DNA of 63,390 nucleotides, filler included, from Acidimicrobiia bacterium (GTDB lineage: Bacteria; Actinomycetota; Acidimicrobiia; Spongiisociales; JAHEDJ01), in assembly GCA_029210695.1 (NCBI GenBank). It is 18 parts of 18 records of this genome, joined end to end, with 100 filler letters (N's around TTAATTAATTAA, not from the genome) between each part and the next. Parts side by side here need not be neighbours in the genome. Positions count along the whole stretch, not along the records: positions 1 to 4,466 come from JARGFH010000118.1; positions 4,567 to 8,932 come from JARGFH010000119.1; positions 9,033 to 13,226 come from JARGFH010000120.1; positions 13,327 to 17,351 come from JARGFH010000121.1; positions 17,452 to 21,319 come from JARGFH010000122.1; positions 21,420 to 25,117 come from JARGFH010000123.1; positions 25,218 to 28,627 come from JARGFH010000124.1; positions 28,728 to 32,127 come from JARGFH010000125.1; 10 more parts are not named here. One strand, given 5' to 3'. Both the position numbers and the translations under genes were made by a program. The notes beneath the pieces were generated by a model that worked only from the letters and a program-made list of their open reading frames with translations, searched no databases and was not told the DNA's origin. Shown piece after piece: positions 1 to 63,390 of the stretch (position 1 is the stretch's first letter; every line of letters begins with the position of its first letter).

Positions 1-15
1 GCAACGCTCAGACCC

Positions 16-87
16 ATCGATATCGACAAATCGAGCGCACGAACGAGCATTCCGTCGAGTGTCCCCGAACGGCACTTCCGAGTGCGG
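16..87 (-). repeat. GTGCCG-family cassette-boundary repeat, copy A
   Basis: Minus strand CCGCACTCGGAAGTGCCGTTCGGGGACACTCGACGGAATGCTCGTT...GTCGATATCG, directly after the serpin stop. Confidence 0.7.
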
Positions 88-97
88 GTGGCCGGGC

Positions 98-1435
98 TTA
101 GGGGCCTGGGTTCGTGACCTGGCCAGCGAACAGGATGACGCCAGAGGGGCGATGCCGGATGAGGTAGAGGAAAGGCCGGTCAGCTTTGACGGTCAGTTCG
201 GGTTCGGGTGGACCTGATTCGTCGAATCCGAGCGCAGTGGCAGCAGCGGCAACGGTTCCCCATTCGTCGACCGTGATGTCGGCGCCATGCACGGCGCCGT
301 CGAGGAAGGCATCCGGCGTGATCCGAGGGTAGGCGCCGGGAGCAGCACCGATTTCGGTGAGCCATGCGAGTAGGTCGAGCTGGGTGGTGGACTTCCATTT
401 GGGGATGACCAGCTCGTAGGGTCCGGTGGTGAAACTGGCGTCGATCTCCTCCAGCAAGTTCTGGTCGATACGATCCCGGATCTCCTCGAACCGGCCTGGG
501 TCGGGAACGATCACCAACATCGAGAACTCACCACCTACATAGGGGATCTCAGCGCCAACGAAGCCGTCGCCTTCACCACGACGGTCGGCGAGTTCGAGCT
601 CGCGCAGATACTCCGCTTCCACAGTGGAGCCATCGAGGAGGGTGAAGGCGTCGGTAACGATTGGGTATTTACCGAAGATGGTCTGCCATTGGGCCTTGAA
701 GTAGATGGCATCCGTCAGGACCAGGACGGTCTGATCGTCGAGGAACCCTTCTGGAAGGAGTTCGGGGATCAGTCCTTCAGTCTGGTCACTTACCCACGAG
801 TTGATAATCTGGCGACTGCCGGTGGGATCACCAGCAAAATCGAGTGTTTCGGTGGTGGCCCCGTGTTCGGCAGCGAGCAAATCAACCCACGTCTGGTCAG
901 GTGTCACGTCAACCCGGGGCCAGATCCGATCGGCGACCCTGATCGTGATTTCACCCTCGGCATCAGCAGACCCGGCGATCAGCTGATCGGTGGCGTTCCA
1001 CGCTTGGTGTGCCGCGGGCCCGGCGGGCAGAGCGAACGCCTCGTCGATCGCTGTACCCGTGGTTTCGTCGGCGGCTGCGCGGGCCATCAACAAGGCGTGC
1101 CCGATGCTGGCCGGGCTGAACACCAGATTCCCATCCAGCGGCTGCGTGCGCCACAACTCGAACCCGGCGTTGTTGAACCCAGCCGTCAGGTCCGCGACGG
1201 GGGCGTCGCCAACCGGCGTCGAACGCTCTACCCCCGAACTGGGAACCAGGACAACCGGCTCACCCACGGGTTCAACGCCCCCTGCGGAGGTGGTAACCGA
1301 AGACGGTGAGACACCAGGCGCAGGACGCGTCGAATCGATTTCCCCAGGCCCCGCTCCCTCCGCGCACGCAGCGACCAACAACAACAGCGCCACCAGCGTC
1401 GCGACGGGACCTCTCATGGTGTTGAGACGCCTCAT
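98..1435 (-). CDS. Serpin family lipoprotein
   Basis: Lipobox-like VAAC; serpin motifs FSPASI, INSWVSDQTEGLI, AIYFKAQW, hinge EWGTVAAAAT, ADRPFLYLIR. Start may be 1417. Confidence 0.92.
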   Translation of the reverse strand: MRRLNTMRGPVATLVALLLLVAACAEGAGPGEIDSTRPAPGVSPSSVTTSAGGVEPVGEPVVLVPSSGVERSTPVGDAPVADLTAGFNNAGFELWRTQPLDGNLVFSPASIGHALLMARAAADETTGTAIDEAFALPAGPAAHQAWNATDQLIAGSADAEGEITIRVADRIWPRVDVTPDQTWVDLLAAEHGATTETLDFAGDPTGSRQIINSWVSDQTEGLIPELLPEGFLDDQTVLVLTDAIYFKAQWQTIFGKYPIVTDAFTLLDGSTVEAEYLRELELADRRGEGDGFVGAEIPYVGGEFSMLVIVPDPGRFEEIRDRIDQNLLEEIDASFTTGPYELVIPKWKSTTQLDLLAWLTEIGAAPGAYPRITPDAFLDGAVHGADITVDEWGTVAAAATALGFDESGPPEPELTVKADRPFLYLIRHRPSGVILFAGQVTNPGP

Positions 1436-1489
1436 CCCGCCCAAAGGTTCCCGCAAGCCACACCTCCTGGCGCCGATACAACTACGAAA

Positions 1490-1563
1490 CCACACAGACC
1501 AGCTGATACCGAGCGAGAACGCACCACATCTGAAACCACGCATAGCGGCACGTACGAGTGCGG
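1490..1563 (-). repeat. GTGCCG-family repeat, copy A2
   Basis: Minus strand CCGCACTCGTACGTGCCGCTAT...GTGCGTTCTCGCTCGGTATC, between serpin and DUF1801 genes. Confidence 0.65.
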
Positions 1564-1644
1564 CAACAGGTTTCTCAGGCGGAGGCTCCGCACCGGCTCG
1601 CAGCCGGATCGATTCAGGGTGGTCGGACCGGAGTTCCTGTTCGG

Positions 1645-2112
1645 TCAGTCGACTGCATCTGGCGGGGTCCGAGGTGGGATGTCGCTCATTCGCGGAATCG
1701 CGCCCATTGAACGTTCGACCGCTTCGACGTGGGCCACGGATTCGGTTATCAGCTCGGCGAGGACCGTGCGGTCGACGTCGCCGAGACGTTTGAGATGGAC
1801 GGTCGATTTACCAGTCGTGTGTGGGCCGAGCCGGTCAAGGATGTCGTCGAAGCCCCTTAGGCCCGACATGATGTAGAGGGTGATGCGGTCCTTCTTCGGC
1901 GAGAATCCGACGGTGAAGAAGTCGCCCTCCTGGCCGGTCTTGTACCGGTAGTGGTATTGCCCGTACCCGATGGTGTTGGCGTTCCACACCTTTGGCTCCT
2001 CGCCAGTGATGCCGGCGACAAGGACCATCAGGTCCTGGGCGTCGCGGCGGCGACCCTCGTGGGCCACGTCATCGATGATGCGTTGGGCGGCGGCGCGATC
2101 GGTGCTCCTCAT
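1645..2112 (-). CDS. DUF1801 (YdhG-like) protein
   Basis: TGEEPKVW..IGYGQYHYRY..GFSPKK..LG.HTTGKS pattern. Confidence 0.85.
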   Translation of the reverse strand: MRSTDRAAAQRIIDDVAHEGRRRDAQDLMVLVAGITGEEPKVWNANTIGYGQYHYRYKTGQEGDFFTVGFSPKKDRITLYIMSGLRGFDDILDRLGPHTTGKSTVHLKRLGDVDRTVLAELITESVAHVEAVERSMGAIPRMSDIPPRTPPDAVD

Positions 2113-2265
2113 GGGTGCACAGTACCAATCGGTCGAGGGTCTTCACCGTCCTGGAAACGGGAGCCATGTCGGGGTTGGGGAGCCCGATCCCGCAAGTGTG
2201 TGGGTCGAAGCGTTGCCGACTCGGCCGGGAAGCTCTAACCCAGAGGCGGGGGGCACTGTACGGAT

Positions 2266-2703
2266 GCACCGGTCAGCAATCGGGCGTAGAAACGAGCACC
2301 TGGCCAGACTGAGCCGCTCGGCACTTCCGGGCGCTACTGACCTGCGGGATGCTGCTCGTCGGGCCGGGCGCTCGACAACGCTCGGGGCGGTGAGCGATCT
2401 GGCGGTAGGGCATACCTAGATTCACGGCTGAACTCATCGCTTCACGCCCAGAGACTTGGACACGAGCCGCCGTCGCATCCCACATGTGGCACGTGATTGA
2501 ACGCAACTCTTCCGTGGCTGACCTCGCGACATTGCCGCTCGGTCACATCGCAACCGGCCAGGGTCAGGCGAACCTTGGACGATCGCGGCTCACGAGTACC
2601 AACCCGAAGACTGATATCGCGCGAGGCCCAGCGCCGATCACCAAATCCCGAGCAGAAACGAGCATCTGGCCGAGTGCGCGGGATCGGCACTGCTGCGCTC
2701 GGG
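2266..2703 (-). repeat. GTGCCG-family repeat, copies B (about 2266-2335) and C (about 2631-2703)
   Basis: GAAGTGCCGAGC...GTGCTCGTTTCT and CAGTGCCGATCCCGCGCACTCGGCCAGATGCTCGTTTCTGCTCGGGATTTGGTGATCGG. Confidence 0.7.
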
Positions 2704-2891
2704 TCGTCGGCCGACACAAGCCACCCACCGTGGCGAACGTCGCTTGGTCAGACGAGCCGATCTGCCGGTTCCAGAGCGCTGGTGGGCGTGCGATATCGCG
2801 CGGGAGGACTAGTGACCTGTGCGTCCGGGGAGAGAGGGGTAGAACTTGCGTTATCGCCGTTGGTTTCCCGCGGCGTGTGTATCGTTGCTCG

Positions 2892-3884
2892 ATGCTGTTG
2901 CGAGGTTCAGCGATCATCGTGCTGACTGCCTTGCTCACCACTGCATGCGGCCGGGTTGAATCCGGCTCGGTGAGCACAGGGGTGGTGGATCAACCAGTCG
3001 CTCTGGACACGACCACCTCGTCCGTCCCGGCCACGACATCGTCATTGGCGATCACGACATCAACTACCTCTCCGACCACTCCCGAGGGCTATCCGGCCGA
3101 CGAGTCGGGCCGTCGTCTCGTAGTCGCCACCGATGCATCAACGACATACGTGTGCGGGTTCGTCATCTTTCCCGATTCGAAGCCACCCGAGGCGATCACA
3201 GAACCCACGGTCGACGTGGATGGTCTGCTTGCAGGAGCGGGCCCGCCCGGGGTTGATCAGGACAGCTTCTACGAGATCTACGACTGGGTGGTTGTCTCCG
3301 AGACCGCAAAGACGGTGACGCTTCTCGGTTACCCGAAGCACCCGGACTGGCCGGACCTCTACCCGGGTCAGTACGGCTTCGTTGCTTTCGTCCACCGTGA
3401 CGACCAGTGGGAGGCTCTGAGTTCCGCTTGGTGTGACCCAACCGTGTCACAGCTCGACGCTCCAACCGGAGCAAGCAGCACGATTCCCCTCTGGCCCGAC
3501 GAGTATCTCCAGGCAGTGATCGGACGCGACTGGACGACGATCAACAACTATGTACTTGATGAGACTTGGAGTGGGCTCCTGCTCCCCCCTAATCCCGCTG
3601 ATTGGAAACTCGACCACCTTGCCGGGCCGGATCCGACCTCAACTCGATTGCCGATCCTGATCCACGAACGAAACTGCGCGAGCGGCCAGGTCCCTTCTGA
3701 CAGGGACATTGACGTCCTGGTGACCGAAACGGAGGGCGGCCTCGCTCTCACCGTGCTCGTCGCGTCGAGCGGCGGTCTGTGTCCCGAGAATCCTTGGTAT
3801 CCGATCACCGTCGTACTCCCGACACCGCTTGGCGATACCCGGTTGTTTGATGGCCGGACACTTCCGGTGGCTCCCCGGAATTAG
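2892..3884 (+). CDS. Hypothetical lipoprotein with Ser/Thr-rich linker
   Basis: Signal peptide with TTAC lipobox, T/S-rich stalk, C-terminal ERNCASG...CPENP motif. Confidence 0.75.
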   Translation: MLLRGSAIIVLTALLTTACGRVESGSVSTGVVDQPVALDTTTSSVPATTSSLAITTSTTSPTTPEGYPADESGRRLVVATDASTTYVCGFVIFPDSKPPEAITEPTVDVDGLLAGAGPPGVDQDSFYEIYDWVVVSETAKTVTLLGYPKHPDWPDLYPGQYGFVAFVHRDDQWEALSSAWCDPTVSQLDAPTGASSTIPLWPDEYLQAVIGRDWTTINNYVLDETWSGLLLPPNPADWKLDHLAGPDPTSTRLPILIHERNCASGQVPSDRDIDVLVTETEGGLALTVLVASSGGLCPENPWYPITVVLPTPLGDTRLFDGRTLPVAPRN

Positions 3885-3898
3885 CCTGCGGGAGTCGC

Positions 3899-3966
3899 CC
3901 ATCCCAGATCGCCGAATATGGAGTGGAAGCGCCCACTCCGCCGAGTGCCCCATATCCTCACTTCGG
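3899..3966 (-). repeat. GTGCCG-family repeat, copy D (divergent core)
   Basis: GAAGTGAGGATATGGGGCACTCGGCGGAGTGGGCGCTT...GGCGATCTGG. Confidence 0.55.
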
Positions 3967-4027
3967 TGATTGGAGAAGGGCAGCATGGAACCGTCGACCA
4001 GAGCGCAGGTTGGGGCCTTGGCAATGC

Positions 4028-4381
4028 TTATGTCGGTGGAGTGAGCGTTATGCCCATTGAATCGGCGCCTGGAGCAGGTCGCCGTGGCTCACGTACACCG
4101 GCAAGAGGGTCGTCAGGAGGCTCGAGAAACACCGGAAGGCCAGTCTCGTTCTCCCATACCTCTTCGAGCAGGTGCACTTGCTCAGAGACTCCCAACGAGA
4201 TGTTGAGCGGATAGGACTGAAGGAGGGTTCGCTCACTACTACATCGAGGACAACGCACGGCAATCCGAATGTGAGGCATTTCAAAAACCAGCAAATCACG
4301 GATCCGGAGGATTAGGTACTCGGGGTTGGTGGTATCGCCACAGGATTGACATGTCGAAGGTCTGGCCGGTTGAGCTTCCAC
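4028..4381 (-). CDS. Small Zn-ribbon-like protein, probably 5' truncated by IS3
   Basis: CQSC and CPRC pairs; IS end begins at 4390. Confidence 0.4.
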   Translation of the reverse strand: MEAQPARPSTCQSCGDTTNPEYLILRIRDLLVFEMPHIRIAVRCPRCSSERTLLQSYPLNISLGVSEQVHLLEEVWENETGLPVFLEPPDDPLAGVREPRRPAPGADSMGITLTPPT

Positions 4382-4389
4382 CCTACGAA

Positions 4390-4466
4390 TGAGTCGCCCT
4401 GGGTTTGATGGAGACCGTTTTGTTTGGTTTCCTTGCTTACCCTGTGGTGGCTAGTTGAGCGTAGTG
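4390..4466. mobile_element. IS3-family (IS6110/IS51-like) terminus, variant
   Basis: TGAGTCGCCCTGGGTTTGATGGAGAC resembles the IS6110 IR TGAACCGCCCCGG...GGAGACTC. Confidence 0.7.
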
Positions 4467-4599
4467 NNNNNNNNNNNNNNNNNNNNNNNNNNNNNNNNNN
4501 NNNNNNNNNNTTAATTAATTAANNNNNNNNNNNNNNNNNNNNNNNNNNNNNNNNNNNNNNNNNNNNTAGCCGGATATGCCTTCTGCCACCGCAGCAAGG

Positions 4600-4820
4600 G
4601 CGAAGTCGATGATGCGTTCCTCGGGCGTCACACCCCGAACGGTACCGCATCAGACTACGGCCCCGTCGACCCGCTATCACCGGTCATACTCCCGCGCCGA
4701 TCTGGTCGAGTCGACCGGTAGCAACCTCCGGGAGGAACACAGCCGACCCACCCCACAACCGCAGCCTCCGTTTCGCCGGCTACAAGGAGCGCCTACGACG
4801 GAGAGTCGGCGGCACCACCG
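4600..4820 (-). repeat. Conserved ~220 bp leader plus start of gene MTPEERIIDFAL (copy 1; copy 2 at 28403-28627)
   Basis: Long aligned homology between the two contig ends; the ORF start differs mostly at synonymous sites. Confidence 0.8.
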
Positions 4821-5019
4821 TACGGGTACCCAACGGTCCCCCCCTCGGTCAGAGCCAAGTTGGGAGCTATTCACGGTGGACTGGTGCGGACGGCCATGGA
4901 CAGTGCTTGGACAATTGTCGATCAGAACGCCCATGTGGTGAAGACAACCCCGGACGTTCCTGGTTACCGGCCAATTCTCACCCCTCTGGGAGCAACCGAC
5001 GCACCACGCCATTCAGCCC

Positions 5020-5090
5020 AATCCGCACATATCGGGTCAATCCCGAGCAATATCCCGCCCTACGCGATGGCGCCCCGCTATGGCACCTCG
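5020..5090 (-). repeat. GTGCCG-family repeat, copy E
   Basis: GAGGTGCCATAG...GGGATATTGCTCGGGATTGACCCGATATGTGCG, downstream of the NYN gene. Confidence 0.5.
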
Positions 5091-5138
5091 TTTTGGTGCC
5101 TTGTACTGGATGCCCTCGAAGTGGCGGTTGCAGATTGG

Positions 5139-5744
5139 TCAGCGTGTCGTGTAGTCGGTGTTGTCCTGGATGGAGGTGTAGGCGTGATGGTCGATCCAGT
5201 GACAGTAGAGGCGTGAGTTCTTGAGACGGAGTCGGCGTCCTTGACCGGTTGGTGGCCTCCACGCGGCAACCTCAGCGGTTGGCTGATTGAGTCGAATGAC
5301 TTCCTCGAGGGCGGGCAGCAGGTCAGTGTCGCCCGACATGAGTACTCCGACGTCGTACTCGCCGCGTACGGCCATCATGGCGAAGTCGAGGGCGATCTGG
5401 ACGTCGATGCCCTTCTCCTCCGGTTTGGAGGCTGGATAGTCCCGGGGGTAGCGAAGCGGCCGCGCCGTCACGGCGACGTGGGGGAGTTTGTTCCAAGCGG
5501 CGATCTGGCGTCTCGCTGCTCCGTAGCCTTTCGGGTCTTTGGCGCTGCTAGGTAGGCCGCGGTACATGCGGACCTGGTGCAATACCCGGTCGGATTCGCC
5601 GCTGAGCCTGATGATGAGTGCTCCGAGAGCCGTCGGGTGGATTTGACCGGCCCAGTGCGGATCAGTCAGGTGGTCATGGAAGGCGTTGCGGGCGGCGCGA
5701 TAGGCGTTCTGGTAGTCGACAAAGACCACCACCCGTTCCGCCAT
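5139..5744 (-). CDS. NYN-domain (LabA/DUF88, PIN-like) protein
   Basis: VFVDYQN, EKGIDVQIALD, SGDTDLLP motifs. Confidence 0.9.
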   Translation of the reverse strand: MAERVVVFVDYQNAYRAARNAFHDHLTDPHWAGQIHPTALGALIIRLSGESDRVLHQVRMYRGLPSSAKDPKGYGAARRQIAAWNKLPHVAVTARPLRYPRDYPASKPEEKGIDVQIALDFAMMAVRGEYDVGVLMSGDTDLLPALEEVIRLNQPTAEVAAWRPPTGQGRRLRLKNSRLYCHWIDHHAYTSIQDNTDYTTR

Positions 5745-6254
5745 CGATGCTCCCTGGGATTGAAAGCCCCGCCAGTGCGGACCCCGGAGGGTCCGGACGG
5801 CGGGGAGTATTCGTGACCACTATATCGGCAATCGGGGGGTAGGAGTCAAGCCCAATGTTCGACAATCCGGGCCACGGGGAAGGTCGATCTCCACAATTCT
5901 TGTCGATTCCCCACGTAGGGAAGGGTTCACTTGGGTTGATCTGCCCCACGGCGCAATGTCGCCCGACCGGCTCCCTTCCACCGTGTCACCAAGCCCTTGT
6001 TCGTCTGCTCTGGCCGATGAGATCGCTGACATGGAGCCGGCGCCTGGTAGCGGACGGAAGACGGGTTCGACGAGGTGCCCGATCAGGTGCCCGATTAGGT
6101 GCCCGGAGGTGCCACCAACCATGGAAAGTGACGAGAGTCGATGAGAGATAATGGAAGACTCGAATCGTTCGAAACCCCAACTGGGGATTGGAGTTTCGAG
6201 TGATGATCAACGCTGTTGGCGACCACTGAGAGAAGTTGAGAATAGTCACTGTCA

Positions 6255-6311
6255 AGGTTGAGGGCCTAGTGCCCTAAATGGGCGTGGGGGTTCAAGTCCC
6301 CCCTCCGACAC
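6255..6311 (+). other. att site: 3' half of tRNA-Leu(GAG)
   Basis: TTGAGGG anticodon loop, long variable arm GCCC-TAAAT-GGGC, T arm GGGGGTTCAAGTCCCCC; D-arm and 5' acceptor strand absent. Confidence 0.85.
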
Positions 6312-7941
6312 GAACCCCAAGTACATGGGGTTCTCCTGCGCCTACGTGTACCCGCCCGTCGGGGTAGTGGGTGAGGTTGACACCGAGTTCTTCGTAGATG
6401 GCCCGCTTGTCGGCCGGGTCGGCATCGGCCAGTACCGCCACGATGTCGCGTAGCTGGGCGACGAGTGCCTTGATTTCGTTCTCGGTGAGTTTGCGTGGGG
6501 TGGGTTTGCGGCCGAGTTCTCGTTCGAGGTTTCTGCGTTCTCGTTCGACTTCGGCGATCCAGGTGGCGGCGACGGTGATGTCGCTGTCGTGTTCGAGGAG
6601 TGCCCGGTACTTGGCGAGTTTGGTGTCGCATTCTTTGAGCTGGCGGCGCAGCTGAAGGATGCGACCTTGGTCGTCGTCTGGGGCGGCCCCGCTGGCGGCG
6701 GCCAGTGCCTGGGTGGTGGTATCGATGTGGTCATCGTCGAAGAGGCCGCCGATCCAGGTATCGAGTCCCGGCACGATGGCGTCCTCACGCACGTAGATGG
6801 TCTTGGCGTGTTGTTTCTCCCTCACGGCGTATTCGGTGGGGAACTTGCAGCGGTAGTACGGCTTGCCGTTGTTCCATGATCCTTGCATTCTGCGGTCACA
6901 GAGAGCGCAGCGGACCAGCCCTGAGAGCACGTAGGTGTGTTTGGTGCGATTCCGGCGGAGCGCGGCACGTTGGGAGCCCGCAAATATGTCCTGGGCCGCA
7001 TTGAAGGTCTCGACGGAGATGATGGCGGCATGGGTCGGATCCTCAGACCAGACCCATTGGCTGGGGTCGTTCCATCGCATCTTGGTGTCATGGCCGAGGG
7101 CGACGTCATTCACGTCAATGAGGATCTCGTGGCGGCCCTGGCGGTTCCATACCTGGTACCCGGTGTAACGGGGATTCTTGAGAATGGCCCGAACCGCCGA
7201 CTTCGACCAGGCGCCTCCACCGCTCGAGCGGTGACGGTTGCGAGCCGGATCATGTCCGGACGGGGAGAGGATCCCATCTGCGGTGAGTCTCTCGGCGATG
7301 GCGAACAGGCCCCGGCCGGCAAGGAACTCGGTGAAGATCCTCTGCACCACCGGACCCGCTTTGGCGTCGGGTTCGAGCCGCCGGAGCTGTTGGCCAGCGG
7401 CAGCCTTGGCAGGGTTGGGGTGCGGGCCAGCGTCGGTCAACACGTAGCCGTAGGGTGGCCTTCCGCCGAGGAATCGGCCTTCGATGGCTGCCTGGGCGGC
7501 CATCGCGGTGCGGACCCTGGTTTTGATGCGGTTGCGTTCGCCTTTGCTCATGCCACCGTACAGGTTCATGACCATTTCGTGAGCGTCCGATCCTGGGTCG
7601 ACCGCTCCGCCAACTTCAGGCACCCACAATCCGATCCCGTAGTGGACGAAGACGGGGAAGGTGAGTCCGAACTGGTTGCCATAGAACGCCCGTTGGGGTT
7701 CGCCGATCACCACACTGTCAAATCCCCGGTCCGGGTCGGCGAGAGCTTGAAGGAGTTTGGTGGCTTCTGGCCTTCGCGACCAGGGCAAGGACCGGGACTG
7801 GCCGATGTCGAAGAATTCGGTGATGATTTCGCCGCCGGCCGGGTCGATGAGTTGGCGGGATCGGGCGAGTTGCCAGTTGCGCGATGATTCGGGGTCTTGT
7901 TGGTCTTCGGTGGAGACCCTGCCGTAGAACGCGAATCGCAT
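6292..7941 (-). CDS. Large serine recombinase (integrase)
   Basis: YGRVSTEDQQ catalytic Ser, GRPPYGY, recombinase domain, Zn ribbon LSGLVRCALC, coiled coil; stop lies within the tRNA fragment. Confidence 0.95.
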   Translation of the reverse strand: MRFAFYGRVSTEDQQDPESSRNWQLARSRQLIDPAGGEIITEFFDIGQSRSLPWSRRPEATKLLQALADPDRGFDSVVIGEPQRAFYGNQFGLTFPVFVHYGIGLWVPEVGGAVDPGSDAHEMVMNLYGGMSKGERNRIKTRVRTAMAAQAAIEGRFLGGRPPYGYVLTDAGPHPNPAKAAAGQQLRRLEPDAKAGPVVQRIFTEFLAGRGLFAIAERLTADGILSPSGHDPARNRHRSSGGGAWSKSAVRAILKNPRYTGYQVWNRQGRHEILIDVNDVALGHDTKMRWNDPSQWVWSEDPTHAAIISVETFNAAQDIFAGSQRAALRRNRTKHTYVLSGLVRCALCDRRMQGSWNNGKPYYRCKFPTEYAVREKQHAKTIYVREDAIVPGLDTWIGGLFDDDHIDTTTQALAAASGAAPDDDQGRILQLRRQLKECDTKLAKYRALLEHDSDITVAATWIAEVERERRNLERELGRKPTPRKLTENEIKALVAQLRDIVAVLADADPADKRAIYEELGVNLTHYPDGRVHVGAGEPHVLGVRVGGGT

Positions 7942-8138
7942 TACGAATCCGAGCGTACCCGAAGGGCACCCAGGTGTGTGACATTCGCCATACCGTGCCG
8001 TTCAGCGGCGCGCAGCAGGATGCGGAGCAGAACTCCAGCTGCAGCCTCGTTGAGAACCGGGGGACCGGTGGCGTCCATGACGATCCCGGCCGGCTCGCTG
8101 TACTGCCGATCGACACCCGGCGCCGCAGACTGTTCCAT
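7941..8138 (-). CDS. Small protein coupled to the integrase (candidate directionality factor)
   Basis: TAATG stop/start overlap with the integrase; PPVLNEAAAGVLLRILL helix. Confidence 0.55.
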   Translation of the reverse strand: MEQSAAPGVDRQYSEPAGIVMDATGPPVLNEAAAGVLLRILLRAAERHGMANVTHLGALRVRSDS

Positions 8139-8846
8139 ACCCGCATGCTGCGATACGACCCTTTCAGCAGAATGCCAAACACCCTGTCACGGCCGGCCGG
8201 CTGATCCGCACCGCCGCCTCATGTTCTGCCGAAACACCGGACGTGCTGTGAAGGGGCGACCGGGACAGAGCAACTCTGTCGAAACTCTGATGAAAGGGTT
8301 ACAGACACTCTCATAACACTCTGGTGAGAGGGTCAGATGCTCGGATCTGGACCATGACCGCGAAATTGGAGGGTTCCTGAGATCGTAGTGACAGGGCTAC
8401 CGGCGAACATCTTGGCGTGTCCTGTGCCATCCGCTCACCTTCTCGACCAGACCCCCGTCGGCGGAGGGGCGAGCTTGTCGGCGCAGCTGGCGTATCGGCA
8501 GGCAAAGCTCCTCCCGACAGCAAAGAGAAGCGGCGAGATGCCCTCTGTGCCCCAACGTGCCAGCGATCGCCAAAGGGCACGGGGGACCCCTCCAATCGGG
8601 CACTCGACAGCCCAGGCCACTCCCCAACGGCGAATCAGGCAATGAACTCCGGGATCTCAACCCCAAGGACACACAGCTCGTCTCGAGAAGCCACCAAAGC
8701 GCTCCACCAGGGAAACCCGCAGAACCGAACCCCAGGCGAAAGGACCATCCGATGCACCATCCACCACCGACCACGAGGCAAGAGCACCTGACTCGACAGA
8801 CATCGCCAGCGCACAGCGCGATCGCGCACAGAACCCTGTCAACACC

Positions 8847-8932
8847 ACACGCACATGCAACACTTCCTGTGTCAAGCCCTGGGTGGTTTGGTTGGTGTTG
8901 TCAGGGCGCGTGGGAGTGGGGCCGCGGCGCGG
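8847..8932. repeat. Multi-copy non-coding block shared with 57628-57713 (candidate oriT/promoter)
   Basis: Near-identical CACACGCACRTGCAACACTTCCTGTGTCAAGCCCTGGG... at the ends of both recombinase contigs. Confidence 0.7.
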
Positions 8933-9032
8933 NNNNNNNNNNNNNNNNNNNNNNNNNNNNNNNNNNNNNNNNNNNNTTAATTAATTAANNNNNNNNNNNN
9001 NNNNNNNNNNNNNNNNNNNNNNNNNNNNNNNN

Positions 9033-9251
9033 CCGGAGATAGTGGAACAGATCCTCGACATGATGGAACGGCGGTGGATCGGCGAAGAAGTCCCTGCCCT
9101 GGGAGGGATCACACCCCGCCAAGCAGCCGTCGACCCTACCCGCCGAGAAGACCTCATCGCCCTACTCCGGTCGTTCGACCGGATACCCACCAGCGGGGGA
9201 ATCACCATGCGACCCAACATCCTCCGTCGTCACCTCGGCCTGGAGGAATGA
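9033..9251 (+). CDS. C-terminal fragment of SEC-C/MbcA-Xre-like domain protein
   Basis: W..E.VPALGG.TPRQAA.DPTRREDL..LL motif; 5' end lies in the gap. Confidence 0.65.
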   Translation, partial: PEIVEQILDMMERRWIGEEVPALGGITPRQAAVDPTRREDLIALLRSFDRIPTSGGITMRPNILRRHLGLEE

Positions 9252-9347
9252 CCCGGCGCTTCCCGAAAGGGCATGTCGGAGAACGGTGTAACTGGCTGTC
9301 GGGCAGGGGGTGCCCTCACGTTCCATGGTCGATGTGCTCTCGGAGTA

Positions 9348-9570
9348 CCCGCTCCTCGAAGTGCCGTTCGGGGACGGGTGGTTGTGAGGTGCGTTATGGG
9401 GTCCCCGTATCAAATGGACGAAACACAACAGTTTCGTGAGTCCTCTTCGTTACGCTGAGTGGCCGGCACCGCGCTCGCCGACGTGCCGATATTGAGCGGT
9501 TCCAGATACATGGGCGGTTTCGCTCGGGATCAGGGTGATATGCGCTATTCGGTCTGGACGTGCCGACTCT
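9348..9570 (+). repeat. GTGCCG-family repeat, copies F (core 9361), G (core 9483) and partial G2 (core 9560)
   Basis: CCGCTCCTCGAAGTGCCGTTCGGGGAC...GTGCGTTATGG; GACGTGCCGATATTGAGC...GCTCGGGATCAGGGTGATATGCG. Confidence 0.7.
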
Positions 9571-9648
9571 TAGGATCAGGGCTGTCAGTCTCTCGAATTC
9601 GGGTCTTAGACGGGTGGGAGTGCCTTTGGGACCGGTGTCCGATCCACG

Positions 9649-10257
9649 TCACTTGTCAGCTATTGGTTGGCACGGTGCCACTGCACCTGTCGCAACAGCG
9701 AAATCGCCCTTGGTTGAAAAGCCGCCGACCGCGTTCTCGCCGTCTTGGGTACCGATCTGTTCCAGCTCTTTGTCAGTCAGGGGTTCGACCGACCAGGTGA
9801 GAACAAAGGTCTCACCGTCGCGGACAGTGTCGGGGGCCAGGGTCACCGAGATGTGTTGCTCGCTGATGCTGACCATCATGTTGGTCTCTCGGTCCACCTC
9901 TGTGTATCGGCCCGGGGCGCAGGTCTGTAGGGCGGGAAGGTAGGTGATGTCAGCGTTGATGCCATGTTCCTTCAACGCTCGCTCAAGACCCGCAGCGTCT
10001 TCGGGCCGGTTGATCTGGACGTGGACCTCGCCGGCGTTGCCCTCACCCACGGAGTAGGCAGGGGTTGAGCCGAGACCGGGCACCATAAGAATGGCCCCAA
10101 TCGCGGCAGCCACTGCGATGCCTCGCAGGACATACCGGAAAGCACCGAGGCGTTGCGACCGTTGCTCATGGCGACGTCCGGCCGCACCGGGTTCGGCTAC
10201 GTAGTCACGCAGTTCAGCCAGGAGCCGCTTTTCGAAAGAGTCGAGTTGGGTACTCAT
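9649..10257 (-). CDS. Putative membrane anti-sigma factor
   Basis: FEKRLLAEL N-terminus, one TM helix, ATGA overlap with the ECF sigma gene. Confidence 0.7.
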   Translation of the reverse strand: MSTQLDSFEKRLLAELRDYVAEPGAAGRRHEQRSQRLGAFRYVLRGIAVAAAIGAILMVPGLGSTPAYSVGEGNAGEVHVQINRPEDAAGLERALKEHGINADITYLPALQTCAPGRYTEVDRETNMMVSISEQHISVTLAPDTVRDGETFVLTWSVEPLTDKELEQIGTQDGENAVGGFSTKGDFAVATGAVAPCQPIADK

Positions 10258-10829
10258 GAGATCACCTCGATGATGCTTGGGACTGTTTGGGTCAAACGCC
10301 GACGGGCGCGGTGGTATCGCACCCGAGCGTTGTTGGGCGAAATGCCGAGGGCTTGCGCCGCCTCGTCGAGTCTGAGCCCGTCCACGGCGACGAGTTCAAC
10401 GACAGCACGCTGCCCTTCAGGCAGGTCCGCCAGTGCCTCGACCACCGCGCGAGCTTTACGCTCCGCATCGATCCGGGCAACCAGGTGTTCGGTAGCTTCG
10501 TCGTCGAGCCACTCACGAGCACGGAATCTGGCGGTGGCCCGCGCTCGTCGATAAGCGGAACGGTGATGGCTGGCAACGACATGGCGAGCGATGCCGTACA
10601 GCCAGCCAGCAGGGCTCCCCAAATCGGGCTTATACCGATGCGAACTGTCAATCGCAGCCAAGAACACGTCGGCGGTGAGGTCAGCTGCAGTCTCCGGGTC
10701 GGCAGTCCTACGAGCAACAAACCGCTGCACCTGCTCGAGGTGCTGGCGGTAAAACGCCTCGAGAGCGTCCGGGTCATGCCCGATGTCGGCAACAGCGAAG
10801 GCTGGCGTCCCTCCTACTGCGGGTGTCAT
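10254..10829 (-). CDS. ECF sigma-70 factor
   Basis: AADLTADVF, WLYGIARH, region 4 EAAQALGIS...RYHRARRRL. Confidence 0.92.
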   Translation of the reverse strand: MTPAVGGTPAFAVADIGHDPDALEAFYRQHLEQVQRFVARRTADPETAADLTADVFLAAIDSSHRYKPDLGSPAGWLYGIARHVVASHHRSAYRRARATARFRAREWLDDEATEHLVARIDAERKARAVVEALADLPEGQRAVVELVAVDGLRLDEAAQALGISPNNARVRYHRARRRLTQTVPSIIEVIS

Positions 10830-10991
10830 ATCTACTCTTCGCCGATAGGGACACAGACGTTACACCCCCAAAGGTCGTCACAATCAGCGATGGAAACGGT
10901 CCCCTTCCTGTACACGGGTTCACAACCGGGAGTCACCCGAGTCCTTCCACACGTCTAGCGTCGGCGCTCGCCGCGTCTTCAACCCAATCGA

Positions 10992-11055
10992 TACGTGCCG
11001 ATACTGAGCACTCGGCGGAATGTGCGTTCTTGTCCCCGATTTGGCGATATGGGCG
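10992..11055 (+). repeat. GTGCCG-family repeat, copy H
   Basis: TACGTGCCGATACTGAGCACTCGGCGGAATGTGCGTTCTTGTCCCCGATTTGGCGATATGG. Confidence 0.75.
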
Positions 11056-11073
11056 CTGGACCGAGGGCTTCTG

Positions 11074-12696
11074 TTAGCTGTCGGTGGTCCAGCAGCGATC
11101 ACCGAGGAGGTTTGTGATCTCCGGGCTTGAAAGCGGATCAGTCGACCCGGACGGGTCGAAGGTCCCGCTGTCGGTTCCTACCTGGATGGCGTCGTGACCC
11201 TCAATCCGGTAGATGGACCGTTCCCACGAGGCTTCGGTGGCGGACAGCAGCGTGCCATCGATGATGGCGACTTCCCGTTTCCCGTTGTCGGTGAAGTCGC
11301 CGCATCCGTAGGCGAGGAACCCATGCGGGGGCAAGCCTTCCCAGAGGGTGAGATGCTTCCCGTCGGGGGTGTGCACGTAGTCGAGGACACCATCAACGAT
11401 GGCGAGCACATCTGCGCCTGCACCCCAGGCGGCAGTACCGCCGGTGAGGATCTCATCGATCCTGTCACCATTGAGATCGGCGGCGATCAACACCTCACCG
11501 TGACCCGACCCGGGAACCGCATAGGTCGATTGGGCGGTGCACACCACTAATTCCAGGGGTCCAGTGTCGAAGATGGCCAGATCGGTCATACCGTCCCCGT
11601 CGAAATCCCCGCCGATCGCCCGCTCCGAATCACAACTGCGGAGCGGGCCTGCCCGTGGCACGGTCAACACTCCCCGGTCGAATCCACCGAAGTAGGCGAC
11701 CGCCCCGGACTTGTCGATAAGCAGCGGCCCGCCATAGGTTTGATCACAGACCAGCGCTTCGCCCAACCACTCCGCCGTGAAACAGAACCCGCCGTCGATG
11801 CGCACCCCATCACCGTATCTCAGGGTGACGGTCCTGGCGTCGAGATTGGAACCGTCCTCGATGTCGTAGCGGGTCAAGGTGAGCGTCGAGTCGGAGCCCA
11901 CAAACCCGGATTCCAGCAGGGTCACTTCGCCGTCCTTCACGACGATGGCGAGCGATGCTTCCGGACCAGGTGGCAAGGCCCAGACCTCCGTACCATCCAT
12001 CGACCTCACTCCGAAACCCTGCCGTCCCTCGCCTCCACTCACCAACGCCACTTTCTCGCCGGCAAGCCGCGCTTGACTCACCCCCGACTCCCAACCACCG
12101 ACCGACCCCAGATCGGTTGAAACACCGGTGACCAGATCCACCAACAGAAGCCGCACGTCGCGGTCGTCGGGGCCACCCTCGACCGTCGAGGTAGCGAGCG
12201 CCACCGCCCGACCATCGACCACACCTGCATCAAATAACCTGAGCTGGCCCGCACTCATCGGCAAGGGCCTGACCCCGGCCGGGTCAAACACCAAGATGGG
12301 ACCCTCAACCCACCGCGGGTACACACCACCCGTATCGGTCGACCGCTGGGCAACCACCAGACCCTCGCCAACCATGAACGCCACCGCCGTCGGCTCATCC
12401 CACAACTGCACGATCGGCGCCCCATCCCCATGCAAAACCAGGAATATCCCGTCGTCGGAAGCCACCACCTCCTCCGCAACCAGCGGCAAAGAAGCCTCCT
12501 CGAAGCTCGACCCCGCCGTGGTGGACGTCGTCAAGGTTGTTGAACTCGTCGTCAGGACTACCACAGAACTAGTCGTCGATGAGGGAGCCGTCGATGAGGA
12601 AACGGCAGCCTCGCCACAGCCAGAGACCCACACCGACACAACAACGGCGGCCACGACGTGTAGCCACCGGTCCGACCAGCCTGTCTCCTGTGCCAT
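11074..12696 (-). CDS. Lipoprotein with S/T linker and FG-GAP/VCBS-like Ca-binding repeats
   Basis: VSGC lipobox; GDFDGDGMTD, ADLNGDRIDE, GDFTDNGKRE. Confidence 0.8.
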   Translation of the reverse strand: MAQETGWSDRWLHVVAAVVVSVWVSGCGEAAVSSSTAPSSTTSSVVVLTTSSTTLTTSTTAGSSFEEASLPLVAEEVVASDDGIFLVLHGDGAPIVQLWDEPTAVAFMVGEGLVVAQRSTDTGGVYPRWVEGPILVFDPAGVRPLPMSAGQLRLFDAGVVDGRAVALATSTVEGGPDDRDVRLLLVDLVTGVSTDLGSVGGWESGVSQARLAGEKVALVSGGEGRQGFGVRSMDGTEVWALPPGPEASLAIVVKDGEVTLLESGFVGSDSTLTLTRYDIEDGSNLDARTVTLRYGDGVRIDGGFCFTAEWLGEALVCDQTYGGPLLIDKSGAVAYFGGFDRGVLTVPRAGPLRSCDSERAIGGDFDGDGMTDLAIFDTGPLELVVCTAQSTYAVPGSGHGEVLIAADLNGDRIDEILTGGTAAWGAGADVLAIVDGVLDYVHTPDGKHLTLWEGLPPHGFLAYGCGDFTDNGKREVAIIDGTLLSATEASWERSIYRIEGHDAIQVGTDSGTFDPSGSTDPLSSPEITNLLGDRCWTTDS

Positions 12697-12807
12697 GCAA
12701 CTTGAACGCTACCTACGGCCGCCCGGTTCCCCAACGCATTCATCGACCATCGACCAGACCACCACCAGTGACCGCACTGAAGCGAGGCGCCGCACGCCTA
12801 CGTGCCT

Positions 12808-13226
12808 GATAGGGCTGTAGGGGCGTTGCGGGAGTTGGTTCCGTAACGTTGCAGGGGTCCCGGTGGGTGTCGCTCTCGACGTGCCTGCCGCCCGTGAGGG
12901 TTGGCTTTCGAGCGAGCTGTCGTGCTCGCCGGGATCTCTGCTGGCGGTGTGGCTCGAAACAGGCGTAGCACGCAGGACCGTATCAGGAGTGCCCACCGTC
13001 AGATCCACCGACCCCCGAACCAGAGGAGGTGTGTCATGTCGGTGATGATTGGAATCGACCCCGCGAAGGGTTCTCATGCCGCGGCGGCGGTGAACGGTAG
13101 CGAGGAGGCGGTGGCGGAGCTCGAGGTCCGTGCCAGCCGCCGTCAGACCAGCGAGCTGTTGGCCTGGGCGGAGCAGTTCCCACAGCGAAAGTGGGCAATC
13201 GAGTCCGCCAACGGGCACGGCTATCT
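12808..13226 (+). mobile_element. IS110-family element: left non-coding end and transposase 5' part (ATG 13036)
   Basis: MSVMIGIDPAKGSH...WAIE DEDD-type N-terminus, GGAGG RBS, ~230 bp non-coding leader. Confidence 0.88.
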
Positions 13227-13326
13227 NNNNNNNNNNNNNNNNNNNNNNNNNNNNNNNNNNNNNNNNNNNNTTAATTAATTAANNNNNNNNNNNNNNNNNN
13301 NNNNNNNNNNNNNNNNNNNNNNNNNN

Positions 13327-13401
13327 ACTACGCTCAACTGACCACTACCGGATGACTTGGAAACCAAACAACCGAGTCTCCATCAAACCCAGGGCGGTTC
13401 A
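13327..13401. mobile_element. IS3-family terminus (same sequence at 35508-35583 and 48878-48951)
   Basis: TGAACCGCCCTGGGTTTGATGGAGACTC IR, three copies at contig ends. Confidence 0.85.
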
Positions 13402-13546
13402 CCGACCACCCAGGAAGCGCCCTTCGATGGCAGCCTGGGCGGCCATCGCCGAGCGAACTCGGGTTTTGATGCGGTTGCGTTCGCCTTTGCTCATTCCCCC
13501 GTAGAGGCTCATCACCAGGTCGTGAGCATCTGAGCCTGGATCGACC
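13402..13546 (-). pseudogene. Internal fragment of a paralog of the 6292-7941 serine recombinase
   Basis: Translates VDPGSDAHDLVMSLYGGMSKGERNRIKTRVRSAMAAQAAIEGRFLGGR. Confidence 0.85.
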
Positions 13547-13829
13547 CCGACGGCTGGAACCTAACGGTCACGCCAGTCCTAGTGGAGATCCCTCCCGGAT
13601 ACCCGACCACACCCCGGACAACATCTGCGTGACCGCCGACCTCCGCCTCGCCAACGGAGCGACACCAGCGAACACGATGGGAATCCGTGAGATAGCCGAC
13701 CGTTCGTGGCTGCAATTCTCCTATCACATCGAAGCCGCCGACTGGCGGCCGCAGCCGGATCTCTCCCAATCGGACACGTTGGTGACGTACCTGGTCGGAG
13801 CTTTACATCGCCTCGAGGAGGTGAACTGA
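13546..13829 (+). pseudogene. Prokaryotic E2/UBC (family E-like) fragment, 5' truncated and frameshifted
   Basis: PDGWN...IPPGYPTTP/PDNICV..LRLANG..W.QFS.H....WRP...L.TYL; one C missing in the C-run near 13612-13615. Confidence 0.7.
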
Positions 13830-15487
13830 TGGCTGGTCTACGATTCATCGACGACCTCGATCACCGCCGCGTGGCTCAGCACCTGTTCTCAGGGCCGGGG
13901 GAGCGGTTCGCGTTCCTGATTTGTCGCTGGCAGCCAACCACCGAAGGTCCGTCACTGGTCGTGGTGGATGCGACCCTCGTCGACCCGGCCGACGTTGCCG
14001 TCGATGATGACGGGTGGAGCATGTCCGACCGTGCCCTCGACAACGTGGTGAACACAGCGGCCACGACGGGCCTGGTGCTCGTCGAAGCCCACAATCACAG
14101 CCTCGGGCCACCGGGCTTCTCAGCGACGGATCGTGCTGGATTGGAGCCGTTCGCCAACTACGTCCTCGACTCGTTCCGTGACCGACCTTACGGCGCCACC
14201 GTCTGGGCGGACGACATGGTGTACGGGGAGTGGTTCAGCCGCGCCGGGGACAAGACCGAAACCGGCGTCATCGATCGGATCGTTCTCGCTGGTGCGACCC
14301 TTCAGGCGTTGACCGCACCCAATGCTGGCATGCGGCTCGACCAAGAGATTACCGATCGGCAACTGGCGGTCTTCGGCGTAACCGGCCAGCAAACCCTCGG
14401 GCGGCTACGCGTGGGCCTCGTCGGGCTCGGTGGCACCGGCTCCCACATGGCTCAGAATCTCGCCTACCTTGGGGTCCGAGAGTTCGTCCTCGTGGACGGT
14501 GACGCGGTTGAGGTCTCCAACCTCAACCGCCTGGTCACCGCCGAACGCGGCGACGTGGCGGCGCCGAAGGTTGTCACCGCCGAACGCACCATCCACACCA
14601 TCGCACCAGACGCGGTCGTGCAAGGCGTCGAGGCAGCGGTCAGAGCTGAAGACGACCACGTCGCACGCCGGCTCGCCGATGTGGACCTGATCATCGGCTG
14701 CGTCGACAACGACGGTCCCCGCCTACTCCTCAACCGTCTCGCCGTGGCCCACCAGATGCCCTATCTCGATGTCGCTACCGGCATCACCGTCGACGGCGGC
14801 CGAACCGTCGAAGCCGGCAGACGCGTCGCCTTCACAGCCCCCGGTGGGCCCTGTCTTGGATGCACCCACGAACTCGACGTCAACGAGGTGGGCGACTACT
14901 TCCTCACAGAGGACGAGCGCCAACGTACCCAACACCACGGTTACCTTGCCGGCGACGACACGCCAGAGCTCGGCGCCCGCGGCGGAACGATGCCGACTGT
15001 GCTCCACCAGGTCACAAGCTTGATCGTGGAACACTCCGATATCGTTGGCCTCGATAACGACTTCGGCGAGGCAACTCCCGTGGAGCTTCAGGTGCTCGCG
15101 CCCGTACGTACGCTGATCGAAAAGCTCACGATCTTGCACCATGCTGCAACGATCGGCAACCCGGCAGAACAGGCCCGGCTCGCTCGTCACTATTACGACG
15201 TCTGGTGCCTCCTCAGCGATGAAGAGACCGTGGCCGCACTATCGATCTCGCCGGCCGACGTGCTCGTCCGCGAAGTGGCGACGTTCACCGAGGCAGCGGG
15301 TCTTGAGACCACAAGGCGCCCGCGGTCGGGCTATGCAGACTCGCCGGCATTCAACGTTGATACGAACGAGGCAGTTCGCGCCGCATTCAACGAAGTGGTG
15401 ATAGATCAGCTCGTATGGCCAAGCGCGCCCAGGCCAACGTTCGAAGAGTGCTGCGCAGCAATCCACACTCGCTCGACTCTTCTCTGA
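13829..15487 (+). CDS. Chimeric JAB-like plus ThiF/E1 protein ending in an AbiEii-like C-terminal half
   Basis: E...HNH...FS..D JAB motif; GLGGTGS, DGDAVEVSNLNR, GCVD, CLGC (ThiF); from about 14965 ELGARGG, RTLIEK, ARHYYD (AbiEii). Confidence 0.75.
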   Translation: MAGLRFIDDLDHRRVAQHLFSGPGERFAFLICRWQPTTEGPSLVVVDATLVDPADVAVDDDGWSMSDRALDNVVNTAATTGLVLVEAHNHSLGPPGFSATDRAGLEPFANYVLDSFRDRPYGATVWADDMVYGEWFSRAGDKTETGVIDRIVLAGATLQALTAPNAGMRLDQEITDRQLAVFGVTGQQTLGRLRVGLVGLGGTGSHMAQNLAYLGVREFVLVDGDAVEVSNLNRLVTAERGDVAAPKVVTAERTIHTIAPDAVVQGVEAAVRAEDDHVARRLADVDLIIGCVDNDGPRLLLNRLAVAHQMPYLDVATGITVDGGRTVEAGRRVAFTAPGGPCLGCTHELDVNEVGDYFLTEDERQRTQHHGYLAGDDTPELGARGGTMPTVLHQVTSLIVEHSDIVGLDNDFGEATPVELQVLAPVRTLIEKLTILHHAATIGNPAEQARLARHYYDVWCLLSDEETVAALSISPADVLVREVATFTEAAGLETTRRPRSGYADSPAFNVDTNEAVRAAFNEVVIDQLVWPSAPRPTFEECCAAIHTRSTLL

Positions 15488-15703
15488 AGAAACATGGAAC
15501 CTGTGCAAGAGAGTGGCGTGCAACTCTCGCTGGAATCAGAGCGCGATGGCAGCGTCGATTATCGTCGCAGCACCGGTAGTGACTGTCATCACCGACGGTG
15601 ATCAACCACTCAGAGACCAACAGCAGCCACAATCCTGGATATGCATGTTCATGTTCGGATCGACATCGTCAGCCGAGTTCGAAGAGTGACGTGGGAGTAG
15701 CCG

Positions 15704-16309
15704 ATGCCTGAGGCCTACCTGGATGCACAGACCCAAGGGATCGGAGAGGTGATTCGCAGCCGAAGGCTTTTCCAGGTGCCGGATCATCAGCGAGACTTCG
15801 CTTGGACAAACGACGAAGTAGAGCAGCTCTTCAGTGACGTGGTCCGAGCTATTCAGGACACTGCCCCCGAGTACTTCCTCGGTCTCATCGTCTTAGTAGC
15901 ACCAGGCGAAGGCGATGCGTGGCAGATCCTCGATGGCCAACAGCGGTTGGCGACCACGACCATGGTGTACGCCGCCACACGAACGTGGCTTCGGGAGCGA
16001 GGCTTCGATACCGACGCCCACGACATACAGCGCGAATACATCGGCTACCGGTCGCTTGGAGAGGATGACGATCTCCCGAGGCTGACCTTGACCAGGGCAT
16101 ACGCCGAACACGGCCCATCGTCCATGGCTGCTCGGAAGAGCCCGGTAGCTCCTGCCGTTCAGGATCCTGCATGGATCCTCGTCATACCCCCACTTGACAG
16201 TGCCAGAGCACTGCGTGGCGCACCACTCCGACGAACGACCCGGCCATTGGGCGAAGCTGGAGGATCAGCCGGACTCGGGCTCGGAGTATGTCAACCCATG
16301 ATGGAGTGA
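15704..16309 (+). pseudogene. DUF262 (GmrSD-like) N-terminal fragment
   Basis: VPDHQRDFAW, YFLG, ILDGQQRL motifs; recognisable homology stops near 16095. Confidence 0.8.
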
Positions 16310-16587
16310 GTCTCGCTCTGCTCTTTGGGCTCCGCAGGCGGCCGGATTCTCTCGAAAAGGGGATTGAGACCTGTTGACGGCCTGGCTCAACCGTGGTCAG
16401 ATTAGTTGCAGAGGATCAGCGCAAAGCAAAGGAGGAAGGATAGAAGGATGGTTCTCATCGCTGGTCGCGCATCCGTGCCAGCACCGGCGATAGTCAGTTT
16501 CCGACTCTGCCGGAAGGGCGTTGTGCGGGACCCCCGCGGACGCCAAGCAGAGGTGAAGCACCAGGGCAGTTTTCAAGGGGCCACAAC

Positions 16588-16986
16588 ATGGCCAGGGCCA
16601 TTATCCTTAGAGCACCGTTGGCCGCCATCTTGGCGTGCACGGCTCTCTTTGTAGGTTGTAGCGACACGACGAACATTCCTGTCGTAGACCTTACATCGTG
16701 TGACGATCTCTTCGATGTAGCCATCGAATCTGTCATTCGGTTGCGATCTGACAGCGCCACAATCACGGAACGGGCTTTTCTCCTAGTTGAGCCCGAAGCC
16801 GAAGCGGCGATGCAGGCGTACCTAAACCGGCGAGACGAAGTCAGAGACCGCGCCCGTCATCTCGGCTGCGACATGAGCGACCTCGATGAGAGGTATCGGA
16901 GCCGGGTGCTCGAGTTGGCGCCCGAGACCGAAGGCGGACTCATGGCTCTCGCAAATGGCTTTCACCTCGGACCGTTCGCGCCCTAG
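16588..16986 (+). CDS. Hypothetical lipoprotein
   Basis: FVGC lipobox after a hydrophobic signal. Confidence 0.6.
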   Translation: MARAIILRAPLAAILACTALFVGCSDTTNIPVVDLTSCDDLFDVAIESVIRLRSDSATITERAFLLVEPEAEAAMQAYLNRRDEVRDRARHLGCDMSDLDERYRSRVLELAPETEGGLMALANGFHLGPFAP

Positions 16987-17031
16987 AGGGTTCAGACGCT
17001 CGACGCCGGCCTGCCTACGGAAGGAGGGACA

Positions 17032-17203
17032 ATGCCTACTCGTTCCAAAGTATTGATTCTCCTCGCCGCAGTTCTCTTCGTGGTAGCCACAACCTCTGTC
17101 GCATCGGCAGATCACGGGTATTGGAGCAAGCACCAACACGTGATTGGCGAACCATCAGGTTCGGACTACTCCGCCTATGCAGTGGTCGACGCTGCCGACG
17201 CAT
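17032..17203 (+). pseudogene. Secreted protein interrupted by IS21-like element
   Basis: GGAGG RBS, signal peptide ending ASA; IS end begins at 17204. Confidence 0.55.
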
Positions 17204-17351
17204 TGTCAAGGGCCATCTTGATGTCCTCGCTGGTGGCCATCGGCGGTCCTCGCTGGTGGCCAAGAAAGGTCCTCGTGTTTTAGGTGTTACCTCCTCCGGT
17301 GGTGCGGTGGGTGAGTCGGTAGCTTTGGCCGGTGGTGGTGATGATGTGGGC
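17204..17351. mobile_element. IS21-family terminus (copy at 52080-52155; related end at 39131-39206)
   Basis: TGTCAAGG terminus with repeated GTCCTCGCTGGTGGCCA motifs. Confidence 0.75.
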
Positions 17352-17451
17352 NNNNNNNNNNNNNNNNNNNNNNNNNNNNNNNNNNNNNNNNNNNNTTAAT
17401 TAATTAANNNNNNNNNNNNNNNNNNNNNNNNNNNNNNNNNNNNNNNNNNNN

Positions 17452-17527
17452 GCGCCTGCAGTTTCTTTGACATAACTCCATCCTCGCTTCCAAGGTAAAG
17501 AGTCTCCAAGAATCCCAGGGCGATACA
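17452..17527 (-). mobile_element. IS3-family left end (copies 42316-42390, 54760-54835; variant 21420-21495)
   Basis: TGTATCGCCCTGGGATTCTTGGAGACTC IR then RBS and MSKKLQA; resembles the 13327-type IR. Confidence 0.85.
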
Positions 17528-17809
17528 GGTCGACGTCCGGCCCTGCCTCGTGAATTGTTTGATATGTTCGAGGCCGCAAAACAAACCGCATACGCGACCC
17601 GCGACCTGCTTCGCCTCAATTCACTGCTGTTCTCCCACTTGCACTTCGAGGAGCAGGATCGGGAGTTCGGCGAAGACCCCTTCCCCTATGGCGTCTCCGC
17701 CAACGCAGCCGCGATTCGAACGGCGATCAACCGCTCCGTCGCCGACGGTTTGCTCGAGCGACCGCTTCAACTTGAAGAGCTCTTTCCGGCGGAACTCCTC
17801 GAAACCTAG
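17528..17809 (+). pseudogene. C-terminal fragment of 4,5-dihydroxyphthalate decarboxylase-like protein
   Basis: DPFPYG..AN...I......GL..R....EELF motif; cut by IS3. Confidence 0.65.
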
Positions 17810-17829
17810 GATGAGACGAGAGACTCCCC

Positions 17830-19187
17830 GTGGAAGTGATTGACAACATGGATCTTCCCCGCCGACGCGACAATCAGCAGTGGATTCTCGATTACCTGAT
17901 CAAGACCACCGGACGGGCGCAGACTTTTGAGCCTGACACGCGCATCCTTCCGGCCGAGGTACGCAGTCATGTCATGATCTCCAAGATCGTCGGTCAACGG
18001 GCGCTGCGCTCGGAGCAACTGGCGCGTGACGCGGAAGCGGCTGGGCATCGGCACGTCGCGCTCACTGCATACGCAGACGCGGTCAGGTCATACGTCGATG
18101 CCCAACACAGCATTTTCGACCCGGAGCGGTTCGACGAGAAACGGTACTGGTTCGACCGCGCGATCGCCTGTAACACTCGTGTCCGTGCCTTGTCACCGCA
18201 CCCTATCGAGCGTATCGAGGTTCCCTGGGAGGCCGCGTCGATGCCGGCTCACCTCCATCTCCAGCCGGGAAGGAAGAAGGGGCCCATGATTCTGTTCATT
18301 CCGGGTATGGACGGAACAAAGGAAACGTCCGGCATCGGTCCGCTGGCTGAGGTGTTCATGCCGCACGGTGTCCACGTATTCAGCATGGATGGACCTGGCC
18401 AGGGGGAGAGCACTTTGCGAGGGCTCCATATCACCGACGACAACTACGAGCGGGCCATCTCTGCCGCGCTTGATCTGTTGCTCGAGCTTCCGGAGGTCGA
18501 TCCCGAACGTATTGCGGTGATCGGACGGAGCTTCGGATCTCTCTGGGCGTTACGTGCAGCAGCACGCGACCCACGAGTCAAAGCGGTGGCGGTGGACGCG
18601 GTCTGCTTCGGAGACAAACGGGCAATTTTCGAGCGGGCGTCTCCAAGGTTCAAACAGATCTTCATGATGATGGCCGGTGAGGATGACGAGGCCCGTTTCG
18701 ACCGAATGGCAGAGCGCATGGTGATCCTCGGTCACGGCTCCAAGATCATGTGTCCCACCTTGATATCGGCTGGGGAGTTCGACCCGCTAACCACCCTGCA
18801 TGAAGTCGAAGCGGTGTTCGATGAACTCGCCGGTCCCAAGGAGTTGTGGATTCTGGAGGATCAATTCCACTCCTATCGTGACGTCCCGGGTCTTCTAGTG
18901 GTCCGTCGCGGATTTGGTGACTTGGTCTCCTGCCGGACGATCCCCGCTGTGGCAGGGTTCGTGGCACTGCCTACCCCGGTCATCAAATAGCAGACAGACC
19001 ACTAGGTATCGACAATCTTCACTTCATGGTGGATTGGATCCTGGACGCCCTCAACGGCCGCTACGACGTGGACCACCGGCGAGCGACGCTGGTCACGAAG
19101 GGTGGGGCGGGCCCTTACCGAGATCAATCTCCGTTCCGACCGTGGCGAGAAGACGGAGACAGGAAGGAAGCAACCGCCTATGAGTGA
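17830..19187 (+). pseudogene. Alpha/beta hydrolase (FrsA / 2,6-dihydroxypseudooxynicotine hydrolase-like) interrupted by a MITE
   Basis: PGMDGTKE, DGPGQGES, GRSFG, GEFDPL; frame restored to TGA 19187 when the insertion is removed. Confidence 0.85.
18895..19005. mobile_element. MITE of 103 bp between two CTAG copies
   Basis: Imperfect IRs GTGGTCCGTCGCGGATTTGGTGAC / GTGGTCTGTCTGCTATTTGATGAC; same right part at 35684-35755. Confidence 0.85.
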
Positions 19188-20406
19188 GCCCAGCGACCGA
19201 GCAACGGACCTAGCGGACGGGCCGATGGCCGGCATCCGCGTCCTCGACCTCACCCGTGTCCTTGCCGGACCGTACTGCTCGATGCTTCTGGGCGACTATG
19301 GAGCCGACGTAATCAAGATCGAGCGGCCGGGTACCGGCGACGATACCCGGAGATGGGGGCCACCGTTCGTTGGCGGCGAGAGCGTCTATTTTCTCACGGT
19401 CAACCGCAACAAGCGCAGCGTCGCCATCGACTTCGGCACCGATCAAGGTCGCGAGCTGGTTCTTGGCTTGGCCGAGTCCGCCGACGTCGTAGTTGAAAAC
19501 TTCCGCCCCGGGACGTTGGATCGATTACGGCTCGGTTACGACGATCTGCGTTCCGTCGCTCCAGGAATCGTGTATTGCTCGATGACGGGATTCGGGCTTG
19601 GAGGTCCACGCCAGTTCCAGCCGGGCTACGACGCGCTCATCATTGCTCTCGGAGGTCTGATGAGTATCACAGGCGAGCCTGCCGGAGAGCCCGTGAAGCC
19701 TGGGGTGGCGATCCTGGATGTTGCCATGGGAATCGCTGCCCAGGGAGCAATCAGCGCCGCTCTCCTGGCGAGGCACCGTACCGGACTCGGGCAGCGCATC
19801 GACCTCTCGCTGTTCGCAACGCAGATCGGGACGCTCATCAACGCCGCCACGAACTACCTCATGGCTGACGAAATCATGGGGCGCTGGGGCAGCGGGCATC
19901 CCTCAATCGTTCCGTACCAGGCCTTCGCTGCGGCCGACGGCTACATCATGATAGGCGCTCCGAATGAGCAGTTCTGGCGCAAGATGTGTGACGTTCTGGA
20001 GATGCCATCGCTGATGGATGATCCGCGCTTTCGTAGCAACGCGGATCGTGTTGCCCATCGTGACGCACTGATCGACCTCATCAGCGATCGGGTCGCTCAA
20101 AACACGGTCGAATACTGGTTGACACGGTTGGAAGACGCAGACGTCCCGGTGGCACCGATCAACGACATCTCCCAGGCGCTGGCGGATCCACAGGTGGATG
20201 CTCTTGGCCTGATTCACGAGATTGAGCATCCTACGGCAGGCCCTACGCGCCTTGTAGGTCCAATGGTTGACTTCGGTCTGACGCCTGCGTCGATACGTCG
20301 ACCACCGCCTCTTCTGGGAGAACACACCGATGAGGTGCTCGGTGGATTGCTCGGTCTCGGGCCGCAGCGCCTGCAAGAACTCAGAAACGCCTCCATCATC
20401 GCGTGA
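19180..20406 (+). CDS. CaiB/BaiF family III CoA-transferase
   Basis: GIRVLDLTRVLAGP, GADVIKIE, NRNKRS, ENFRPG, PPLLGEHT. Confidence 0.95.
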   Translation: MSEPSDRATDLADGPMAGIRVLDLTRVLAGPYCSMLLGDYGADVIKIERPGTGDDTRRWGPPFVGGESVYFLTVNRNKRSVAIDFGTDQGRELVLGLAESADVVVENFRPGTLDRLRLGYDDLRSVAPGIVYCSMTGFGLGGPRQFQPGYDALIIALGGLMSITGEPAGEPVKPGVAILDVAMGIAAQGAISAALLARHRTGLGQRIDLSLFATQIGTLINAATNYLMADEIMGRWGSGHPSIVPYQAFAAADGYIMIGAPNEQFWRKMCDVLEMPSLMDDPRFRSNADRVAHRDALIDLISDRVAQNTVEYWLTRLEDADVPVAPINDISQALADPQVDALGLIHEIEHPTAGPTRLVGPMVDFGLTPASIRRPPPLLGEHTDEVLGGLLGLGPQRLQELRNASIIA

Positions 20407-20432
20407 CCACGAGCAACGACAGGAGCACAGCC

Positions 20433-21062
20433 ATGATCAAGACCCTTCCTCCCCTTGCGACTGTGCTGGATCCGACCACTACGGCCGTAATGGTGGTCGA
20501 CGTCCAGAACGATTTCTGCGACCCGCGGGAGTTTCCCGCTGCAGAGAGCATGATCCCTCGACTACGTGCGCTTCTCAGTGAGATGCGGGGCGCAGGATAC
20601 CCGGTCGTATATACGCGAGCGGTCCACAGCGAACATACTGACTCAGCTGTGTGGCGTAGCCGCTACTCCACGCGGCCGCACCGCTCCCAGACCTGCCGGG
20701 AGGGGACCCTAGGTGCGGAGTTCCATCCGGAAATCGCTCCCGAACCGGGCGATGCCGTGGTCACCAAGCATCGATACAACGCTTTCTTGCGGACGAACCT
20801 GGAGTTGATCCTTCGCTCCAAAGGGATCGAATCGATCGTCTTCACCGGCATCGCCACCAACGTCTGCGTCTCAACGACGGCTCGGGAGGCCTTCTGCAGA
20901 GATTACTGGACAACGTTGGTGTCAGATTGCATGATCGCCCACTCTGAGGCAGCGCATCTGCAGGCTCTCGAGGATGCACGGAGTGGCTTCGGACGAGTCG
21001 TCACATCCGAAGAGGTTCGTGCCGCTTCCAGTCGCCTAACCGCAAAACATCCATCGTTCTAG
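20433..21062 (+). CDS. Isochorismatase-family cysteine hydrolase
   Basis: VVDVQNDF, KHRYNAF, GIATNVCV. Confidence 0.92.
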   Translation: MIKTLPPLATVLDPTTTAVMVVDVQNDFCDPREFPAAESMIPRLRALLSEMRGAGYPVVYTRAVHSEHTDSAVWRSRYSTRPHRSQTCREGTLGAEFHPEIAPEPGDAVVTKHRYNAFLRTNLELILRSKGIESIVFTGIATNVCVSTTAREAFCRDYWTTLVSDCMIAHSEAAHLQALEDARSGFGRVVTSEEVRAASSRLTAKHPSF

Positions 21063-21100
21063 CCTGGGATGAGTCCGACCACCAACCTACCGAGAATTCA

Positions 21101-21134
21101 AGAGGGCCCCGTCCCAATCGTGGACGAGGCCCTC
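21101..21134 (+). terminator. Putative terminator hairpin
   Basis: AGAGGGCCCCGTCC...GGACGAGGCCCTCT after the operon. Confidence 0.5.
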
Positions 21135-21242
21135 TCGTTTCTCAAGTGTCAGACGATACGACCGATCAAGCTCATTCTCCAGAAGAGATAGCGGTGAATC
21201 GGGCTAGTACGTCTGGAGATGCGCTCATCACGTTGTCGAATA

Positions 21243-21319
21243 TGTCAACACCGCCTGAAAATTGACCCCCTGGCACCGGTTGAAAATTGACCCCCCGGGC
21301 CGGGTTTTGGTCACTCTGT
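21243..21319. mobile_element. IS21-family terminus (related end at 38955-39030)
   Basis: TGTCAACACCG terminus with TGAAAATTGACCCCC repeated twice. Confidence 0.75.
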
Positions 21320-21495
21320 NNNNNNNNNNNNNNNNNNNNNNNNNNNNNNNNNNNNNNNNNNNNTTAATTAATTAANNNNNNNNNNNNNNNNNNNNNNNNN
21401 NNNNNNNNNNNNNNNNNNNTCCCATCACCCTGATAATCCATAACTCCATCCTCGCTTCCAAGCTCCGGAGTCTCCAACTCTCCCAGGGCGATTCA

Positions 21496-21910
21496 CTTCG
21501 GCCGCCGGCTCTACTACGAGAACGGTTTCGTCTCGCTCTCTGATCAGGGTTGCCTCGCCGAACTCCTCGTCGGGTAGCAGCCTGGTGGCTTCGGCTAACT
21601 CGACCAGCCCGGCCACTGGTCCGGGCAAAAGAACCCGAGCGAGCAGGATAGCTGTAACCATCACAAGAGCTGAGGTCACGGCGACTCCGGCCCAGCCCGG
21701 TCGAAGACCCAGACGGCTCCTCGCTCTAAGGTCCGAATCTGGTCTCGGGGGGTTGTCGGCGGACGCCAGCCCATCCGGCATCGAACGGTCTGTGTCAGCT
21801 GCTCCCTGCTCGGCGATGTGAGCTTCCAGACGGGCGCGGGCAGCCTGCTCCTCGCCTTTGGTGGGCTTACCGTCGAAGAGCAAGCTCAGCAGACGCTCTA
21901 TCTCATTCAT
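21496..21910 (-). pseudogene. Anti-sigma-like membrane protein, 3' truncated by IS3
   Basis: ATGA overlap with ECF sigma, ARARL motif, one TM helix. Confidence 0.65.
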
Positions 21911-22509
21911 CGCGTACTGTCTCTCTCGTGGGGACCGCTTTGCCGTTCGGGCTCAAACAGTTCTCGCAGCGCGGCCCGTGTCCGATGCAGCCGGGACTTC
22001 ACCGTTCCGAGCGGAATGCCAAGCGCCAAGGCGATCTCGCCCTGAGTGAGATCCCCCAACGCGTAGAACAGGAGGACCTGACGGTCCGATTCCCGCAGTC
22101 GCTCCAAGAAAGCGTAGAGGCCCACCTTTCGAGCTTCCTCCATAGCGTCGAGCCTCACCGCTACATCTGCTGCGAAGTCCTCCGGCCCGGTGGACGCCGG
22201 ACCCAGTCCGAGGGATCGTGACTCCAGGTAACGTCGTCGTGCTTCCATCCTTGCCAGATTGGCGGCGATCCCGAACAGCCAAGGACGCGCCGACAGATGG
22301 GACGGGTCGAAACGGTCCCGTTGGTTGAAGGCTCGGAGAAAGGTCTCCGACGACAACTCGCCACCGACCTCAGGGCCGAGACGCCGGACCAGATACCGAT
22401 GGATCGACCCGTAGTGACGATCGAAGATCACGGCAAACATCGGCGAGTCAACCAGCGAGCGTCGAATCAGGTCGGCGTCGGTCTCGTCGACGGGGTTATC
22501 CCGACTCAC
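21907..22509 (-). CDS. ECF sigma-70 factor
   Basis: FDRHY, WLFGIAAN, EIALALGIPLGTVKSRLHR. Confidence 0.92.
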   Translation of the reverse strand: MSRDNPVDETDADLIRRSLVDSPMFAVIFDRHYGSIHRYLVRRLGPEVGGELSSETFLRAFNQRDRFDPSHLSARPWLFGIAANLARMEARRRYLESRSLGLGPASTGPEDFAADVAVRLDAMEEARKVGLYAFLERLRESDRQVLLFYALGDLTQGEIALALGIPLGTVKSRLHRTRAALRELFEPERQSGPHERDSTR

Positions 22510-22519
22510 TCCACCCAGG

Positions 22520-23053
22520 TTAAGGCAGATACTGCACCGACTCGGTCCTGTTGTTGAAAGAGGTCAAGTTCACCGTTGAGCCAGATCCTGTGGTCGTCCA
22601 AGAGGCGCCACCCTTGTTGGGCAGGTCATAGTGACGCAGCCTGGGACACCCGTGATACGACGAGGAAGTCTTGTTCGAAAAGTTCGATGGAGTGTTCCAC
22701 CAACCACCCGAACACGAGCCACCCACGACAGTCAGCGAGGAGCCAGTTCCGTTATATCCGTCGTAGTGGGTGCCCAACGTGAAGCTCGCCGCAAGGGCTC
22801 CCTTATCGAGCCCAGGGTCAGGGATTCTCCGCTGACTCGAATCAGTGAGCTCAAGGGCTCGGGCATCTCTGTCGTCGGGATCCCCATAACACACCCAGGG
22901 GGTCAGGACCAGCTCACCATCCTCCTCCTCACCTGCCACCACCGCCACACAGTGGTAGTCCTCACCCGGCTCCGGCTCGAGTTCACCTCGTGCTGACAGA
23001 GGACTCACCAATGTCACAGCCACCACGAGCAGACACCAAACACCCCTGCGCAT
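22520..23053 (-). CDS. Secreted protein with beta/gamma-crystallin (peptidase inhibitor I36)-like motifs
   Basis: Signal peptide; repeated F.N.TSS / FNNRTES Greek-key-like motifs. Confidence 0.65.
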   Translation of the reverse strand: MRRGVWCLLVVAVTLVSPLSARGELEPEPGEDYHCVAVVAGEEEDGELVLTPWVCYGDPDDRDARALELTDSSQRRIPDPGLDKGALAASFTLGTHYDGYNGTGSSLTVVGGSCSGGWWNTPSNFSNKTSSSYHGCPRLRHYDLPNKGGASWTTTGSGSTVNLTSFNNRTESVQYLP

Positions 23054-23425
23054 CCGATACCTCTTCTCTTCGTTGATTCAACGCGCTTATTGTTTGCCGT
23101 AAGCGGGGAATCGGTTCCCTCGGGAGGGTCTACAGTCGAAGAGGCCTGAATATCGTCAACTCCGGTGTTCGTGCCGCATGCAGTTTCCGGGAATCCGGAC
23201 CGGCCGGGACTTGTTTCGTCGACCTCTCGTAGACGAATCGCCTGGAACCAATCAGGAGCTGTGGGCAAAGTAACGGTCAAGACGATCGCGACGCCCAACA
23301 TCGACTCACGCGATAGCAACAATGAAGCAGAGTCAGTCACCAGGTCTACGACAATGCCTATCATCGACAGATAGCCTCGGCGGGCATCTCGCCCACGTGT
23401 CGCGATTAGGTGGACTGGGGGCGGC

Positions 23426-23716
23426 GTGATCATCATCGGAGTCCTTCTGGCGGTGTTGGTGGCTCTGTTCGTCTTTGGTTTTGTGGGTGGCCTTGCAGGC
23501 GCGATCGTCGGTGGTGGCCGTGAAGAGAGGAGCCTTCTCGTCAACGTCGGCATCGGCCTAGTCGGGTCGCTCCTTGGTGGGACTCTCTGGAACGTCATTC
23601 AGGACCGCGGCCTGGAATTCACCTGGGGTGGGTTCATTGCCTCGTTGTCGGGCTCTGTCCTATTGCTCCTCATCGTGCGGATGATCCGCAACAGACGCAC
23701 CCCATGGGGTTCCTAA
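23426..23716 (+). CDS. GlsB/YeaQ/YmgE transglycosylase-associated membrane protein
   Basis: G.LAG.IV, GLVGSLLGG, SLSGSVLLL pattern. Confidence 0.8.
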   Translation: MIIIGVLLAVLVALFVFGFVGGLAGAIVGGGREERSLLVNVGIGLVGSLLGGTLWNVIQDRGLEFTWGGFIASLSGSVLLLLIVRMIRNRRTPWGS

Positions 23717-24183
23717 CGGTGGCGCAGAGGAACCAACGGTCTTCTTCACCTTGAGGATGTGAACATCTCTCTGAGGGCGTGACCCACCCATCGGCGCCGG
23801 GCTGTCAAGTCGAGACCGCGCGGCGTGCCATCGCGGCTCGCCCGCAATCCCGGGCGTCGTGGTGTGCCGCTGTGTAAGTCCCGGCTTGGCGGCCCGGGGT
23901 CTGGCCCCTCCAGAAAAGGGATAGCAGCAGCCCTCGTTTGACGTCGGCATCCGACTCCGCTGTGTGCTAACACGCGAACTCGATCCCTCGGCGCGGCCGG
24001 ACTCGAGTCACGTCCTCAGATAGTTGGATACCGCGAGAGGCATCCGGCCCACCATGGAACCGTTTCTGTCCGACCGGCAAAGCGATGACCAGTAGAGGCA
24101 GCCCAAGGAGAGGAGCTGACACCGTCGCAATGGAAACAGGGCCAGGAGGGCCCATGCAAGACCTCGGGAGGTTGGAGGATTCC

Positions 24184-24603
24184 ATGTCAATAAAGAAGAG
24201 AATGCGACTATTGGTAGTCGCAGTGTTGAGCGTATTCGTGCTGACCGGGGCGGGCGTCGCGGAAGCCGCGACCTGGTCCCTCCAATACGACTTGTATCGA
24301 ACCGGTGTGTACCCGTTGCGATGGGCCTATCGTCATCAGGTCTTATGGACCGGTAACGGCTCCACCATCAGCGCCCATTCTGTGACCGACAACAAGCTCT
24401 CCTCGGATCCAGGATGGACCTTTACGGATATGGCCGATGATGACACGTTCACATACACATCGGGAGGCGTGCAATACAAGCGCAAGCAGACAAACGCGAG
24501 CTTCAAATTCGGAATCTGCCCCGCCTGTCTAGATGACCACCCGTGGGTCGAATCCACCGTGGGCGCTGGAGGTCAGCACTGGATGAACGGCTCCGGATAC
24601 TAG
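24184..24603 (+). CDS. Secreted hypothetical protein
   Basis: GGAGG RBS, signal peptide ending AEA. Confidence 0.65.
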   Translation: MSIKKRMRLLVVAVLSVFVLTGAGVAEAATWSLQYDLYRTGVYPLRWAYRHQVLWTGNGSTISAHSVTDNKLSSDPGWTFTDMADDDTFTYTSGGVQYKRKQTNASFKFGICPACLDDHPWVESTVGAGGQHWMNGSGY

Positions 24604-24659
24604 GCGTGACCTCGCCCGCACCCTCCGCGGGAGAATCATCGACGACACAGCCAGCGCCG

Positions 24660-25030
24660 ATGGCTGGGAGCGTGATCCTCCATCACGTCAGCAAGAAGTT
24701 CGGTGCAGTGACAGCTCTCACGGACATCTCGTTGGCGCTCGCTTCGGGGACCACGGCCCTTCTCGGTCGAAACGGTGCCGGCAAGTCGACCCTGCTGAAT
24801 TTGATCACCGGCGTTGTGCTGCCATCGGAGGGCAAGGTAACGATAGGTGGACATGCGGCTGGGTCTCCAGCCGCATGTCGTTCTGCGGCGCGACAGCTTG
24901 AGTTTCCTGGCACAGCGGGATTCTTGACCGCCAGACACCTTGAACGGATCCTCGCCATGGAGTCTGGCGAGCGCGTCAGCTTTCGGGAGACCCTAAAACG
25001 ATTCGAGGTTCCGGACCGTCGCATGCGTAA
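24660..25030 (+). pseudogene. ABC ATP-binding protein truncated by an IS3-like end
   Basis: GRNGAGKST; breaks at the signature motif; 25040-25117 resembles the IS end at 48625-48700. Confidence 0.75.
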
Positions 25031-25602
25031 GTTGTCAAAGCGGAACTTGTCAAGCTTTTTGAGACAGACGGTTCATTGTTTCATTGGGTCGGCGTGTCCT
25101 CCTCTGGTTTGTTGATCNNNNNNNNNNNNNNNNNNNNNNNNNNNNNNNNNNNNNNNNNNNNTTAATTAATTAANNNNNNNNNNNNNNNNNNNNNNNNNNN
25201 NNNNNNNNNNNNNNNNNCCATCAAGCATCCCCGCCGCCCCATCGCACGTCAAACCCGACTTGACACCAATATCGACTTAGGGAATCAGATCACCACCACA
25301 TCTGCAGGCTCTGACCCAACGCAAGGTGCGCGGTAACCGGCAGATCGAGAGAAGACAAAGAGGGAACGTCACTTTCGGTCCTCTCGGACCTTCCAGCGTG
25401 GCCGGCTTTCACCCTCACATGTCGGCTCTTCGGTGGGTCATTGCTCCGAGCGCACCGTCACAGTCAAGAATGCCGCCAATCACTCCCACGTGCTAAACCC
25501 AACCGCTCGCGAGGTCGGGAACTGTGGGTGATCCGTCCTAGATCCATCATCGATCGGAACGACTCCGCCACGATCCGTGTTCGCCGTGGAGCCAGGCCGA
25601 CA

Positions 25603-25675
25603 GCGCAGGAGGGTGCCGATACTGAGCACTTCCCGAAATGCTCGTTATGGGGCGAGAACAGGGCGATATGGGTCG
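25603..25675 (+). repeat. GTGCCG-family repeat, copy I
   Basis: GGTGCCGATACTGAGCACTTCCCGAAATGCTCGTTATGGGGCGAGAACAGGGCGATATGG. Confidence 0.75.
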
Positions 25676-25712
25676 GGTGAGTGGCGCACCCCTAGCAGAA
25701 TGGGCGACGGCC

Positions 25713-25727
25713 GACTACAATGTAGTC
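25713..25727. promoter_or_regulatory. Palindromic operator of the TA pair
   Basis: GACTACA-A-TGTAGTC abutting the antitoxin ATG. Confidence 0.6.
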
Positions 25728-26150
25728 ATGCCTGTTGTATCGATTCGATTCTCAGACGAGCCGTTACACCAACGACTCAAGGACAGCGCCCACCGGCGTG
25801 ACATCGGGGTCTCGACCCTGGCCGAACGGTTGATCAATGAGGGGTTGCGCATGGACGCTCACCCATTGGTGGTATTCCGAGACGGACCATCCGGTCGCCG
25901 ACCCGTCCTCGTCGGTGGACCCGAGGTAGCCGACGTCATCGGTGCCATCGTCGATGGCGATGTTCCTGCAGACCAGCGTCGATCCCGAGCCGCAGAGCTC
26001 TTGGCCGTCACAGAACCTCTGATCGATGCGGCACTGGCCTACTACGCCGAATTCACCGAAGAGATCGATGCCGACCTTGCGACCCGGGCTCAGCTCGCCG
26101 ACGATGTCGAGGCGTTGTGGCGTCGTCAACGAGCGCTGCTCGGGAGATGA
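25728..26150 (+). CDS. Antitoxin (RHH plus DUF433-like)
   Basis: VSIRF..L...L, EGLRMDAHP.V.FRDGPSGRR..L.GGP.V; overlaps the toxin gene. Confidence 0.8.
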   Translation: MPVVSIRFSDEPLHQRLKDSAHRRDIGVSTLAERLINEGLRMDAHPLVVFRDGPSGRRPVLVGGPEVADVIGAIVDGDVPADQRRSRAAELLAVTEPLIDAALAYYAEFTEEIDADLATRAQLADDVEALWRRQRALLGR

Positions 26151-26503
26151 AGCTCCTTCTCGACGAGATGCATGCCCCCAGCATTGCTGACGCCCTCACC
26201 ACACAAGGCTGGGACGTCGTCGCGGTAGCGGCTGTGGCCGCTCTGCGAGGAGCCTCGGATGCGGACCTGCTCGATCACGCCACCAGCCGCGAACGTGCCT
26301 TGGTCACAGAGAACATCGTCGACTTCTCACCGCTCGCGCTCCAATGGGCCAGTGAGGGCAGAAGCCACGCCGGGTTGATCTTCACGAATCCGAAACGGTT
26401 CAATCGGGCGTCGCTTGCCTACCCGGGGAACCTCATCGGAGCACTGGGCCGGTTCCTCGACAACCCTCCCATCGACGGCGCTTCGTGGACCTGGTGGCTG
26501 TGA
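26147..26503 (+). CDS. DUF5615 / VapC45-like PIN toxin
   Basis: MKLLLDEM, SD..LL..A, LVTEN..DF, H.GLI. Confidence 0.85.
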   Translation: MKLLLDEMHAPSIADALTTQGWDVVAVAAVAALRGASDADLLDHATSRERALVTENIVDFSPLALQWASEGRSHAGLIFTNPKRFNRASLAYPGNLIGALGRFLDNPPIDGASWTWWL

Positions 26504-26521
26504 CACCATCAACCCACCGAT

Positions 26522-26585
26522 TGCTCCTCGACGTGCCGTTCGGCTCGGTTCTCGGGGGCCTTACTGCTCTGTATCAGATGGTATA
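26522..26585 (+). repeat. GTGCCG-family repeat, copy J
   Basis: TGCTCCTCGACGTGCCGTTCGG directly after the toxin stop. Confidence 0.55.
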
Positions 26586-27424
26586 GGCGGACCGAGCAAA
26601 TCGCGGGGAGCGGTGGGGTTGGTGGGTTGGTCGAGGTGGTGGGCAAGGGCGGCCCCGAGGAAGCGAAAGGTCCACTCCTCGGCGAGCGGGCGGGTCTCGC
26701 AGAACACGATGGGAACGGTGGGGTAGCGGACCTGGTGGCGGGCGAGCAGATCGGCCAGCCAGCCACCGGAGACGTATTCGTGTTTGAAGACCGCCGAGTA
26801 GCGCTCCTCAACCACCACCGCGGCGCGCGGGTAAGTGGCGAGGTCGGCGAGCTGATAGGCCAGGGTGCCCTCGGTGAGACCCTTGGCGAGGTCTTGGAGG
26901 CTCTTGCGTTCCACTAGGCCGACCACCCGATTGTCGGAAATGACCCCGTAGTCACCGACCGGGAGGGCCTGGCGGGCGGTACCGACCTGCTGCTTGGCGA
27001 ACTTGTAGGGATAGCGCTCGCGAGTGTCGACCAGGATGGTGATATCGGACAACCATGAGGCTCGCCGGCCCGGTACCCGAATAGCAGGTCGGGAGGCTCG
27101 GGTGGTACGGGCGGTCTGCCAGAAGATGCCTTCCCGACCACCCTTGAGGCGGGTGAACACAAACTGGCTGCGGTTCAGACGGCCCCGGTCCAACACCAAG
27201 TCGATGGCGGCCCCTCTTCGCACACAAGACCGCACCCCAACGTCCTCAACGATGTCGGGATCATCGGGCCACTGGTCGGCCCGGTGACAGTACACCTTGG
27301 CTGTGCGCGGCCAGGAATCACCTGCCTTGAGCACCACCCCATCCCCAACCGGAAGCCAAACCAGATAAGGCAGCGACGAGTCGGGATCCGGGTTTCGAGC
27401 CACAAGGAACCGGCGTTGCGTCAC
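26561..27424 (-). CDS. ERCC4/XPF-domain nuclease-like protein
   Basis: VDTRE, LPVGDY, VERKS..DL motifs. Confidence 0.88.
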   Translation of the reverse strand: MTQRRFLVARNPDPDSSLPYLVWLPVGDGVVLKAGDSWPRTAKVYCHRADQWPDDPDIVEDVGVRSCVRRGAAIDLVLDRGRLNRSQFVFTRLKGGREGIFWQTARTTRASRPAIRVPGRRASWLSDITILVDTRERYPYKFAKQQVGTARQALPVGDYGVISDNRVVGLVERKSLQDLAKGLTEGTLAYQLADLATYPRAAVVVEERYSAVFKHEYVSGGWLADLLARHQVRYPTVPIVFCETRPLAEEWTFRFLGAALAHHLDQPTNPTAPRDLLGPPIPSDTEQ

Positions 27425-27599
27425 CAGACAAGTATCCCACGCCCCCACTCTGGTGGCTCCTGCAGACCTCCTCAGCCCGTGCTTGGCGAACCGGCCAACC
27501 AGATCACACCGAAACCCCGGCTAAAGCGATACCAAGTCGCGCACCACTTGACGCTCCCACGAGATCGCCACGCTGGGTGACGTCGATCAGGCCATGTCC

Positions 27600-27682
27600 G
27601 AGCGCGTAGGTGCCGATACAGCGCACCCTCGGCTCAGGTGCGATATGGCGCCATATGGCGCGAGATCAGGGCGATCTGTGCG
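27600..27682 (+). repeat. GTGCCG-family repeat, copy K
   Basis: AGGTGCCGATACAGCGCACCCTCGGCTCAGGTGCGATATGG...GAGATCAGGGCGATCTG. Confidence 0.7.
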
Positions 27683-27703
27683 TGAATGATGAGGGCTACC
27701 GAA

Positions 27704-28324
27704 TCAGGTGGGTGGGTTGGGTTGGTCGTTTGCTTGGAGGGCGTCGTCGAGTTCGAGGAACCCTTGGGTTGCCCACCACAGGTGGTCTTCGGGATAGACA
27801 CCAAAACCTTGGTGGTCCCGCCGCCAATCCCGGTCATGGTAGGAGTCGACCACTCGGCCGAGATGCCGTCTGGATGCCTCGAGTTCCGTTTGAAGCTGCG
27901 CTCGGTACACCGCCCGGTCGGCCGGTTCGAGTACCGCGAGCTCGCCCAGGCGACGGTCTGCCAACAAACCCAGGGTCGTATGGTCGGGTCCGAGTTCTCT
28001 GGACCAGAAACGGACCGGCCGGGAGATGGCGTGGTTCCACACCGGCCAGGTGGTGGGCCGCCACCACCACCGCAGCGGGTACTTGTCGAAGCGGAGGATC
28101 GAGGCGGTCGCTTCTGCTTGGGCGGGGCGAGCCAGCCAGGTGACCTCCTCGACCGGAAGGTCAACAACTTGCGCCATCCAGATCACCTCGATGGTGTCGG
28201 GTCCCGTCAACAGGTCGCCGAACACGTGCGCCTCAACAATGACCGAGTCTCGCCACGATGAAGTGTGGTCGGTGAGGTCGTCGGCCACCTGGCGGAGCCG
28301 ACCGATCGCAGTGCTGTATTTCAC
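27704..28324 (-). CDS. Hypothetical protein (possible nucleotidyltransferase-like fold)
   Basis: MKYSTAIGRL start, VFGDLL, PVWNH, PEDHLW; natural composition. Confidence 0.65.
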   Translation of the reverse strand: MKYSTAIGRLRQVADDLTDHTSSWRDSVIVEAHVFGDLLTGPDTIEVIWMAQVVDLPVEEVTWLARPAQAEATASILRFDKYPLRWWWRPTTWPVWNHAISRPVRFWSRELGPDHTTLGLLADRRLGELAVLEPADRAVYRAQLQTELEASRRHLGRVVDSYHDRDWRRDHQGFGVYPEDHLWWATQGFLELDDALQANDQPNPPT

Positions 28325-28402
28325 TATCCCATTCTGCCGTACTCGACACCTCGAGACATGTGGTGTTCGGGCCACTGTCCGCGTGTGCCAGCCGAACTCC
28401 TC

Positions 28403-28627
28403 CGGTGGTGCCGCCGACTCTCCGTCGGAGGTGCTCCTTGTAGCCGGCGAAACGGAGGCTGCGGCTGTGGGGTGGGTCGGCTGTGTTCCTTCCGGAGGTT
28501 GCCAATGGCCGACCCGATCAGATCGGTGGCGGGGAGTATGACCGGTGAAGGCGGGTCGACGGGGCCGTGGTCGGATGGGGTACCGTTCGGCGTGTGACAC
28601 CCGAGGAACGTATCGTCGACTTCGCTC
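28403..28627 (+). repeat. Conserved leader plus MTPEERIVDFAL gene start (copy 2)
   Basis: Reverse-complement homology to 4600-4820. Confidence 0.8.
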
Positions 28628-28727
28628 NNNNNNNNNNNNNNNNNNNNNNNNNNNNNNNNNNNNNNNNNNNNTTAATTAATTAANNNNNNNNNNNNNNNNN
28701 NNNNNNNNNNNNNNNNNNNNNNNNNNN

Positions 28728-28800
28728 CCCACGATCACCTCGGTCACGGCCGAGCGGCACCAACGCGCCCAAAAACCCCCTTGACAACCAAACAGGCATC
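28728..28800 (+). mobile_element. IS110-family right end
   Basis: CCCCCTTGACAACCAAACAGGCATC, shared with 54551-54590 on the minus strand. Confidence 0.7.
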
Positions 28801-28855
28801 GATATCGAGCACTCGGCACAATGCTCGTTATGGCGAAGTATTTGGTGATCGGCGT
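28801..28855 (+). repeat. GTGCCG-family repeat, copy L (right part only, after IS110)
   Basis: GATATCGAGCACTCGGCACAATGCTCGTTATGG...TTTGGTGATCGG. Confidence 0.75.
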
Positions 28856-28915
28856 GCTCCATCCGACGAGCTCGCCGGACACACCGAACGCTGCCTGCGG
28901 GTCGGTGTTGCCGGG

Positions 28916-29722
28916 TCAGGCGCCGGTGAGTCTGCGTGCGTGTTCCTTGCCGTATTCGACGAAGGCGATAGTGGCCTCCACGCTTCCTGGGCGTGGAGGG
29001 TCATCCCAAGGGACTGGCCGGTCAGCCCGCGCCTGCGCGATGAGATTCCGCCATGCCGGCGCGAGCTCCCCCCTTCCCCATTCGAGGGCAGCCAGCTTCG
29101 AGGTCACCTCTCCGGTCTCGAGGGTGTACAGCATGCGGCACATGGATTCCACTGCGTACCGCTGCGCCCAGATCATGTCGAAACTGGTCCAGCTCAGCAG
29201 ATCCTCAAGGAAGTTCCCGATCAGGGTGCGCATCCTGTCGCGCAGCAGGTCGGCGGGAACCTCACACGCAAAGGTCCGCGGCTCGGGCCCGATCAGCGGA
29301 ACGCTGCGCTCACGGAGTATCCATCGGGTGTCTGCGACGTTGCAGTGGGGTGACCATTGCATCTCCCGCCAGCCCCGATCCACATACAGCCACTCCCCGT
29401 CGAGCCGCTCCAGCGTCCCGAGATCTGCCTGCGGTGCGTAGCTGCCTTCCAGATTCGTCACCCAATGCCCCGGACGCGTCGGGATCTCGTCGTGCAGCCG
29501 ACGGAGGGCTCGTTCCTGCTCACCGGTGACCGGCTCCTTCGTCACAACGATGAAGTCGCAGTCGCTGGAGAGATCGCCGGCTCCGAGAGCGAACGACCCC
29601 ACGACGTAACCGCCGACGAGATCGTCGGCGAGAATCGACTGCACGCAGTCGATCAACTCCGCCAACAAGCCGTTCAACTCCGAAAAGGGCGTCGGATCCT
29701 TGGCGGATCTCGCGTTATTCAC
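28916..29722 (-). CDS. Nucleotidyltransferase with AadA C-terminal-like (DUF4111) domain
   Basis: GSFALG....SDCDFIV, CRMLYTLETG.V.SK..A. Confidence 0.85.
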   Translation of the reverse strand: MNNARSAKDPTPFSELNGLLAELIDCVQSILADDLVGGYVVGSFALGAGDLSSDCDFIVVTKEPVTGEQERALRRLHDEIPTRPGHWVTNLEGSYAPQADLGTLERLDGEWLYVDRGWREMQWSPHCNVADTRWILRERSVPLIGPEPRTFACEVPADLLRDRMRTLIGNFLEDLLSWTSFDMIWAQRYAVESMCRMLYTLETGEVTSKLAALEWGRGELAPAWRNLIAQARADRPVPWDDPPRPGSVEATIAFVEYGKEHARRLTGA

Positions 29723-29939
29723 TCAAGCCCTCCTCGGCTCCACTTGGGACCAATGATCGCATTCATCTCCTGCATGGTGTTCGGTGAGCAGCAACGTTCT
29801 CGTCGAGCATCCACGGCTTCCAGCATTCGCCCACCACAGATGCGGCAACGATGCGTTGGCGCAGGCGAACAGGCCGGGAGCTGGCACAACTCGTACGTAG
29901 GCCCGCCCCAGCGGGACCCACCTCCCCGGTCTGGGAGCG

Positions 29940-30371
29940 CTAGGTCTCGCTCGCTACCACCGGATCAGGGCTGCGCTCAGCTGGGTCCGTCCGCCAGGTC
30001 CAGGCAAGACCGATGATCGCCAGCAGGGCGAGGATCTCGACGACGAAGAACCAGATGTCGTCGAGGTCGCCCGGTGGATTGGCCACCATAGACGCGATCG
30101 CCACGACGGCAAGAGCGGCGTTGGCCCAGCGGGCTGCGGTGGAAGGCAACACTCGGTTCAACACGATCATCGAGATGAACAGGCTCAGCACGATCCCGGA
30201 TGCAAGCAGCAGTCCTTCGGCAACTTCCATCGACATGAGTTCTTCGATCCAGCCCGGACGAGCGAACTCGTGGATGTCACGGAAGAGCATGTTGAACAAG
30301 ACGAAGATCCAGAGTGAGGACAGCACTCCCCGACGGTCTGCGTTGATGCGGTTGCTGATGGTGTCCTCCAC
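29940..30371 (-). CDS. DUF6326-like four-TM membrane protein
   Basis: LSSLWIFVLFNMLFRDIHE, RWAN, AWTW. Confidence 0.75.
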   Translation of the reverse strand: MEDTISNRINADRRGVLSSLWIFVLFNMLFRDIHEFARPGWIEELMSMEVAEGLLLASGIVLSLFISMIVLNRVLPSTAARWANAALAVVAIASMVANPPGDLDDIWFFVVEILALLAIIGLAWTWRTDPAERSPDPVVASET

Positions 30372-30662
30372 GGTCGGCTCCTCCTGGGACAGATTGACAC
30401 TGTGAGTAGGTGAGACACCGTAACAAACATACGGTGTAAGTAGTTGCCGAAGGCCCGCGAAGAGACGCCTCTTGAATGGTCCTACCGACGCGGGATTACC
30501 CAACAGAGACATCTCGGAATCAGAAGCGCTCCAGTATCCAGTCGGCGATCGTCTTGGGAACCACCGGCCATCGTCTCCTCGATGAGCCCATATTCTGAAA
30601 CGGCGCCCGTCGTCGCGTTCTGGAACAGGTGATTGAGTCCGGCGAGTTCCGGCAATTCTGAA

Positions 30663-30737
30663 CCGCACCTCGAAGTGCCGTTCGGCGCTATTCGCTGTCG
30701 CGGGCGATATGGCGCGGGAACAGGGCGATCGGTGCGG
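30663..30737 (+). repeat. GTGCCG-family repeat, copy M
   Basis: CCGCACCTCGAAGTGCCGTTCGG...GGCGATATGGCGCGGGAACAGGGCGATCGG. Confidence 0.75.
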
Positions 30738-30738
30738 T

Positions 30739-31086
30739 TCAGATCTCAAGGAGCGTGGCATCGAACCAGATGTCCTCATGGCCCGGCGCGGTCAGGAACC
30801 GCCACCCAGGCGGAAGAGCGAGATACGGAATAGCCTCCGGCGCCCACTCTCCGACGTGCTCGACGTGGAGTGGCACGAAGAAATCGGGATCATCGCTGTA
30901 TTCGCCACGCCATAGATACCAACCGTTGGTGTCGCCCTCGGGAGGATGTCGAAGACCGTGCAGCGGCACGGTCTCGCTGCGCACATTGGCTGCGACACCA
31001 AGTTTCGTCCCGGCCGCCGGTGTCTCCGGGTCGGCGGCGAAGCGCCGACATACCTCAAGCTGAGTGGTTTCAGATTCCATGTTCAA
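30739..31086 (-). CDS. Imm33-like immunity protein
   Basis: GLRHPPEGDT.GWY.W.GE...DFF.PLH..H...YLALPPGWRF. Confidence 0.7.
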   Translation of the reverse strand: MNMESETTQLEVCRRFAADPETPAAGTKLGVAANVRSETVPLHGLRHPPEGDTNGWYLWRGEYSDDPDFFVPLHVEHVGEWAPEAIPYLALPPGWRFLTAPGHEDIWFDATLLEI

Positions 31087-31114
31087 CCTCGAAAGGAATC
31101 ATGCCAGATCCAAC

Positions 31115-31172
31115 TGCTCCTCGACGTGGTCGCGCTTGACGAGCGATATGGCACAAGATCAGGTGATCGGCT
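31115..31172 (+). repeat. GTGCCG-family repeat, copy M2 (shortened)
   Basis: TGCTCCTCGACGTGGTCG...GCGATATGGCACAAGATCAGGTGATCGG; contains the stop codon of the 31159 gene. Confidence 0.55.
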
Positions 31173-31998
31173 CTGTTTGCGTTGTAGGGGGTGGAGCGAG
31201 AAGCTGATCGATCGCCATCGCGAACTGCTCGAAGTCATCGATGTTGCTGACAGCCTCGCGGTACCGGTGGAAGGCTTGGCGATAGTGGCCAGTCAGGATC
31301 TCAACTTCTGGCAGCGGTTCGCATGCCCTGATCGACATGTGGCTCCGGCCATACCCATCATGGTCAACGGCGAGATCCACAATCACATCACCGCTGTCCA
31401 AGATCTCTTGGAGACGCGGGCGGGTTTCGCCACGTAACCGTTCGACCAGTCTCGTAGGTCGATCCTCCCCGGCCAGGCCGAAGATGGTGATCTCTGACGA
31501 GGCGTCACCCCCTACCGCGAGAGCGAGCGCTATCAGATCGGAGGAGTTGCGAAGCTCGAAGAAGCCTGCCTTTGCCCGGTGGGCCCTCTCCCAACTGGTG
31601 GGCTCGGGCCGTATCGGAACCACAGAACGAGCAGGCACGAAACCTCGATCCACGTCGCTGAGTGATCCAGGTTCAGCTTCGACGTCGTACTCCCAATCGA
31701 TCATCACGATGTCGGCCGGTTCGATACTCAGGAGCCTTGCCGCATCATCCCGGTAGTAGCACGGGATTGCGAAGCGCGATCTCCCGGCCGTGACAGCCCA
31801 GGCGAGCGCACGCCAAACCGCCAAAGCCTCTCCATCGTTGTTGTTGATGGCAAAGCGGAAGTACGGCGACTGCAGCCGATCTTCCGAATAGACCTCATAG
31901 AGACCGGGCCAGAGAACGTCGCCCGCCAGCTCAACTGCACAGTGGTAGGTATGCAGGTCACCACTCTGCTCGTGGCCAAAGTCGAGGAAGTCATCCAC
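31159..31998 (-). CDS. Hypothetical protein
   Basis: 279 aa ORF with natural composition. Confidence 0.6.
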   Translation of the reverse strand: MDDFLDFGHEQSGDLHTYHCAVELAGDVLWPGLYEVYSEDRLQSPYFRFAINNNDGEALAVWRALAWAVTAGRSRFAIPCYYRDDAARLLSIEPADIVMIDWEYDVEAEPGSLSDVDRGFVPARSVVPIRPEPTSWERAHRAKAGFFELRNSSDLIALALAVGGDASSEITIFGLAGEDRPTRLVERLRGETRPRLQEILDSGDVIVDLAVDHDGYGRSHMSIRACEPLPEVEILTGHYRQAFHRYREAVSNIDDFEQFAMAIDQLLAPPPTTQTEPIT

Positions 31999-32227
31999 CC
32001 GCCCATAATGCCACGCCGGCTCCTTGCTTCCAGCGTGTCCAATCCGAGCCGAACCGGCAGGGTGATGATGTGGGGGCCTGGTCGAGCCACCGCCGTTGTT
32101 GGTGGTTGGTTACGGTTGGGTGGTCTCNNNNNNNNNNNNNNNNNNNNNNNNNNNNNNNNNNNNNNNNNNNNTTAATTAATTAANNNNNNNNNNNNNNNNN
32201 NNNNNNNNNNNNNNNNNNNNNNNNNNN

Positions 32228-32302
32228 GGTCTCCGGCATCACCCACGACTGGCCCGCCGCCAACCAACCTCACCGAAAGCCACTTTTTCGGCAGCCACCT
32301 AG
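32228..32302. mobile_element. IS1182/IS5-like terminus at a CTAG target (copies 52006-52079, 60679-60754)
   Basis: Three identical ends ...CACTTTTTCGGCAGCCAC-CTAG; family assignment tentative. Confidence 0.7.
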
Positions 32303-32327
32303 ACGAACTCGCCTATCGTGAAAGACT

Positions 32328-32762
32328 ATGGATCTCCCGGACGTCATCGCCCATTCCGCACGGCTTGGACCAATCGTGCACCTGGCCACAGTGGCACCAG
32401 ATGGGATCCCTCATGTCGCGCCGGTTCACGTCGACTGGCACGATCGAATGCTCTACTGCGCGGTCGGACGATCGAGCGCAAAAGTGCACAATGCGGCTGC
32501 TAACCCGTCCGTCTGTCTGCATCATCAGGTGACCGCGGATTCCGGGTGGGATTCGCTGATGGTCTGGGGTGTTACTCGCCTGTTGACCTCATCCTCGCAC
32601 AAGCATGAACTGTGGTCGGTGATGTCATATGATCTCAATCTCTTCTCGCCGGGTGGTCCGGACAACTCGCCTGAAACGATCTTCATCGAGATCAAGCCGA
32701 GCCGGGCGCTCTTCTTGGCCCGGTTCGGGTTCGACGGCCGATCGGAGTGGCGTGCCGGCTGA
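32328..32762 (+). CDS. Pyridoxamine 5'-phosphate oxidase-like (FMN/F420-binding) protein
   Basis: LATVAPDG.PHVAPV, K..N..ANP.V. Confidence 0.85.
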   Translation: MDLPDVIAHSARLGPIVHLATVAPDGIPHVAPVHVDWHDRMLYCAVGRSSAKVHNAAANPSVCLHHQVTADSGWDSLMVWGVTRLLTSSSHKHELWSVMSYDLNLFSPGGPDNSPETIFIEIKPSRALFLARFGFDGRSEWRAG

Positions 32763-33960
32763 GAGAACCGCGCCGGTGGAGGCGTCTCCGCACTTCAAGA
32801 AGTTCGTCACGCTGCGCGTCGGCGGAACGCTCCTCGAACTGGCCGTGGCCCACGACCTGTTCAGCAGCCACGCCGTCGATGCAGGGTCGAAGCTGTTGCT
32901 TCGAACTCTCGTGACCATCGACCCTCCCGCTTCGATCCTCGACGTCGGCTGCGGATACGGGCCAATCGGGTTGGCATTGAAAGCGACATTCCCCGATGCC
33001 CGGCTCGAGATGATCGATCGCGACGCCCTGGCAGTGAGCTTCGCGTCGGCCAACGCTTCCCGCAACGAGATCGAGGACACCACCGCCTACGGCAGTCTCG
33101 GCTACGACTCAGTCGGCCCCCACCACCGCTTCGATCTCATCGTCGCCAACCTTCCCGGCAAAGCCGGATCGGCGGTGATCGAGGAGCTACTGCTGGGTGC
33201 CGGTCGGGTGCTGCGTCCGGGAGGAAAAGCCGCGGTCGTCGCCGTGGCGGCACTCAACGACCTGGTGGCGGACGTGCTGGAGAACAGTCGGGCCGAAGTT
33301 CTGTTGCGCGAGGAGGCTCGCGACTACACGGTCTTTCACTTCCGGGCGGAGCCGGGAGCCGGCGATGCAGCATCGTCTTTCGAGCGGGGCGTCTATACAC
33401 GTGCCCAAACGGGTTTCTCATTTGCTTCGTTGGATTGGGAAGCTTCCACCGCATGGGGGTTGCCGGAGTTCGATTCGCTGAGTTACCGCACGCGACTGAT
33501 GGTCAAACTGATCGCCAACGCCCATCAGAAACGAGCAAGGGCACTTGTTCTCGAACCCGGCCAGGGACATGTCGCAATGGCGCTCCACCGTTGTTGCTCA
33601 CCAGACAAGATCACCCTGGCCGGTCGGGACCTCCTGGCGCTTGAGGCCTCCCGGGCGAATCTGGAGTTGAATGAGGTGGGAGCCGGCACGGTGGACGTTC
33701 ACCATGCTCCGGACCTCTCCCCCCTGATCGGTCCGTTCGACCTGGTGGCGGCGGCCCTGGCCGACAAGCTCCCGATCAACCTCACGACGGCCATTGTCGG
33801 AGATTTGGTGGAAACAGTAACCAAACGAGGATCACTGGTTCTGGGTGGACGTAGCACCACGATCACCAGGGTCGTGGAGTCGGGGATTCTCACAGGACTG
33901 GCGGTGAAGGAACGAGTTCGCAAGCACGGCTTCAGCGCGGTTCGAGTCCGACGAGGCTGA
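32752..33960 (+). CDS. Class I SAM methyltransferase (RsmC/MTS-like, duplicated domain)
   Basis: FSSHAVDAGSKLLL, LDVGCGYG, NLPGK. Confidence 0.85.
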   Translation: MPAERTAPVEASPHFKKFVTLRVGGTLLELAVAHDLFSSHAVDAGSKLLLRTLVTIDPPASILDVGCGYGPIGLALKATFPDARLEMIDRDALAVSFASANASRNEIEDTTAYGSLGYDSVGPHHRFDLIVANLPGKAGSAVIEELLLGAGRVLRPGGKAAVVAVAALNDLVADVLENSRAEVLLREEARDYTVFHFRAEPGAGDAASSFERGVYTRAQTGFSFASLDWEASTAWGLPEFDSLSYRTRLMVKLIANAHQKRARALVLEPGQGHVAMALHRCCSPDKITLAGRDLLALEASRANLELNEVGAGTVDVHHAPDLSPLIGPFDLVAAALADKLPINLTTAIVGDLVETVTKRGSLVLGGRSTTITRVVESGILTGLAVKERVRKHGFSAVRVRRG

Positions 33961-34073
33961 GCGGCCTCATCCAGGCGTCGAGGCCCCGGACGGCTGAGCT
34001 GCGTTCGGCTGTTGCTTCCATGGAGAAGGGGCCCCACCATGCGGTGGGACCCCTTTCGATGAATGCCGAATGC

Positions 34074-34496
34074 TCAGCCTTCGTCTACGACTGTCAGCGT
34101 TCCCTCCATGCCGGCATCGAAGTGACTGGGGATGGCGCAGATGATCTGATACTCGCCTGCCGCAGGGGCCGTGAACGTCTCGCTCTTGGAAGCTCCAGGC
34201 TCCACCTCTTCTTCCCAGTAAACGAAATCGGCCAGCAGTACTTCCTCGGTATCCGGAAGATCTGCTTCGCTGCTGATGGTGACGCCGGGCTTGAGTAGGA
34301 CCCACTCATGCTCGACGGCGCCTTCGTTCGTCATGCTGATGGTGATTGTCTCACCTGCTGGGATCTCCCAGGAGGTCGGGCTGAATGCAAAGTCCTTGAG
34401 AGTGGCGTCGATCTCGGTGGCTGCTCCGCCACCACATCCGGATAACACGATGATCAAGCCGAGTACCGTCGATGCGAACACGCGCCGCGTAGTCAT
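34074..34496 (-). CDS. Cupredoxin lipoprotein
   Basis: LSGC lipobox; HEW and C-x-IP-x-H-x4-M copper ligands. Confidence 0.9.
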   Translation of the reverse strand: MTTRRVFASTVLGLIIVLSGCGGGAATEIDATLKDFAFSPTSWEIPAGETITISMTNEGAVEHEWVLLKPGVTISSEADLPDTEEVLLADFVYWEEEVEPGASKSETFTAPAAGEYQIICAIPSHFDAGMEGTLTVVDEG

Positions 34497-34616
34497 AGTT
34501 GGTCCTCCCCTTCAGTTGGATCCCACTGCCCGTTCGAGCAGATAGCCAATGGACCTTAGAACCTGTCGGCCAGAATTTCTACTGATTGGTCGTTCGAATA
34601 TTCGAGCCGTGGCTAT

Positions 34617-35426
34617 CTAGAAGGACCGCTCGCCCTTCACCAAGGCGAGTGGAGTCATCATGATGAGGTACAAGTCAAGCCACAGTGTCTGACAACCAAC
34701 GTATAACAGGTCGAGTCGCATGCGCTCGTCGAAAGTCGTCTCCGACCTGCGGAATACCTGCCAAAGACCCGTCAGCCCAGGCGGGACTGAGTGTCGATGC
34801 TTGAACTCCTCTGGATTGAGTTCGGCGACTTCCTCCTCGACGAGTGGGCGCGGGCCCACCAACGACATCGTCCCTCTGAGAATATTGAAGAGTTGAGGCA
34901 ACTCGTCCAGTCCCGTCCTACGAATGAACCGGCCTACTCTCGTTAGCCGCGGATCATTGGGTGACTTGTACACGGGAGATTCGACCTTGTGCTCGTCAGC
35001 CGCGATCGCCTCCGCGATATCGTGGACGGTGAGCCCGGATCTCATCGATCGGAACTTCCACACCATGAACTCTCGGCCGTGGCGCCCGATCCGTCGATGT
35101 CTGTAGAAAACAGGGCCTCTTGACGAGGTCTTGATGGCGACCGCCGTCAACACGATGATCGGCAAAAGAGCTAGGAGCAGGATCACTGCCGTCACGATGT
35201 CCAAGACCCGCTTCACCGCCCGACGCGCGACCAGGAAGACCGGAGAGACGTCACTATTGATTCGAAGCTGAAGGCTGCGGGCGCCAATGGCGGCGAACGG
35301 CAACTGAAGCGTTATCCCATCGACATCCGTAGAGTCGGCGAGGTCTATGTAGAGTGGGTCGTCCTCCTTTGTTGGAGCGAATTCCCACGCACCAACGGAC
35401 GGCGCCAACCAAGGTTCCCTGATCAC
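34617..35426 (-). CDS. Bacterial sugar transferase (polyprenyl glycosylphosphotransferase)
   Basis: KR.LD, KFRSM, DPRLTRVG, LDELPQL, MSLVGPRP, PGLTGLWQ. Confidence 0.92.
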   Translation of the reverse strand: MIREPWLAPSVGAWEFAPTKEDDPLYIDLADSTDVDGITLQLPFAAIGARSLQLRINSDVSPVFLVARRAVKRVLDIVTAVILLLALLPIIVLTAVAIKTSSRGPVFYRHRRIGRHGREFMVWKFRSMRSGLTVHDIAEAIAADEHKVESPVYKSPNDPRLTRVGRFIRRTGLDELPQLFNILRGTMSLVGPRPLVEEEVAELNPEEFKHRHSVPPGLTGLWQVFRRSETTFDERMRLDLLYVGCQTLWLDLYLIMMTPLALVKGERSF

Positions 35427-35767
35427 GATAGCCTCCCAGCAAAGGTGATGTGCCCCAAGGGCCCGTGATCCCCGGTCTTCTACCCACCAAGGGGATTGAA
35501 GACAAACTGAACCGCCCTGGGTTTGATGGAGACTCGGTTGTTTGGTTTCCAAGTCATCCGGTAGTGGTCAGTTGAGCGTAGTGNNNNNNNNNNNNNNNNN
35601 NNNNNNNNNNNNNNNNNNNNNNNNNNNTTAATTAATTAANNNNNNNNNNNNNNNNNNNNNNNNNNNNNNNNNNNNNNNNNNNNCGGACGATCCCCGCTGT
35701 GGCAGGGTTCGTGGCACTGCCTACCCCGGTCATCAAATAGCAGACAGACCACTAGAACCTCTTTGTT

Positions 35768-36433
35768 TCACCCTTGCTCGCGCAGGGCCAGGATGGCGGT
35801 CTCGATGTCGGGGCCGGTCAGCGATCCGACGTGGCGGGTGACAACGGTGCCCGATCCGTCTACGAGTACCGAGAACGGGAAGTAGGTGAGCCCGTAACTC
35901 CGCATGGCCGAGCCCGACTCGTCGTCGACGAGCACAGGTATGGGCCAATCGGCGAGCCAGGCGCTCGGTGGGTATTCGGATTCCGCCGGTCGCGCACTCC
36001 CGGAGATGCTGACGATGTCGACGTCGGTCGGAAGTTCGTTGGCAGACCAGTAGGTGATCAAGTCCGAGACCTCGGACTGGCATTGCGGTCACCAGTGGGT
36101 CAGGAACAGGATGATCTTGGGCCGGCCATCGTTCTTGATCTCGACCGGTGTTCCATCGAACGACTGGCCGCTCAGTTCGGGCATTGGGGATCCAAGGGCG
36201 ACGTCCGTTCCTTGCTCCGGCATCGCAGGCAATGGGTCGCCGGTGATGGCTACCGGGCGGATCTCGCTGATGCCGACCGCAGCGCTTCCGTCTGCGGTTG
36301 GCGCGCCGGCCTCAGGATCTGCGTCGTTGCCGCCGGAAATGAAGATGGCGGCCACCCCGGCGAGTATTACTAGCGCGGCCGCCACGCCGAAGATCAGGAC
36401 GGTGCGGGTCTTGGAGGTGTTCTGGTTTGTCAT
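35768..36433 (-). CDS. TlpA/ResA-like membrane thioredoxin, predicted selenoprotein (U-P-Q-C)
   Basis: In-frame TGA at 36089-36091 in THW*PQC; frame continues as a thioredoxin fold; hairpin 10 nt downstream. Confidence 0.85.
36061..36078 (-). promoter_or_regulatory. SECIS-like hairpin
   Basis: AGTCCGA-GGTC-TCGGACT, 10 nt 3' of UGA. Confidence 0.7.
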
Positions 36434-36490
36434 GTTCCCCTAATGTGTTGCGGACGATTGTACGGTCGATCTCCGCGAAACGAGGAAGCG

Positions 36491-37111
36491 ATGGCGAAGT
36501 ACAAGTCCCGGAAGCGAAAGCAAAGCATGGCGCCGCTGTTCTGGGGAGTTGGCGGGGCGATTGTGGTGCTGGCCGTGGTGGCCACTCTGCTGAGCACCGA
36601 CGAGGGTACGGTGTACGGGGATGTCACCGTCCGCGGCGCCGGACTTCCGACTTTCGACGCAGCTGTCGTCGATGGGGCGGTCGGGCTCGCATTGCCCGAG
36701 ATCGAGGGAGTTGACTTCGAAGGTGATCCGGTCGTTATCACCAACGACGGCCGACCCAAGCTCCTGCTCAACCTGGCGCATTGGTGACAGTTCTGCCGGT
36801 CCGAGGTCTCGGGCCTTCAGGATTACTTCGATGCCAACGGCCTTCCGACCGATGTCGACATCTACGCCATTTCGACCCGTGTCGAAGCTGCTCGGGAGAA
36901 CTACCCGCCGGCGGCCTGGTTCGAACGGGAGGGGTGGTCGGCGCCGGTCATTCTGGATGACAGAACAGGCTCGATCGACCGGGCGCTCGGGATCCCCAGC
37001 GTTCCCGCCTGGGTCGTTGTCGGGGCGGACAACACGGTGATACTGCGATCGTCCGGGGTGAAGTCGAATGAGGAGTTCGAGCAACTCGTCGCGCTCGCCG
37101 CGGGTAGCTGA
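36491..37111 (+). CDS. TlpA/ResA-like membrane thioredoxin, predicted selenoprotein (U-Q-F-C)
   Basis: In-frame TGA at 36785-36787 in AHW*QFC; continuation is paralogous to the neighbouring gene. Confidence 0.85.
36798..36815 (+). promoter_or_regulatory. SECIS-like hairpin
   Basis: GGTCCGA-GGTC-TCGGGCC, 10 nt 3' of UGA. Confidence 0.7.
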
Positions 37112-37178
37112 ACCTGGCTGTGGGAATCCCCCTGTGGTGCGGTATGATGCCGTCCGCCCGTTGGGCAGACGCGCCCAT

Positions 37179-37250
37179 TCGGGGGTGGTGTAATCGGTAA
37201 CACAGCAGGTTCTGGTCCTGTCATTGAGGGTTCGAGTCCTTCCCCCCGAG
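37179..37250 (+). tRNA. tRNA-Gln(CTG)
   Basis: Cloverleaf: TCGGGGG/CCCCCGA acceptor, TTCTGGT anticodon loop, GGTTCGAGTCC. Confidence 0.95.
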
Positions 37251-37273
37251 CGAGCCCTGTGAAGGGCAACAAC

Positions 37274-37349
37274 GGCCCCGTCGTCTAGAGGCCTAGGACG
37301 CCGGCCTCTCAAGCCGGTAACGCCAGTTCGAATCTGGTCGGGGCTACCA
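37274..37349 (+). tRNA. tRNA-Glu(CTC)
   Basis: GGCCCCG/CGGGGCT acceptor, CTCTCAA loop, GTTCGAATC, encoded CCA. Confidence 0.95.
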
Positions 37350-37352
37350 CTT

Positions 37353-37379
37353 CGGAACCTCCACTTGGTGGAGGTTCCG
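37353..37379 (+). terminator. Hairpin after the tRNA pair
   Basis: CGGAACCTCCAC-TTG-GTGGAGGTTCCG perfect stem. Confidence 0.75.
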
Positions 37380-37769
37380 CCGCGTCCGGAGAGTGGGCGC
37401 TTTGGGCCACGGGCGTATTCGGCGATGGAATCGAGACGGTCGGCCGTTTGACCGTCGCCGATTTCGAGGGTGGTTTGTGGAAGCTGAGGGTGGAGCAGCT
37501 GAGCGTGATTAGGTGCATGTTGGGGACCTCACACCTGTCCGCCCGGCACCGATCCAAACGGCCCCCGGTCCGGCGGACCAGAAACGCCCGAGGAGGGCAG
37601 GGGGCGCTGGCGCCGACGTGTGGACCATCGATCTCGACACCGGCGAATAGACCCAACTTCTCCAACCAACAAATCAGTGAAACCGAGACCTCACTTCCGG
37701 CCCTTGCGCGAACCCTGGCTTGTCCTGATACTGGAAGGTGGGGAGTGATGGTTCTGCGGGAGGTTTCTG

Positions 37770-38809
37770 ATGAGAGACCGGGCGATACTCCTTCTAGCGG
37801 TGATGGCGCTGGTGGCGGCCTGTGGAGGCGGGGCGACGACCACAACTGAAGGACCAGATGAGTCTGCGACATCGACGACCACACCACAATCCGACACAAC
37901 CACATCTGTGCCGACATCGACCACCACAACCAACTCTGATGCGGCGTTCACCAGAATGGAGGACCTCACCTATCTGACGGTCGAAGGGGGAGTGTTCGAG
38001 GGGGACATCTATGTGCCGGAGGGCGAAGGGTCATGGCCTGTCGTTGTCATGTTCCACGGCAATTTCGACAGCAAGGACGGCCGCAATACGACCGTTGTTG
38101 CCGAGGCAGCCGCAGCCGCCGGGATGTATGTGTTTGTACCGAACTGGCTGACGGGGTCAATCTCTCTCAAGTCACCCCGGAGTCGTTCGACTTCTTCTAT
38201 GCAGCAGCCAATTGTGCAGTGGCGTATGCCCAACCCGACCCAGATGTTTCGCTGCCTGTCGTCGTCTACGGATTCTCTGCGGGTGTCGGACCGGCATCCG
38301 GGGCGGCACTCGACCCTGCCAGCGAGCCGATCCCCGGCTGCGTGGCCGAGAATCCACCTGCTCCGATCACCGGTGCGGTTCTCGGTGACAGCGAGTACTT
38401 CATGCACTCATCGATCTTCGACGGAGGGTTCGCGGCCGATCTCGAAGCAATGCAGGCCACGGTTGCGACGTATGTCGATCCGAACCTCTGGCCGACCGAC
38501 ATGGAGACACGGTTCTTCCTTTGGTATGCCGATGAAGGCACAGCACCGCGAGGGTTCGGCGATCCGTGGGATGAGACGGGCTGGCTGGCGCAACGAGACC
38601 CTGACGGATCGATTCGTTACGACCTTAACCGTCTCGGCCAACTCGACGACGGAGTCATCAGCTTCATCGACGAAGGGCAGTTCCTGGCGCTTCGTCTTGA
38701 GGAAGCGGGGATCGAGGTGACACTCGACAGTTATCCGGGTGGACACACCCCCTTGAACAAGGTGCCCGAACTCGTCGGCTACCTCACGGAGGCGGCCGGC
38801 ATCCACTGA
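37770..38809 (+). pseudogene. Lipoprotein alpha/beta hydrolase, frameshifted near 38155
   Basis: VAAC lipobox and PVVVMFHG in one frame; GFSAG and GGH in another; shift at a G-run. Confidence 0.75.
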
Positions 38810-39497
38810 ATGAAACGCTTCGGGCACTGGGGAATTCCCTCGTTTTTCTCTCCTAGACGGTCGTTTTGTAGGTTTTTCTGTCACTGCTGGGTCGTATGTT
38901 GTGTTCATGGGACAGGTAGTTCTCGATCGATTGTCAACTGATGCTCTGGAGCAGCTGTCGCCACCGGGTGAATACTGACCCTTTATCACCGCTCGAATTT
39001 TGACCCCCTCCTGGTCGGGTCCACCACTGANNNNNNNNNNNNNNNNNNNNNNNNNNNNNNNNNNNNNNNNNNNNTTAATTAATTAANNNNNNNNNNNNNN
39101 NNNNNNNNNNNNNNNNNNNNNNNNNNNNNNCGCAGTGAATTACCTACACATCCACCGCGAGGACTTTTGCTGGCCACCAACGAGGACTTTCACATGGCCA
39201 TGGACACGCATTCGACTATGCGTACTCACGGCTTCAGGTCTACCACCCGTCAAGCACGAAGATCTTCGACCAAAGCACCACCTGCTACTACCTGAACGAG
39301 GGCTGTGACAACGTCAAGAGCCCAACGAAGAACTGGCCACAAAGCGGCTCCCACAAGGTCGTTTCGTATGTATGCGGCCGTGATGGAGACCACCGACTGG
39401 CCGGCTCCGGCTGGATATGGGGCTGTGCTGCGGAAGAACTCGACCCTCACTCCAATACAGATATCTGGAGCAGTTAGCCAGGAGAAAGGACACAGAA

Positions 39498-40055
39498 ATG
39501 ACACACGTTGTACGGCGCCAAATGCTGTGGCTGATTCCGATCCTGGCAGTCCTTGCCACCTTTGCCTTGACGGGTGCAGTGTCAGGACACGAAGGATCGG
39601 CTCACAGCCGTCCCGTGGATACCGGGGATACGCACCCCTGTTTCCAGTTGCTCGAGGAAGGCCCACGAACCGGTTGGGCTGATGCAGGTCTGGAGAGCGA
39701 CGCCATACCGGCGGCGTTTTTCGAGCGATATCAGGCAGGATCGCTCCGTTGCCAGGCCGACCACATGACGGGGACCGTACTTTCGGTCTACGTTCCCTTC
39801 TACACATCCGATCACAGCTTCGTTGCAGCCTGGCTTGTGAAGGGATCTGCTGACGACACTGGTACGGAAGGCTGGAAGGCGTACCTTCGCACAACACTGG
39901 CTGATGAGGACCCCAAGCTCACAACCGTCGGAAACGCGGTTGTAGCTATCGCCGGAACGCCAGAGGGCACCGAGGCTGAACGCCTCATCAACAACCCCAG
40001 CGAACCAGCGACTTCTCTCATGGATGAGATCGTAGGACTCCTCGGACACGAGTAG
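39498..40055 (+). CDS. Secreted/membrane hypothetical protein
   Basis: AAGGA RBS, N-terminal hydrophobic segment. Confidence 0.6.
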   Translation: MTHVVRRQMLWLIPILAVLATFALTGAVSGHEGSAHSRPVDTGDTHPCFQLLEEGPRTGWADAGLESDAIPAAFFERYQAGSLRCQADHMTGTVLSVYVPFYTSDHSFVAAWLVKGSADDTGTEGWKAYLRTTLADEDPKLTTVGNAVVAIAGTPEGTEAERLINNPSEPATSLMDEIVGLLGHE

Positions 40056-40214
40056 CGGACACGACTAGCGAATACAGCCAAGCACCCCGAGTCTCGTATG
40101 TTTGTCAAGGGGGGTTTGGGTTTTGGGGTGGTGGGCGCGTTGAGGTGGCCGGGCATCATCCGGCCGGTTTGGTTCCGGAGTGGCATTGGCGGACACGACA
40201 GGGAAGAGTCACCC

Positions 40215-40560
40215 GCCGGTGGTGGGTGAACTCGTCAAGAAATCCGCACCACGAGTTCACCTCGACAAGCAGATCCACCAGATCGACTGTTGGCAGCAAG
40301 GAAGTCACTGCGGTTCGGACCTCATCAAGGTTCTGATCATTGTCTTGAGCTGGCAGCGGCGTGACGACCAGCCGTTCGTTCTCAATGCGCACGTTCGTGC
40401 CTTCATCAAGTGCCGCGTCGAGGCTGACGAGGTGCCGGGTGATTTGGTGGGCGAGCCGGCCGACGGCGTCGGCTGGGTTCAGACTCACGCCGGTCTCAGC
40501 GGTGTGGTGCTGGCGAAGCCGGTGCCACACCAGGTCGTCAATTGATGTTGAGGAAAGGTG
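40215..40560 (-). pseudogene. Tn3-family transposase internal fragment
   Basis: L.VTPL.A, LLP.VDL.DLL.EV.SW.GF...FTH. Confidence 0.75.
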
Positions 40561-40571
40561 TTGCCACTTCA

Positions 40572-41132
40572 TCATGACTCCCAGACTCGGGCGTTGTCGA
40601 TGTCGATCTCCCTGTAGGACCCATCAGCCTTGACACTGCTGTAAATGTGGATCTGGATGTCGTAAGCGTCATATCCAGTCGGCAGGTCCATATCCGGGAA
40701 ATCGCGATTCACCCAGGATGTCGTGGGGGTGTAGGTGCCCCACGAAGAGTAGTGCCACTGCCCTTCCTGAGCGGTGACAGTGTTCTGGTACCGCCCATTC
40801 GGATAGAAACAGCCGGCGACCGGGTTAGCGTAGTCTCTGCCTCTCACTCTCATTCTGACGCTCGCGTATCCGGTAGTGGTTCCCGCTGTGTACTTCCGAA
40901 GACTCATCCGGGGAGTGAGATCGACCCCTGGTTCTGTGTTGAGCGTCACCGTCTGATAGACGAATGATGTCGACGAGAGCGGCTTCCAGCCGAGAGATCG
41001 ATACCCGTAATGGGCGGTATCTGTTCGGATCAGCTTGCTGTGTGAGCCGGAGAAACCCCAATACGTGTAGTCGCGTTCGAAACCAATGTTGGAGTGAGTG
41101 CCAGCCGCGGCTGAGAAGACCTCGAAGGTCAA
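40572..41132 (-). pseudogene. C-terminal part of an extracellular beta-rich protein, cut by IS256
   Basis: GFE...IDNARV pattern; IS256 end directly upstream. Confidence 0.5.
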
Positions 41133-41136
41133 GTCC

Positions 41137-42315
41137 TGAGCTGTCTGTAAACGTGGTGGTGTGAGCTCATGCGGCGATGGTCTTTTCGGTCGGTGTTTTG
41201 TCCTCTGTGCTGGTTGGTGGCGGGTCGATTCCGAGTTCTTGGCGGAGTAGGCGGAGTTGGTGGCGTTCGAGGTCGCTGACCGCGATCCTGGACCAGCGGT
41301 CGGCGGTGCGGATCAGGGTGGCGAACACGAGCTTCATGGCGGACTTCTCGTCCAACAGTCTCGGGATAACTTTGGTTCGGCGACGTTCCTCGACGAAGGA
41401 CCGTTCCACAAGATTCGTGGTGCGAACGTTGACGCGATGACGCACCGGTATCCGATGGATCGCCAGAAGCGCCTCAAGATCCTCCTCGAGGCATCTGATT
41501 GCGGCGGGGAACTCTCTGCGATACCGGTTGATGACCCGATCCGCCTGGACCCTCGCCGCATCCAACGTGGGGGCGTCCCTGATCGCACGGATCTCGGCCA
41601 TCACCTCAGGTGCGGTGTCGTCGGCGAGCTTGGCCCGGATGTTGGCGAGGCGATGGAACCAGCAACGGACCCGCACCGACTTGTCGAACACTGATTCGAT
41701 GGCGTTGATCAACCCTGGTGCACCGTCAGAGGTGACCGAGGTCGGCACCCTGAGGCCCCGTGCGACCATGTGGCGGAAGAACTCGACCCAACACTCCTCG
41801 GATTCCTTGTTCCCCACCGCCAGATGGAGCAGATGTTTGCGGCCGTCGCCGTCGACGCCCCACCCCACCAGGACAGCTTCTTTGGCACCGTGGCGGCGCA
41901 GCGATTCGTAGATACCATCGACGAACAGATACTCGACCGAAATGTCGGACAGATCCCGAGAGGTGAACGTCTCGTATTGTTCCCACAACCCATCGGTGAT
42001 CTCCGACACTGCGGTGCGTGAGATCACCAACTCGCCGGTGACGTCCCGGAAGGCGTCCTCGACGTCACGGGTCGACATACCCCGTGCATACATCTCCATC
42101 ACCAGACGATCCAGGACATCCGAGTTGCCCTCCAAGAACCCCATCAACGTCGAGCGGAACGGCTCCGCAGCGTCACGGACCTGGGGCACCCGGATCGGGA
42201 TCTTCCCCTCCGCAGTCGTAATCGAACGCGCAACGTATCCGTTACGAGACCCCCGCTGACCCGCATCCGGGTCCCGACGCACGTAACGGCCACGGTCACC
42301 CACAAAATCGGTCTG
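41137..42315 (-). mobile_element. IS256-family transposase (stop 41167) with right end; 5' cut by IS3
   Basis: RNGY, MY.RGMSTRD, LFVDG, SDGAPGL, CWFH, TTNLVER. Confidence 0.92.
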
Positions 42316-42490
42316 TGTATCGCCCTGGGATTCTTGGAGACTCTTTACCTTGGAAGCGAGGATGGAGTTATGTCAAAGAAACTGCAGGCGNNNNNNNNNN
42401 NNNNNNNNNNNNNNNNNNNNNNNNNNNNNNNNNNTTAATTAATTAANNNNNNNNNNNNNNNNNNNNNNNNNNNNNNNNNNNNNNNNNNNN

Positions 42491-42562
42491 CCGGCAGTGC
42501 TCACCGGCCAGCAGGCTCAGCCACAAGACTCCCACAACCGCAGAAGCCCCGTAGACCCCCAT
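42491..42562 (-). mobile_element. Probable left end of an IS110-like element inserted in IS1380
   Basis: Junction at GGCTAGG inside the IS1380 transposase; complements the end at 45626-45695. Confidence 0.5.
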
Positions 42563-43720
42563 TAGGCCCCGGCCTCGACGCCGATCTGACGATCGATGTC
42601 GACTCCACGATCTGTCAGACCTACGGGACGAAGAAGCAGGGCGCCACGTTCGGCTACACGAAGGTGCGTGGCTATCACCCGCTGCTGGCGACCCTGGCCT
42701 CAACCGGCGAAGTGCTGCACGCCCGGATGCGTGGCGGCAACGCCGGCTCGGCACGTGGGGCGGGCACGTTTGTGCGCGAGACGATCAGCCGGGTGCGGCA
42801 GGCGGGGGCGACCGGAGCCCTGGGGGTGCGGGCCGACTCGGCGTTCTACTCACGGGGGTTCGTCACTGCATGTCGGGACCACGGGGCCCGGTTCTCGGTC
42901 ACCGTCAAGATGCTCAAACCCATCCGAGAAGCGATCGACGCCATCGGTGAGGAGGATTGGAGAGAGATCCCCTACTGGCTCGAAGGCGGCGCGGAGGTGG
43001 CCGAGACCTCCTACACCGCGTTCAAGGACACCAAGGACCGGGTCACCTTGCGGCTGATCGTGCGTCGGGTGCGTCCCACTCCCGGCTCGCAACTCGCCCT
43101 GGACGTAGTGTTCGACTATCACCCGGTCCTGACCGACCGTGACGGGCACATGCTGGTCATCGAAGCCGACCATCGCCGCCACGCAGTCGTCGAGCTCGCT
43201 ATCCGCGACGTCAAAGCCGGCGGGCTCGCGCACCTGCCCTCGGGGAAGTTCAACGCCAACGCTGCCTGGCTTGCCCTCGCCGTGGTGGCGCACAACCTCG
43301 CCCGCTGGACCCTCGCCGCCTCCGGCGGCGACTGGTCGGAGGCGACCACCGAGACCTTCCGCACCAAGGTCGTCTCCATGCCCGCCCGGCTGGTCCACTC
43401 CGCCCGCACACTCAAACTTCGAGCACCGACGAACTGGCCCTGGCGCCAGGCGTTCGAGACCGCGCTCACAACCATCCGGACGATCCCCATCCCCGCACCG
43501 ACCTGATCCCGGCCCACGCCCGGGGTCCCCACCCGTCCAAGAACCCACATCGCACAAACCCCGAACCCTCGGGAAGCGTCAGCCTGCCCTCGTCGGGGTC
43601 AAAAACCGCCGCCGAAGACCATTCAGACTCCTACGTGCCGCTCCAACCCGACACAACTCCACATCATCAGCCGCCACGACCTCACCAGCCGCGACTCGAT
43701 ACCCGAACGGTGGATTGAGG
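42563..43720 (+). mobile_element. IS1380-family transposase C-terminal part (stop 43506) and right IR
   Basis: IDVDST, GYHPL, RADSAFY, E..IRD.K, LPSG.F.AN.AW; end GGTGGATTGAGG. Confidence 0.9.
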
Positions 43721-43806
43721 CTATATGGGCCCGCCTCAATGGAGACGGGCCCATATGTGGTCTTCAAGCACCGAACCGCCGACCTGACGATCGACGGAAG
43801 TCGCCT

Positions 43807-44499
43807 CTATCCGGCTGCGTTCGAGAGATTGTCGACTTCGATTGCCGTGATCTTCGAGTCGTAGACCGTGAACGTTGAGTTGAAGCTCGGATCGTCACAT
43901 GTCAATACAGCCGTACCCGCGCTTGCGAAGGTGTGAACGACCATGAGACTCATCGCTCCATCGTTGGAAACGCTGGCGCTCGGGGTGTAAGGAACGACAG
44001 TTTGCGACTCGTCGTAATCCGCCCCTGCCTGGATCCTGCAATGGATGGGAATATCCACGCCGCTCGGGTCCCTAAACCATGCCTTCGCGAAGATCACATA
44101 GGAACCCGCCGCCAGATCCAGATCGAGGACAGTGCCCGAGCCGCTCAGGTCGACACCCAGATCATGATGAGTCGAGAAAGCAGAGGTTTCGAGTTCGGCC
44201 GCATCCTTGCCGTCGACCTTGTCGGCGTTCACACTCGGCGGAGTCGCCGGATCGTTACCGGACAACCGGTACATGAACGTCGCCATCTGCTCACGCAACA
44301 CCGGATCTTTCGGACAATAGGTAGTCCCATCACCACAACCGAGCGTCACACCCGAGCTCTTCATGAACTCGATACCCTTGAAATGGGTGCTCCCGTCGGT
44401 CACGTCGCTGAACAGCGTGCCGGCCAGCGCCGCCGCCGGAATCAGCAGAAACGCCACCAACGCCAACAAGAACACACGTCGTCTACTCATGACGACCAT
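43807..44499 (-). CDS. Secreted S-layer-homology domain protein
   Basis: Signal peptide; FSDV, GVT.GC...YCP...V.R.QMA.F..R. Confidence 0.85.
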   Translation of the reverse strand: MVVMSRRRVFLLALVAFLLIPAAALAGTLFSDVTDGSTHFKGIEFMKSSGVTLGCGDGTTYCPKDPVLREQMATFMYRLSGNDPATPPSVNADKVDGKDAAELETSAFSTHHDLGVDLSGSGTVLDLDLAAGSYVIFAKAWFRDPSGVDIPIHCRIQAGADYDESQTVVPYTPSASVSNDGAMSLMVVHTFASAGTAVLTCDDPSFNSTFTVYDSKITAIEVDNLSNAAG

Positions 44500-45114
44500 A
44501 CAACCCTCCTTGCAATCAGAGCCCTGCGCGGTGCAGTGACTCAAGTCGAACCTAGCAAACGGACCATATGGGTTGCAGACTTCGGGGGACGACCACCGCT
44601 TCGGGCGAGCCGCCTCCGTCGCAAACGCTCAACCACCGGGCGCATGCCGTGTCCGCCGCTTCACCGATACAAGCTTCCATTGGGGGGTGAGAACCGAACC
44701 TCACCCCCCGGTGCCTGCACGTTCTACAGCCCGCTGGACTCGTCGGATGGCGCCGTGAGGGAACCCGCAAGTGGGGCACCAGGCGTGAAGACGAGTATTG
44801 AGAACAGACCGTCGGAAGAGACACCAGACGGCGAGTGACAGCTAACGTCGATCTCGGTAGTGCTACCGCTGTTGAAGCTCCACGCGCATGATCCGCCAGC
44901 CGTCGACAGGCGGGTCACACTACTGCAGCTTGCGCAGTGCCGGCTGCAGCACCGACAACGAGCAACCCGACAAGCGTCAAGGCCACAATTACACGCCGAG
45001 ACATCCTCACCTCAATCCTGCTGCCAGAGGCGAGGATACTCAGCTTCTCAAGTTGCGCCCCAGGGATTGAAGGCAGCCGAAACAGCTGCAGCTATGCCCG
45101 GCCGAATATCTATA

Positions 45115-45625
45115 CCTGGATCCACCGCCCGGTTTGGTGTCCGGTGGGTGGGATTGATGAGGAAAATGCCCTCTGACCTGGGATAATGCGGCTTGGAAAC
45201 AGTCACAAAACCCAGATCAGAAGGGCATTTATCAGATGCGTTCATCATACGACCTTTCGCGCCTGGAAACCATCTTTGATGAGGACAACCTGGTCGCCAA
45301 TGCGGGGCTGATGGCCCCGGCCGCACTCGCGCAGAAGCTCGGCCTGGCCGAGAGCATCGACGAGCGGGTGACACTGCCGCAGGGCGCGGCGGGTCGGGCC
45401 AACTGCGGCACCAAAGCACTCACGGTGATCGGCGCGATGCTGACCGGTGGGGACTCGATCGACGACGTGGACGTGCTGCGCGCGGGTGCCGGCGGAGAGG
45501 TGTTCGATGCGATCCGCGCCCCGTCGACGATCGGGACGTGGCTGCGCAGCTTCAACTGGGCGAGCGTCCGTCAGCTCGACGCGGTCTCACGCACCGTGCT
45601 GGGCCGGGCGTGGCAGGCGGGGCTA
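45115..45625 (+). mobile_element. IS1380 left IR and transposase N-terminus (ATG 45236); other left ends at 45796-45872 and 49052-49123
   Basis: CCTGGATCCACCG IR; FDEDNLVANAGL, GGDSIDD, APSTIG..LRSF. Confidence 0.9.
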
Positions 45626-45695
45626 GACACCCCAGGGTTGTATCTTGTCAAGCGGCGGCTTTGTCTCGTGTTGTCTGGCGGTGGGCCCAGGCGGT
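45626..45695 (-). mobile_element. IS110-like right end (copy at 51835-51905)
   Basis: CTTGACAAGATACAACCCTGGGGTGTCTAG; both copies sit at GGCTAG; no IR partner seen. Confidence 0.6.
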
Positions 45696-45872
45696 NNNNN
45701 NNNNNNNNNNNNNNNNNNNNNNNNNNNNNNNNNNNNNNNTTAATTAATTAANNNNNNNNNNNNNNNNNNNNNNNNNNNNNNNNNNNNNNNNNNNNCCGCA
45801 TTATCCCAGGTCAGAGGGCATTTTCCTCATCAATCCCACCCACCGGACACCAAACCGGGCGGTGGATCCAGG

Positions 45873-46642
45873 CTAAGGAACAACCCGAGCACCCTGCCCA
45901 CTGCAAGGGCCACCGGATCGGAGATGGGAAGGATTCGTCTTCGAAGCCCCATCGCACGAGCCATTTCCTCAATCATCTCCCGATAAGTGAACGTGTCAGG
46001 GCCTACCGCATTGATGGTTTCGTTGCTGTCGCGGTTGGCTGCGTCGGCACAGATTCGTGCGAGGTCTTCCACGTGGACGGGTGTGAGACGGGCCTCTCCT
46101 CGACCGAATACTCCGAAGACAGGCAGGTAGCGGAGCAGCCAGGCAATGTTGTTGATCAGCACGTTCTCGGGTCGGCCGTAGATCACAGTTGGTCGAACGA
46201 TTGCATGTGACAGGCCCGATGCCTGCAGTTCTTGCTCGAGGAGCGCTTTGCCCCGGAAATACCCCCAGTCGGAATCGCCGCTGGCATTGGCCACACTCAG
46301 GTGAACGACCCGTCGCACTCCCGCCATTCGGGCGCAGTCGAACAGGACGCGGCTGTTCTCCACAGCTTTGGTGTATCCGAAGTCGGTGGATCCCTTCGTG
46401 TGGTCATACCGAACCCAGTACGTGTTGTGGAGCGCGTAGGCACCATCCAGCGACTCGACGAGCGCAGCCGGGTCATCGAAGTCGATCGGATGCACCTCAA
46501 CGGTGTCACCGAAGGGATTCCCCCGATCCAACGAATTCGTCAGTGTCCGAACCCGCGCACCCCTCGCCAACAGCTCCCTGGCGACATACCTACCCGTGTA
46601 CCCGAACGCACCGGTCACCACATGAAGAGGAGCCTCGGTCAC
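45873..46642 (-). pseudogene. NAD-dependent epimerase (NDUFA9-like SDR), 3' cut by IS1380
   Basis: VTGAFGYTG, YFRGK, RPTVIYG, PVHVEDLA. Confidence 0.85.
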
Positions 46643-46769
46643 CTTCTCACTCCCAACACCAGACAACCCACCCGCACAGAGTAGGCGAGCCCAACCACCC
46701 ACATCCTCCAGTTCCGATGCAAGAACGAGCCCCTCGCCGCGGCTCCGCAACGTCGCCAACCAGCGGCTC

Positions 46770-47025
46770 TACCGTCTCGAACCCATCCCCGACGCACCCA
46801 CCGTTTCAACGTTGCTCCGGCACCGCATCAACACCGAGCTCATCGCCCGGCACTGGGACGAGATGATCCGTATTGCCGCGTCGCTCAAAACCGGTGATGC
46901 CACCGCCAGCTTGTTGGTGAGCCGTCTCCAAGCCGGAGCCCGCCGCAACCAGCTCACCCGCGCCATCCAGGAACTCGGCCGAGCCGCCAAGACCCGGTTC
47001 TTGCTCACCTACCTCGAGGACAAGT
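46770..47025 (+). pseudogene. Tn3-family transposase internal fragment
   Basis: IN..LI..HWD...RI..SLK.G..AS, A..ELGR..KT.F.L.Y. Confidence 0.85.
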
Positions 47026-47119
47026 CCTACTCACCTGCGTCTGACTTCGTGATAGAGATCCGCCGATTCCTAACCCATCGATGGGAGGCTTTGGGCCTGA
47101 CCCTGAGGAGGGTACGAAG

Positions 47120-47452
47120 ATGAGTAATCAGGCGGTTCCTGGTCGTCGTAAGCGACGGCTGTTGACACCGGAGGAGAAGTGGGAGGCGTTCTTGGAGGTG
47201 ACCTCACGAGAGCTGACCCAGACCGACACCGCTCGCAAGTGGGGGGTGGACACGTCGGTGGTGATCAAGCTGCGTCGCGATGCCAAGGACGCGGCGTTGG
47301 CGGCGTTCGCTTCGTCCAAACCGGGTGGGTCTCGGGATCCCCGTGACGTCGAGATCGAGATGCTGAAAGCTGAGATCGCCCGGTTGACCGAGGCGATCAA
47401 GGAACAGGCGATCGAGTTGGCGTTGATCAGAGGAAAATCGCGTTGGGCCTGA
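47120..47452 (+). mobile_element. IS3-like OrfA (HTH) remnant
   Basis: LTPEEKW..F, ARKWGVD.S, coiled coil, RGKS end; no OrfB follows. Confidence 0.7.
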
Positions 47453-47489
47453 ACCTCGCCCGGGTCCCGCTCCGCTGTTCGAGGGTTTG

Positions 47490-48317
47490 CTATCCGCCTA
47501 GGGCTATGAAGTTGAGGATGGCCGATCTGGTGATTCCGAATCGTTCATGTCCAACACCGAGGCCAGCCATTTCGATGATCTGATCCTCGTCGCAACCATA
47601 GGTGTCGATCACACTGAACCCTGATTCGGTTCCGTTCACATCCACGAACATGCCTTCGTCATCCGCAGCGAAACGGTTCTTCTTCAGTTGGTCTGGCGGA
47701 TCGTTGAGGCTTGTCGCCGGGCACCAATCGTCAGTGTCGAGAACACCGTCTCCATCAGTGTCGGGATCAACCGCAACATTGATGAAGGCACCCGAATCGA
47801 AATAACCGCCGCCAGTCCACACACCTGGCGGGGTCGTCCACCAGAAGAACTCTTCGAGAACGCAGGATGGGGTGCCATTGAAGAGTTGAGCGTTGATCGG
47901 GCGAGTACCCGGGGACCCGTAACCGGATTCATCCGGGGCGTATACGAACCCAGCCCAGTCCCAACCCCCGTACCTGTCGTCACTGTCCTCAACGACGGTG
48001 AGCGGCCCAGCTACCAGCACATTGTAATCGGTAGCAAAGTTTGTATTGGTGCTGGGCACAACCAGCATGCACTCCACATCCACCTGCAATGTGGCTGACC
48101 AGGGATAGCTCGGTTGATATGGATGCTCGTAAACGACGGTACCGACCGCCCCTGTTTCGTTGCCCGTGACATCGCCGGTGATGTAGAACGTCCCGCCACC
48201 ACCTGTGTGTGACACCAAACCGAACTCGACTTCATAGATCGACGATGAAGCCCCCACCGGGACGATGCTGAGCAACACCATTCCGAACAATGCAAAGAAA
48301 AGCGCAGTCCTACGCAT
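47490..48317 (-). CDS. Secreted protein with Ca-binding DTDGDG motif
   Basis: GGAGG RBS, signal peptide, DTDGDGVLDTDDWCP. Confidence 0.75.
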   Translation of the reverse strand: MRRTALFFALFGMVLLSIVPVGASSSIYEVEFGLVSHTGGGGTFYITGDVTGNETGAVGTVVYEHPYQPSYPWSATLQVDVECMLVVPSTNTNFATDYNVLVAGPLTVVEDSDDRYGGWDWAGFVYAPDESGYGSPGTRPINAQLFNGTPSCVLEEFFWWTTPPGVWTGGGYFDSGAFINVAVDPDTDGDGVLDTDDWCPATSLNDPPDQLKKNRFAADDEGMFVDVNGTESGFSVIDTYGCDEDQIIEMAGLGVGHERFGITRSAILNFIALGG

Positions 48318-48619
48318 GATTCAACCTCCCAGTATTCTGCCCCTCATCTGAGGGTGAACCATGGATCGGGGATGGGGTAGAGGACAAAGTCACTAATCGC
48401 ACACGCCCAACCTCACGTCACCCGCACCAAGAACATCACCAATGCGGCTGCCGTGAGAAACCCCACCTCAACCACCGACCAACCCGCTGCCCAGGCTGAG
48501 CAGCCGACCCGGCGGGCGCTGCAACCCCTTCCCCGCCCACCACCCTCCGGCTTGCTCCGCCTCTCTGGGGACTGTCTCATTTCTTGTGTAAATGGCGTGG
48601 CGGGTTGTCATTTCACGTG

Positions 48620-48877
48620 TTGGCGGAAGCTGTCAACCTTTTTGAGACGGCTGGTCCATGGTTTCATTGGGTGGGGGTGTCCTCCTCTGGTTTGTTGATC
48701 CATGCTGTTTCGGGGAGCGGTGGCGGTGTTGGTGGCTTGCGGACGAACCGTTCGGGATGTGTCTGGTAGGCGGCGTTGAGGGCGGCTGCTCGTTGCTGCT
48801 GGATTGCTTCGGCCCGGCCGTAGTGCACATCGGCGGGGGTGTGAAACCCGATACCGGAGTGGCGGTGTTCGTCGTTG
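48620..48877 (-). mobile_element. IS3-family integrase-core 3' fragment and end
   Basis: N.EHRHSGIG.HTPADVHYG...HPERF...P..AWINKP. Confidence 0.85.
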
Positions 48878-49123
48878 TGAACCGCCCTGGGTTTGATGGA
48901 GACTCGGTTGTTTGGTTTCCAAGTCATCCGGTAGTGGTCAGTTGAGCGTAGNNNNNNNNNNNNNNNNNNNNNNNNNNNNNNNNNNNNNNNNNNNNTTAAT
49001 TAATTAANNNNNNNNNNNNNNNNNNNNNNNNNNNNNNNNNNNNNNNNNNNNTTCTCCCAGGTCAGAAGGCATTTTCTATGTCAATCCCAACCGTCAGACA
49101 CCGATCAGACCGGTGGATCCAGG

Positions 49124-49535
49124 CTAAGAACCTCGAGAGGAAGTTGGCAACCGCGGTGACGTCGCCGTCGACCCGCTCGATCATCTCACCCGGGGTGGTA
49201 TCGGTGTGGTATCCCATGTCGAGGCCGAGCAGGTGTTCGGCGAGGTCCTCACGAAGGGCGTTGGTGGCGGTCCACCCCACGTCGGCCCCGAGGTAGGTGG
49301 CGCCGGCGGAGAGGAACTGGTTGGCGACCCCTGCCACTAGATAGAGGATACCGGCGCCGACCAGCCCGGCCAGCGCCGCGCCTGCGAGCGCTGAGTCGAT
49401 GAACCGGCGCAGGATCAGCGGAACGATGATCTGGAGCCCGATGGAGGCCAGCAGGGCGGCGCTGAGCATCGCCACGCGCCCGGCCTGCGGCCGGAGGTAG
49501 CGAGTCAGTGTCTGCCGATAACTGGGTGCCGTCAT
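49124..49535 (-). pseudogene. ABC transporter TMD N-terminus, cut by IS1380
   Basis: P.ILRRFID, LR.DL..H...L...YH...PGE.I.R.DGD. Confidence 0.8.
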
Positions 49536-49665
49536 GCGCTCTTCTCATATTCCGTTTTCGCGCGGGATTCCCACCGTATAGGGCGCGATCCCCGCGCGAA
49601 AACGGGAGTTCTGGTGCTGGTTGAAGACGAAAGCTACCGGATCGCGGCGGGCGGATGCGGTGCAA

Positions 49666-50520
49666 TTAGCCGGGTGGCAACCACTGGGCCAGCCAGCCTT
49701 CGGTGCGGTCCCACATCTCCTGCGCCAGATCGTTGTCGGCCGCCAGGTTGCTGATCGTCCTCTCGGATCGCTTCCCGTAGTACCGTCCGCTGACCCCTGC
49801 CAGGTGAGGCTCGCTCGCCGCCCAGATAGAGGTGTCCGCCCCCTCTTCGATTGTCTGCCCTTGCCTGGCGAACATCATTCGCAGCGGTCGCGGAAGATCC
49901 CGCCAGATCTCGCTGGCGACCAATCCAGGATGCACGATGTGCACATCGACACCGCTCCCGTCGAGGCGGTGCGCCCATTGGCGGCCGTCGAGGATGTTGG
50001 CCAGCTTGGAGACCCGGTACTCCGGGTTGCCTAGAACGGATGAGGTTCGTCGTTGGAGGCGATCCCACTTGACCTCTTTGACGTTGTGGTGCACCGATGA
50101 GGCGACGACGACCAGGCGAGCAGGGGCCGAATCGATCAGGAGGGGTTCAAGCCATCTGGTCAAGAGGTGGTGGCCGAGGTGGTTCGTGGCGAAGGCGATC
50201 TCGAAACCCTCAGCGCTGACGCCTTTTGTGCCGCCAACGCCCGCGTTGTTCACCAGGACGTCGAGCGGACGTCCGGAAGCAAGGAAGGTGCGGGCGGCAT
50301 CTCGCACCGAACCAGGAGACGCAAGGTCGACCATGAGGAAATCGGCGGTACCGCTTTCCGTCTCGATCTGGCGGATAACCGTCTCCGTCTTTCCCAACGA
50401 CCGACCGGCGAGGGTCAGAGTTGCACCGCGTGCGGCCAATTCGAGCGCCGTGGCTTTTCCGATGCCCGCGCTGGCGCCGGTAATCAATACCTGTTTGCCG
50501 CGGATGTTCCACTCGGTCAA
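49666..50520 (-). CDS. Short-chain dehydrogenase (retinol-DH-like)
   Basis: TGASAGIG, NNAG, NHLGH, YRVSK, HPG. Confidence 0.92.
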   Translation of the reverse strand: MTEWNIRGKQVLITGASAGIGKATALELAARGATLTLAGRSLGKTETVIRQIETESGTADFLMVDLASPGSVRDAARTFLASGRPLDVLVNNAGVGGTKGVSAEGFEIAFATNHLGHHLLTRWLEPLLIDSAPARLVVVASSVHHNVKEVKWDRLQRRTSSVLGNPEYRVSKLANILDGRQWAHRLDGSGVDVHIVHPGLVASEIWRDLPRPLRMMFARQGQTIEEGADTSIWAASEPHLAGVSGRYYGKRSERTISNLAADNDLAQEMWDRTEGWLAQWLPPG

Positions 50521-50530
50521 TGGAGGATCC

Positions 50531-51464
50531 TCAATCTCTGAACGTGGCTGGATCGAGACGACGACGATCGACGCTCACATCGAAAACGTCACCTCGGAAA
50601 TAGTGCTCGGACGGATCGAAGTTCTGTCTTTCGCCGCGGACGGCCGTCACGTCGATGTCCGCCACGACCAGACGCTCCTCGTCGGCGACCGGCTCGACTA
50701 CCCAGCGTCCGTCGGGTCCGGCAATCGCGGAACCGCCGTTGTAAAAGGAATCCTCAGCACCCGCAACGGCCTCATCATGAAGCGGGAACTCGTCCGGGAT
50801 GTCCCCGGGGCGGAGCAGCGCTCCCGCCGAGAGAACGAAGCACCGCCCCTCTTTGGCGATGAAGCGTGTGATGTCCTCGGTCAGCTCGGCGGAACCCGGC
50901 CAGGCGGCCACGTGGAGATCCATACCCTGGGCGTAGAGGGCGTGTCGAGCCGTTGGCAGCCAGTTTTCCCAGCAGTTGAGACCTCCCACCCGTGCTCTCC
51001 CCAGATCATGCACCTGGAGGCCGTGTCCGTCGCCGGTGCCCCACACAAGACGCTCTTCGAAGGTCGGCATCAGTTTCCGGTGTGCGGACACGATGCCGTT
51101 GGAGGGATCGATTGCGACGAGAGTGGCGTAGACGGTTCCTCCGCTGGCCGATCGCTCGGTGATACCCAGATACGTGAACACCCCCGGTCTCGGCCGCAGT
51201 GCCGGCGATAGTTTGCGGCTCGGGACCATCGAGCGTTACCGCGACTTCGAGATAGAACGCATATGCGGCCTTCTGATCCCCGGCTACCCAGCGCGCACCA
51301 TCGGTGCGTGTCACCCAGAATGGGTAGCCCGATAGGAACGTCTCCCCGAACGCGACCAGATCCACGGCGTCCTCGGCCGCTTTCTGAATCCATTCGATCA
51401 CCCGGTCGGTGGTGGCTTCCTTGTTTCCCCAGACCGGGGCTGTTTGGGCTGCAGCAATACGCAC
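50531..51464 (-). pseudogene. Nitrilase, frameshifted at the G-run near 51183
   Basis: FGETFLSGYP in one frame; HRKLMPT and LNCWEN in another. Confidence 0.85.
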
Positions 51465-51496
51465 GGAGTGGAAGTTAGTCGCTGGTCGCTCGTTGA

Positions 51497-51820
51497 CTAC
51501 CGGCGGATCAAGGTCAGCAGCAGGATCGTCGGTTCCAACGCCAGAACCGCGTGTTGGAGGTGGGCCGGCATATGCACCCATGATCCTGGAACGGCAACCG
51601 TCTTCTCTTCGCCGAGTACGAGTTCTGCTCGCCCGCTGATGATCTGCACGATCGCCGGCCTGGATGCCGTGTGTTCGGTGAGTTCCTGGTCCGTGTCGAA
51701 GGCGAACAGCACCAGGCGGATCTCGTCGTCCTTGTATAGAACCCGGCTGAGGGTTCCGTCTTTCGGGATTTCCACTTCTGAGGCAAGGTCGGTGATGACG
51801 GTGGCGAGTGATGTGTCCAT
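51497..51820 (-). CDS. Cupin-domain protein
   Basis: FAFD..QELTEHTA, MPA...HAV.A. Confidence 0.85.
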   Translation of the reverse strand: MDTSLATVITDLASEVEIPKDGTLSRVLYKDDEIRLVLFAFDTDQELTEHTASRPAIVQIISGRAELVLGEEKTVAVPGSWVHMPAHLQHAVLALEPTILLLTLIRR

Positions 51821-52155
51821 TCGGTCAAGGCTAGACACCCCAGGGTTGTATCTTGTCAAGCGGCGGCTTTGTCTCGTGTTGTCTGGCGGTGGGCCCAGGC
51901 GGTGTNNNNNNNNNNNNNNNNNNNNNNNNNNNNNNNNNNNNNNNNNNNNTTAATTAATTAANNNNNNNNNNNNNNNNNNNNNNNNNNNNNNNNNNNNNNN
52001 NNNNNGTCTCCGGCATCACCCACGACTGGCCCGCCGCCAACCAACCTCACCGAAAGCCACTTTTTCGGCAGCCACCTAGAACACGAGGACCTTTCTTGGC
52101 CACCAGCGAGGACCGCCGATGGCCACCAGCGAGGACATCAAGATGGCCCTTGACA

Positions 52156-52877
52156 GACAGTCGGGATGTCAGATATCCGTTGACCTGGTCAACGCCGGCC
52201 GAGACGTCTACCTCTGCACCAGCAAGGTGGGACGTCTCCGCCGGAGGTATCGACAACGGGACGTCGTGGAATGGGGGGAAGACATGGGGTTCTGGGACGT
52301 TCCGGTTGAAGGGCTTCCGGATCCTGCGATGCAGTTCGCCGCCCAGCCGCAGGTGTCCGGGGTGGGACGGTTGGGGAGCACCCTTAGCCTGCAGTCGATG
52401 GCCCGTGACGGGGTGCATCTGATGGGCCGCCTCAGCGATGTTGAAGATGGCGTGCTGAAGACGGACGGCTCCCTGGCAGAACACATCGCCTTCGCCGACG
52501 AGCGCTCGGCGGAGTTCACCAGAATGATCGAGGATTGGATCTCCTCCAACGGCGTTGGCGCCGGGCCGATCGAGGATGATCCCAACGACGAGCCCGCCGG
52601 CCCGGAAGTCGCCGAGTCGGGGATCACAGCGCTGGACCTTTTGGAGGCCGGCGTCGGATCGGTTATCTGGTGCACCGGATTCACAGCCGACTTCGGCTGG
52701 ATCCATGCTCGCGTAACGGACCAGAATGGACGGCCCATCCACAAGAGAGGGATCTCCCCCGTTCCCGGGATCTACTTCCTCGGGTTTCCGTGGCTGCACT
52801 CGCGCAAGTCGGGGATCATCTACGGCATCGACGAGGACGCCGGTTTCATTGCGGAAACCATCGCGGCTCGGACCTGA
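52156..52877 (+). pseudogene. Flavin-containing monooxygenase C-terminal part, cut by IS21
   Basis: QSGCQI, RRYR.RD, VIWCTGF, GIYFLG.PW. Confidence 0.8.
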
Positions 52878-52963
52878 CGGCGATGAAGCGCAGATCATGT
52901 GCGACTCGCCTCATACCCGTACTCGGGTGTGTTCGGGCAATCTCGACGCGGTAGGTTCGAGAA

Positions 52964-53856
52964 ATGCGAGCAATGCAAGAACAGCATCGGGTTGGTGTTC
53001 ATTACCTGGAAGCTGTGACGGCGCTCCTGCAGCGAGGCCGCCGCGTCCACCCCACGAAAGGGCTGTACGAAGCCGCCGAGCTGCAATGGTGGTGGGTGAA
53101 ACCCCGCGCTCGACCGACCATTTCCCCCAGCTGTTCTGGTTCGATGACCTCGGTCGCCCGGAAGCTGCAGTGATCGTCACCGAATGGCACGACTGGATAG
53201 GTCTTGACCCGATCGTCATGCCCGACGCAACTCCCGATTGGGTTGCACATGTCGTCGAGCGCGGGCTTGCTCACGCCGGTGAGTCCGGGATTCAAACCGC
53301 CCAACTCGAGGTCGACCGTTCCGATGACGTGATGCGTGAGGTGTTGGCCGGCCATGGCTTCGCCATCAAGGAGGAAGGTTTGGTCGAGTCGTGGCTGGCT
53401 GCAGACGCTCGGCCAGGGATCAGCCCGCTGCACGACGGCTATCGGTTGCTCAGTCGCCTCGACACCACGCGGCGGCCGCATCATATGATCGAACGAAACG
53501 GACCAGACGTAGAGCAGCGTTTGCTTCAAACATCGCTGTACCGCTCCGATCTCGATCTGCTCGTTCTTGACCGCGCCGACAACCACGCCGCGAGGGGTCT
53601 GTTCTGGTACGACCCCGAGACCGCCACGGGTGTCGTCGAACCCATGCGCACCGAAGACGATCACCAGCAACGAGGACTTGCCCGGCACGTACTCACGACC
53701 GGAATCGATTTGCTTGCCGAGGCCGGCGCAGAGCGCATCAAGATCGTCTTCGAACCGGACAACCCGGCGTCGAGTCATCTCTACCTGAGCGTCGGCTTCG
53801 AACCCGTCAAGCAGACCGACACCTTCTCCGGCCGAGCCAGCGCAAGAGCTTCGTAG
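52964..53856 (+). pseudogene. GNAT acetyltransferase, frameshifted near 53100
   Basis: YEAAELQWWW N-terminus in one frame; EPMRT..QQRGLA, LY.SVGF in another. Confidence 0.75.
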
Positions 53857-53859
53857 GCG

Positions 53860-53900
53860 GACGCTGCGCCACGAACCCCGAACGGCACTGCTGCGTGCGG
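53860..53900 (-). repeat. GTGCCG-family repeat, copy N
   Basis: CCGCACGCAGCAGTGCCGTTCGGGG between the GNAT and MazF stops. Confidence 0.65.
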
Positions 53901-53910
53901 TGCGTATCGG

Positions 53911-54243
53911 TCAGTTGCCGGCGAGACCGAAGAACACAACCACTGCACGTCCGAGCCTGACCATGTCCTGGTCGGCTAGGCGGCCGATTCGTTCGCCGAG
54001 TTTGGAGCGGGGCACGGTCGTCACCTTGTCGACCATCAAGCTGCTGGCCTCTCGCAGACCGTTGTGATCGTCGGGCACGACAGGGAGCCGAATCAACGGT
54101 GCTTCGGTCGGATCAGTGGTGAAGGTACACACGGTCACCGAGTCGGTAGCGTCGAAGCGATCATCCTGGATGATGACTACCGGGCGAGGTTTGCCTTTAT
54201 ACCCACTCCCGCCTGCGGCCATCCAGATCTCTGCGCGCCTCAC
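53911..54243 (-). CDS. PemK/MazF toxin
   Basis: GKPRPVVIIQ.D, S.LMVDK.TTV, IGRL. Confidence 0.92.
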   Translation of the reverse strand: MRRAEIWMAAGGSGYKGKPRPVVIIQDDRFDATDSVTVCTFTTDPTEAPLIRLPVVPDDHNGLREASSLMVDKVTTVPRSKLGERIGRLADQDMVRLGRAVVVFFGLAGN

Positions 54244-54461
54244 TTGTCGTCAAGGCTGAGCGCGTCGATGAACGCCTGGTCGTCGGCGGCGTGCTCACTA
54301 GCTGTGACGGCGACGGATTGACGGTGCGCCTCGGCGGCGAAACCTGGAGAGCGGACATCGGACACCCACAATTGGATTGGTCGCATTCCCTGCTCCCTCA
54401 TTCGCTTCCGGTAATTTTCCACCCGCCGTGATACGGACGGGTCGTTCTGTGGTGGAGCCAT
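54240..54461 (-). CDS. DUF3018 MazE-like antitoxin
   Basis: RV..YR..MR.QG.RP.Q.WV.DVR...F..EAHRQS; GTGA overlap with the toxin. Confidence 0.88.
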   Translation of the reverse strand: MAPPQNDPSVSRRVENYRKRMREQGMRPIQLWVSDVRSPGFAAEAHRQSVAVTASEHAADDQAFIDALSLDDK

Positions 54462-54469
54462 CCACCAAT

Positions 54470-54481
54470 GTTACATGTAAC
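54470..54481. promoter_or_regulatory. Palindromic TA operator
   Basis: GTTACATGTAAC, 8 nt upstream of the antitoxin ATG. Confidence 0.6.
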
Positions 54482-54494
54482 GGCGTGGCTTCTG

Positions 54495-54550
54495 AACCCC
54501 TATCACCAGATCGAGTACATGAACGCCCATTCACCCGAGTATCAGGGATC
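54495..54550 (-). repeat. GTGCCG-family repeat, copy O (right part only, after IS110)
   Basis: GATCCCTGATACTCGGGTGAATGGGCGTTCATG...GATCTGGTGATAGG. Confidence 0.65.
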
Positions 54551-54759
54551 GATGCCTGTTTGGTTGTCAAGGGGGTTTTTGGGCGCGTTTGGTCTTCCGG
54601 CTGGGCCGGGGGCTGGTGGTTGGGCGTAGGCTGGGGGTTGGCCCGGGGTGGCTGAGCGGAAGAGCCGGCGTTTCAGGATGCAAAGCCGGTCACGCACGCG
54701 ACAGAGACGTTCCTGGGTGCCCCCCGGGCCCTAACGCGATTGTTGGTCTGAGACGAGAT
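54551..54759 (-). mobile_element. IS110-family right end: transposase tail and structured 3' non-coding region
   Basis: NLVSDQQSR*, then GGCCCGGGG...CCCCGGGCC stem, then CTTGACAACCAAACAGGCATC. Confidence 0.7.
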
Positions 54760-55047
54760 TGTATCGCCCTGGGATTCTTGGAGACTCTTTACCTTGGAAG
54801 CGAGGATGGAGTTATGTCAAAGAAACTGCAGGCGCNNNNNNNNNNNNNNNNNNNNNNNNNNNNNNNNNNNNNNNNNNNNTTAATTAATTAANNNNNNNNN
54901 NNNNNNNNNNNNNNNNNNNNNNNNNNNNNNNNNNNTCCTATTACGAGGCGCGACCTCCATCACTCGACGGGGAGGGCGAGATCTCCCTTCGAGGGCTGGT
55001 GAAGGTCGTGCTAGCGATCTATCACTTTTCGTACTATTCTAGGATTC

Positions 55048-56472
55048 GTGAGTCAGCGTTCGTCGGTCAGGGCCGCAGCCATCTATTGCAGGATCAGCCG
55101 AGACGCTGGTGGCGAGGGTCTTGGAGTGGCTCGTCAAGAGAAGTTATGTCGGAAGCTCGCTGTCGAGAAGGGATGGCCCGTCGCGGGGGTATATACCGAC
55201 AACGACCTGTCGGCGTATGCCGGCGCCCCACGACCGGCATACGAGGAGCTCATCGGCGATCTCGAGGCGGGCGTGGTTGATGCCGTGTTGGTCGTCGACC
55301 AAGATCGACTGACGCGATATCCCCGCGAGCTCGAGGACTTCATCATCCGAGCCGACAGGCTCGGCATTGCACTCGCCAACGTCTCGGGAGAGATTGATCT
55401 CGGGACCTCCGATGGTCGGTTCCGGGCCCGAATCCTCGGAGCAGTCGCGCGTCAGGAATCTGAGAAGAAGTCTGAGAGACTGAAGCGCCAACGGGAGCAG
55501 CAGGCGCAGATGGGGCTTCCGACAGGGGGTCGGAGGCGCTTTGGGTACCGGGCTGCTCGCGATGATCAGGGGCGACCCTCCTTGACCATCGTCGAGGAGG
55601 AAGCCGAGATCGTGCGAGAAGCGGCTCGACGGTTCCTTGGTGGTGAATCACTGCGCGCGATTGCCTCGGACTTCAATCTTCGTGGCGTGTCAACTGTGAC
55701 TGGCGCCCCATGGCGAGTGACCACTTTGAGGACGCTTCTCACGGGGCCGCAGTTGGCAGGCCTTCGAGTTCATCATGGTGAGATCATTGGGAACGCAGCA
55801 TGGGAGCCGATCCTCGATCGGAACACCTGGGAGCAGATCAGGGCCAAGATCGGGGATCCGAGGAGGTCGCAAGGGGGGCGGCCGCCGTCCTATCTGCTGA
55901 CAGGCATGCTGCGGTGTGGCCGCTGCGGTGCCACCCTGCATTCGTCGCGACGGGCTGATGGTTCCCGCCGCTACATGTGCAACAGCGGGGCTGCTCAGGG
56001 TCCGTGTGGCAGAACCGCCGTGACGGCGGGCCCTCTCGAAGAGGAAGTCACAGAGCAGCTCCTTGGTGCACTTGGGGGTCCACCGCTTTGGCGTGTACTT
56101 GACCGAAGCGACGACATCGACGCACAGAAGATCACAAGGCAGCTGATATCTGACGAGGAATCGTTGGAACGGTTAGCTCGGGACCACTATGTGGAGCGTG
56201 CCATCAGCCGACGGGAATTCCTTACTGCTCGCGACGCCCTTCAACGACGTATCGAAGAGAACATGGCCTCGCTCAAGGTGCCGGCGAGCAGGGCGGCGCT
56301 TGCCGGGCTGCCTGGGACCCTCGATGAGCTGCGTCTCACCTGGGCCGCGCTCGACATCGATCGCCAACGGGCGATCTTGCAGGCGGTCGTCGAAGAGATC
56401 GTTGTTAAGCCGGGTAGGCCCGGGCGACGGTATTTCGATCCTGCACGGATCGAGGTCCACTGGCGGGCGTGA
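55048..56472 (+). CDS. Large serine recombinase (integrase)
   Basis: YCRISRD, DQDRLTR, RRFGY, LLTGMLRCGRCG, DPARIEVHW. Confidence 0.95.
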   Translation: MSQRSSVRAAAIYCRISRDAGGEGLGVARQEKLCRKLAVEKGWPVAGVYTDNDLSAYAGAPRPAYEELIGDLEAGVVDAVLVVDQDRLTRYPRELEDFIIRADRLGIALANVSGEIDLGTSDGRFRARILGAVARQESEKKSERLKRQREQQAQMGLPTGGRRRFGYRAARDDQGRPSLTIVEEEAEIVREAARRFLGGESLRAIASDFNLRGVSTVTGAPWRVTTLRTLLTGPQLAGLRVHHGEIIGNAAWEPILDRNTWEQIRAKIGDPRRSQGGRPPSYLLTGMLRCGRCGATLHSSRRADGSRRYMCNSGAAQGPCGRTAVTAGPLEEEVTEQLLGALGGPPLWRVLDRSDDIDAQKITRQLISDEESLERLARDHYVERAISRREFLTARDALQRRIEENMASLKVPASRAALAGLPGTLDELRLTWAALDIDRQRAILQAVVEEIVVKPGRPGRRYFDPARIEVHWRA

Positions 56473-56491
56473 CCCGTTTGGTGGTTCGACC

Positions 56492-56710
56492 TCACGCTAT
56501 CCCGTGCCCCGGGATCCGTTGTCTGTCGTGGAGAGTCGCCAGGACCGCTGCCACCCGTGCCAGCACGATGGGGTCTTCTACGTGGTCGGGTAGTCCAGCT
56601 GCCCGGCGAGAAGCAGCAGCGGGGTTGGCCTCAGACTTGGCTTCCGTGGTTGATTCGGAGTGAGCCGATCGGAGCCCTGTGGGAACTGGATGCGATATGA
56701 CAACAGTCAC
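56492..56710 (-). CDS. Small element-associated protein
   Basis: GLPDHVEDPIVLARVAAVL motif, convergent on the integrase; start uncertain. Confidence 0.45.
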   Translation of the reverse strand: MTVVISHPVPTGLRSAHSESTTEAKSEANPAAASRRAAGLPDHVEDPIVLARVAAVLATLHDRQRIPGHGIA

Positions 56711-57813
56711 CGACGACTCCGCATGGTGGCGATCGAAGTTCGAGGTCGATCATCACCTGTAACCCTTTCACCAGAATGCCAAGCCGCACCCGTCCGTCTC
56801 CAGGCGTTGGGTGACCCCGATTGGAGGGTTTCTGACAGGGTTACTGACACTCTGATGACAGGGTGCGATGCGACGCTCTGTGCATGGCGGTGTCGCCTCC
56901 GTTGATCTCGGACAGCTCTGGTGGGTATTTGAGGGCGCCCTGCATTGAGATGACAGGGTTGTCGCGTCGGGCGTTGGTGGGCGCCTCGTAGGTGGACGAT
57001 GGTGACGGATTCGCGAATTCGCCCCCGCGCCTTTGCACCTGCCTTCTGGCGAGCCGGCAGGGCTCTGCAGGCGTTCTTTGAGTATCCGGGCATGACGAGA
57101 TCGTGACCTGTCACCCTCGTAAACCACTCGCAGAAACCCTCGCAAGGAACCGTCGCAAACCGCTCGGTCATCTGGCCGTCCCCGACTACTCGGGAGGTGT
57201 TGGAGGTTCGACGTTGCCTGTCACCCTCGGGAGAGAAGGTCGATGAAGGACCCTCCGGGTGGTCGCCTGGAACCCCGGCCGGCCTGGTCGACGCCTGGTG
57301 GGCTTGTCCGTGGTCCTTTCCTCCGTGACTGGTTGGAGGATTCCCGGTCGCAAAAGGCCCCTTGTCCTTGCCCCCGGGGGGCTCCTCTGTCCGTCAAGAA
57401 CGGCCCTCTCGAAACTCTCTCCTCTCGTACCGTCCACTGCAACCGGCATCCCCGTCGACTCAGAAGTGATTCTGCGAATGATTTGCGAGGGTCCTTGTTC
57501 AAGATCGCAGGAGATCAGATCTTGGTAAGGGAGAGCCGTATGTCGAACAGCCACCGCCAGCACATCAGCACCCGCGGGAACCGGACCGACAGCTCAACCC
57601 GCCTCGCATCCAACCCCACTCGATATCACACGCACGTGCAACACTTCCTGTGTCAAGCCCTGGGTGGTTTGGTTGGTGTTGTCAGGGCGCGTGGGAGTGG
57701 GGCCGCGGCGCGGNNNNNNNNNNNNNNNNNNNNNNNNNNNNNNNNNNNNNNNNNNNNTTAATTAATTAANNNNNNNNNNNNNNNNNNNNNNNNNNNNNNN
57801 NNNNNNNNNNNNN

Positions 57814-58285
57814 CGACGGAGTGTTGGGCTTCGGTGGCGATGAGTCGTCGGTGGACGGTGCCGAGTGTGAGACGTCCTGGCTGGGGTCGGCGGATCAGGA
57901 GGGGTTTGAGGTCTCGGGGTTTGGCCCATCGGGCTGACTTGCCATTCGAGGAGTTCCGATTCTGGTCGTGCCAGCGGTAGCCGATCGCACCGATGGCAAT
58001 CAGAACCGCCACGAGGAAGATGAGCGTGCCGTAGTAGGGGAGTGGCCCCGGGAGCGCCGGGGCGGCTGCCGGTGGCCAGGCTTCGGTAGGAATGGCCGGA
58101 CTGGCGACGAGTTTCCAGAGGATACGTGGACTCTCGGAGAGGGGAACGGGCGGCCAGGTGCCGTTCCAGAGGAGGGCGGCGACCTGGCCAGCGGTCCACA
58201 CCACCAGGCAGGCGGCCACCAGGCCGCCGGTGACCATGGTGAGGGCCTTCTCACCGTCCGGACTGTTCGGCGCCGGGGGGGTCAT
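57814..58285 (-). CDS. Type IV coupling protein (VirD4/TraD-like) N-terminus, runs into gap
   Basis: Two TM segments, ARWA...DL.PL, RL.LG, ATE..HSV. Confidence 0.75.
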
Positions 58286-58740
58286 CGTTCGATGCCCCGT
58301 TGCCGTGCCGTCTGGTGTCGATCGCGTGGTTCGGTGATGAGGGTGCGCAAGAGTGGGCTTTGGCAGGCTCCACACCGGCAGGCGCGCGGGGTGGGTTGGG
58401 TCCATCCGTCGGGCCAGTAGGGGATGGTGGCGGCACAAGGCGCGCAGAGGGCATGGCTTCCGAGCAGTGGGATGAGGGTGTATTCACCGTCGGCGGGGAT
58501 TTGGCTGTTGCACAGATCGCAGATCCAGAGGCTGTTGTCGTCGGGAACGCTGGTGATGATGACCACCCCGAGTCGCTCCATCTCTTCCCGGAACCCGGCT
58601 TCGGCTGCGACTCTGCGCCGGTAGGCCTCACGGTGGGCGGCGGGCCGGACGACGAACCGTAGATCGTCACGGCACGACTCACACAATCCTTGCGCGGTGA
58701 GGCGAGTCTCGACGTCGCAGCTCACACATGTGTGGCTCAC
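58282..58740 (-). CDS. Cys-rich Zn-finger protein
   Basis: Five CxxC pairs; overlapping start/stop codons in the operon. Confidence 0.6.
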   Translation of the reverse strand: MSHTCVSCDVETRLTAQGLCESCRDDLRFVVRPAAHREAYRRRVAAEAGFREEMERLGVVIITSVPDDNSLWICDLCNSQIPADGEYTLIPLLGSHALCAPCAATIPYWPDGWTQPTPRACRCGACQSPLLRTLITEPRDRHQTARQRGIER

Positions 58741-59054
58741 CTTTCCACCCCCTGGCTGACAGCCCGTTGCCGGTGGGGTCGGTTGACGATCTCGGCGAAG
58801 AGGAGAAGTCCCGCGACCCGATCATCGGCATCCAGTTGGTCCCATTGGTCGAGCACCGTCTGGGCGAACCCACCGAGCGGATGCGAGCTCCCGTTGAGGA
58901 CGTGGGCGATGCTCCCTCGCTCTTCTTCGTCGAGTTGGAGCGAGGCATCGGAAGGGCCATCGTAGGAGGCCGCTAAGGCCGCGAAGGCTGTGGCGATCCG
59001 CTGCCTGCTGAGAATCTCGGTCGGGTCGACCGGCTGGGGTTGGACGGGTGTCAT
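58737..59054 (-). CDS. Hypothetical protein in the conjugation operon
   Basis: AGGA RBS, overlaps the next gene. Confidence 0.55.
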   Translation of the reverse strand: MTPVQPQPVDPTEILSRQRIATAFAALAASYDGPSDASLQLDEEERGSIAHVLNGSSHPLGGFAQTVLDQWDQLDADDRVAGLLLFAEIVNRPHRQRAVSQGVER

Positions 59055-59067
59055 ATGTGGGTTCCTG

Positions 59068-60270
59068 TCAGTGGGTGCAGCCGCTCGTGGGTGCAGTGGC
59101 GGGGTTGAGCCCGATCCCGTTCCACCAGGCTTCGAGGAGGGGTTGTGGGCAGATGAGTGCACCGTCGGGGTTGCGGATCTGGAGGTGGAGGTGCGGGGCT
59201 TCGGAGTTGCCGGTGTTGCCCGACGTCATGATCAGCTGTCCAGGTGTGACCTCGGCTCCGGGCTCGATGTTGACTTGGGTGCCGTGGCAGTAGGTGTAGC
59301 GATGGCTATCGAGACCGGTGATCGTGACTCCCCAGCCGCACTTGCAGGAGGAGCATGGCTCGTAGACGTTGCTGACGGTGCCGGGGTGGGCGGCGTAGAC
59401 GGGTGTGCCTTCGGGTACGCCGAGGTCAGAGGCGGGGTAGTCGTGGTGACTCCTGCGGATCTCGTCGACGGTCACTGTGCTGACGGGCAGCGGGAAGGCG
59501 TACAGGCCGTTGGCGAGGACGACACCGCCGGTGAATTGGAAGGACCGGTAGTAGTCGATCCAGCCGGCGACGGTGGCTACGTATTCGGCCGAATTGTTGT
59601 ATCGGAGGAGCGCTCCGGCGAGGTCGTCGGGGTTGGTGTAGTCGCCGGGGGCGGTGAGACAAAGGTGGGCGACGGTGGCGAGCGCGGCGTCGAACACGTT
59701 CTGCGGATCCTTGGTGCCGTCGGCGTTGCCGTCCTGTCCGAAGGCACGCCACGATCCGGGGAGGAATTGCGCGGGACCGACAGCTCGGTCCCAGGTCGGG
59801 TCGCCGTCGAGGAGGCCGTCGTCGGTGTCGGGGACGGTGGCGGTGTCGGGCTCGGAGCCGTCCAGGGTGATCCCGTACAGCGGAGGGGTGACGATGCCGT
59901 CGGGGGTGACGGTGCGGCCCCGGTAGGTGGCGTGGTTGGATTCGACCTTCCAGATGCCGGCGATGATCGGCCAGTCGACGACACAGCCTTCGGCGACGCT
60001 CGGGGCATTGCTCTCGGCGGCGACATACGCGGAGAACATCACCGGGCGGATGCCGAGCGCCCCGCCCGCAGCGGCCGCAGGTCCACCGGCGACGACGGCC
60101 GCCAAACCGAGGGCGAGCACGAGGAGGATCAGCGCTGCGGGTACCGAGACGATCCCGACACCGATGATGACCCGTTTGAGTCCGAGATTCATGCTGCGCT
60201 CGGCGGCCTTCTCGGCGAGCTTTCGCTTGGCGACACTGACCGCGACCTTGGCGACGACGTGCCAGCTCAC
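59068..60270 (-). CDS. Lytic transglycosylase plus M23 peptidase
   Basis: W..IAGI..VES.H, AVGPAQF.P.SW, HH.Y.A.D, Y.H, G.TG.S..PHLH. Confidence 0.9.
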   Translation of the reverse strand: MSWHVVAKVAVSVAKRKLAEKAAERSMNLGLKRVIIGVGIVSVPAALILLVLALGLAAVVAGGPAAAAGGALGIRPVMFSAYVAAESNAPSVAEGCVVDWPIIAGIWKVESNHATYRGRTVTPDGIVTPPLYGITLDGSEPDTATVPDTDDGLLDGDPTWDRAVGPAQFLPGSWRAFGQDGNADGTKDPQNVFDAALATVAHLCLTAPGDYTNPDDLAGALLRYNNSAEYVATVAGWIDYYRSFQFTGGVVLANGLYAFPLPVSTVTVDEIRRSHHDYPASDLGVPEGTPVYAAHPGTVSNVYEPCSSCKCGWGVTITGLDSHRYTYCHGTQVNIEPGAEVTPGQLIMTSGNTGNSEAPHLHLQIRNPDGALICPQPLLEAWWNGIGLNPATAPTSGCTH

Positions 60271-60578
60271 ACTGAGGTCCTCCGCTGAGCCTGCCGCCAC
60301 GCGGCGCCTGCCAGTGCCGGGGCTTGACCTTGCTTCCTGCGGGGCCGAGCGGGGATGTCGGCTGTGGTTTGCCTGACGGTGTGTGTGACGCCGAGGCCGG
60401 TGATCCCGCCAGCCTGGTAGGGGCGGACCCAGGTGGCACCGTGCGCCCCACCGATCTGGCCGCCTTCGAGACGTTGCAGGGTGGAATCGGCGAACCGCGA
60501 CGAGATGTCGAGGAGCTGGCGGCGGCCCACCGCCATGACGGCCATGAAGAAGATCACCAGCAGGAACCGGGTCCACAG
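60267..60578 (-). CDS. C-terminus of membrane conjugation protein (VirB6/TrbL-like)
   Basis: TM segment plus low-complexity tail; GTGA overlap with the hydrolase; positional inference. Confidence 0.45.
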   Translation of the reverse strand: MWTRFLLVIFFMAVMAVGRRQLLDISSRFADSTLQRLEGGQIGGAHGATWVRPYQAGGITGLGVTHTVRQTTADIPARPRRKQGQAPALAGAAWRQAQRRTSV

Positions 60579-60754
60579 NNNNNNNNNNNNNNNNNNNNNN
60601 NNNNNNNNNNNNNNNNNNNNNNTTAATTAATTAANNNNNNNNNNNNNNNNNNNNNNNNNNNNNNNNNNNNNNNNNNNNTGGTCTCCGGCATCACCCACGA
60701 CTGGCCCGCCGCCAACCAACCTCACCGAAAGCCACTTTTTCGGCAGCCACCTAG

Positions 60755-60831
60755 GCGGTACCTTCGATGCCGGGCCACGGCTCGGCGGCGGGTTCCGGGT
60801 CGTTGCACGATTGCCGATTGGAGAACAGTGA
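60755..60831 (+). pseudogene. Sensor kinase C-terminal stub, cut by IS
   Basis: GGTFDAGPRLGGGFRVVARLP. Confidence 0.75.
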
Positions 60832-61505
60832 GCATCAAGGTTGCCGTCGTCGATGATCAGGCTCTCCTGCGTGGCGGGTTCGCCGTGATGCTCGGCCTGC
60901 AAGAGGACATTGAGGTAGTCGGCGAAGCCGGTGACGGAGCAGCCGCGATCGAGATGGCCCGCACTCATCGGCCAGATGTGATTCTTATGGACATCCGTAT
61001 GCCCGGGATGGATGGCCTCGCCGCCACCGAGGCCATTATTGACGCCGCCGATTGGGAAGTGAAGGTGTTGATTCTCACCACCTTTGATCCGGACGAGTAC
61101 GTGTATGAGGCTCTCCGGGCAGGAGCCAGCGGGTTCGTCCTCAAGGACATCTCGCCTGAGGATCTGGTGGCAGCGGTTCGCACCGTGGCCGATGGAGGAG
61201 CTTTGCTGGCGCCATCGGTCACAAGACGTCTGATCAGCCGGTTCGCCGCACCGCCGTCTCTCGACTCATCGGCGGTTTCTCGTCTCGACCGGCTCACCAG
61301 CCGGGAGCGGGAGGTCCTCATGGCCGTCGCCGCCGGATCAAGCAACATCGAGATCGCAGAGGACCTGTTCGTAGGTGCGGCAACCGTCAAGTCACATGTC
61401 TCCAGCGTCCTCACCAAACTCGGGCTCAACAACCGCGCCCAAGCGGTCGCGTTCGCCTATGAGAGCGGGCTGGTCAAACCCGGCGACAGCGATATCGGGT
61501 TCTGA
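60828..61505 (+). CDS. NarL/LuxR response regulator
   Basis: VVDDQ, LMDIRMPGMDG, LT.REREVL, TVKSHV. Confidence 0.95.
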   Translation: MSIKVAVVDDQALLRGGFAVMLGLQEDIEVVGEAGDGAAAIEMARTHRPDVILMDIRMPGMDGLAATEAIIDAADWEVKVLILTTFDPDEYVYEALRAGASGFVLKDISPEDLVAAVRTVADGGALLAPSVTRRLISRFAAPPSLDSSAVSRLDRLTSREREVLMAVAAGSSNIEIAEDLFVGAATVKSHVSSVLTKLGLNNRAQAVAFAYESGLVKPGDSDIGF

Positions 61506-61648
61506 TCCAACTCCCCCATTTGGCGGATGCCGGGATAGCCGGCACCAAGAATCTTCCCCCGAACGGCGGGGCCGGGAATCCCTCCGTTGGCTGAAGACAG
61601 TTACCCCCCCTCCCAGATACCTTGGATGTAACGACCCAAGGAGAGGAA

Positions 61649-62605
61649 ATGCAGCAGCTATCCGATCAGAAGACCAGGACGGCACCTCGGTCATATCCCA
61701 TCACCATCGAGCACGTCACCAAGAGCTACGGGGGCGGTGCGGCCGTAGTCGACGACCTATCGTTTGTCGTCAAGCCTGGACGGGTGACGGGTTTTCTCGG
61801 GCCGAACGGTGCGGGCAAGTCCACGACGATGAAGATCCTGCTGGGTCTGGCCTCGCCAACGGCAGGTCAGGCCACCATCGACGGCATGGCCTACGGCGAG
61901 CTTGCCGACCCCACCGGAACGGTGGGTGCCAGCGTCGAGGCTGATGCGTTCCATCCCGGACGAAGCGGACGAAACCATCTCCGGATTCTGGCGGACGCCA
62001 CCGATACGCCCCTGGAACGGGTAGACGAGGTCCTCGAACTCGTGGAGCTCGGTGGCGCAGCGAACCGACGTGCTGGTGCGTACTCGCTCGGCATGAAACA
62101 GCGTCTAGGACTTGCCGCCGCACTGCTGTGCGATCCACCGGTGCTCGTTCTCGATGAGCCCGGCAACGGCTTGGATCCGCAAGGAATCCGCACCTTGCGG
62201 AATCTGCTGCGGTCGCGGGCCGCGGAAGGCAACACGGTGTTCGTCTCCAGTCATCTACTCGGCGAGGTGGAACAACTCGCCGACGATGTCGTCGTCATCA
62301 ACCAGGGCCGATTGGTGACCCAGGGGTCGCTGGACGAGCTGCGGCAATCCGCATCCCTCGTCCGGGCCGCCTCGTCGGAGGCTCTACAAGTCACCCTCGA
62401 AGCAGCAGGTGGCGTCGTCGAATCCGGACAACCCGACACCCTCGTGGTCCGTGGCCTCTCCCTCGACGAGATCGGGGAACAGGCCTTCCGCGCCGGCATC
62501 GCTCTGCATGAACTGTCACGCCACAACGACTCGCTAGAGGATCGTTTCTTCGCTTGGACCGGAGATACGGCTGGCGGCACACCCCAGTCCAACACGAAGG
62601 AGTAA
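61649..62605 (+). CDS. ABC transporter ATP-binding protein
   Basis: GPNGAGKST, YSLGMKQR, LDEP, SSH. Confidence 0.95.
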   Translation: MQQLSDQKTRTAPRSYPITIEHVTKSYGGGAAVVDDLSFVVKPGRVTGFLGPNGAGKSTTMKILLGLASPTAGQATIDGMAYGELADPTGTVGASVEADAFHPGRSGRNHLRILADATDTPLERVDEVLELVELGGAANRRAGAYSLGMKQRLGLAAALLCDPPVLVLDEPGNGLDPQGIRTLRNLLRSRAAEGNTVFVSSHLLGEVEQLADDVVVINQGRLVTQGSLDELRQSASLVRAASSEALQVTLEAAGGVVESGQPDTLVVRGLSLDEIGEQAFRAGIALHELSRHNDSLEDRFFAWTGDTAGGTPQSNTKE

Positions 62606-62607
62606 TC

Positions 62608-63357
62608 ATGAACACGCTTCGAACCATCCGGGCCGAAATCCGCAAGCTGACCAGCACGAAGATGCCATTGGCCTTTCTCGCCGTGCTTGTAGTGATCGGC
62701 GCGGCGAACGCCACCGCGGTGGCGTTTGGCACCGACATGGATGGCAGCAAGACCTTCATCTCGACCGCGGCAGACCAGCAGTCACTGATGGCCTTCGCTG
62801 CCAACGCCCTCATAATTGCCGCGTTATTCGGCGCCATGGCTGTTGCTCGCGAATACGGTCACGGTACCGTTGTTCTCACCTTCCTGACCACACCCCGCCG
62901 CCCCCAAGCCGTCTTCGGGCAACTCGCGGCGGTCTTCGTGGCCGGCTGCATGCTCGGACTCGTAGGTGCTGGCCTCAGCGCCGGTTCGGTCGCAGTGGGG
63001 CTCACCGCGACTGACTACGGGTTCATGGTCTCTCTCGCTGATCTGGCGCAGGTCCTCGCGGCATCGACATTCGCAGGAGGCGCCGGTGCTGTGCTCGGCG
63101 CTGGGATTGGCGCCCTCGTCCGCAATACGGGCGGTGCGGTCACCGGCACCATCGTGCTGCTGATCATCTTGCCGCCGCTAGCCATACAAGCGGTCAGCGA
63201 GACCGCATCGTGGATACCTAACACCCTCGCCAACGTCGTCTCGGGAGTTGACAACGCCGTAGGTATGGGAGCGGCGATCGCGGCCATCGGGATGTGGGCC
63301 CTCGTTCCTGCTGCTGTCGCTCGCCAGCTTGATGGGACCACCGGTTCGCCAGTGTGA
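62608..63357 (+). CDS. ABC-2 permease; extreme 3' end probably replaced by an IS end from 63315
   Basis: IRAE.RKL, EY.HGT, TPRR; TGT start with TGATGGGACC repeated twice at 63315-63365. Confidence 0.85.
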   Translation: MNTLRTIRAEIRKLTSTKMPLAFLAVLVVIGAANATAVAFGTDMDGSKTFISTAADQQSLMAFAANALIIAALFGAMAVAREYGHGTVVLTFLTTPRRPQAVFGQLAAVFVAGCMLGLVGAGLSAGSVAVGLTATDYGFMVSLADLAQVLAASTFAGGAGAVLGAGIGALVRNTGGAVTGTIVLLIILPPLAIQAVSETASWIPNTLANVVSGVDNAVGMGAAIAAIGMWALVPAAVARQLDGTTGSPV

Positions 63358-63390
63358 TGGGACCGGGTTGGGGTTCGGTCAGGTCCGGCG

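Follow-up and report, generated by a model that had tools for sequence, protein, structure and literature searches.

A GTGCCG-centered site between exchangeable gene cassettes of Acidimicrobiia: a probable mobile-cassette system distinct from integrons

Introduction

The pdif modules of Acinetobacter plasmids carry accessory and toxin–antitoxin genes between Xer-type boundaries and occur in varied contexts; pdif sites are 28 bp long, alternate in orientation, and are served by the host XerC/XerD. In tandem accretion at one att site (IMEX, tycheposon-type islands), a tyrosine recombinase integrates circles repeatedly, giving direct repeats, and autonomous and non-autonomous members coexist. As far as the accounts in three papers go, complete integrons have not been found in the phylum Actinomycetota (PMC4889954, PMC9024848, PMC13323075), and elements of the IS110/IS1111 families, the IS1111-attC group, are described as targeting integron attC sites (PMC11187229).

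Here we describe a repeated site in the Acidimicrobiia assembly GCA_029210695.1. The window, i.e., the whole 63,390-nucleotide stretch of DNA analyzed, comprises 18 contigs of 2.7–4.4 kb each joined by N44-TTAATTAATTAA-N44 spacers, so strand is comparable only inside one contig. We consider it reasonably probable that the window holds fragments of several small mobile-cassette arrays that are moved at GTGCCG, distinct from integrons, with an Xer-like recombinase as the likely catalyst. Such a system would play the part of an integron in a phylum from which integrons are said to be absent, and we found no earlier description of one in the literature. All evidence for it comes from the comparison of MAG assemblies, which establishes the site, the arrays with their polarity, and the exchange of modules at the core.

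As in integrons and CALIN, the sites form co-oriented arrays of one- or two-gene cassettes that are rich in toxin–antitoxin genes and recur between arrays and genomes; one edge of the site bears the short conserved core in which crossover would occur; a divergent Xer-family recombinase gene lies near a site with a conserved outer flank (attI-like); and further recombinase-free arrays are present in the same genome. Unlike integron sites, the GTGCCG site has neither hairpin nor R''/R' boxes and is conserved by sequence (~60% identity) rather than by structure, whereas the recombinase fails the integron-integrase model, resembles a plain Xer-type enzyme, and is encoded within arrays, seemingly as a cassette itself. 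Small accessory and toxin–antitoxin modules between Xer-type sites in varied contexts also recall pdif modules, from which the present sites differ in being ~75 bp long, co-oriented, and chromosomal, with a putatively dedicated Xer-like paralog. Direct repeats that separate cargo, together with autonomous and non-autonomous members, are shared with tandem accretion, although the present units are much shorter (median 0.8 kb), there are many arrays per genome, and the site is neither a tRNA nor a dif end. DEDD-transposase elements occupy one fixed position and orientation in the cassette site, as in the account of the IS1111-attC group, but their target here is the GTGCCG core and not attC (PMC11187229). 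REP/BIME and MITE repeats are likewise short, abundant, and intergenic, whereas the present copies are non-palindromic, non-dispersed, and in strictly co-oriented arrays, with cargo exchanged at the core.

Architecture of the Site

The site is directional and ~75 bp long. A left arm precedes the invariant GTGCCG core, which is followed by ~45 nt of variable body, divisible into sub-types, and by a conserved 3' box GGTGATCGG that includes the core's GCCGATC in inverted form; conservation ends within a few bases of the edges of the 67-nt model. The three spaced sub-motifs are putative recombinase binding sites. The left arm is weakly conserved, which is odd for a simple tyrosine-recombinase core site.

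The hexamer GTGCCG by itself is not enriched in the window (71 matches vs. 65.3 ± 8.3 expected, with at least 71 reached in 31/100 shuffles of the window). The repeats are nevertheless confirmed as a real site rather than chance hexamer matches: ~65 nt can be aligned across 13 window copies; a degenerate pattern derived from these has five matches in the window and none in each of 100 shuffles; an HMM from 126 non-window copies (leave-window-out HMM) recovers 12 of the 13 at E ≤ 0.01; and with an iterated HMM the 13 copies score 18.7–56.8 bits, compared with a top score of 11.2 bits in 20 shuffled windows.

As the first-pass annotation had remarked, the site does not carry the attC signature, the combination of RYYYAAC and GTTRRRY being found in 0/135 copies on either strand. 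Single-strand folding of the copies gives a mean z-score of –0.4, with only 4–6% of copies below –2, and neither a palindrome or hairpin nor copy-specific complementary flanks were found. Rfam gives no match at gathering score on the window, and none at E ≤ 1 across one array.

Copies and Cargo in the Window

The first-pass annotation had listed 19 cores as sites of a non-integron cassette system, a reading that the present analysis supports. Thirteen are significant with the iterated HMM (71, 1547, 2320, 2686, ~3955, 9483, 10995, 25613, 27610, 28801, 30675, ~31125, with its 3' half only, and 54548); four are weak or partial yet on the same strand as their own contig (9361, 12802, 26533, and 53884); and two are unsupported, 5082 (3.1 bits) and 9560 (no match). 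The single orientation per contig that it described holds throughout the window. Contigs 4–6, 9–14, and 16–18 are free of copies at E ≤ 1e-3; their highest-scoring hit is a 10.8-bit partial match at 46708–46739. Below, paired bit scores are those of the iterated and the leave-window-out HMM.

On the minus strand, a copy at 21..84 (core 70–75; 51.6/50.3 bits, E 3.4e-15) lies 3' of a serpin gene (longest ORF 98..1543, minus; Pfam Serpin, E 5e-66), the true start of which is probably downstream of the next copy at 1495..1560 (core 1546–1551; 21.6/18.5 bits, E 7.6e-6). A DUF1801 protein is encoded at 1645..2112 (minus; Pfam, E 1e-10), and further minus-strand copies lie at 2271..2331 (core 2319–2324; 22.4 bits, E 4.3e-6), the sole one of the 13 that the leave-window-out HMM does not recover at E ≤ 0.01, at 2634..2697 (core 2685–2690; 56.8/55.0 bits), and, with a variant core, at 3905..3969 (41.2/40.0 bits).

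Plus-strand copies are at 9474..9542 (core 9483–9488; 27.7/21.4 bits) and 10991..11051 (core 10995–11000; 52.0/52.4 bits), with a weak decayed copy at 9352..9397 that retains the left arm, the core (9361–9366), and part of the body but no 3' box (11.1 bits, E 0.015, HMM positions 1–45). At 12790..12807 (plus), sequence inspection identifies a half-site in which an IS110-family element interrupts the sequence after the left arm and GTGCC; this is the listed core 12802. A copy at 25613..25670 (plus, core 25613–25618; 31.3/30.7 bits) is accompanied by a PIN-like/DUF5615 gene at 26117..26503 (plus; Pfam DUF5615, E 2.8e-14, and PIN_10), of which the opposite-strand ORF 25764–26129 is a possible partner; a weak decayed copy at 26525..26577 (plus, core 26533–26538; 7.4 bits, E 0.21; seed HMM E 9e-4); an ERCC4-domain nuclease gene at 26561..27448 (minus; Pfam ERCC4, E 7e-15); and a copy at 27603..27678 (plus, core 27610–27615; 19.0/14.0 bits, E 5e-5) in which alignment places a 9-nt body insertion.

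A complete cassette occupies 28800..30680 (plus) and consists of a site body, genes for an AadA-like nucleotidyltransferase (28916–29722, minus; Pfam) and a DUF6326 protein (within 29940–30779, minus; Pfam), a left arm, and the next core. Its first copy, at 28800..28853 (plus; 38.5 bits, HMM positions 14–67), lacks the first four core bases at an IS junction, and the next is at 30666..30732 (plus, core 30675–30680; 31.9/28.6 bits). An Imm33-like immunity protein is encoded at 30739..31086 (minus; Pfam, E 4e-39), and a copy at 31138..31171 (plus; 18.7/18.0 bits, HMM positions 34–67) is scored by its 3' half only, with a degenerate core near 31125. On the minus strand, a MazE/MazF toxin–antitoxin pair (53911..54461; Pfam PemK_toxin, E 9e-19, and MazE-like, E 5e-23) lies between a weak partial copy at 53876..53897 (left arm plus core 53883–53888; 5.9 bits, HMM positions 1–22), below significance when taken alone, and a copy at 54499..54551 without the first core bases at an IS junction (29.9/27.4 bits, HMM positions 14–66).

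Pfam thus bears out the serpin, DUF1801, PIN-like, ERCC4, AadA-like, Imm33, and MazEF cargo of the first-pass annotation, and adds DUF7711 and DUF6326, but does not bear out its "lipoproteins" or an ECF/anti-sigma pair beside a copy; the sole sigma-70/ECF match (21907–22509) is in contig 6, which is copy-free.

Distribution and Polarity

A single pattern scan, with one genome per species, returned 47 loci; 42 have true copies and represent 30 species-level MAGs, nearly all Acidimicrobiia/Actinomycetota, and the other five are chance matches. Arrays have 3–9 copies at a median spacing of 788 bp (IQR 672–1858) and end within the 20-kb loci examined. There are several arrays per genome: two (L029 and L035) lie 800 kb apart on a single 4.16-Mb contig with no further pattern match. 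Among 139 non-duplicate copies, 31 contigs or loci hold at least two; across these only 1/124 copies is on the minority strand, and neighbors share an orientation in 92/93 pairs (binomial p 9.5e-27). The clustering and co-orientation proposed from the window therefore extend to other genomes, rather than the uniform spread in both orientations of a REP-like repeat.

Gene direction is unrelated to site direction: by crude ORF picks (in which 33/126 copies share >30 nt with a called ORF), the upstream gene runs in the same direction as the site in 63 cases and the opposite in 56, and the downstream gene in 56 and 62, i.e., ~50/50. Because cargo points either way, cassettes probably carry their own promoters.

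Cassette Exchange

Cassettes that are 95–100% identical recur in different arrays and genomes. A deaminase cassette is shared at 99.7–100% identity by two contigs of one MAG (L027 and L040) and, at 95%, by L011. In the window, the AadA-like cassette shows 98–99% identity to L011 8164–10050 and L030 8160–10050; it has three different downstream neighbors in these three contexts, and its homology stops at HMM position 15–17 of the next core. Of 20 mappable junctions, 18 are inside a site, and 13 of the 18 coincide with GTGCCG or lie only a few bases from it, the point at which the first-pass annotation had proposed to check for a switch of neighbors. Of the seven 3' junctions, five coincide with the final base of GTGCCG (HMM position 15); of the eleven 5' junctions, four are at positions 10–11 and three more at 4–6 or 14. 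The remaining 5/18 are off the core, at position 45 (two, one event), 57–58 (two), and –18 (one), and call for either patch conversion or a second point of crossover. Junction pairs are partly non-independent, since L011 and L030 share 3.1 kb.

The same cargo retains its site body and relative orientation across genomes. Site identity within an array (59.5%) is no higher than between genomes (60.4%), which argues against local duplication and homologous recombination, and makes the latter an unlikely route of exchange.

Elements That Target the Core

The core is also a shared target of IS110-family elements, and insertion into it accounts for three contig ends of the window. The left part of one such element (12808..13226, plus) follows the half-site and runs off the contig end; this DNA has a 76% match to the region upstream of the L031 IS110 transposase gene and includes the N-terminus of DEDD_Tnp_IS110 (12901–13224, E 9.8e-6), under the gathering score because it is truncated. 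A right end (28728..28799, plus), aligned with four other IS ends, abuts a core remnant at a contig start, and a further end (54552..54835, minus), also placed by alignment of IS ends, abuts a core remnant and runs off the contig end; the latter matches, at 74–76% identity, DNA 3' of the L024 and L028 genes for IS110 transposases. In alignment, five IS110-family ends end at one identical point in the core. These junctions delete part of the core, whereas cassette junctions leave it whole. In L040 and L046, a two-recombinase element has homology that begins at the core.

Candidate Recombinase

No candidate recombinase lies in the window, as the first-pass annotation stated; in other genomes, a conserved Xer-like tyrosine recombinase of ~307 aa adjoins the core. 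Five copies or remnants of the gene occur in the loci, and 4/5 have a divergent core 107–139 bp upstream, a position at which the background is 28/753 genes (p about 9e-6). The flank beside the gene is conserved up to GTGCCG, beyond which site bodies diverge. The protein retains conserved residues where it aligns with the catalytic positions of XerD; both the place of the gene beside the core and its intact catalytic residues are established. The protein scores 128–134 bits against XerD/XerC models but only 68–69 bits against TIGR02249 (cut-off 265), at model positions 237–301 only, and in metagenomes the family forms more than 120 clusters at 70–97% identity.

The gene is present in only 4/42 true-copy loci (three MAGs); 3/5 copies are degraded, and two of the five are in L036. 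It lies within arrays with cassettes on both flanks (L015, L036), not strictly at one end, and seems to ride in its own cassette-like unit. We infer that this recombinase is probably the mover of the cassettes.

Proposed Mechanism and Alternatives

In the mechanism that we propose, each cassette would be bounded by the directional ~75-bp site, acting as double-stranded DNA, and site-specific recombination would cross over inside GTGCCG, so that downstream DNA keeps the body and 3' box and upstream DNA keeps the left arm. An excised circle would then rebuild one whole site, and could integrate into any resident site to give direct repeats, which would account for the uniform site direction in an array regardless of gene direction. 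The best candidate catalyst is the Xer-like recombinase, transcribed away from the nearby core; since its gene seems to travel in its own cassette-like unit, the majority of cassettes would depend on enzyme supplied in trans and be non-autonomous. The assembly breaks where IS110-family elements have taken the same core as target.

That the sites instead belong to a canonical integron or CALIN with divergent attC sites is very improbable. Co-oriented sites around one- or two-gene cassettes with many toxin–antitoxin pairs, the divergent Xer-family recombinase beside a site, and the insertion of IS110/IS1111-type elements in sites would all suit this reading, but the better fit to XerD/XerC than to TIGR02249, the absence of the attC motifs, fold, and complementary flanks, the ~50/50 direction of cargo, and a crossover at the 5' edge of the conserved stretch (as oriented here) without an R'/R'' pair oppose it. 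Less credible still is a transcript-level element (promoter, terminator, leader, or small RNA) common to accessory genes: the site does lie at gene boundaries, with several genes stopping beside it, but it points without regard to the direction of flanking genes, no stable fold is predicted, Rfam gave no match on the window at gathering score or across one array at E ≤ 1, and array-level polarity would be left unexplained. REP- or MITE-like selfish repeats between genes, with swaps by homologous recombination or gene conversion, are improbable but somewhat better placed: numerous short, degenerate copies do lie between genes, and some junctions are inside the repeat off the core (positions 45 and 57–58). 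Against this stand the restriction of copies to co-oriented arrays, the lack of a palindrome, an identity between copies (~60%) too low for homologous recombination, the gathering of most junctions at or near a single 6-bp core, and the constancy of site body and relative orientation with the same cargo.

A more serious alternative, which we regard as unlikely, retains the sites as real cassette recombination sites but takes the Xer-like recombinase for another core-targeting mobile element, with a different enzyme (host XerC/D, another tyrosine recombinase, or an IS110-type DEDD recombinase in trans) moving the cassettes. The gene's location between cassettes inside arrays, its frequent degradation and absence from most array loci, and the insertion of at least two other kinds of element at the core (the IS110 family and the two-recombinase element) are consistent with this. 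Cassette movement by the Xer-like recombinase itself is favored by the high conservation of the family, by the fixed place and orientation of four of its five copies beside a core, with a conserved flank between, and by the contrast between IS110 junctions, which remove part of the core, and cassette junctions, which keep all of it.

Site anatomy and conservation

The window comprises 18 contigs of 2.7–4.4 kb each, ordered by falling length and separated by N44-TTAATTAATTAA-N44 spacers, so that strand is comparable only inside one contig; G+C content is ~62%. As a word, GTGCCG is not enriched in the window (71 matches vs. 65 expected); the signal sits only in the long motif. Thirteen of the places named as repeat cores in the first-pass annotation were alignable across ~65 nt, and a degenerate pattern drawn from these 13 copies gave five window matches vs. 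none in 100 shuffles. An HMM iterated on the window and on loci fetched from other genomes (L001–L047; 20 kb or shorter contigs) recovered 13 window copies at 18.7–56.8 bits, against at most 11.2 bits in any of 20 shuffled windows, and an HMM built from 126 non-window copies only found 12 of the 13 at E ≤ 0.01. Thirteen of the proposed cores are therefore significant; those at 9361, 26533, and 53884 and the half-site at 12802 stand in part, as partial or decayed copies whose strand is the expected one, and those at 5082 and 9560 are unsupported.

Anchored on the core, conservation spans about −13 to +61. The site opens with a weak left arm, continues through the invariant GTGCCG and an A/T-T-C after it into a variable body, where an internal box resembles the core, and closes with a conserved 3′ box (GGTGATCGG) holding an inverted copy of GCCGATC from the core. 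Pairing of the core with this inverted copy as a stem was rejected: in the copies inspected, sub-type changes of A to T or C after GTGCCG occur without compensation, though both boxes are conserved. We therefore treat the two, on their sequence, as putative protein-binding boxes. The copy at 27603–27678 has a body 9 nt longer than the other 12 seed copies, owing to an insertion.

The claim that the repeat is not an integron attC site is borne out. The attC boxes RYYYAAC and GTTRRRY occur together in 0 of 135 copies on either strand; the mean single-strand fold z-score vs. shuffles (n = 70) is −0.42 for the top strand and −0.41 for the bottom strand, with 4–6% of copies below −2; and a copy's own two flanks complement each other no better than do cross-paired flanks of different copies (5.13 vs. 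5.14). By this last comparison, a variable outer stem, as at the copy at 30675, is not general. Mutual information between columns of the 135 aligned copies revealed no nested long-range helix, the top pairs being neighboring columns that reflect sub-types. Rfam gave no match at gathering score at the sites in the window, and none at E ≤ 1 over the array at L027 6000–11000.

Distribution and polarity of the arrays

A single-pass scan of a one-genome-per-species collection with the site pattern returned 47 loci. HMM scoring found true copies in 42 of these, from 30 MAGs with titles that are nearly all Acidimicrobiia, Acidimicrobiaceae or Actinomycetota, and exposed five as chance matches (Pirellulaceae, Idiomarina, Planctomicrobium, Pricia, and Leptolyngbya). 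The comparative data are MAG assemblies throughout, and gene calls in the loci are our own. PLSDB plasmids gave no match to any site copy. A full-scoring copy (58 bits; L038 1837–1902) comes from a 2-kb contig assigned to a Desulfuromonadales bin; the contig is probably an Acidimicrobiia fragment placed there in error.

On long contigs the copies form arrays of 3–9 that end within the 20-kb loci, and several genomes have more than one array. The tally is 139 copies with the duplicate locus L014 left out. Of these, 124 lie in the 31 contigs or loci that have two or more, and a single one of the 124 is on the minority strand; adjacent copies point the same way in 92 of 93 pairs (p = 9.5e-27), with a median spacing of 788 bp (IQR 672–1858). 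The clustering and strand co-orientation first noticed in the window thus extend to bounded arrays across genomes. REP- or MITE-type repeats would be palindromic or bear terminal inverted repeats, and would be scattered singly in both orientations; the sites here do not fit this description, and on one 4.16-Mb contig the pattern matches only in two arrays 800 kb apart (L029 and L035). By crude gene calls, the upstream flanking gene has the same direction as the site in 63 cases and the opposite in 56, and the downstream gene in 56 and 62, respectively. Gene direction is thus independent of site direction, which makes a promoter, terminator or leader an unlikely explanation of the repeat.

Some array flanks recur. 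An RHH-antitoxin pair lies just 5′ of the first site of the array in three MAGs (L007 8368–9293, L027 5367–6291, and L019 10290–10816; 82–91% identity), within a shared block whose start is a terminator-like hairpin rather than a site. A TrwC-type relaxase and a 380-aa integrase adjoin arrays at L044 5304–9888, L002 1787–4812, and L047 14986–18779, where L047 also has an excisionase-like gene (HTH_17); the L044 relaxase gene stops 91 bp short of a site copy. Such units may be mobilizable integrative elements with arrays inside or beside them.

Cassette exchange at the core

Most of the cargo named in the first-pass annotation is confirmed by Pfam matches to our own ORF picks: serpin, DUF1801, PIN-like, ERCC4, DUF7711, AadA-like nucleotidyltransferase, DUF6326, Imm33, and MazEF. 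When the window and the loci were compared all against all, identical or near-identical modules turned up beside different neighbors. The cassette with the AadA-like nucleotidyltransferase and DUF6326 (window 28800–30680) is 98–99% identical in L011 and L030, with three different downstream neighbors and, in the window, an IS end upstream. L027 and L040, both from a single MAG, carry a deaminase cassette at 99.7–100% identity, and L011 has it at 95%; its neighbor in L027, an alpha/beta-hydrolase cassette, lies 8 kb from it in L011. A Phd/ParE pair is present in L006, L027, and L036.

In junction views, identity begins at the G of GTGCCG and stops at its last G. Strict megablast, which fragmented matches and left 86 of 100 tallied ends (25 HSPs, two sequences per end) outside repeats, was replaced by anchored change-point mapping of 21 matches (≥300 bp, ≥88% identity). 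The mapping yielded 20 usable junctions, 18 of them inside a site, from pairs that are not all independent (L011 and L030 have 3.1 kb in common). In agreement with the suggestion that cargo changes neighbors at GTGCC, 13 of the 18 fall around GTGCCG, at positions 4–17 of the 67-nt site model. Among the seven 3′ junctions, five are at position 15, the last base of the core, with one each at 17 and −18; the 11 5′ junctions lie at positions 10–11 (four), 4–6 (two), 14 (one, an IS junction), 45 (two, from one event), and 57–58 (two). These positions indicate that the DNA downstream usually keeps the body and 3′ box, and the DNA upstream keeps the left arm. Four 5′ junctions fall deeper in the site (position 45, or where the 3′ box begins), and three more pairs show the same by eye; either the 3′ box, with its inverted core copy, is a second exchange point, or the body undergoes patch conversion between the conserved boxes.

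L001 1467–8319 and L037 3253–10054, which belong to the same MAG, have in common a 6.8-kb flank at 88% identity. The homology stops at the terminal site's core, past which the arrays are different; the pair represents either paralogous array loci or a bin that mixes two strains. Sites are no more alike within an array (59.5% identity) than between genomes (60.4%), which speaks against both local duplication and homologous recombination.

Mobile elements inserted at the core

IS110-family (DEDD transposase) elements insert at one fixed point in the GTGCCG core and in one orientation. Five of their right ends (window 28728–28799 and 54552–54835; L011 ~19763–19835, L024 1749–2972, and L028 3667–5197) halt at the same core point in an alignment of element ends, leaving behind CGAT and the site body. 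At window 12802, a left arm and GTGCC are followed by the left part of such an element (12808–13226), which runs off the contig end. Insertion at the core thus explains three contig ends in the window. The elements mirror the IS1111-attC elements of integrons (PMC11187229). The right ends also carry a TTGACA hexamer ~15–25 nt from the junction. A unit of two adjacent tyrosine recombinases (429 aa and ~400 aa) occurs at L040 10829–12747, L046 1–2546, and L028 9575–10336; homology between L040 and L046 begins at the site core, which identifies the unit as another element with the same target.

A candidate Xer-like recombinase

No protein family recurs in the loci more often than the tyrosine recombinases. 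One sub-family of ~307 aa (Phage_int_SAM_1 and Phage_integrase in Pfam) is 80–88% identical across MAGs and belongs to the Xer-type tyrosine recombinase superfamily, with a SAM-like N-terminal domain and a Phage_integrase catalytic domain bearing the R-K-H-R-H-Y residues. The residues aligned to the catalytic positions of XerD are conserved. Full genes are present in two copies, in L015 and L036; L036 also has an internally deleted copy, L047 an N-terminal piece, and L002 a 50-aa remnant.

In four of the five copies, the start codon has a core 107–139 bp upstream, on the opposite strand, an arrangement found for 28 of 753 among all called genes. When the recombinase-gene flanks are aligned, the stretch between gene and core is conserved as far as GTGCCG, and the site bodies diverge beyond; by analogy with integrons, this is how an attI-like junction would be expected to look. 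In L015 and L036, cassette-like DNA with degenerate sites only extends behind the gene, which thus apparently resides in a cassette-like unit within the array, not at a fixed end. A candidate of the kind that the first-pass annotation proposed to seek at array ends thus exists in other genomes, as a divergently oriented tyrosine recombinase gene, though in L015 and L036 it apparently does not mark an array end.

The protein is not recognized as an integron integrase: it scores 68–69 bits against TIGR02249 (cut-off 265), matching only model positions 237–301, and 43–44 bits vs. 435 against PRK15417. Nor does it pass the XerC and XerD equivalog models (128–134 bits vs. cut-offs of 330–335). The closest solved chain is XerD (1a0p), whereas IntI4 (2a3v) aligned only over the C-terminal 70 residues. 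In metagenomes, more than 120 clusters at 70–97% identity, mostly on short contigs, are named XerD or tyrosine recombinase; the relatives in PLSDB are at most 46% identical, on actinobacterial plasmids.

Pfam also matched transposases in the window, an IS110-type N-terminus at a contig end, and two large serine recombinases with Resolvase, Recombinase, and Zn_ribbon_recom domains (6292–7941, minus strand; 55048–56472, plus strand). The latter were considered as the cassette enzyme and rejected, as neither adjoins a significant copy; there is also no serine-recombinase cluster among the top 25 clusters common to the loci.

Proposed mechanism and relation to integrons

Functionally, the system works like an integron or a CALIN, with co-oriented site arrays that separate cassettes and exchange at a fixed point of the site. 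In integrons, cassette genes are mostly promoterless and co-oriented, and the integrase gene is divergent from attI at the array end. The arrays described here fail the defining family tests: the recombinase falls below the integrase model, the attC hairpin and boxes are missing, and the cassette genes, on the crude gene calls, are not mostly co-oriented with the array. Xer modules of the pdif type are bounded by 28-bp XerC/XerD sites with an orientation that alternates around each module, unlike the ~75-bp, co-oriented sites of these arrays.

The data show the sites, their arrays, the points of exchange, and where the recombinase genes lie; the role of the enzyme, circular intermediates, and a double-stranded substrate are inferred. 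In the most likely mechanism, a circle carrying one whole site would integrate into a resident site, and direct sites would be excised, by a tyrosine-recombinase reaction with strand exchange inside GTGCCG. Integration of circles would by necessity yield direct repeats, and hence array polarity regardless of gene direction. More speculatively, and by analogy with integrons, exchange might involve one strand pair at the border of a heterologous spacer, with replication as the next step; the sharp 3′-side junction beside variable sequence would fit such a reaction. We tentatively propose, as a reading with slightly less than an even chance of being correct, that Acidimicrobiia possess their own cassette-capture system, evolved independently of integrons, in which a dedicated, cassette-borne Xer-like recombinase integrates and excises circles of 0.4–3 kb at a GTGCCG crossover in a ~75-bp double-stranded site. 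It would build several polar arrays per chromosome, exchange cassettes between species, and fill the integron role in a phylum virtually without integrons.

Integron surveys describe Actinobacteria as without complete integrons (PMC4889954, PMC9024848), and a recent soil study reports integrons as virtually absent from MAGs of the abundant Actinomycetota, raising unrecognized sites as a possible cause (PMC13323075). Full-text literature searches, with subscription journals mostly outside their coverage, returned no published description of such arrays, so that absence is not proven. If the system does have a different site and a different Xer-type enzyme, the cassette-array architecture would have evolved more than once. 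It would also offer a handle on accessory-gene exchange (toxin–antitoxin pairs, immunity proteins, small enzymes, and an AadA-like nucleotidyltransferase) in a major soil and water class, a reason why array regions break up in short-read assemblies, and a new pair of site-specific recombinase and site as a tool for high-GC hosts. The site model and junction rule make the cassette idea testable in existing read sets.

Other features of the window

At 13706–16309, a 593-aa fusion combines a ThiF-family E1-like domain with an AbiEii-type nucleotidyltransferase, and a protein with a GmrSD N-terminal domain follows; this contig looks like a defense-type one, and no site copies were found on it. Rfam identified two tRNAs in the window and the actinobacterial sRNA Ms_IGR-7, the latter at 45116–45234 (minus strand) with 45.8 bits, barely over the gathering score of 45.

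Follow-up and report, generated by a model that had tools for sequence, protein, structure and literature searches.

A draft genome of an Acidimicrobiia bacterium holds ends of an IS110 insertion sequence beside halves of a repeated intergenic motif, which raises the question whether the element enters this motif at one position and what directs it there. Some elements of the IS1111 group target attC sites. A preliminary description of the locus had proposed that an IS110 lineage is programmed against the motif, which it took for a cassette boundary. In this study, we show a constant insertion spot inside the repeated motif, both in this genome and in roughly a dozen relatives. We consider it very probable that a lineage of IS110, guided by an RNA, targets a single position within an intergenic motif that is widespread. 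It would be a natural bridge-RNA-guided IS110 outside the proteobacterial models, for which a draft assembly suffices to read all four guides.

The window, i.e. the whole stretch of 63,390 nt that was analysed, consists of 18 contigs of 2.7-4.5 kb, ordered by falling size and separated by linkers of the structure N44-TTAATTAATTAA-N44. From the linkers, positions 13226 and 28728 are contig ends, as had been supposed. Overlaps of 74-77 nt are common to many contig ends, a pattern to be expected of a de Bruijn assembler, which breaks off at repeats. IS110 is present in the window as fragments only, with one left junction on contig c3 (9033-13226) and two right junctions on contigs c8 (28728-32127) and c15 (52006-54835), never with both ends of one copy. 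IS110 insertion accounts for several contig breaks of the assembly. The features are listed in the table.

Features of the IS110 ends, the putative guide RNA and the motif copies in the window (positions along the whole stretch; rc, reverse complement)
Feature	Position	Strand	Sequence or evidence
IS-free motif copy	5..75	-	
IS-free motif copy	2620..2694	-	
IS-free motif copy	9479..9550	+	
IS-free motif copy H	10991..11060	+	..ACGTGC|CGATACTGAGCAC..
IS-free motif copy	25609..25680	+	
Motif left arm (left target, ends ..ACGTGC)	12790..12805	+	aligns with ..[N]GTGC arm of IS-free copies
CT dinucleotide, left junction (putative core, by IS621 analogy)	12806..12807	+	CT before GATAG in 16/16
IS110 left end, bridge-RNA-like ncRNA	12808..13035	+	consensus fold and guide matches
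LTG (loop 1, 5' side)	12879-12886		ACGTGCCT; = left flank 12800-12807, 8/8
Inner hairpin of first loop	12887-12905	+	
RTG (loop 1, 3' side)	12906-12912		TTTCGAG, rc CTCGAAA; CT + CGA opening c8/c15 flanks, 5/5
LDG (loop 2, 5' side)	12957-12966		AAACAGGCGT; right tip 28790-28799 AAACAGGCAT, 9/10
RDG (loop 2, 3' side)	12981-12987		TATCAGG, rc CCTGATA; 12805-12811, 7/7
IS110 DEDD recombinase, first 63 codons	13036..13226	+	PF01548; contig end cuts gene
IS110 right end, last 72 nt	28728..28799	+	TTGACA 28781-28786; terminal AT 28798-28799
Motif right arm beside c8 right end	28800..28865	+	nhmmer, IS-free-only profile, E=3.8e-9, from flank base 1
Motif right arm beside second right end	54487..54551	-	E=1.1e-5, in register
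Second IS110 copy, last ~9 codons and right end	54552..54759	-	95% to L020 over 197 nt
IS-X start, interrupting second IS110 copy	54760..54835	+	identical 75-76 nt at 42316-42390, rc 17452-17527

Positions 12790-12810 read CCGCACGCCTACGTGCCTGAT, followed by AGGGCTGTAGGGG, i.e. a left half-site and then the IS110 left end, and two right ends (..CTTGACAACCAAACAGGCATC) end at 28800 (plus strand) and 54551 (minus strand) with GAT behind them, all as first described. The sequence ..CTTGACAACCAAACAGGCAT opens c8 and occurs on the minus strand of c15; both right ends are identical over 42 bases (28762-28803 = rc 54548-54589, BLAST E=1e-15). Aligned with IS-free copy H (10995-11060) and with further copies, the flanks behind both right ends fall in register. 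Joining the left and right halves gives a site close to copy H, as the preliminary description held. Its boundaries had to be redrawn: by analogy to IS621 and from the guide RNA they are better placed at GTGC-CT|GATAGG and GGC-AT|CGAT. With these boundaries the AT of the second right junction lies at 54553-54552 (minus strand). The T that had been set in brackets in the rebuilt site stands for a real and systematic difference, as the rebuilt site is two bases longer than the IS-free copies.

Among relatives of the element the junctions are equally constant. All 16 left junctions (window and 15 loci) read CT|GATAG and 12 of them read exactly GTGCCTGATAG; odd sequences before the CT are GGGC in L009, GTGT in L013 and GCAT in L012, and L001 has GTGCCT-CT. 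The 21 right junctions end with GGCAT (14), GGCCT (6) or GGTGC (L024 only), and 19 of the right flanks open with CG[A/T/C]T. The c8 right end has the ..CTTGACAnnCAAACAGGC[A/C]T terminus seen in 20/21 right ends, and a perfect -35 hexamer TTGACA lies 12 nt before the tip in 20/21. Work on IS621 suggests that this hexamer would serve as the -35 box of a circle-junction promoter. Neither the window nor the loci contained tandem or circle junctions.

Do these ends stem from one element? At the end of c3, a 228-nt non-coding stretch is followed by an ORF that runs off the contig. This ORF (13036-13224) matches Pfam DEDD_Tnp_IS110 (PF01548) over profile positions 1-58 of 155 (27.7 bits, E=2.8e-6); the score is below the 29-bit cut-off because just 63 aa are present. 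The 63-aa fragment is 100% identical to the N-terminus of two proteins of 340-341 aa, P0001 and P0004. P0001 (341 aa) has both IS110 domains, PF01548 (75.6 bits) and the C-terminal PF02371 with its conserved serine (64.3 bits). PF02371 is absent from the window, where c3 stops at codon 63 and the other copy, on c15, keeps only the last ~9 codons. The C-terminus encoded on c15 reads ..LVSDQQSR* and its P0001 counterpart ..HLQADQQPR*.

Scanning a species-representative genome collection with P0001 gave 80 loci, with a tblastn match over the whole query in about a dozen. L001-L024 are close relatives, mostly with 72-92% identity (about 55% in L016 and L017), and their hosts are nearly all Acidimicrobiia/Actinomycetota MAGs; L008, L015 and L019 come from bins labelled Acidobacteria or Gemmatimonadales. 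A plasmid collection held no close relatives, the best match having 24% coverage at 67% identity. Our literature search found no paper treating both IS110 and Acidimicrobiia; supplements of the papers cited here may list the lineage.

Full-length copies measure 1430-1437 nt, the dinucleotide at each tip counted. Like c3, they start with (CT)GATAGGnCTGTAGGGG..; their stop codon is followed by about 180 nt of conserved non-coding DNA, and they end with ..CGCGCCCAAAACACCCCTTGACAnnCAAACAGGC[A/C]T like c8 and c15. All five full-length Acidimicrobiia MAG relatives that were tested match c3 by BLAST over positions 1-420 (78-91%); their final ~200 nt match c15 (82-95%) and their final 34-64 nt match c8 (81-95%). 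The left and right ends thus belong to one element family and not, as might have been objected to the preliminary description, to unrelated elements. The left end of c3 is nearest to L001 (91%, as compared to 78% to L020) and the right end of c15 is nearest to L020 (95%), so the genome holds at least two sub-lineages.

Terminal inverted repeats are absent: in the full copies of L001 and L003, the 25 longest inverted pairs include none between the first and the last ~15 nt. The left end has 228 nt (12808-13035) as compared to 179 nt in the non-coding right end, and the guides lie in the left end, which makes this an IS110-group and not an IS1111 element. All features of the IS110 group that could be tested here were found, except a shared core in unoccupied targets.

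Decayed relatives occur as well. L014:3990-5047 is without the guide RNA and the first 51 codons, foreign DNA replaces the left end inside the target-binding loop of L011:~3900-5201, and in L018:4001-4558 the recombinase gene is broken after residue 212. Just past the stop codon (54640-54730, minus strand), an alignment of 19 right ends reveals a conserved structured element with an outer stem GGCCCGGGGGGC/GCCACCCCGGGCC and two inner hairpins; four pairs show compensatory change. Rfam gave no family at gathering score for the structured right end; the best match was ncrMT1302 with 20.8 bits against 45, on the opposite strand. As it is located upstream of TTGACA, the structured element would sit in the 3' UTR of the recombinase and not in a bridge RNA.

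The motif spans ~70 nt and is intergenic; both this genome and related ones contain many copies of it. In an initial profile search of the window and the loci, 33 copies were detected, 14 of which abut a right end and 19 of which are IS-free. To avoid circularity, the profile was rebuilt from 18 IS-free copies only. With this profile 13/21 right flanks match at E<=0.01, 12 of them from flank base 1, as compared to 37/2100 random 90-mers from the same loci; the insertions do not lie mostly outside the motif. Among the eight right flanks missed at this threshold, L005, L007 and L015 are motif-like by eye, L008 and L009 are not. L009 rebuilds to AAGGGC-CT-CGAG, which appears to be a site outside the motif and agrees with the guides. 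The motif itself is a real multi-copy site across many Acidimicrobiia genomes, since a mobile element independently homes in on it; in this the preliminary description was right.

Further observations concern the nature of the motif. Its right arm was considered as an encoded peptide (M.V...DLVIG) and this was rejected, as the ORFs range from 6 to >126 aa and 8/32 copies are without a start. A consensus fold of 18 IS-free copies had no pairs (RNAalifold, one strand), i.e. no hairpin or palindrome was found. No Phage_integrase match, as a tyrosine integrase (IntI) would give, was found among the 221 ORFs of this 63-kb window of small contigs, which contains two large serine recombinases (6295-7941 and 55048-56469). 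Paralogous left flanks are kept up to exactly ..GTGC and then diverge: L003:150-259 and 3661-3771 share 111 nt (91%), and L012:8337-8929 and 3176-3768 share 593 nt (96%) up to GTGC. The IS-free paralogues in L003 and L012 read GTGC|CG... This suggests that the motif may mark a boundary where neighbouring DNA is exchanged, which fits the idea of a cassette boundary.

What probably directs the element to one position of the motif is encoded in its left end. Fourteen left ends were aligned and folded together. The RNA has a 5' hairpin, a long stem, a first internal loop with an inner hairpin and a second stem with a second internal loop. The consensus has 62 pairs, with 97.5% of the cells paired in the 14 copies. 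Compensatory changes are found in 11/62 pairs, as compared to 2.8+/-1.4 in column shuffles (0/500 reach 11) and to at most 5 when partners were slid by 1-3 columns. A scan of the left end against Rfam gave no family at gathering score, the best matches at E<=10 being noise.

The two loops hold four words that correspond to the junctions. ACGTGC+CT of the left flank equals the guide at 12879-12886, and the reverse complement of RTG begins CTCGA, i.e. CT plus c8 28800-28802. When the left end was shuffled 100,000 times, the four guide words never occurred in order, and 395 shuffles held the 8-mer alone. The guides are almost invariant across relatives except for one base, A[N]GUGCCU. This variable LTG base equals the flank base in 10/15 elements against a permutation mean of 4.3 (p=0.0017); it differs in L002, L004, L010, L012 and L020. 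RTG is nearly invariant, hence uninformative for covariation; in L006 and L007 it is altered to CUA or CUG and their right flanks still begin with CG, which, like the five mismatched LTG bases, speaks against guidance. A bridge-RNA-like fold, target-loop guides that spell the flanks and one guide base that covaries with the flank directly support the proposal that the lineage is programmed.

Two further sets of sites were noted in the window. The exact 9-mer GTGCCTCGA predicted by the guides is found unoccupied at 10433-10441 (plus strand), inside an ECF sigma-factor gene (10257-10829, minus strand), with two upstream bases that mismatch the guide. A left-arm sub-type, GC[T/A]CCTCGA[A/C]GTGCCGTTCGG, is present at 9351-9379, 26523-26551 and 30665-30693 (plus strand). 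It matches the RNA ..GCUCUCGA[N]GUGCC over 13-14 bases, beyond the 8-nt guide, and is able to form a short hairpin with GTGCCG in the loop.

Pairing rules have been described for the bridge RNA of IS621 (PMC11208160, PMC11208158). At least two copies of an IS110-group insertion sequence of ~1.43 kb are present in the window as fragments; the lineage is common in Acidimicrobiia MAGs, and following these rules its 228-nt left end would encode a bridge RNA. The first loop is predicted to bind the target. Its 5' side has A[N]GUGC-CU and its 3' side has UUUCGA[G/A]; the former spells the left flank plus CT, and the latter, reverse-complemented, spells CT plus the CGA that opens the right flank. The second loop is predicted to bind the donor; here, AAACAGGCGU and UAUCAGG spell the right tip and the left tip of the element itself. 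The guided DEDD/serine recombinase would then insert the element at a single phosphodiester position, located between ..GTGC and CG[A/T/C]T... As in IS621, the RNA would presumably be transcribed, a circular intermediate with a junction promoter would form, and the strand-exchange chemistry would be alike. A promoter rebuilt across the circle junction is described in PMC11208160.

Apart from a two-base discrepancy at the junctions, the element behaves as is normal for the IS110 family. The guides specify A[N]GTGC-CT-CGA, whereas 17/18 aligned IS-free copies read GTGC|CG.T and are without CT. The only IS-free copy with CT is L014:6489 (GTGC-CT-CGTT), and the IS copy of L014 is the one without guide RNA. 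In L003 and L012, where an occupied left flank has an IS-free paralogue, this paralogue is without CT as well. As conservative recombination keeps length, the excess of two bases can be read in two ways.

According to the first, to which we give somewhat less than an even chance, an IS621-like CT core is common to donor and target; the element enters only the minority of copies with GTGC-CT-CG.T, and the common CT-less copies are no targets. The core-pairing bases are in the canonical place in all four guides (LTG ..CU, RDG ..AG, LDG ..GU, and in RTG AG in the window copy and L001, the AA of most relatives being a mismatch to the first core base there). A CT core with a flexible first base is known for IS621 (PMC11208158), one IS-free copy with CT does exist (L014:6489), and for the insertion outside the motif in L009 the rebuilt site is AAGGGC-CT-CGA, as predicted from the guides. 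This is opposed by the absence of CT from 17/18 IS-free copies and from 2/2 IS-free paralogues of occupied flanks. Moreover, the left junction of L012, GGAA-GCAT-CT-GATAGG, is underivable from such a core, and the CTCT of L001 requires an extra slippage event.

The second reading, which we hold to be rather unlikely, does without a shared core. The element itself would have CT as its left and [A/C]T as its right terminus and would be pasted between GTGC and CG of the CT-less motif, by way of a 4-nt staggered overlap of GTGC (target) with GC[A/C]T (donor), and the extra guide bases would pair only with the products. This accounts for the two-base excess of all occupied sites over the IS-free copies. 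IS621 is cleaved on the top strand at T9|A10 and on the bottom strand at 9*|10*, with 1 pairing 14* (PMC11208158), from which we infer a 4-nt stagger. With such a stagger a minority of reciprocal junctions is predicted, and these are exactly the two odd ones: the L012 left junction is flank-GGAA + GCAT + CTGATAGG, and the L024 right junction is AAACAG + GTGC + CGAT. However, both are also explicable by short gene conversion with another motif copy, and there is one case of each. The CTCT of L001 would be an entry into a CT-bearing variant (1/16 left junctions as compared to 1/18 IS-free copies), and top-strand-only insertion has been proposed (10.1101/2025.10.25.684509). At the circle junction TTGACA would be 17 nt instead of 15 nt from TAGGGC, which speaks weakly in favour of this reading, as the -10 is poor. 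On the other hand, a core-less insertion is at odds with the rule of a shared core and with the contact of the protein to T9 in IS621 (PMC11208158), a position at which the target would have C. The proposals of single-strand or top-strand transfer and of half-match recombination in recent preprints leave the length argument standing.

The circle junction is predicted to read ..AAACAGGC[A/C]T-GATAGG with a shared core and ..AAACAGGC[A/C]T-CTGATAGG without. An interrupted gene whose frame is restored with or without CT was looked for and no insertion in a convincing gene was found; the ORFs spanning insertions look like off-frame high-GC artefacts. Among the 80 loci and the window there were no orthologous empty sites, only the two paralogous left flanks. 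If core-less sites are truly entered, the shared-core rule that limits the targeting of bridge recombinases is not universal.

Both readings presuppose that an RNA guides the recombinase. That instead the protein reads the motif or a DNA structure, the guide-like matches being an incidental mimicry of the target by the element ends, we regard as very improbable. The right tip AGGC[A/C]TCGAT does resemble the motif AGGTGCCGAT, and in ISPpu10 a stem-loop in the target is described as a second layer of specificity (10.64898/2026.03.19.712850). Mimicry is contradicted by the covariation of the variable guide base with the flank, by the four words on the expected sides of two covariation-supported loops, and by the missing consensus fold on the motif strand tested. 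That the right arm of the motif is part of a longer mobile element and not a pre-existing target is hardly credible and already contradicted: the arm does follow the right end in 13/21 cases, but 18 IS-free copies join the left arm directly to the right arm without IS sequence, arms beside an IS are as variable as those of IS-free copies, whereas the IS tip hardly varies, and L009 and L008 have the same IS tip without a match to the motif profile.

The RNA-guided element targeting the motif has much in common with IS621 of E. coli as presented in PMC11208160 and PMC11208158: a recombinase with a DEDD and, as seen in P0001, a Tnp_20 domain, the absence of terminal inverted repeats, and a left end that is longer than the right and encodes an RNA with two internal loops. 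In both, the 5' sides of the loops correspond to LT/LD plus core and the 3' sides are complementary to core plus RT/RD, there is CT or [A/C]T at both tips and a -35 box in the right end, and the target is a repeated extragenic site, which is REP for IS621 (PMC11208160). It differs in belonging to another recombinase lineage, although the ~23-31% identity found refers to distant IS110 relatives from proteobacteria and other phyla and not to IS621 itself. Moreover, its target is a non-palindromic actinobacterial motif of ~70 nt instead of REP, its right end contains a long stretch (~180 nt) that is conserved and structured, and its IS-free target copies are without a CT core. Entry into a repeated extragenic site by means of a left-end bridge RNA is already known from IS621 and REP, and the Acidimicrobiia lineage would be a further case.

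Other elements share single traits. All reported insertions of ISPpu10 from Pseudomonas putida are in copies of one conserved intergenic sequence (10.64898/2026.03.19.712850); its target, however, has a GC-rich stem-loop, whereas the Acidimicrobiia motif gave no consensus fold. IS4321/IS5075 of the IS1111 group are reported to enter one position of a multi-copy boundary sequence, the terminal repeats of the Tn21 family (cited in PMC11208160). In contrast to the element described here, the guide RNA of IS1111 is located in a long right end, and subterminal inverted repeats are present (PMC11208160).

Which right end belongs to the left end of c3? The preliminary description had suggested that c3 may join c8. 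Contig c3 reaches 419 nt into the element before it breaks, and its left end is therefore unique in the assembly. Contig c8 starts 72 nt before the tip, as a shared final k-mer would give if another copy had an identical right end, and the contig-end overlaps imply more IS110 copies outside the window. As the c15 copy is of the other sub-lineage and interrupted by another multi-copy repeat, IS-X, c8 is the only candidate partner of c3 within the window. Its 72 nt of right end are non-diagnostic, since they span a hypervariable hairpin and the invariant tip. A weak point against the join is that L001, the nearest relative of c3, has the tip GGCCT and c8 has GGCAT.

On c15 the reading frame of IS110 continues up to 54760, and the copy is cut at 54759/54760 by IS-X, nine codons before the IS110 stop (TAG, 54733-54731), which is followed by the 179 nt of non-coding right end (54730-54552). 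We considered that the right ends might stem from a different IS with terminal inverted repeats, as there is an adjacent ATG on c15, and rejected this because the ATG belongs to the inserted IS-X. IS-X begins with TGTATCGCCC and has its ATG at 54815 (MSKKLQA..). Its first 75-76 nt also close contig c11 and open c5, and an 86% variant is found at 21439-21495. On c11, IS-X adjoins an IS256-type (Transposase_mut) gene (41170-42303, minus strand).

Across the window the small contigs have the character of accessory genes. They encode parts of toxin-antitoxin systems (MazF, 53914-54243; DUF5615/PIN, 26117-26500; AbiEii-ThiF, 13706-15484), an Imm33-like gene (30742-31086), an AadA_C-like nucleotidyltransferase (28919-29722), GmrSD_N (15704-16306), a serpin (101-1543) and two tRNAs (37179-37346). 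The actinobacterial sRNA Ms_IGR-7 of Rfam matches 45116-45234 (minus strand), barely at gathering score (45.8 against 45), and this match overlaps a repeat common to 45796-45872 and 49052-49128.
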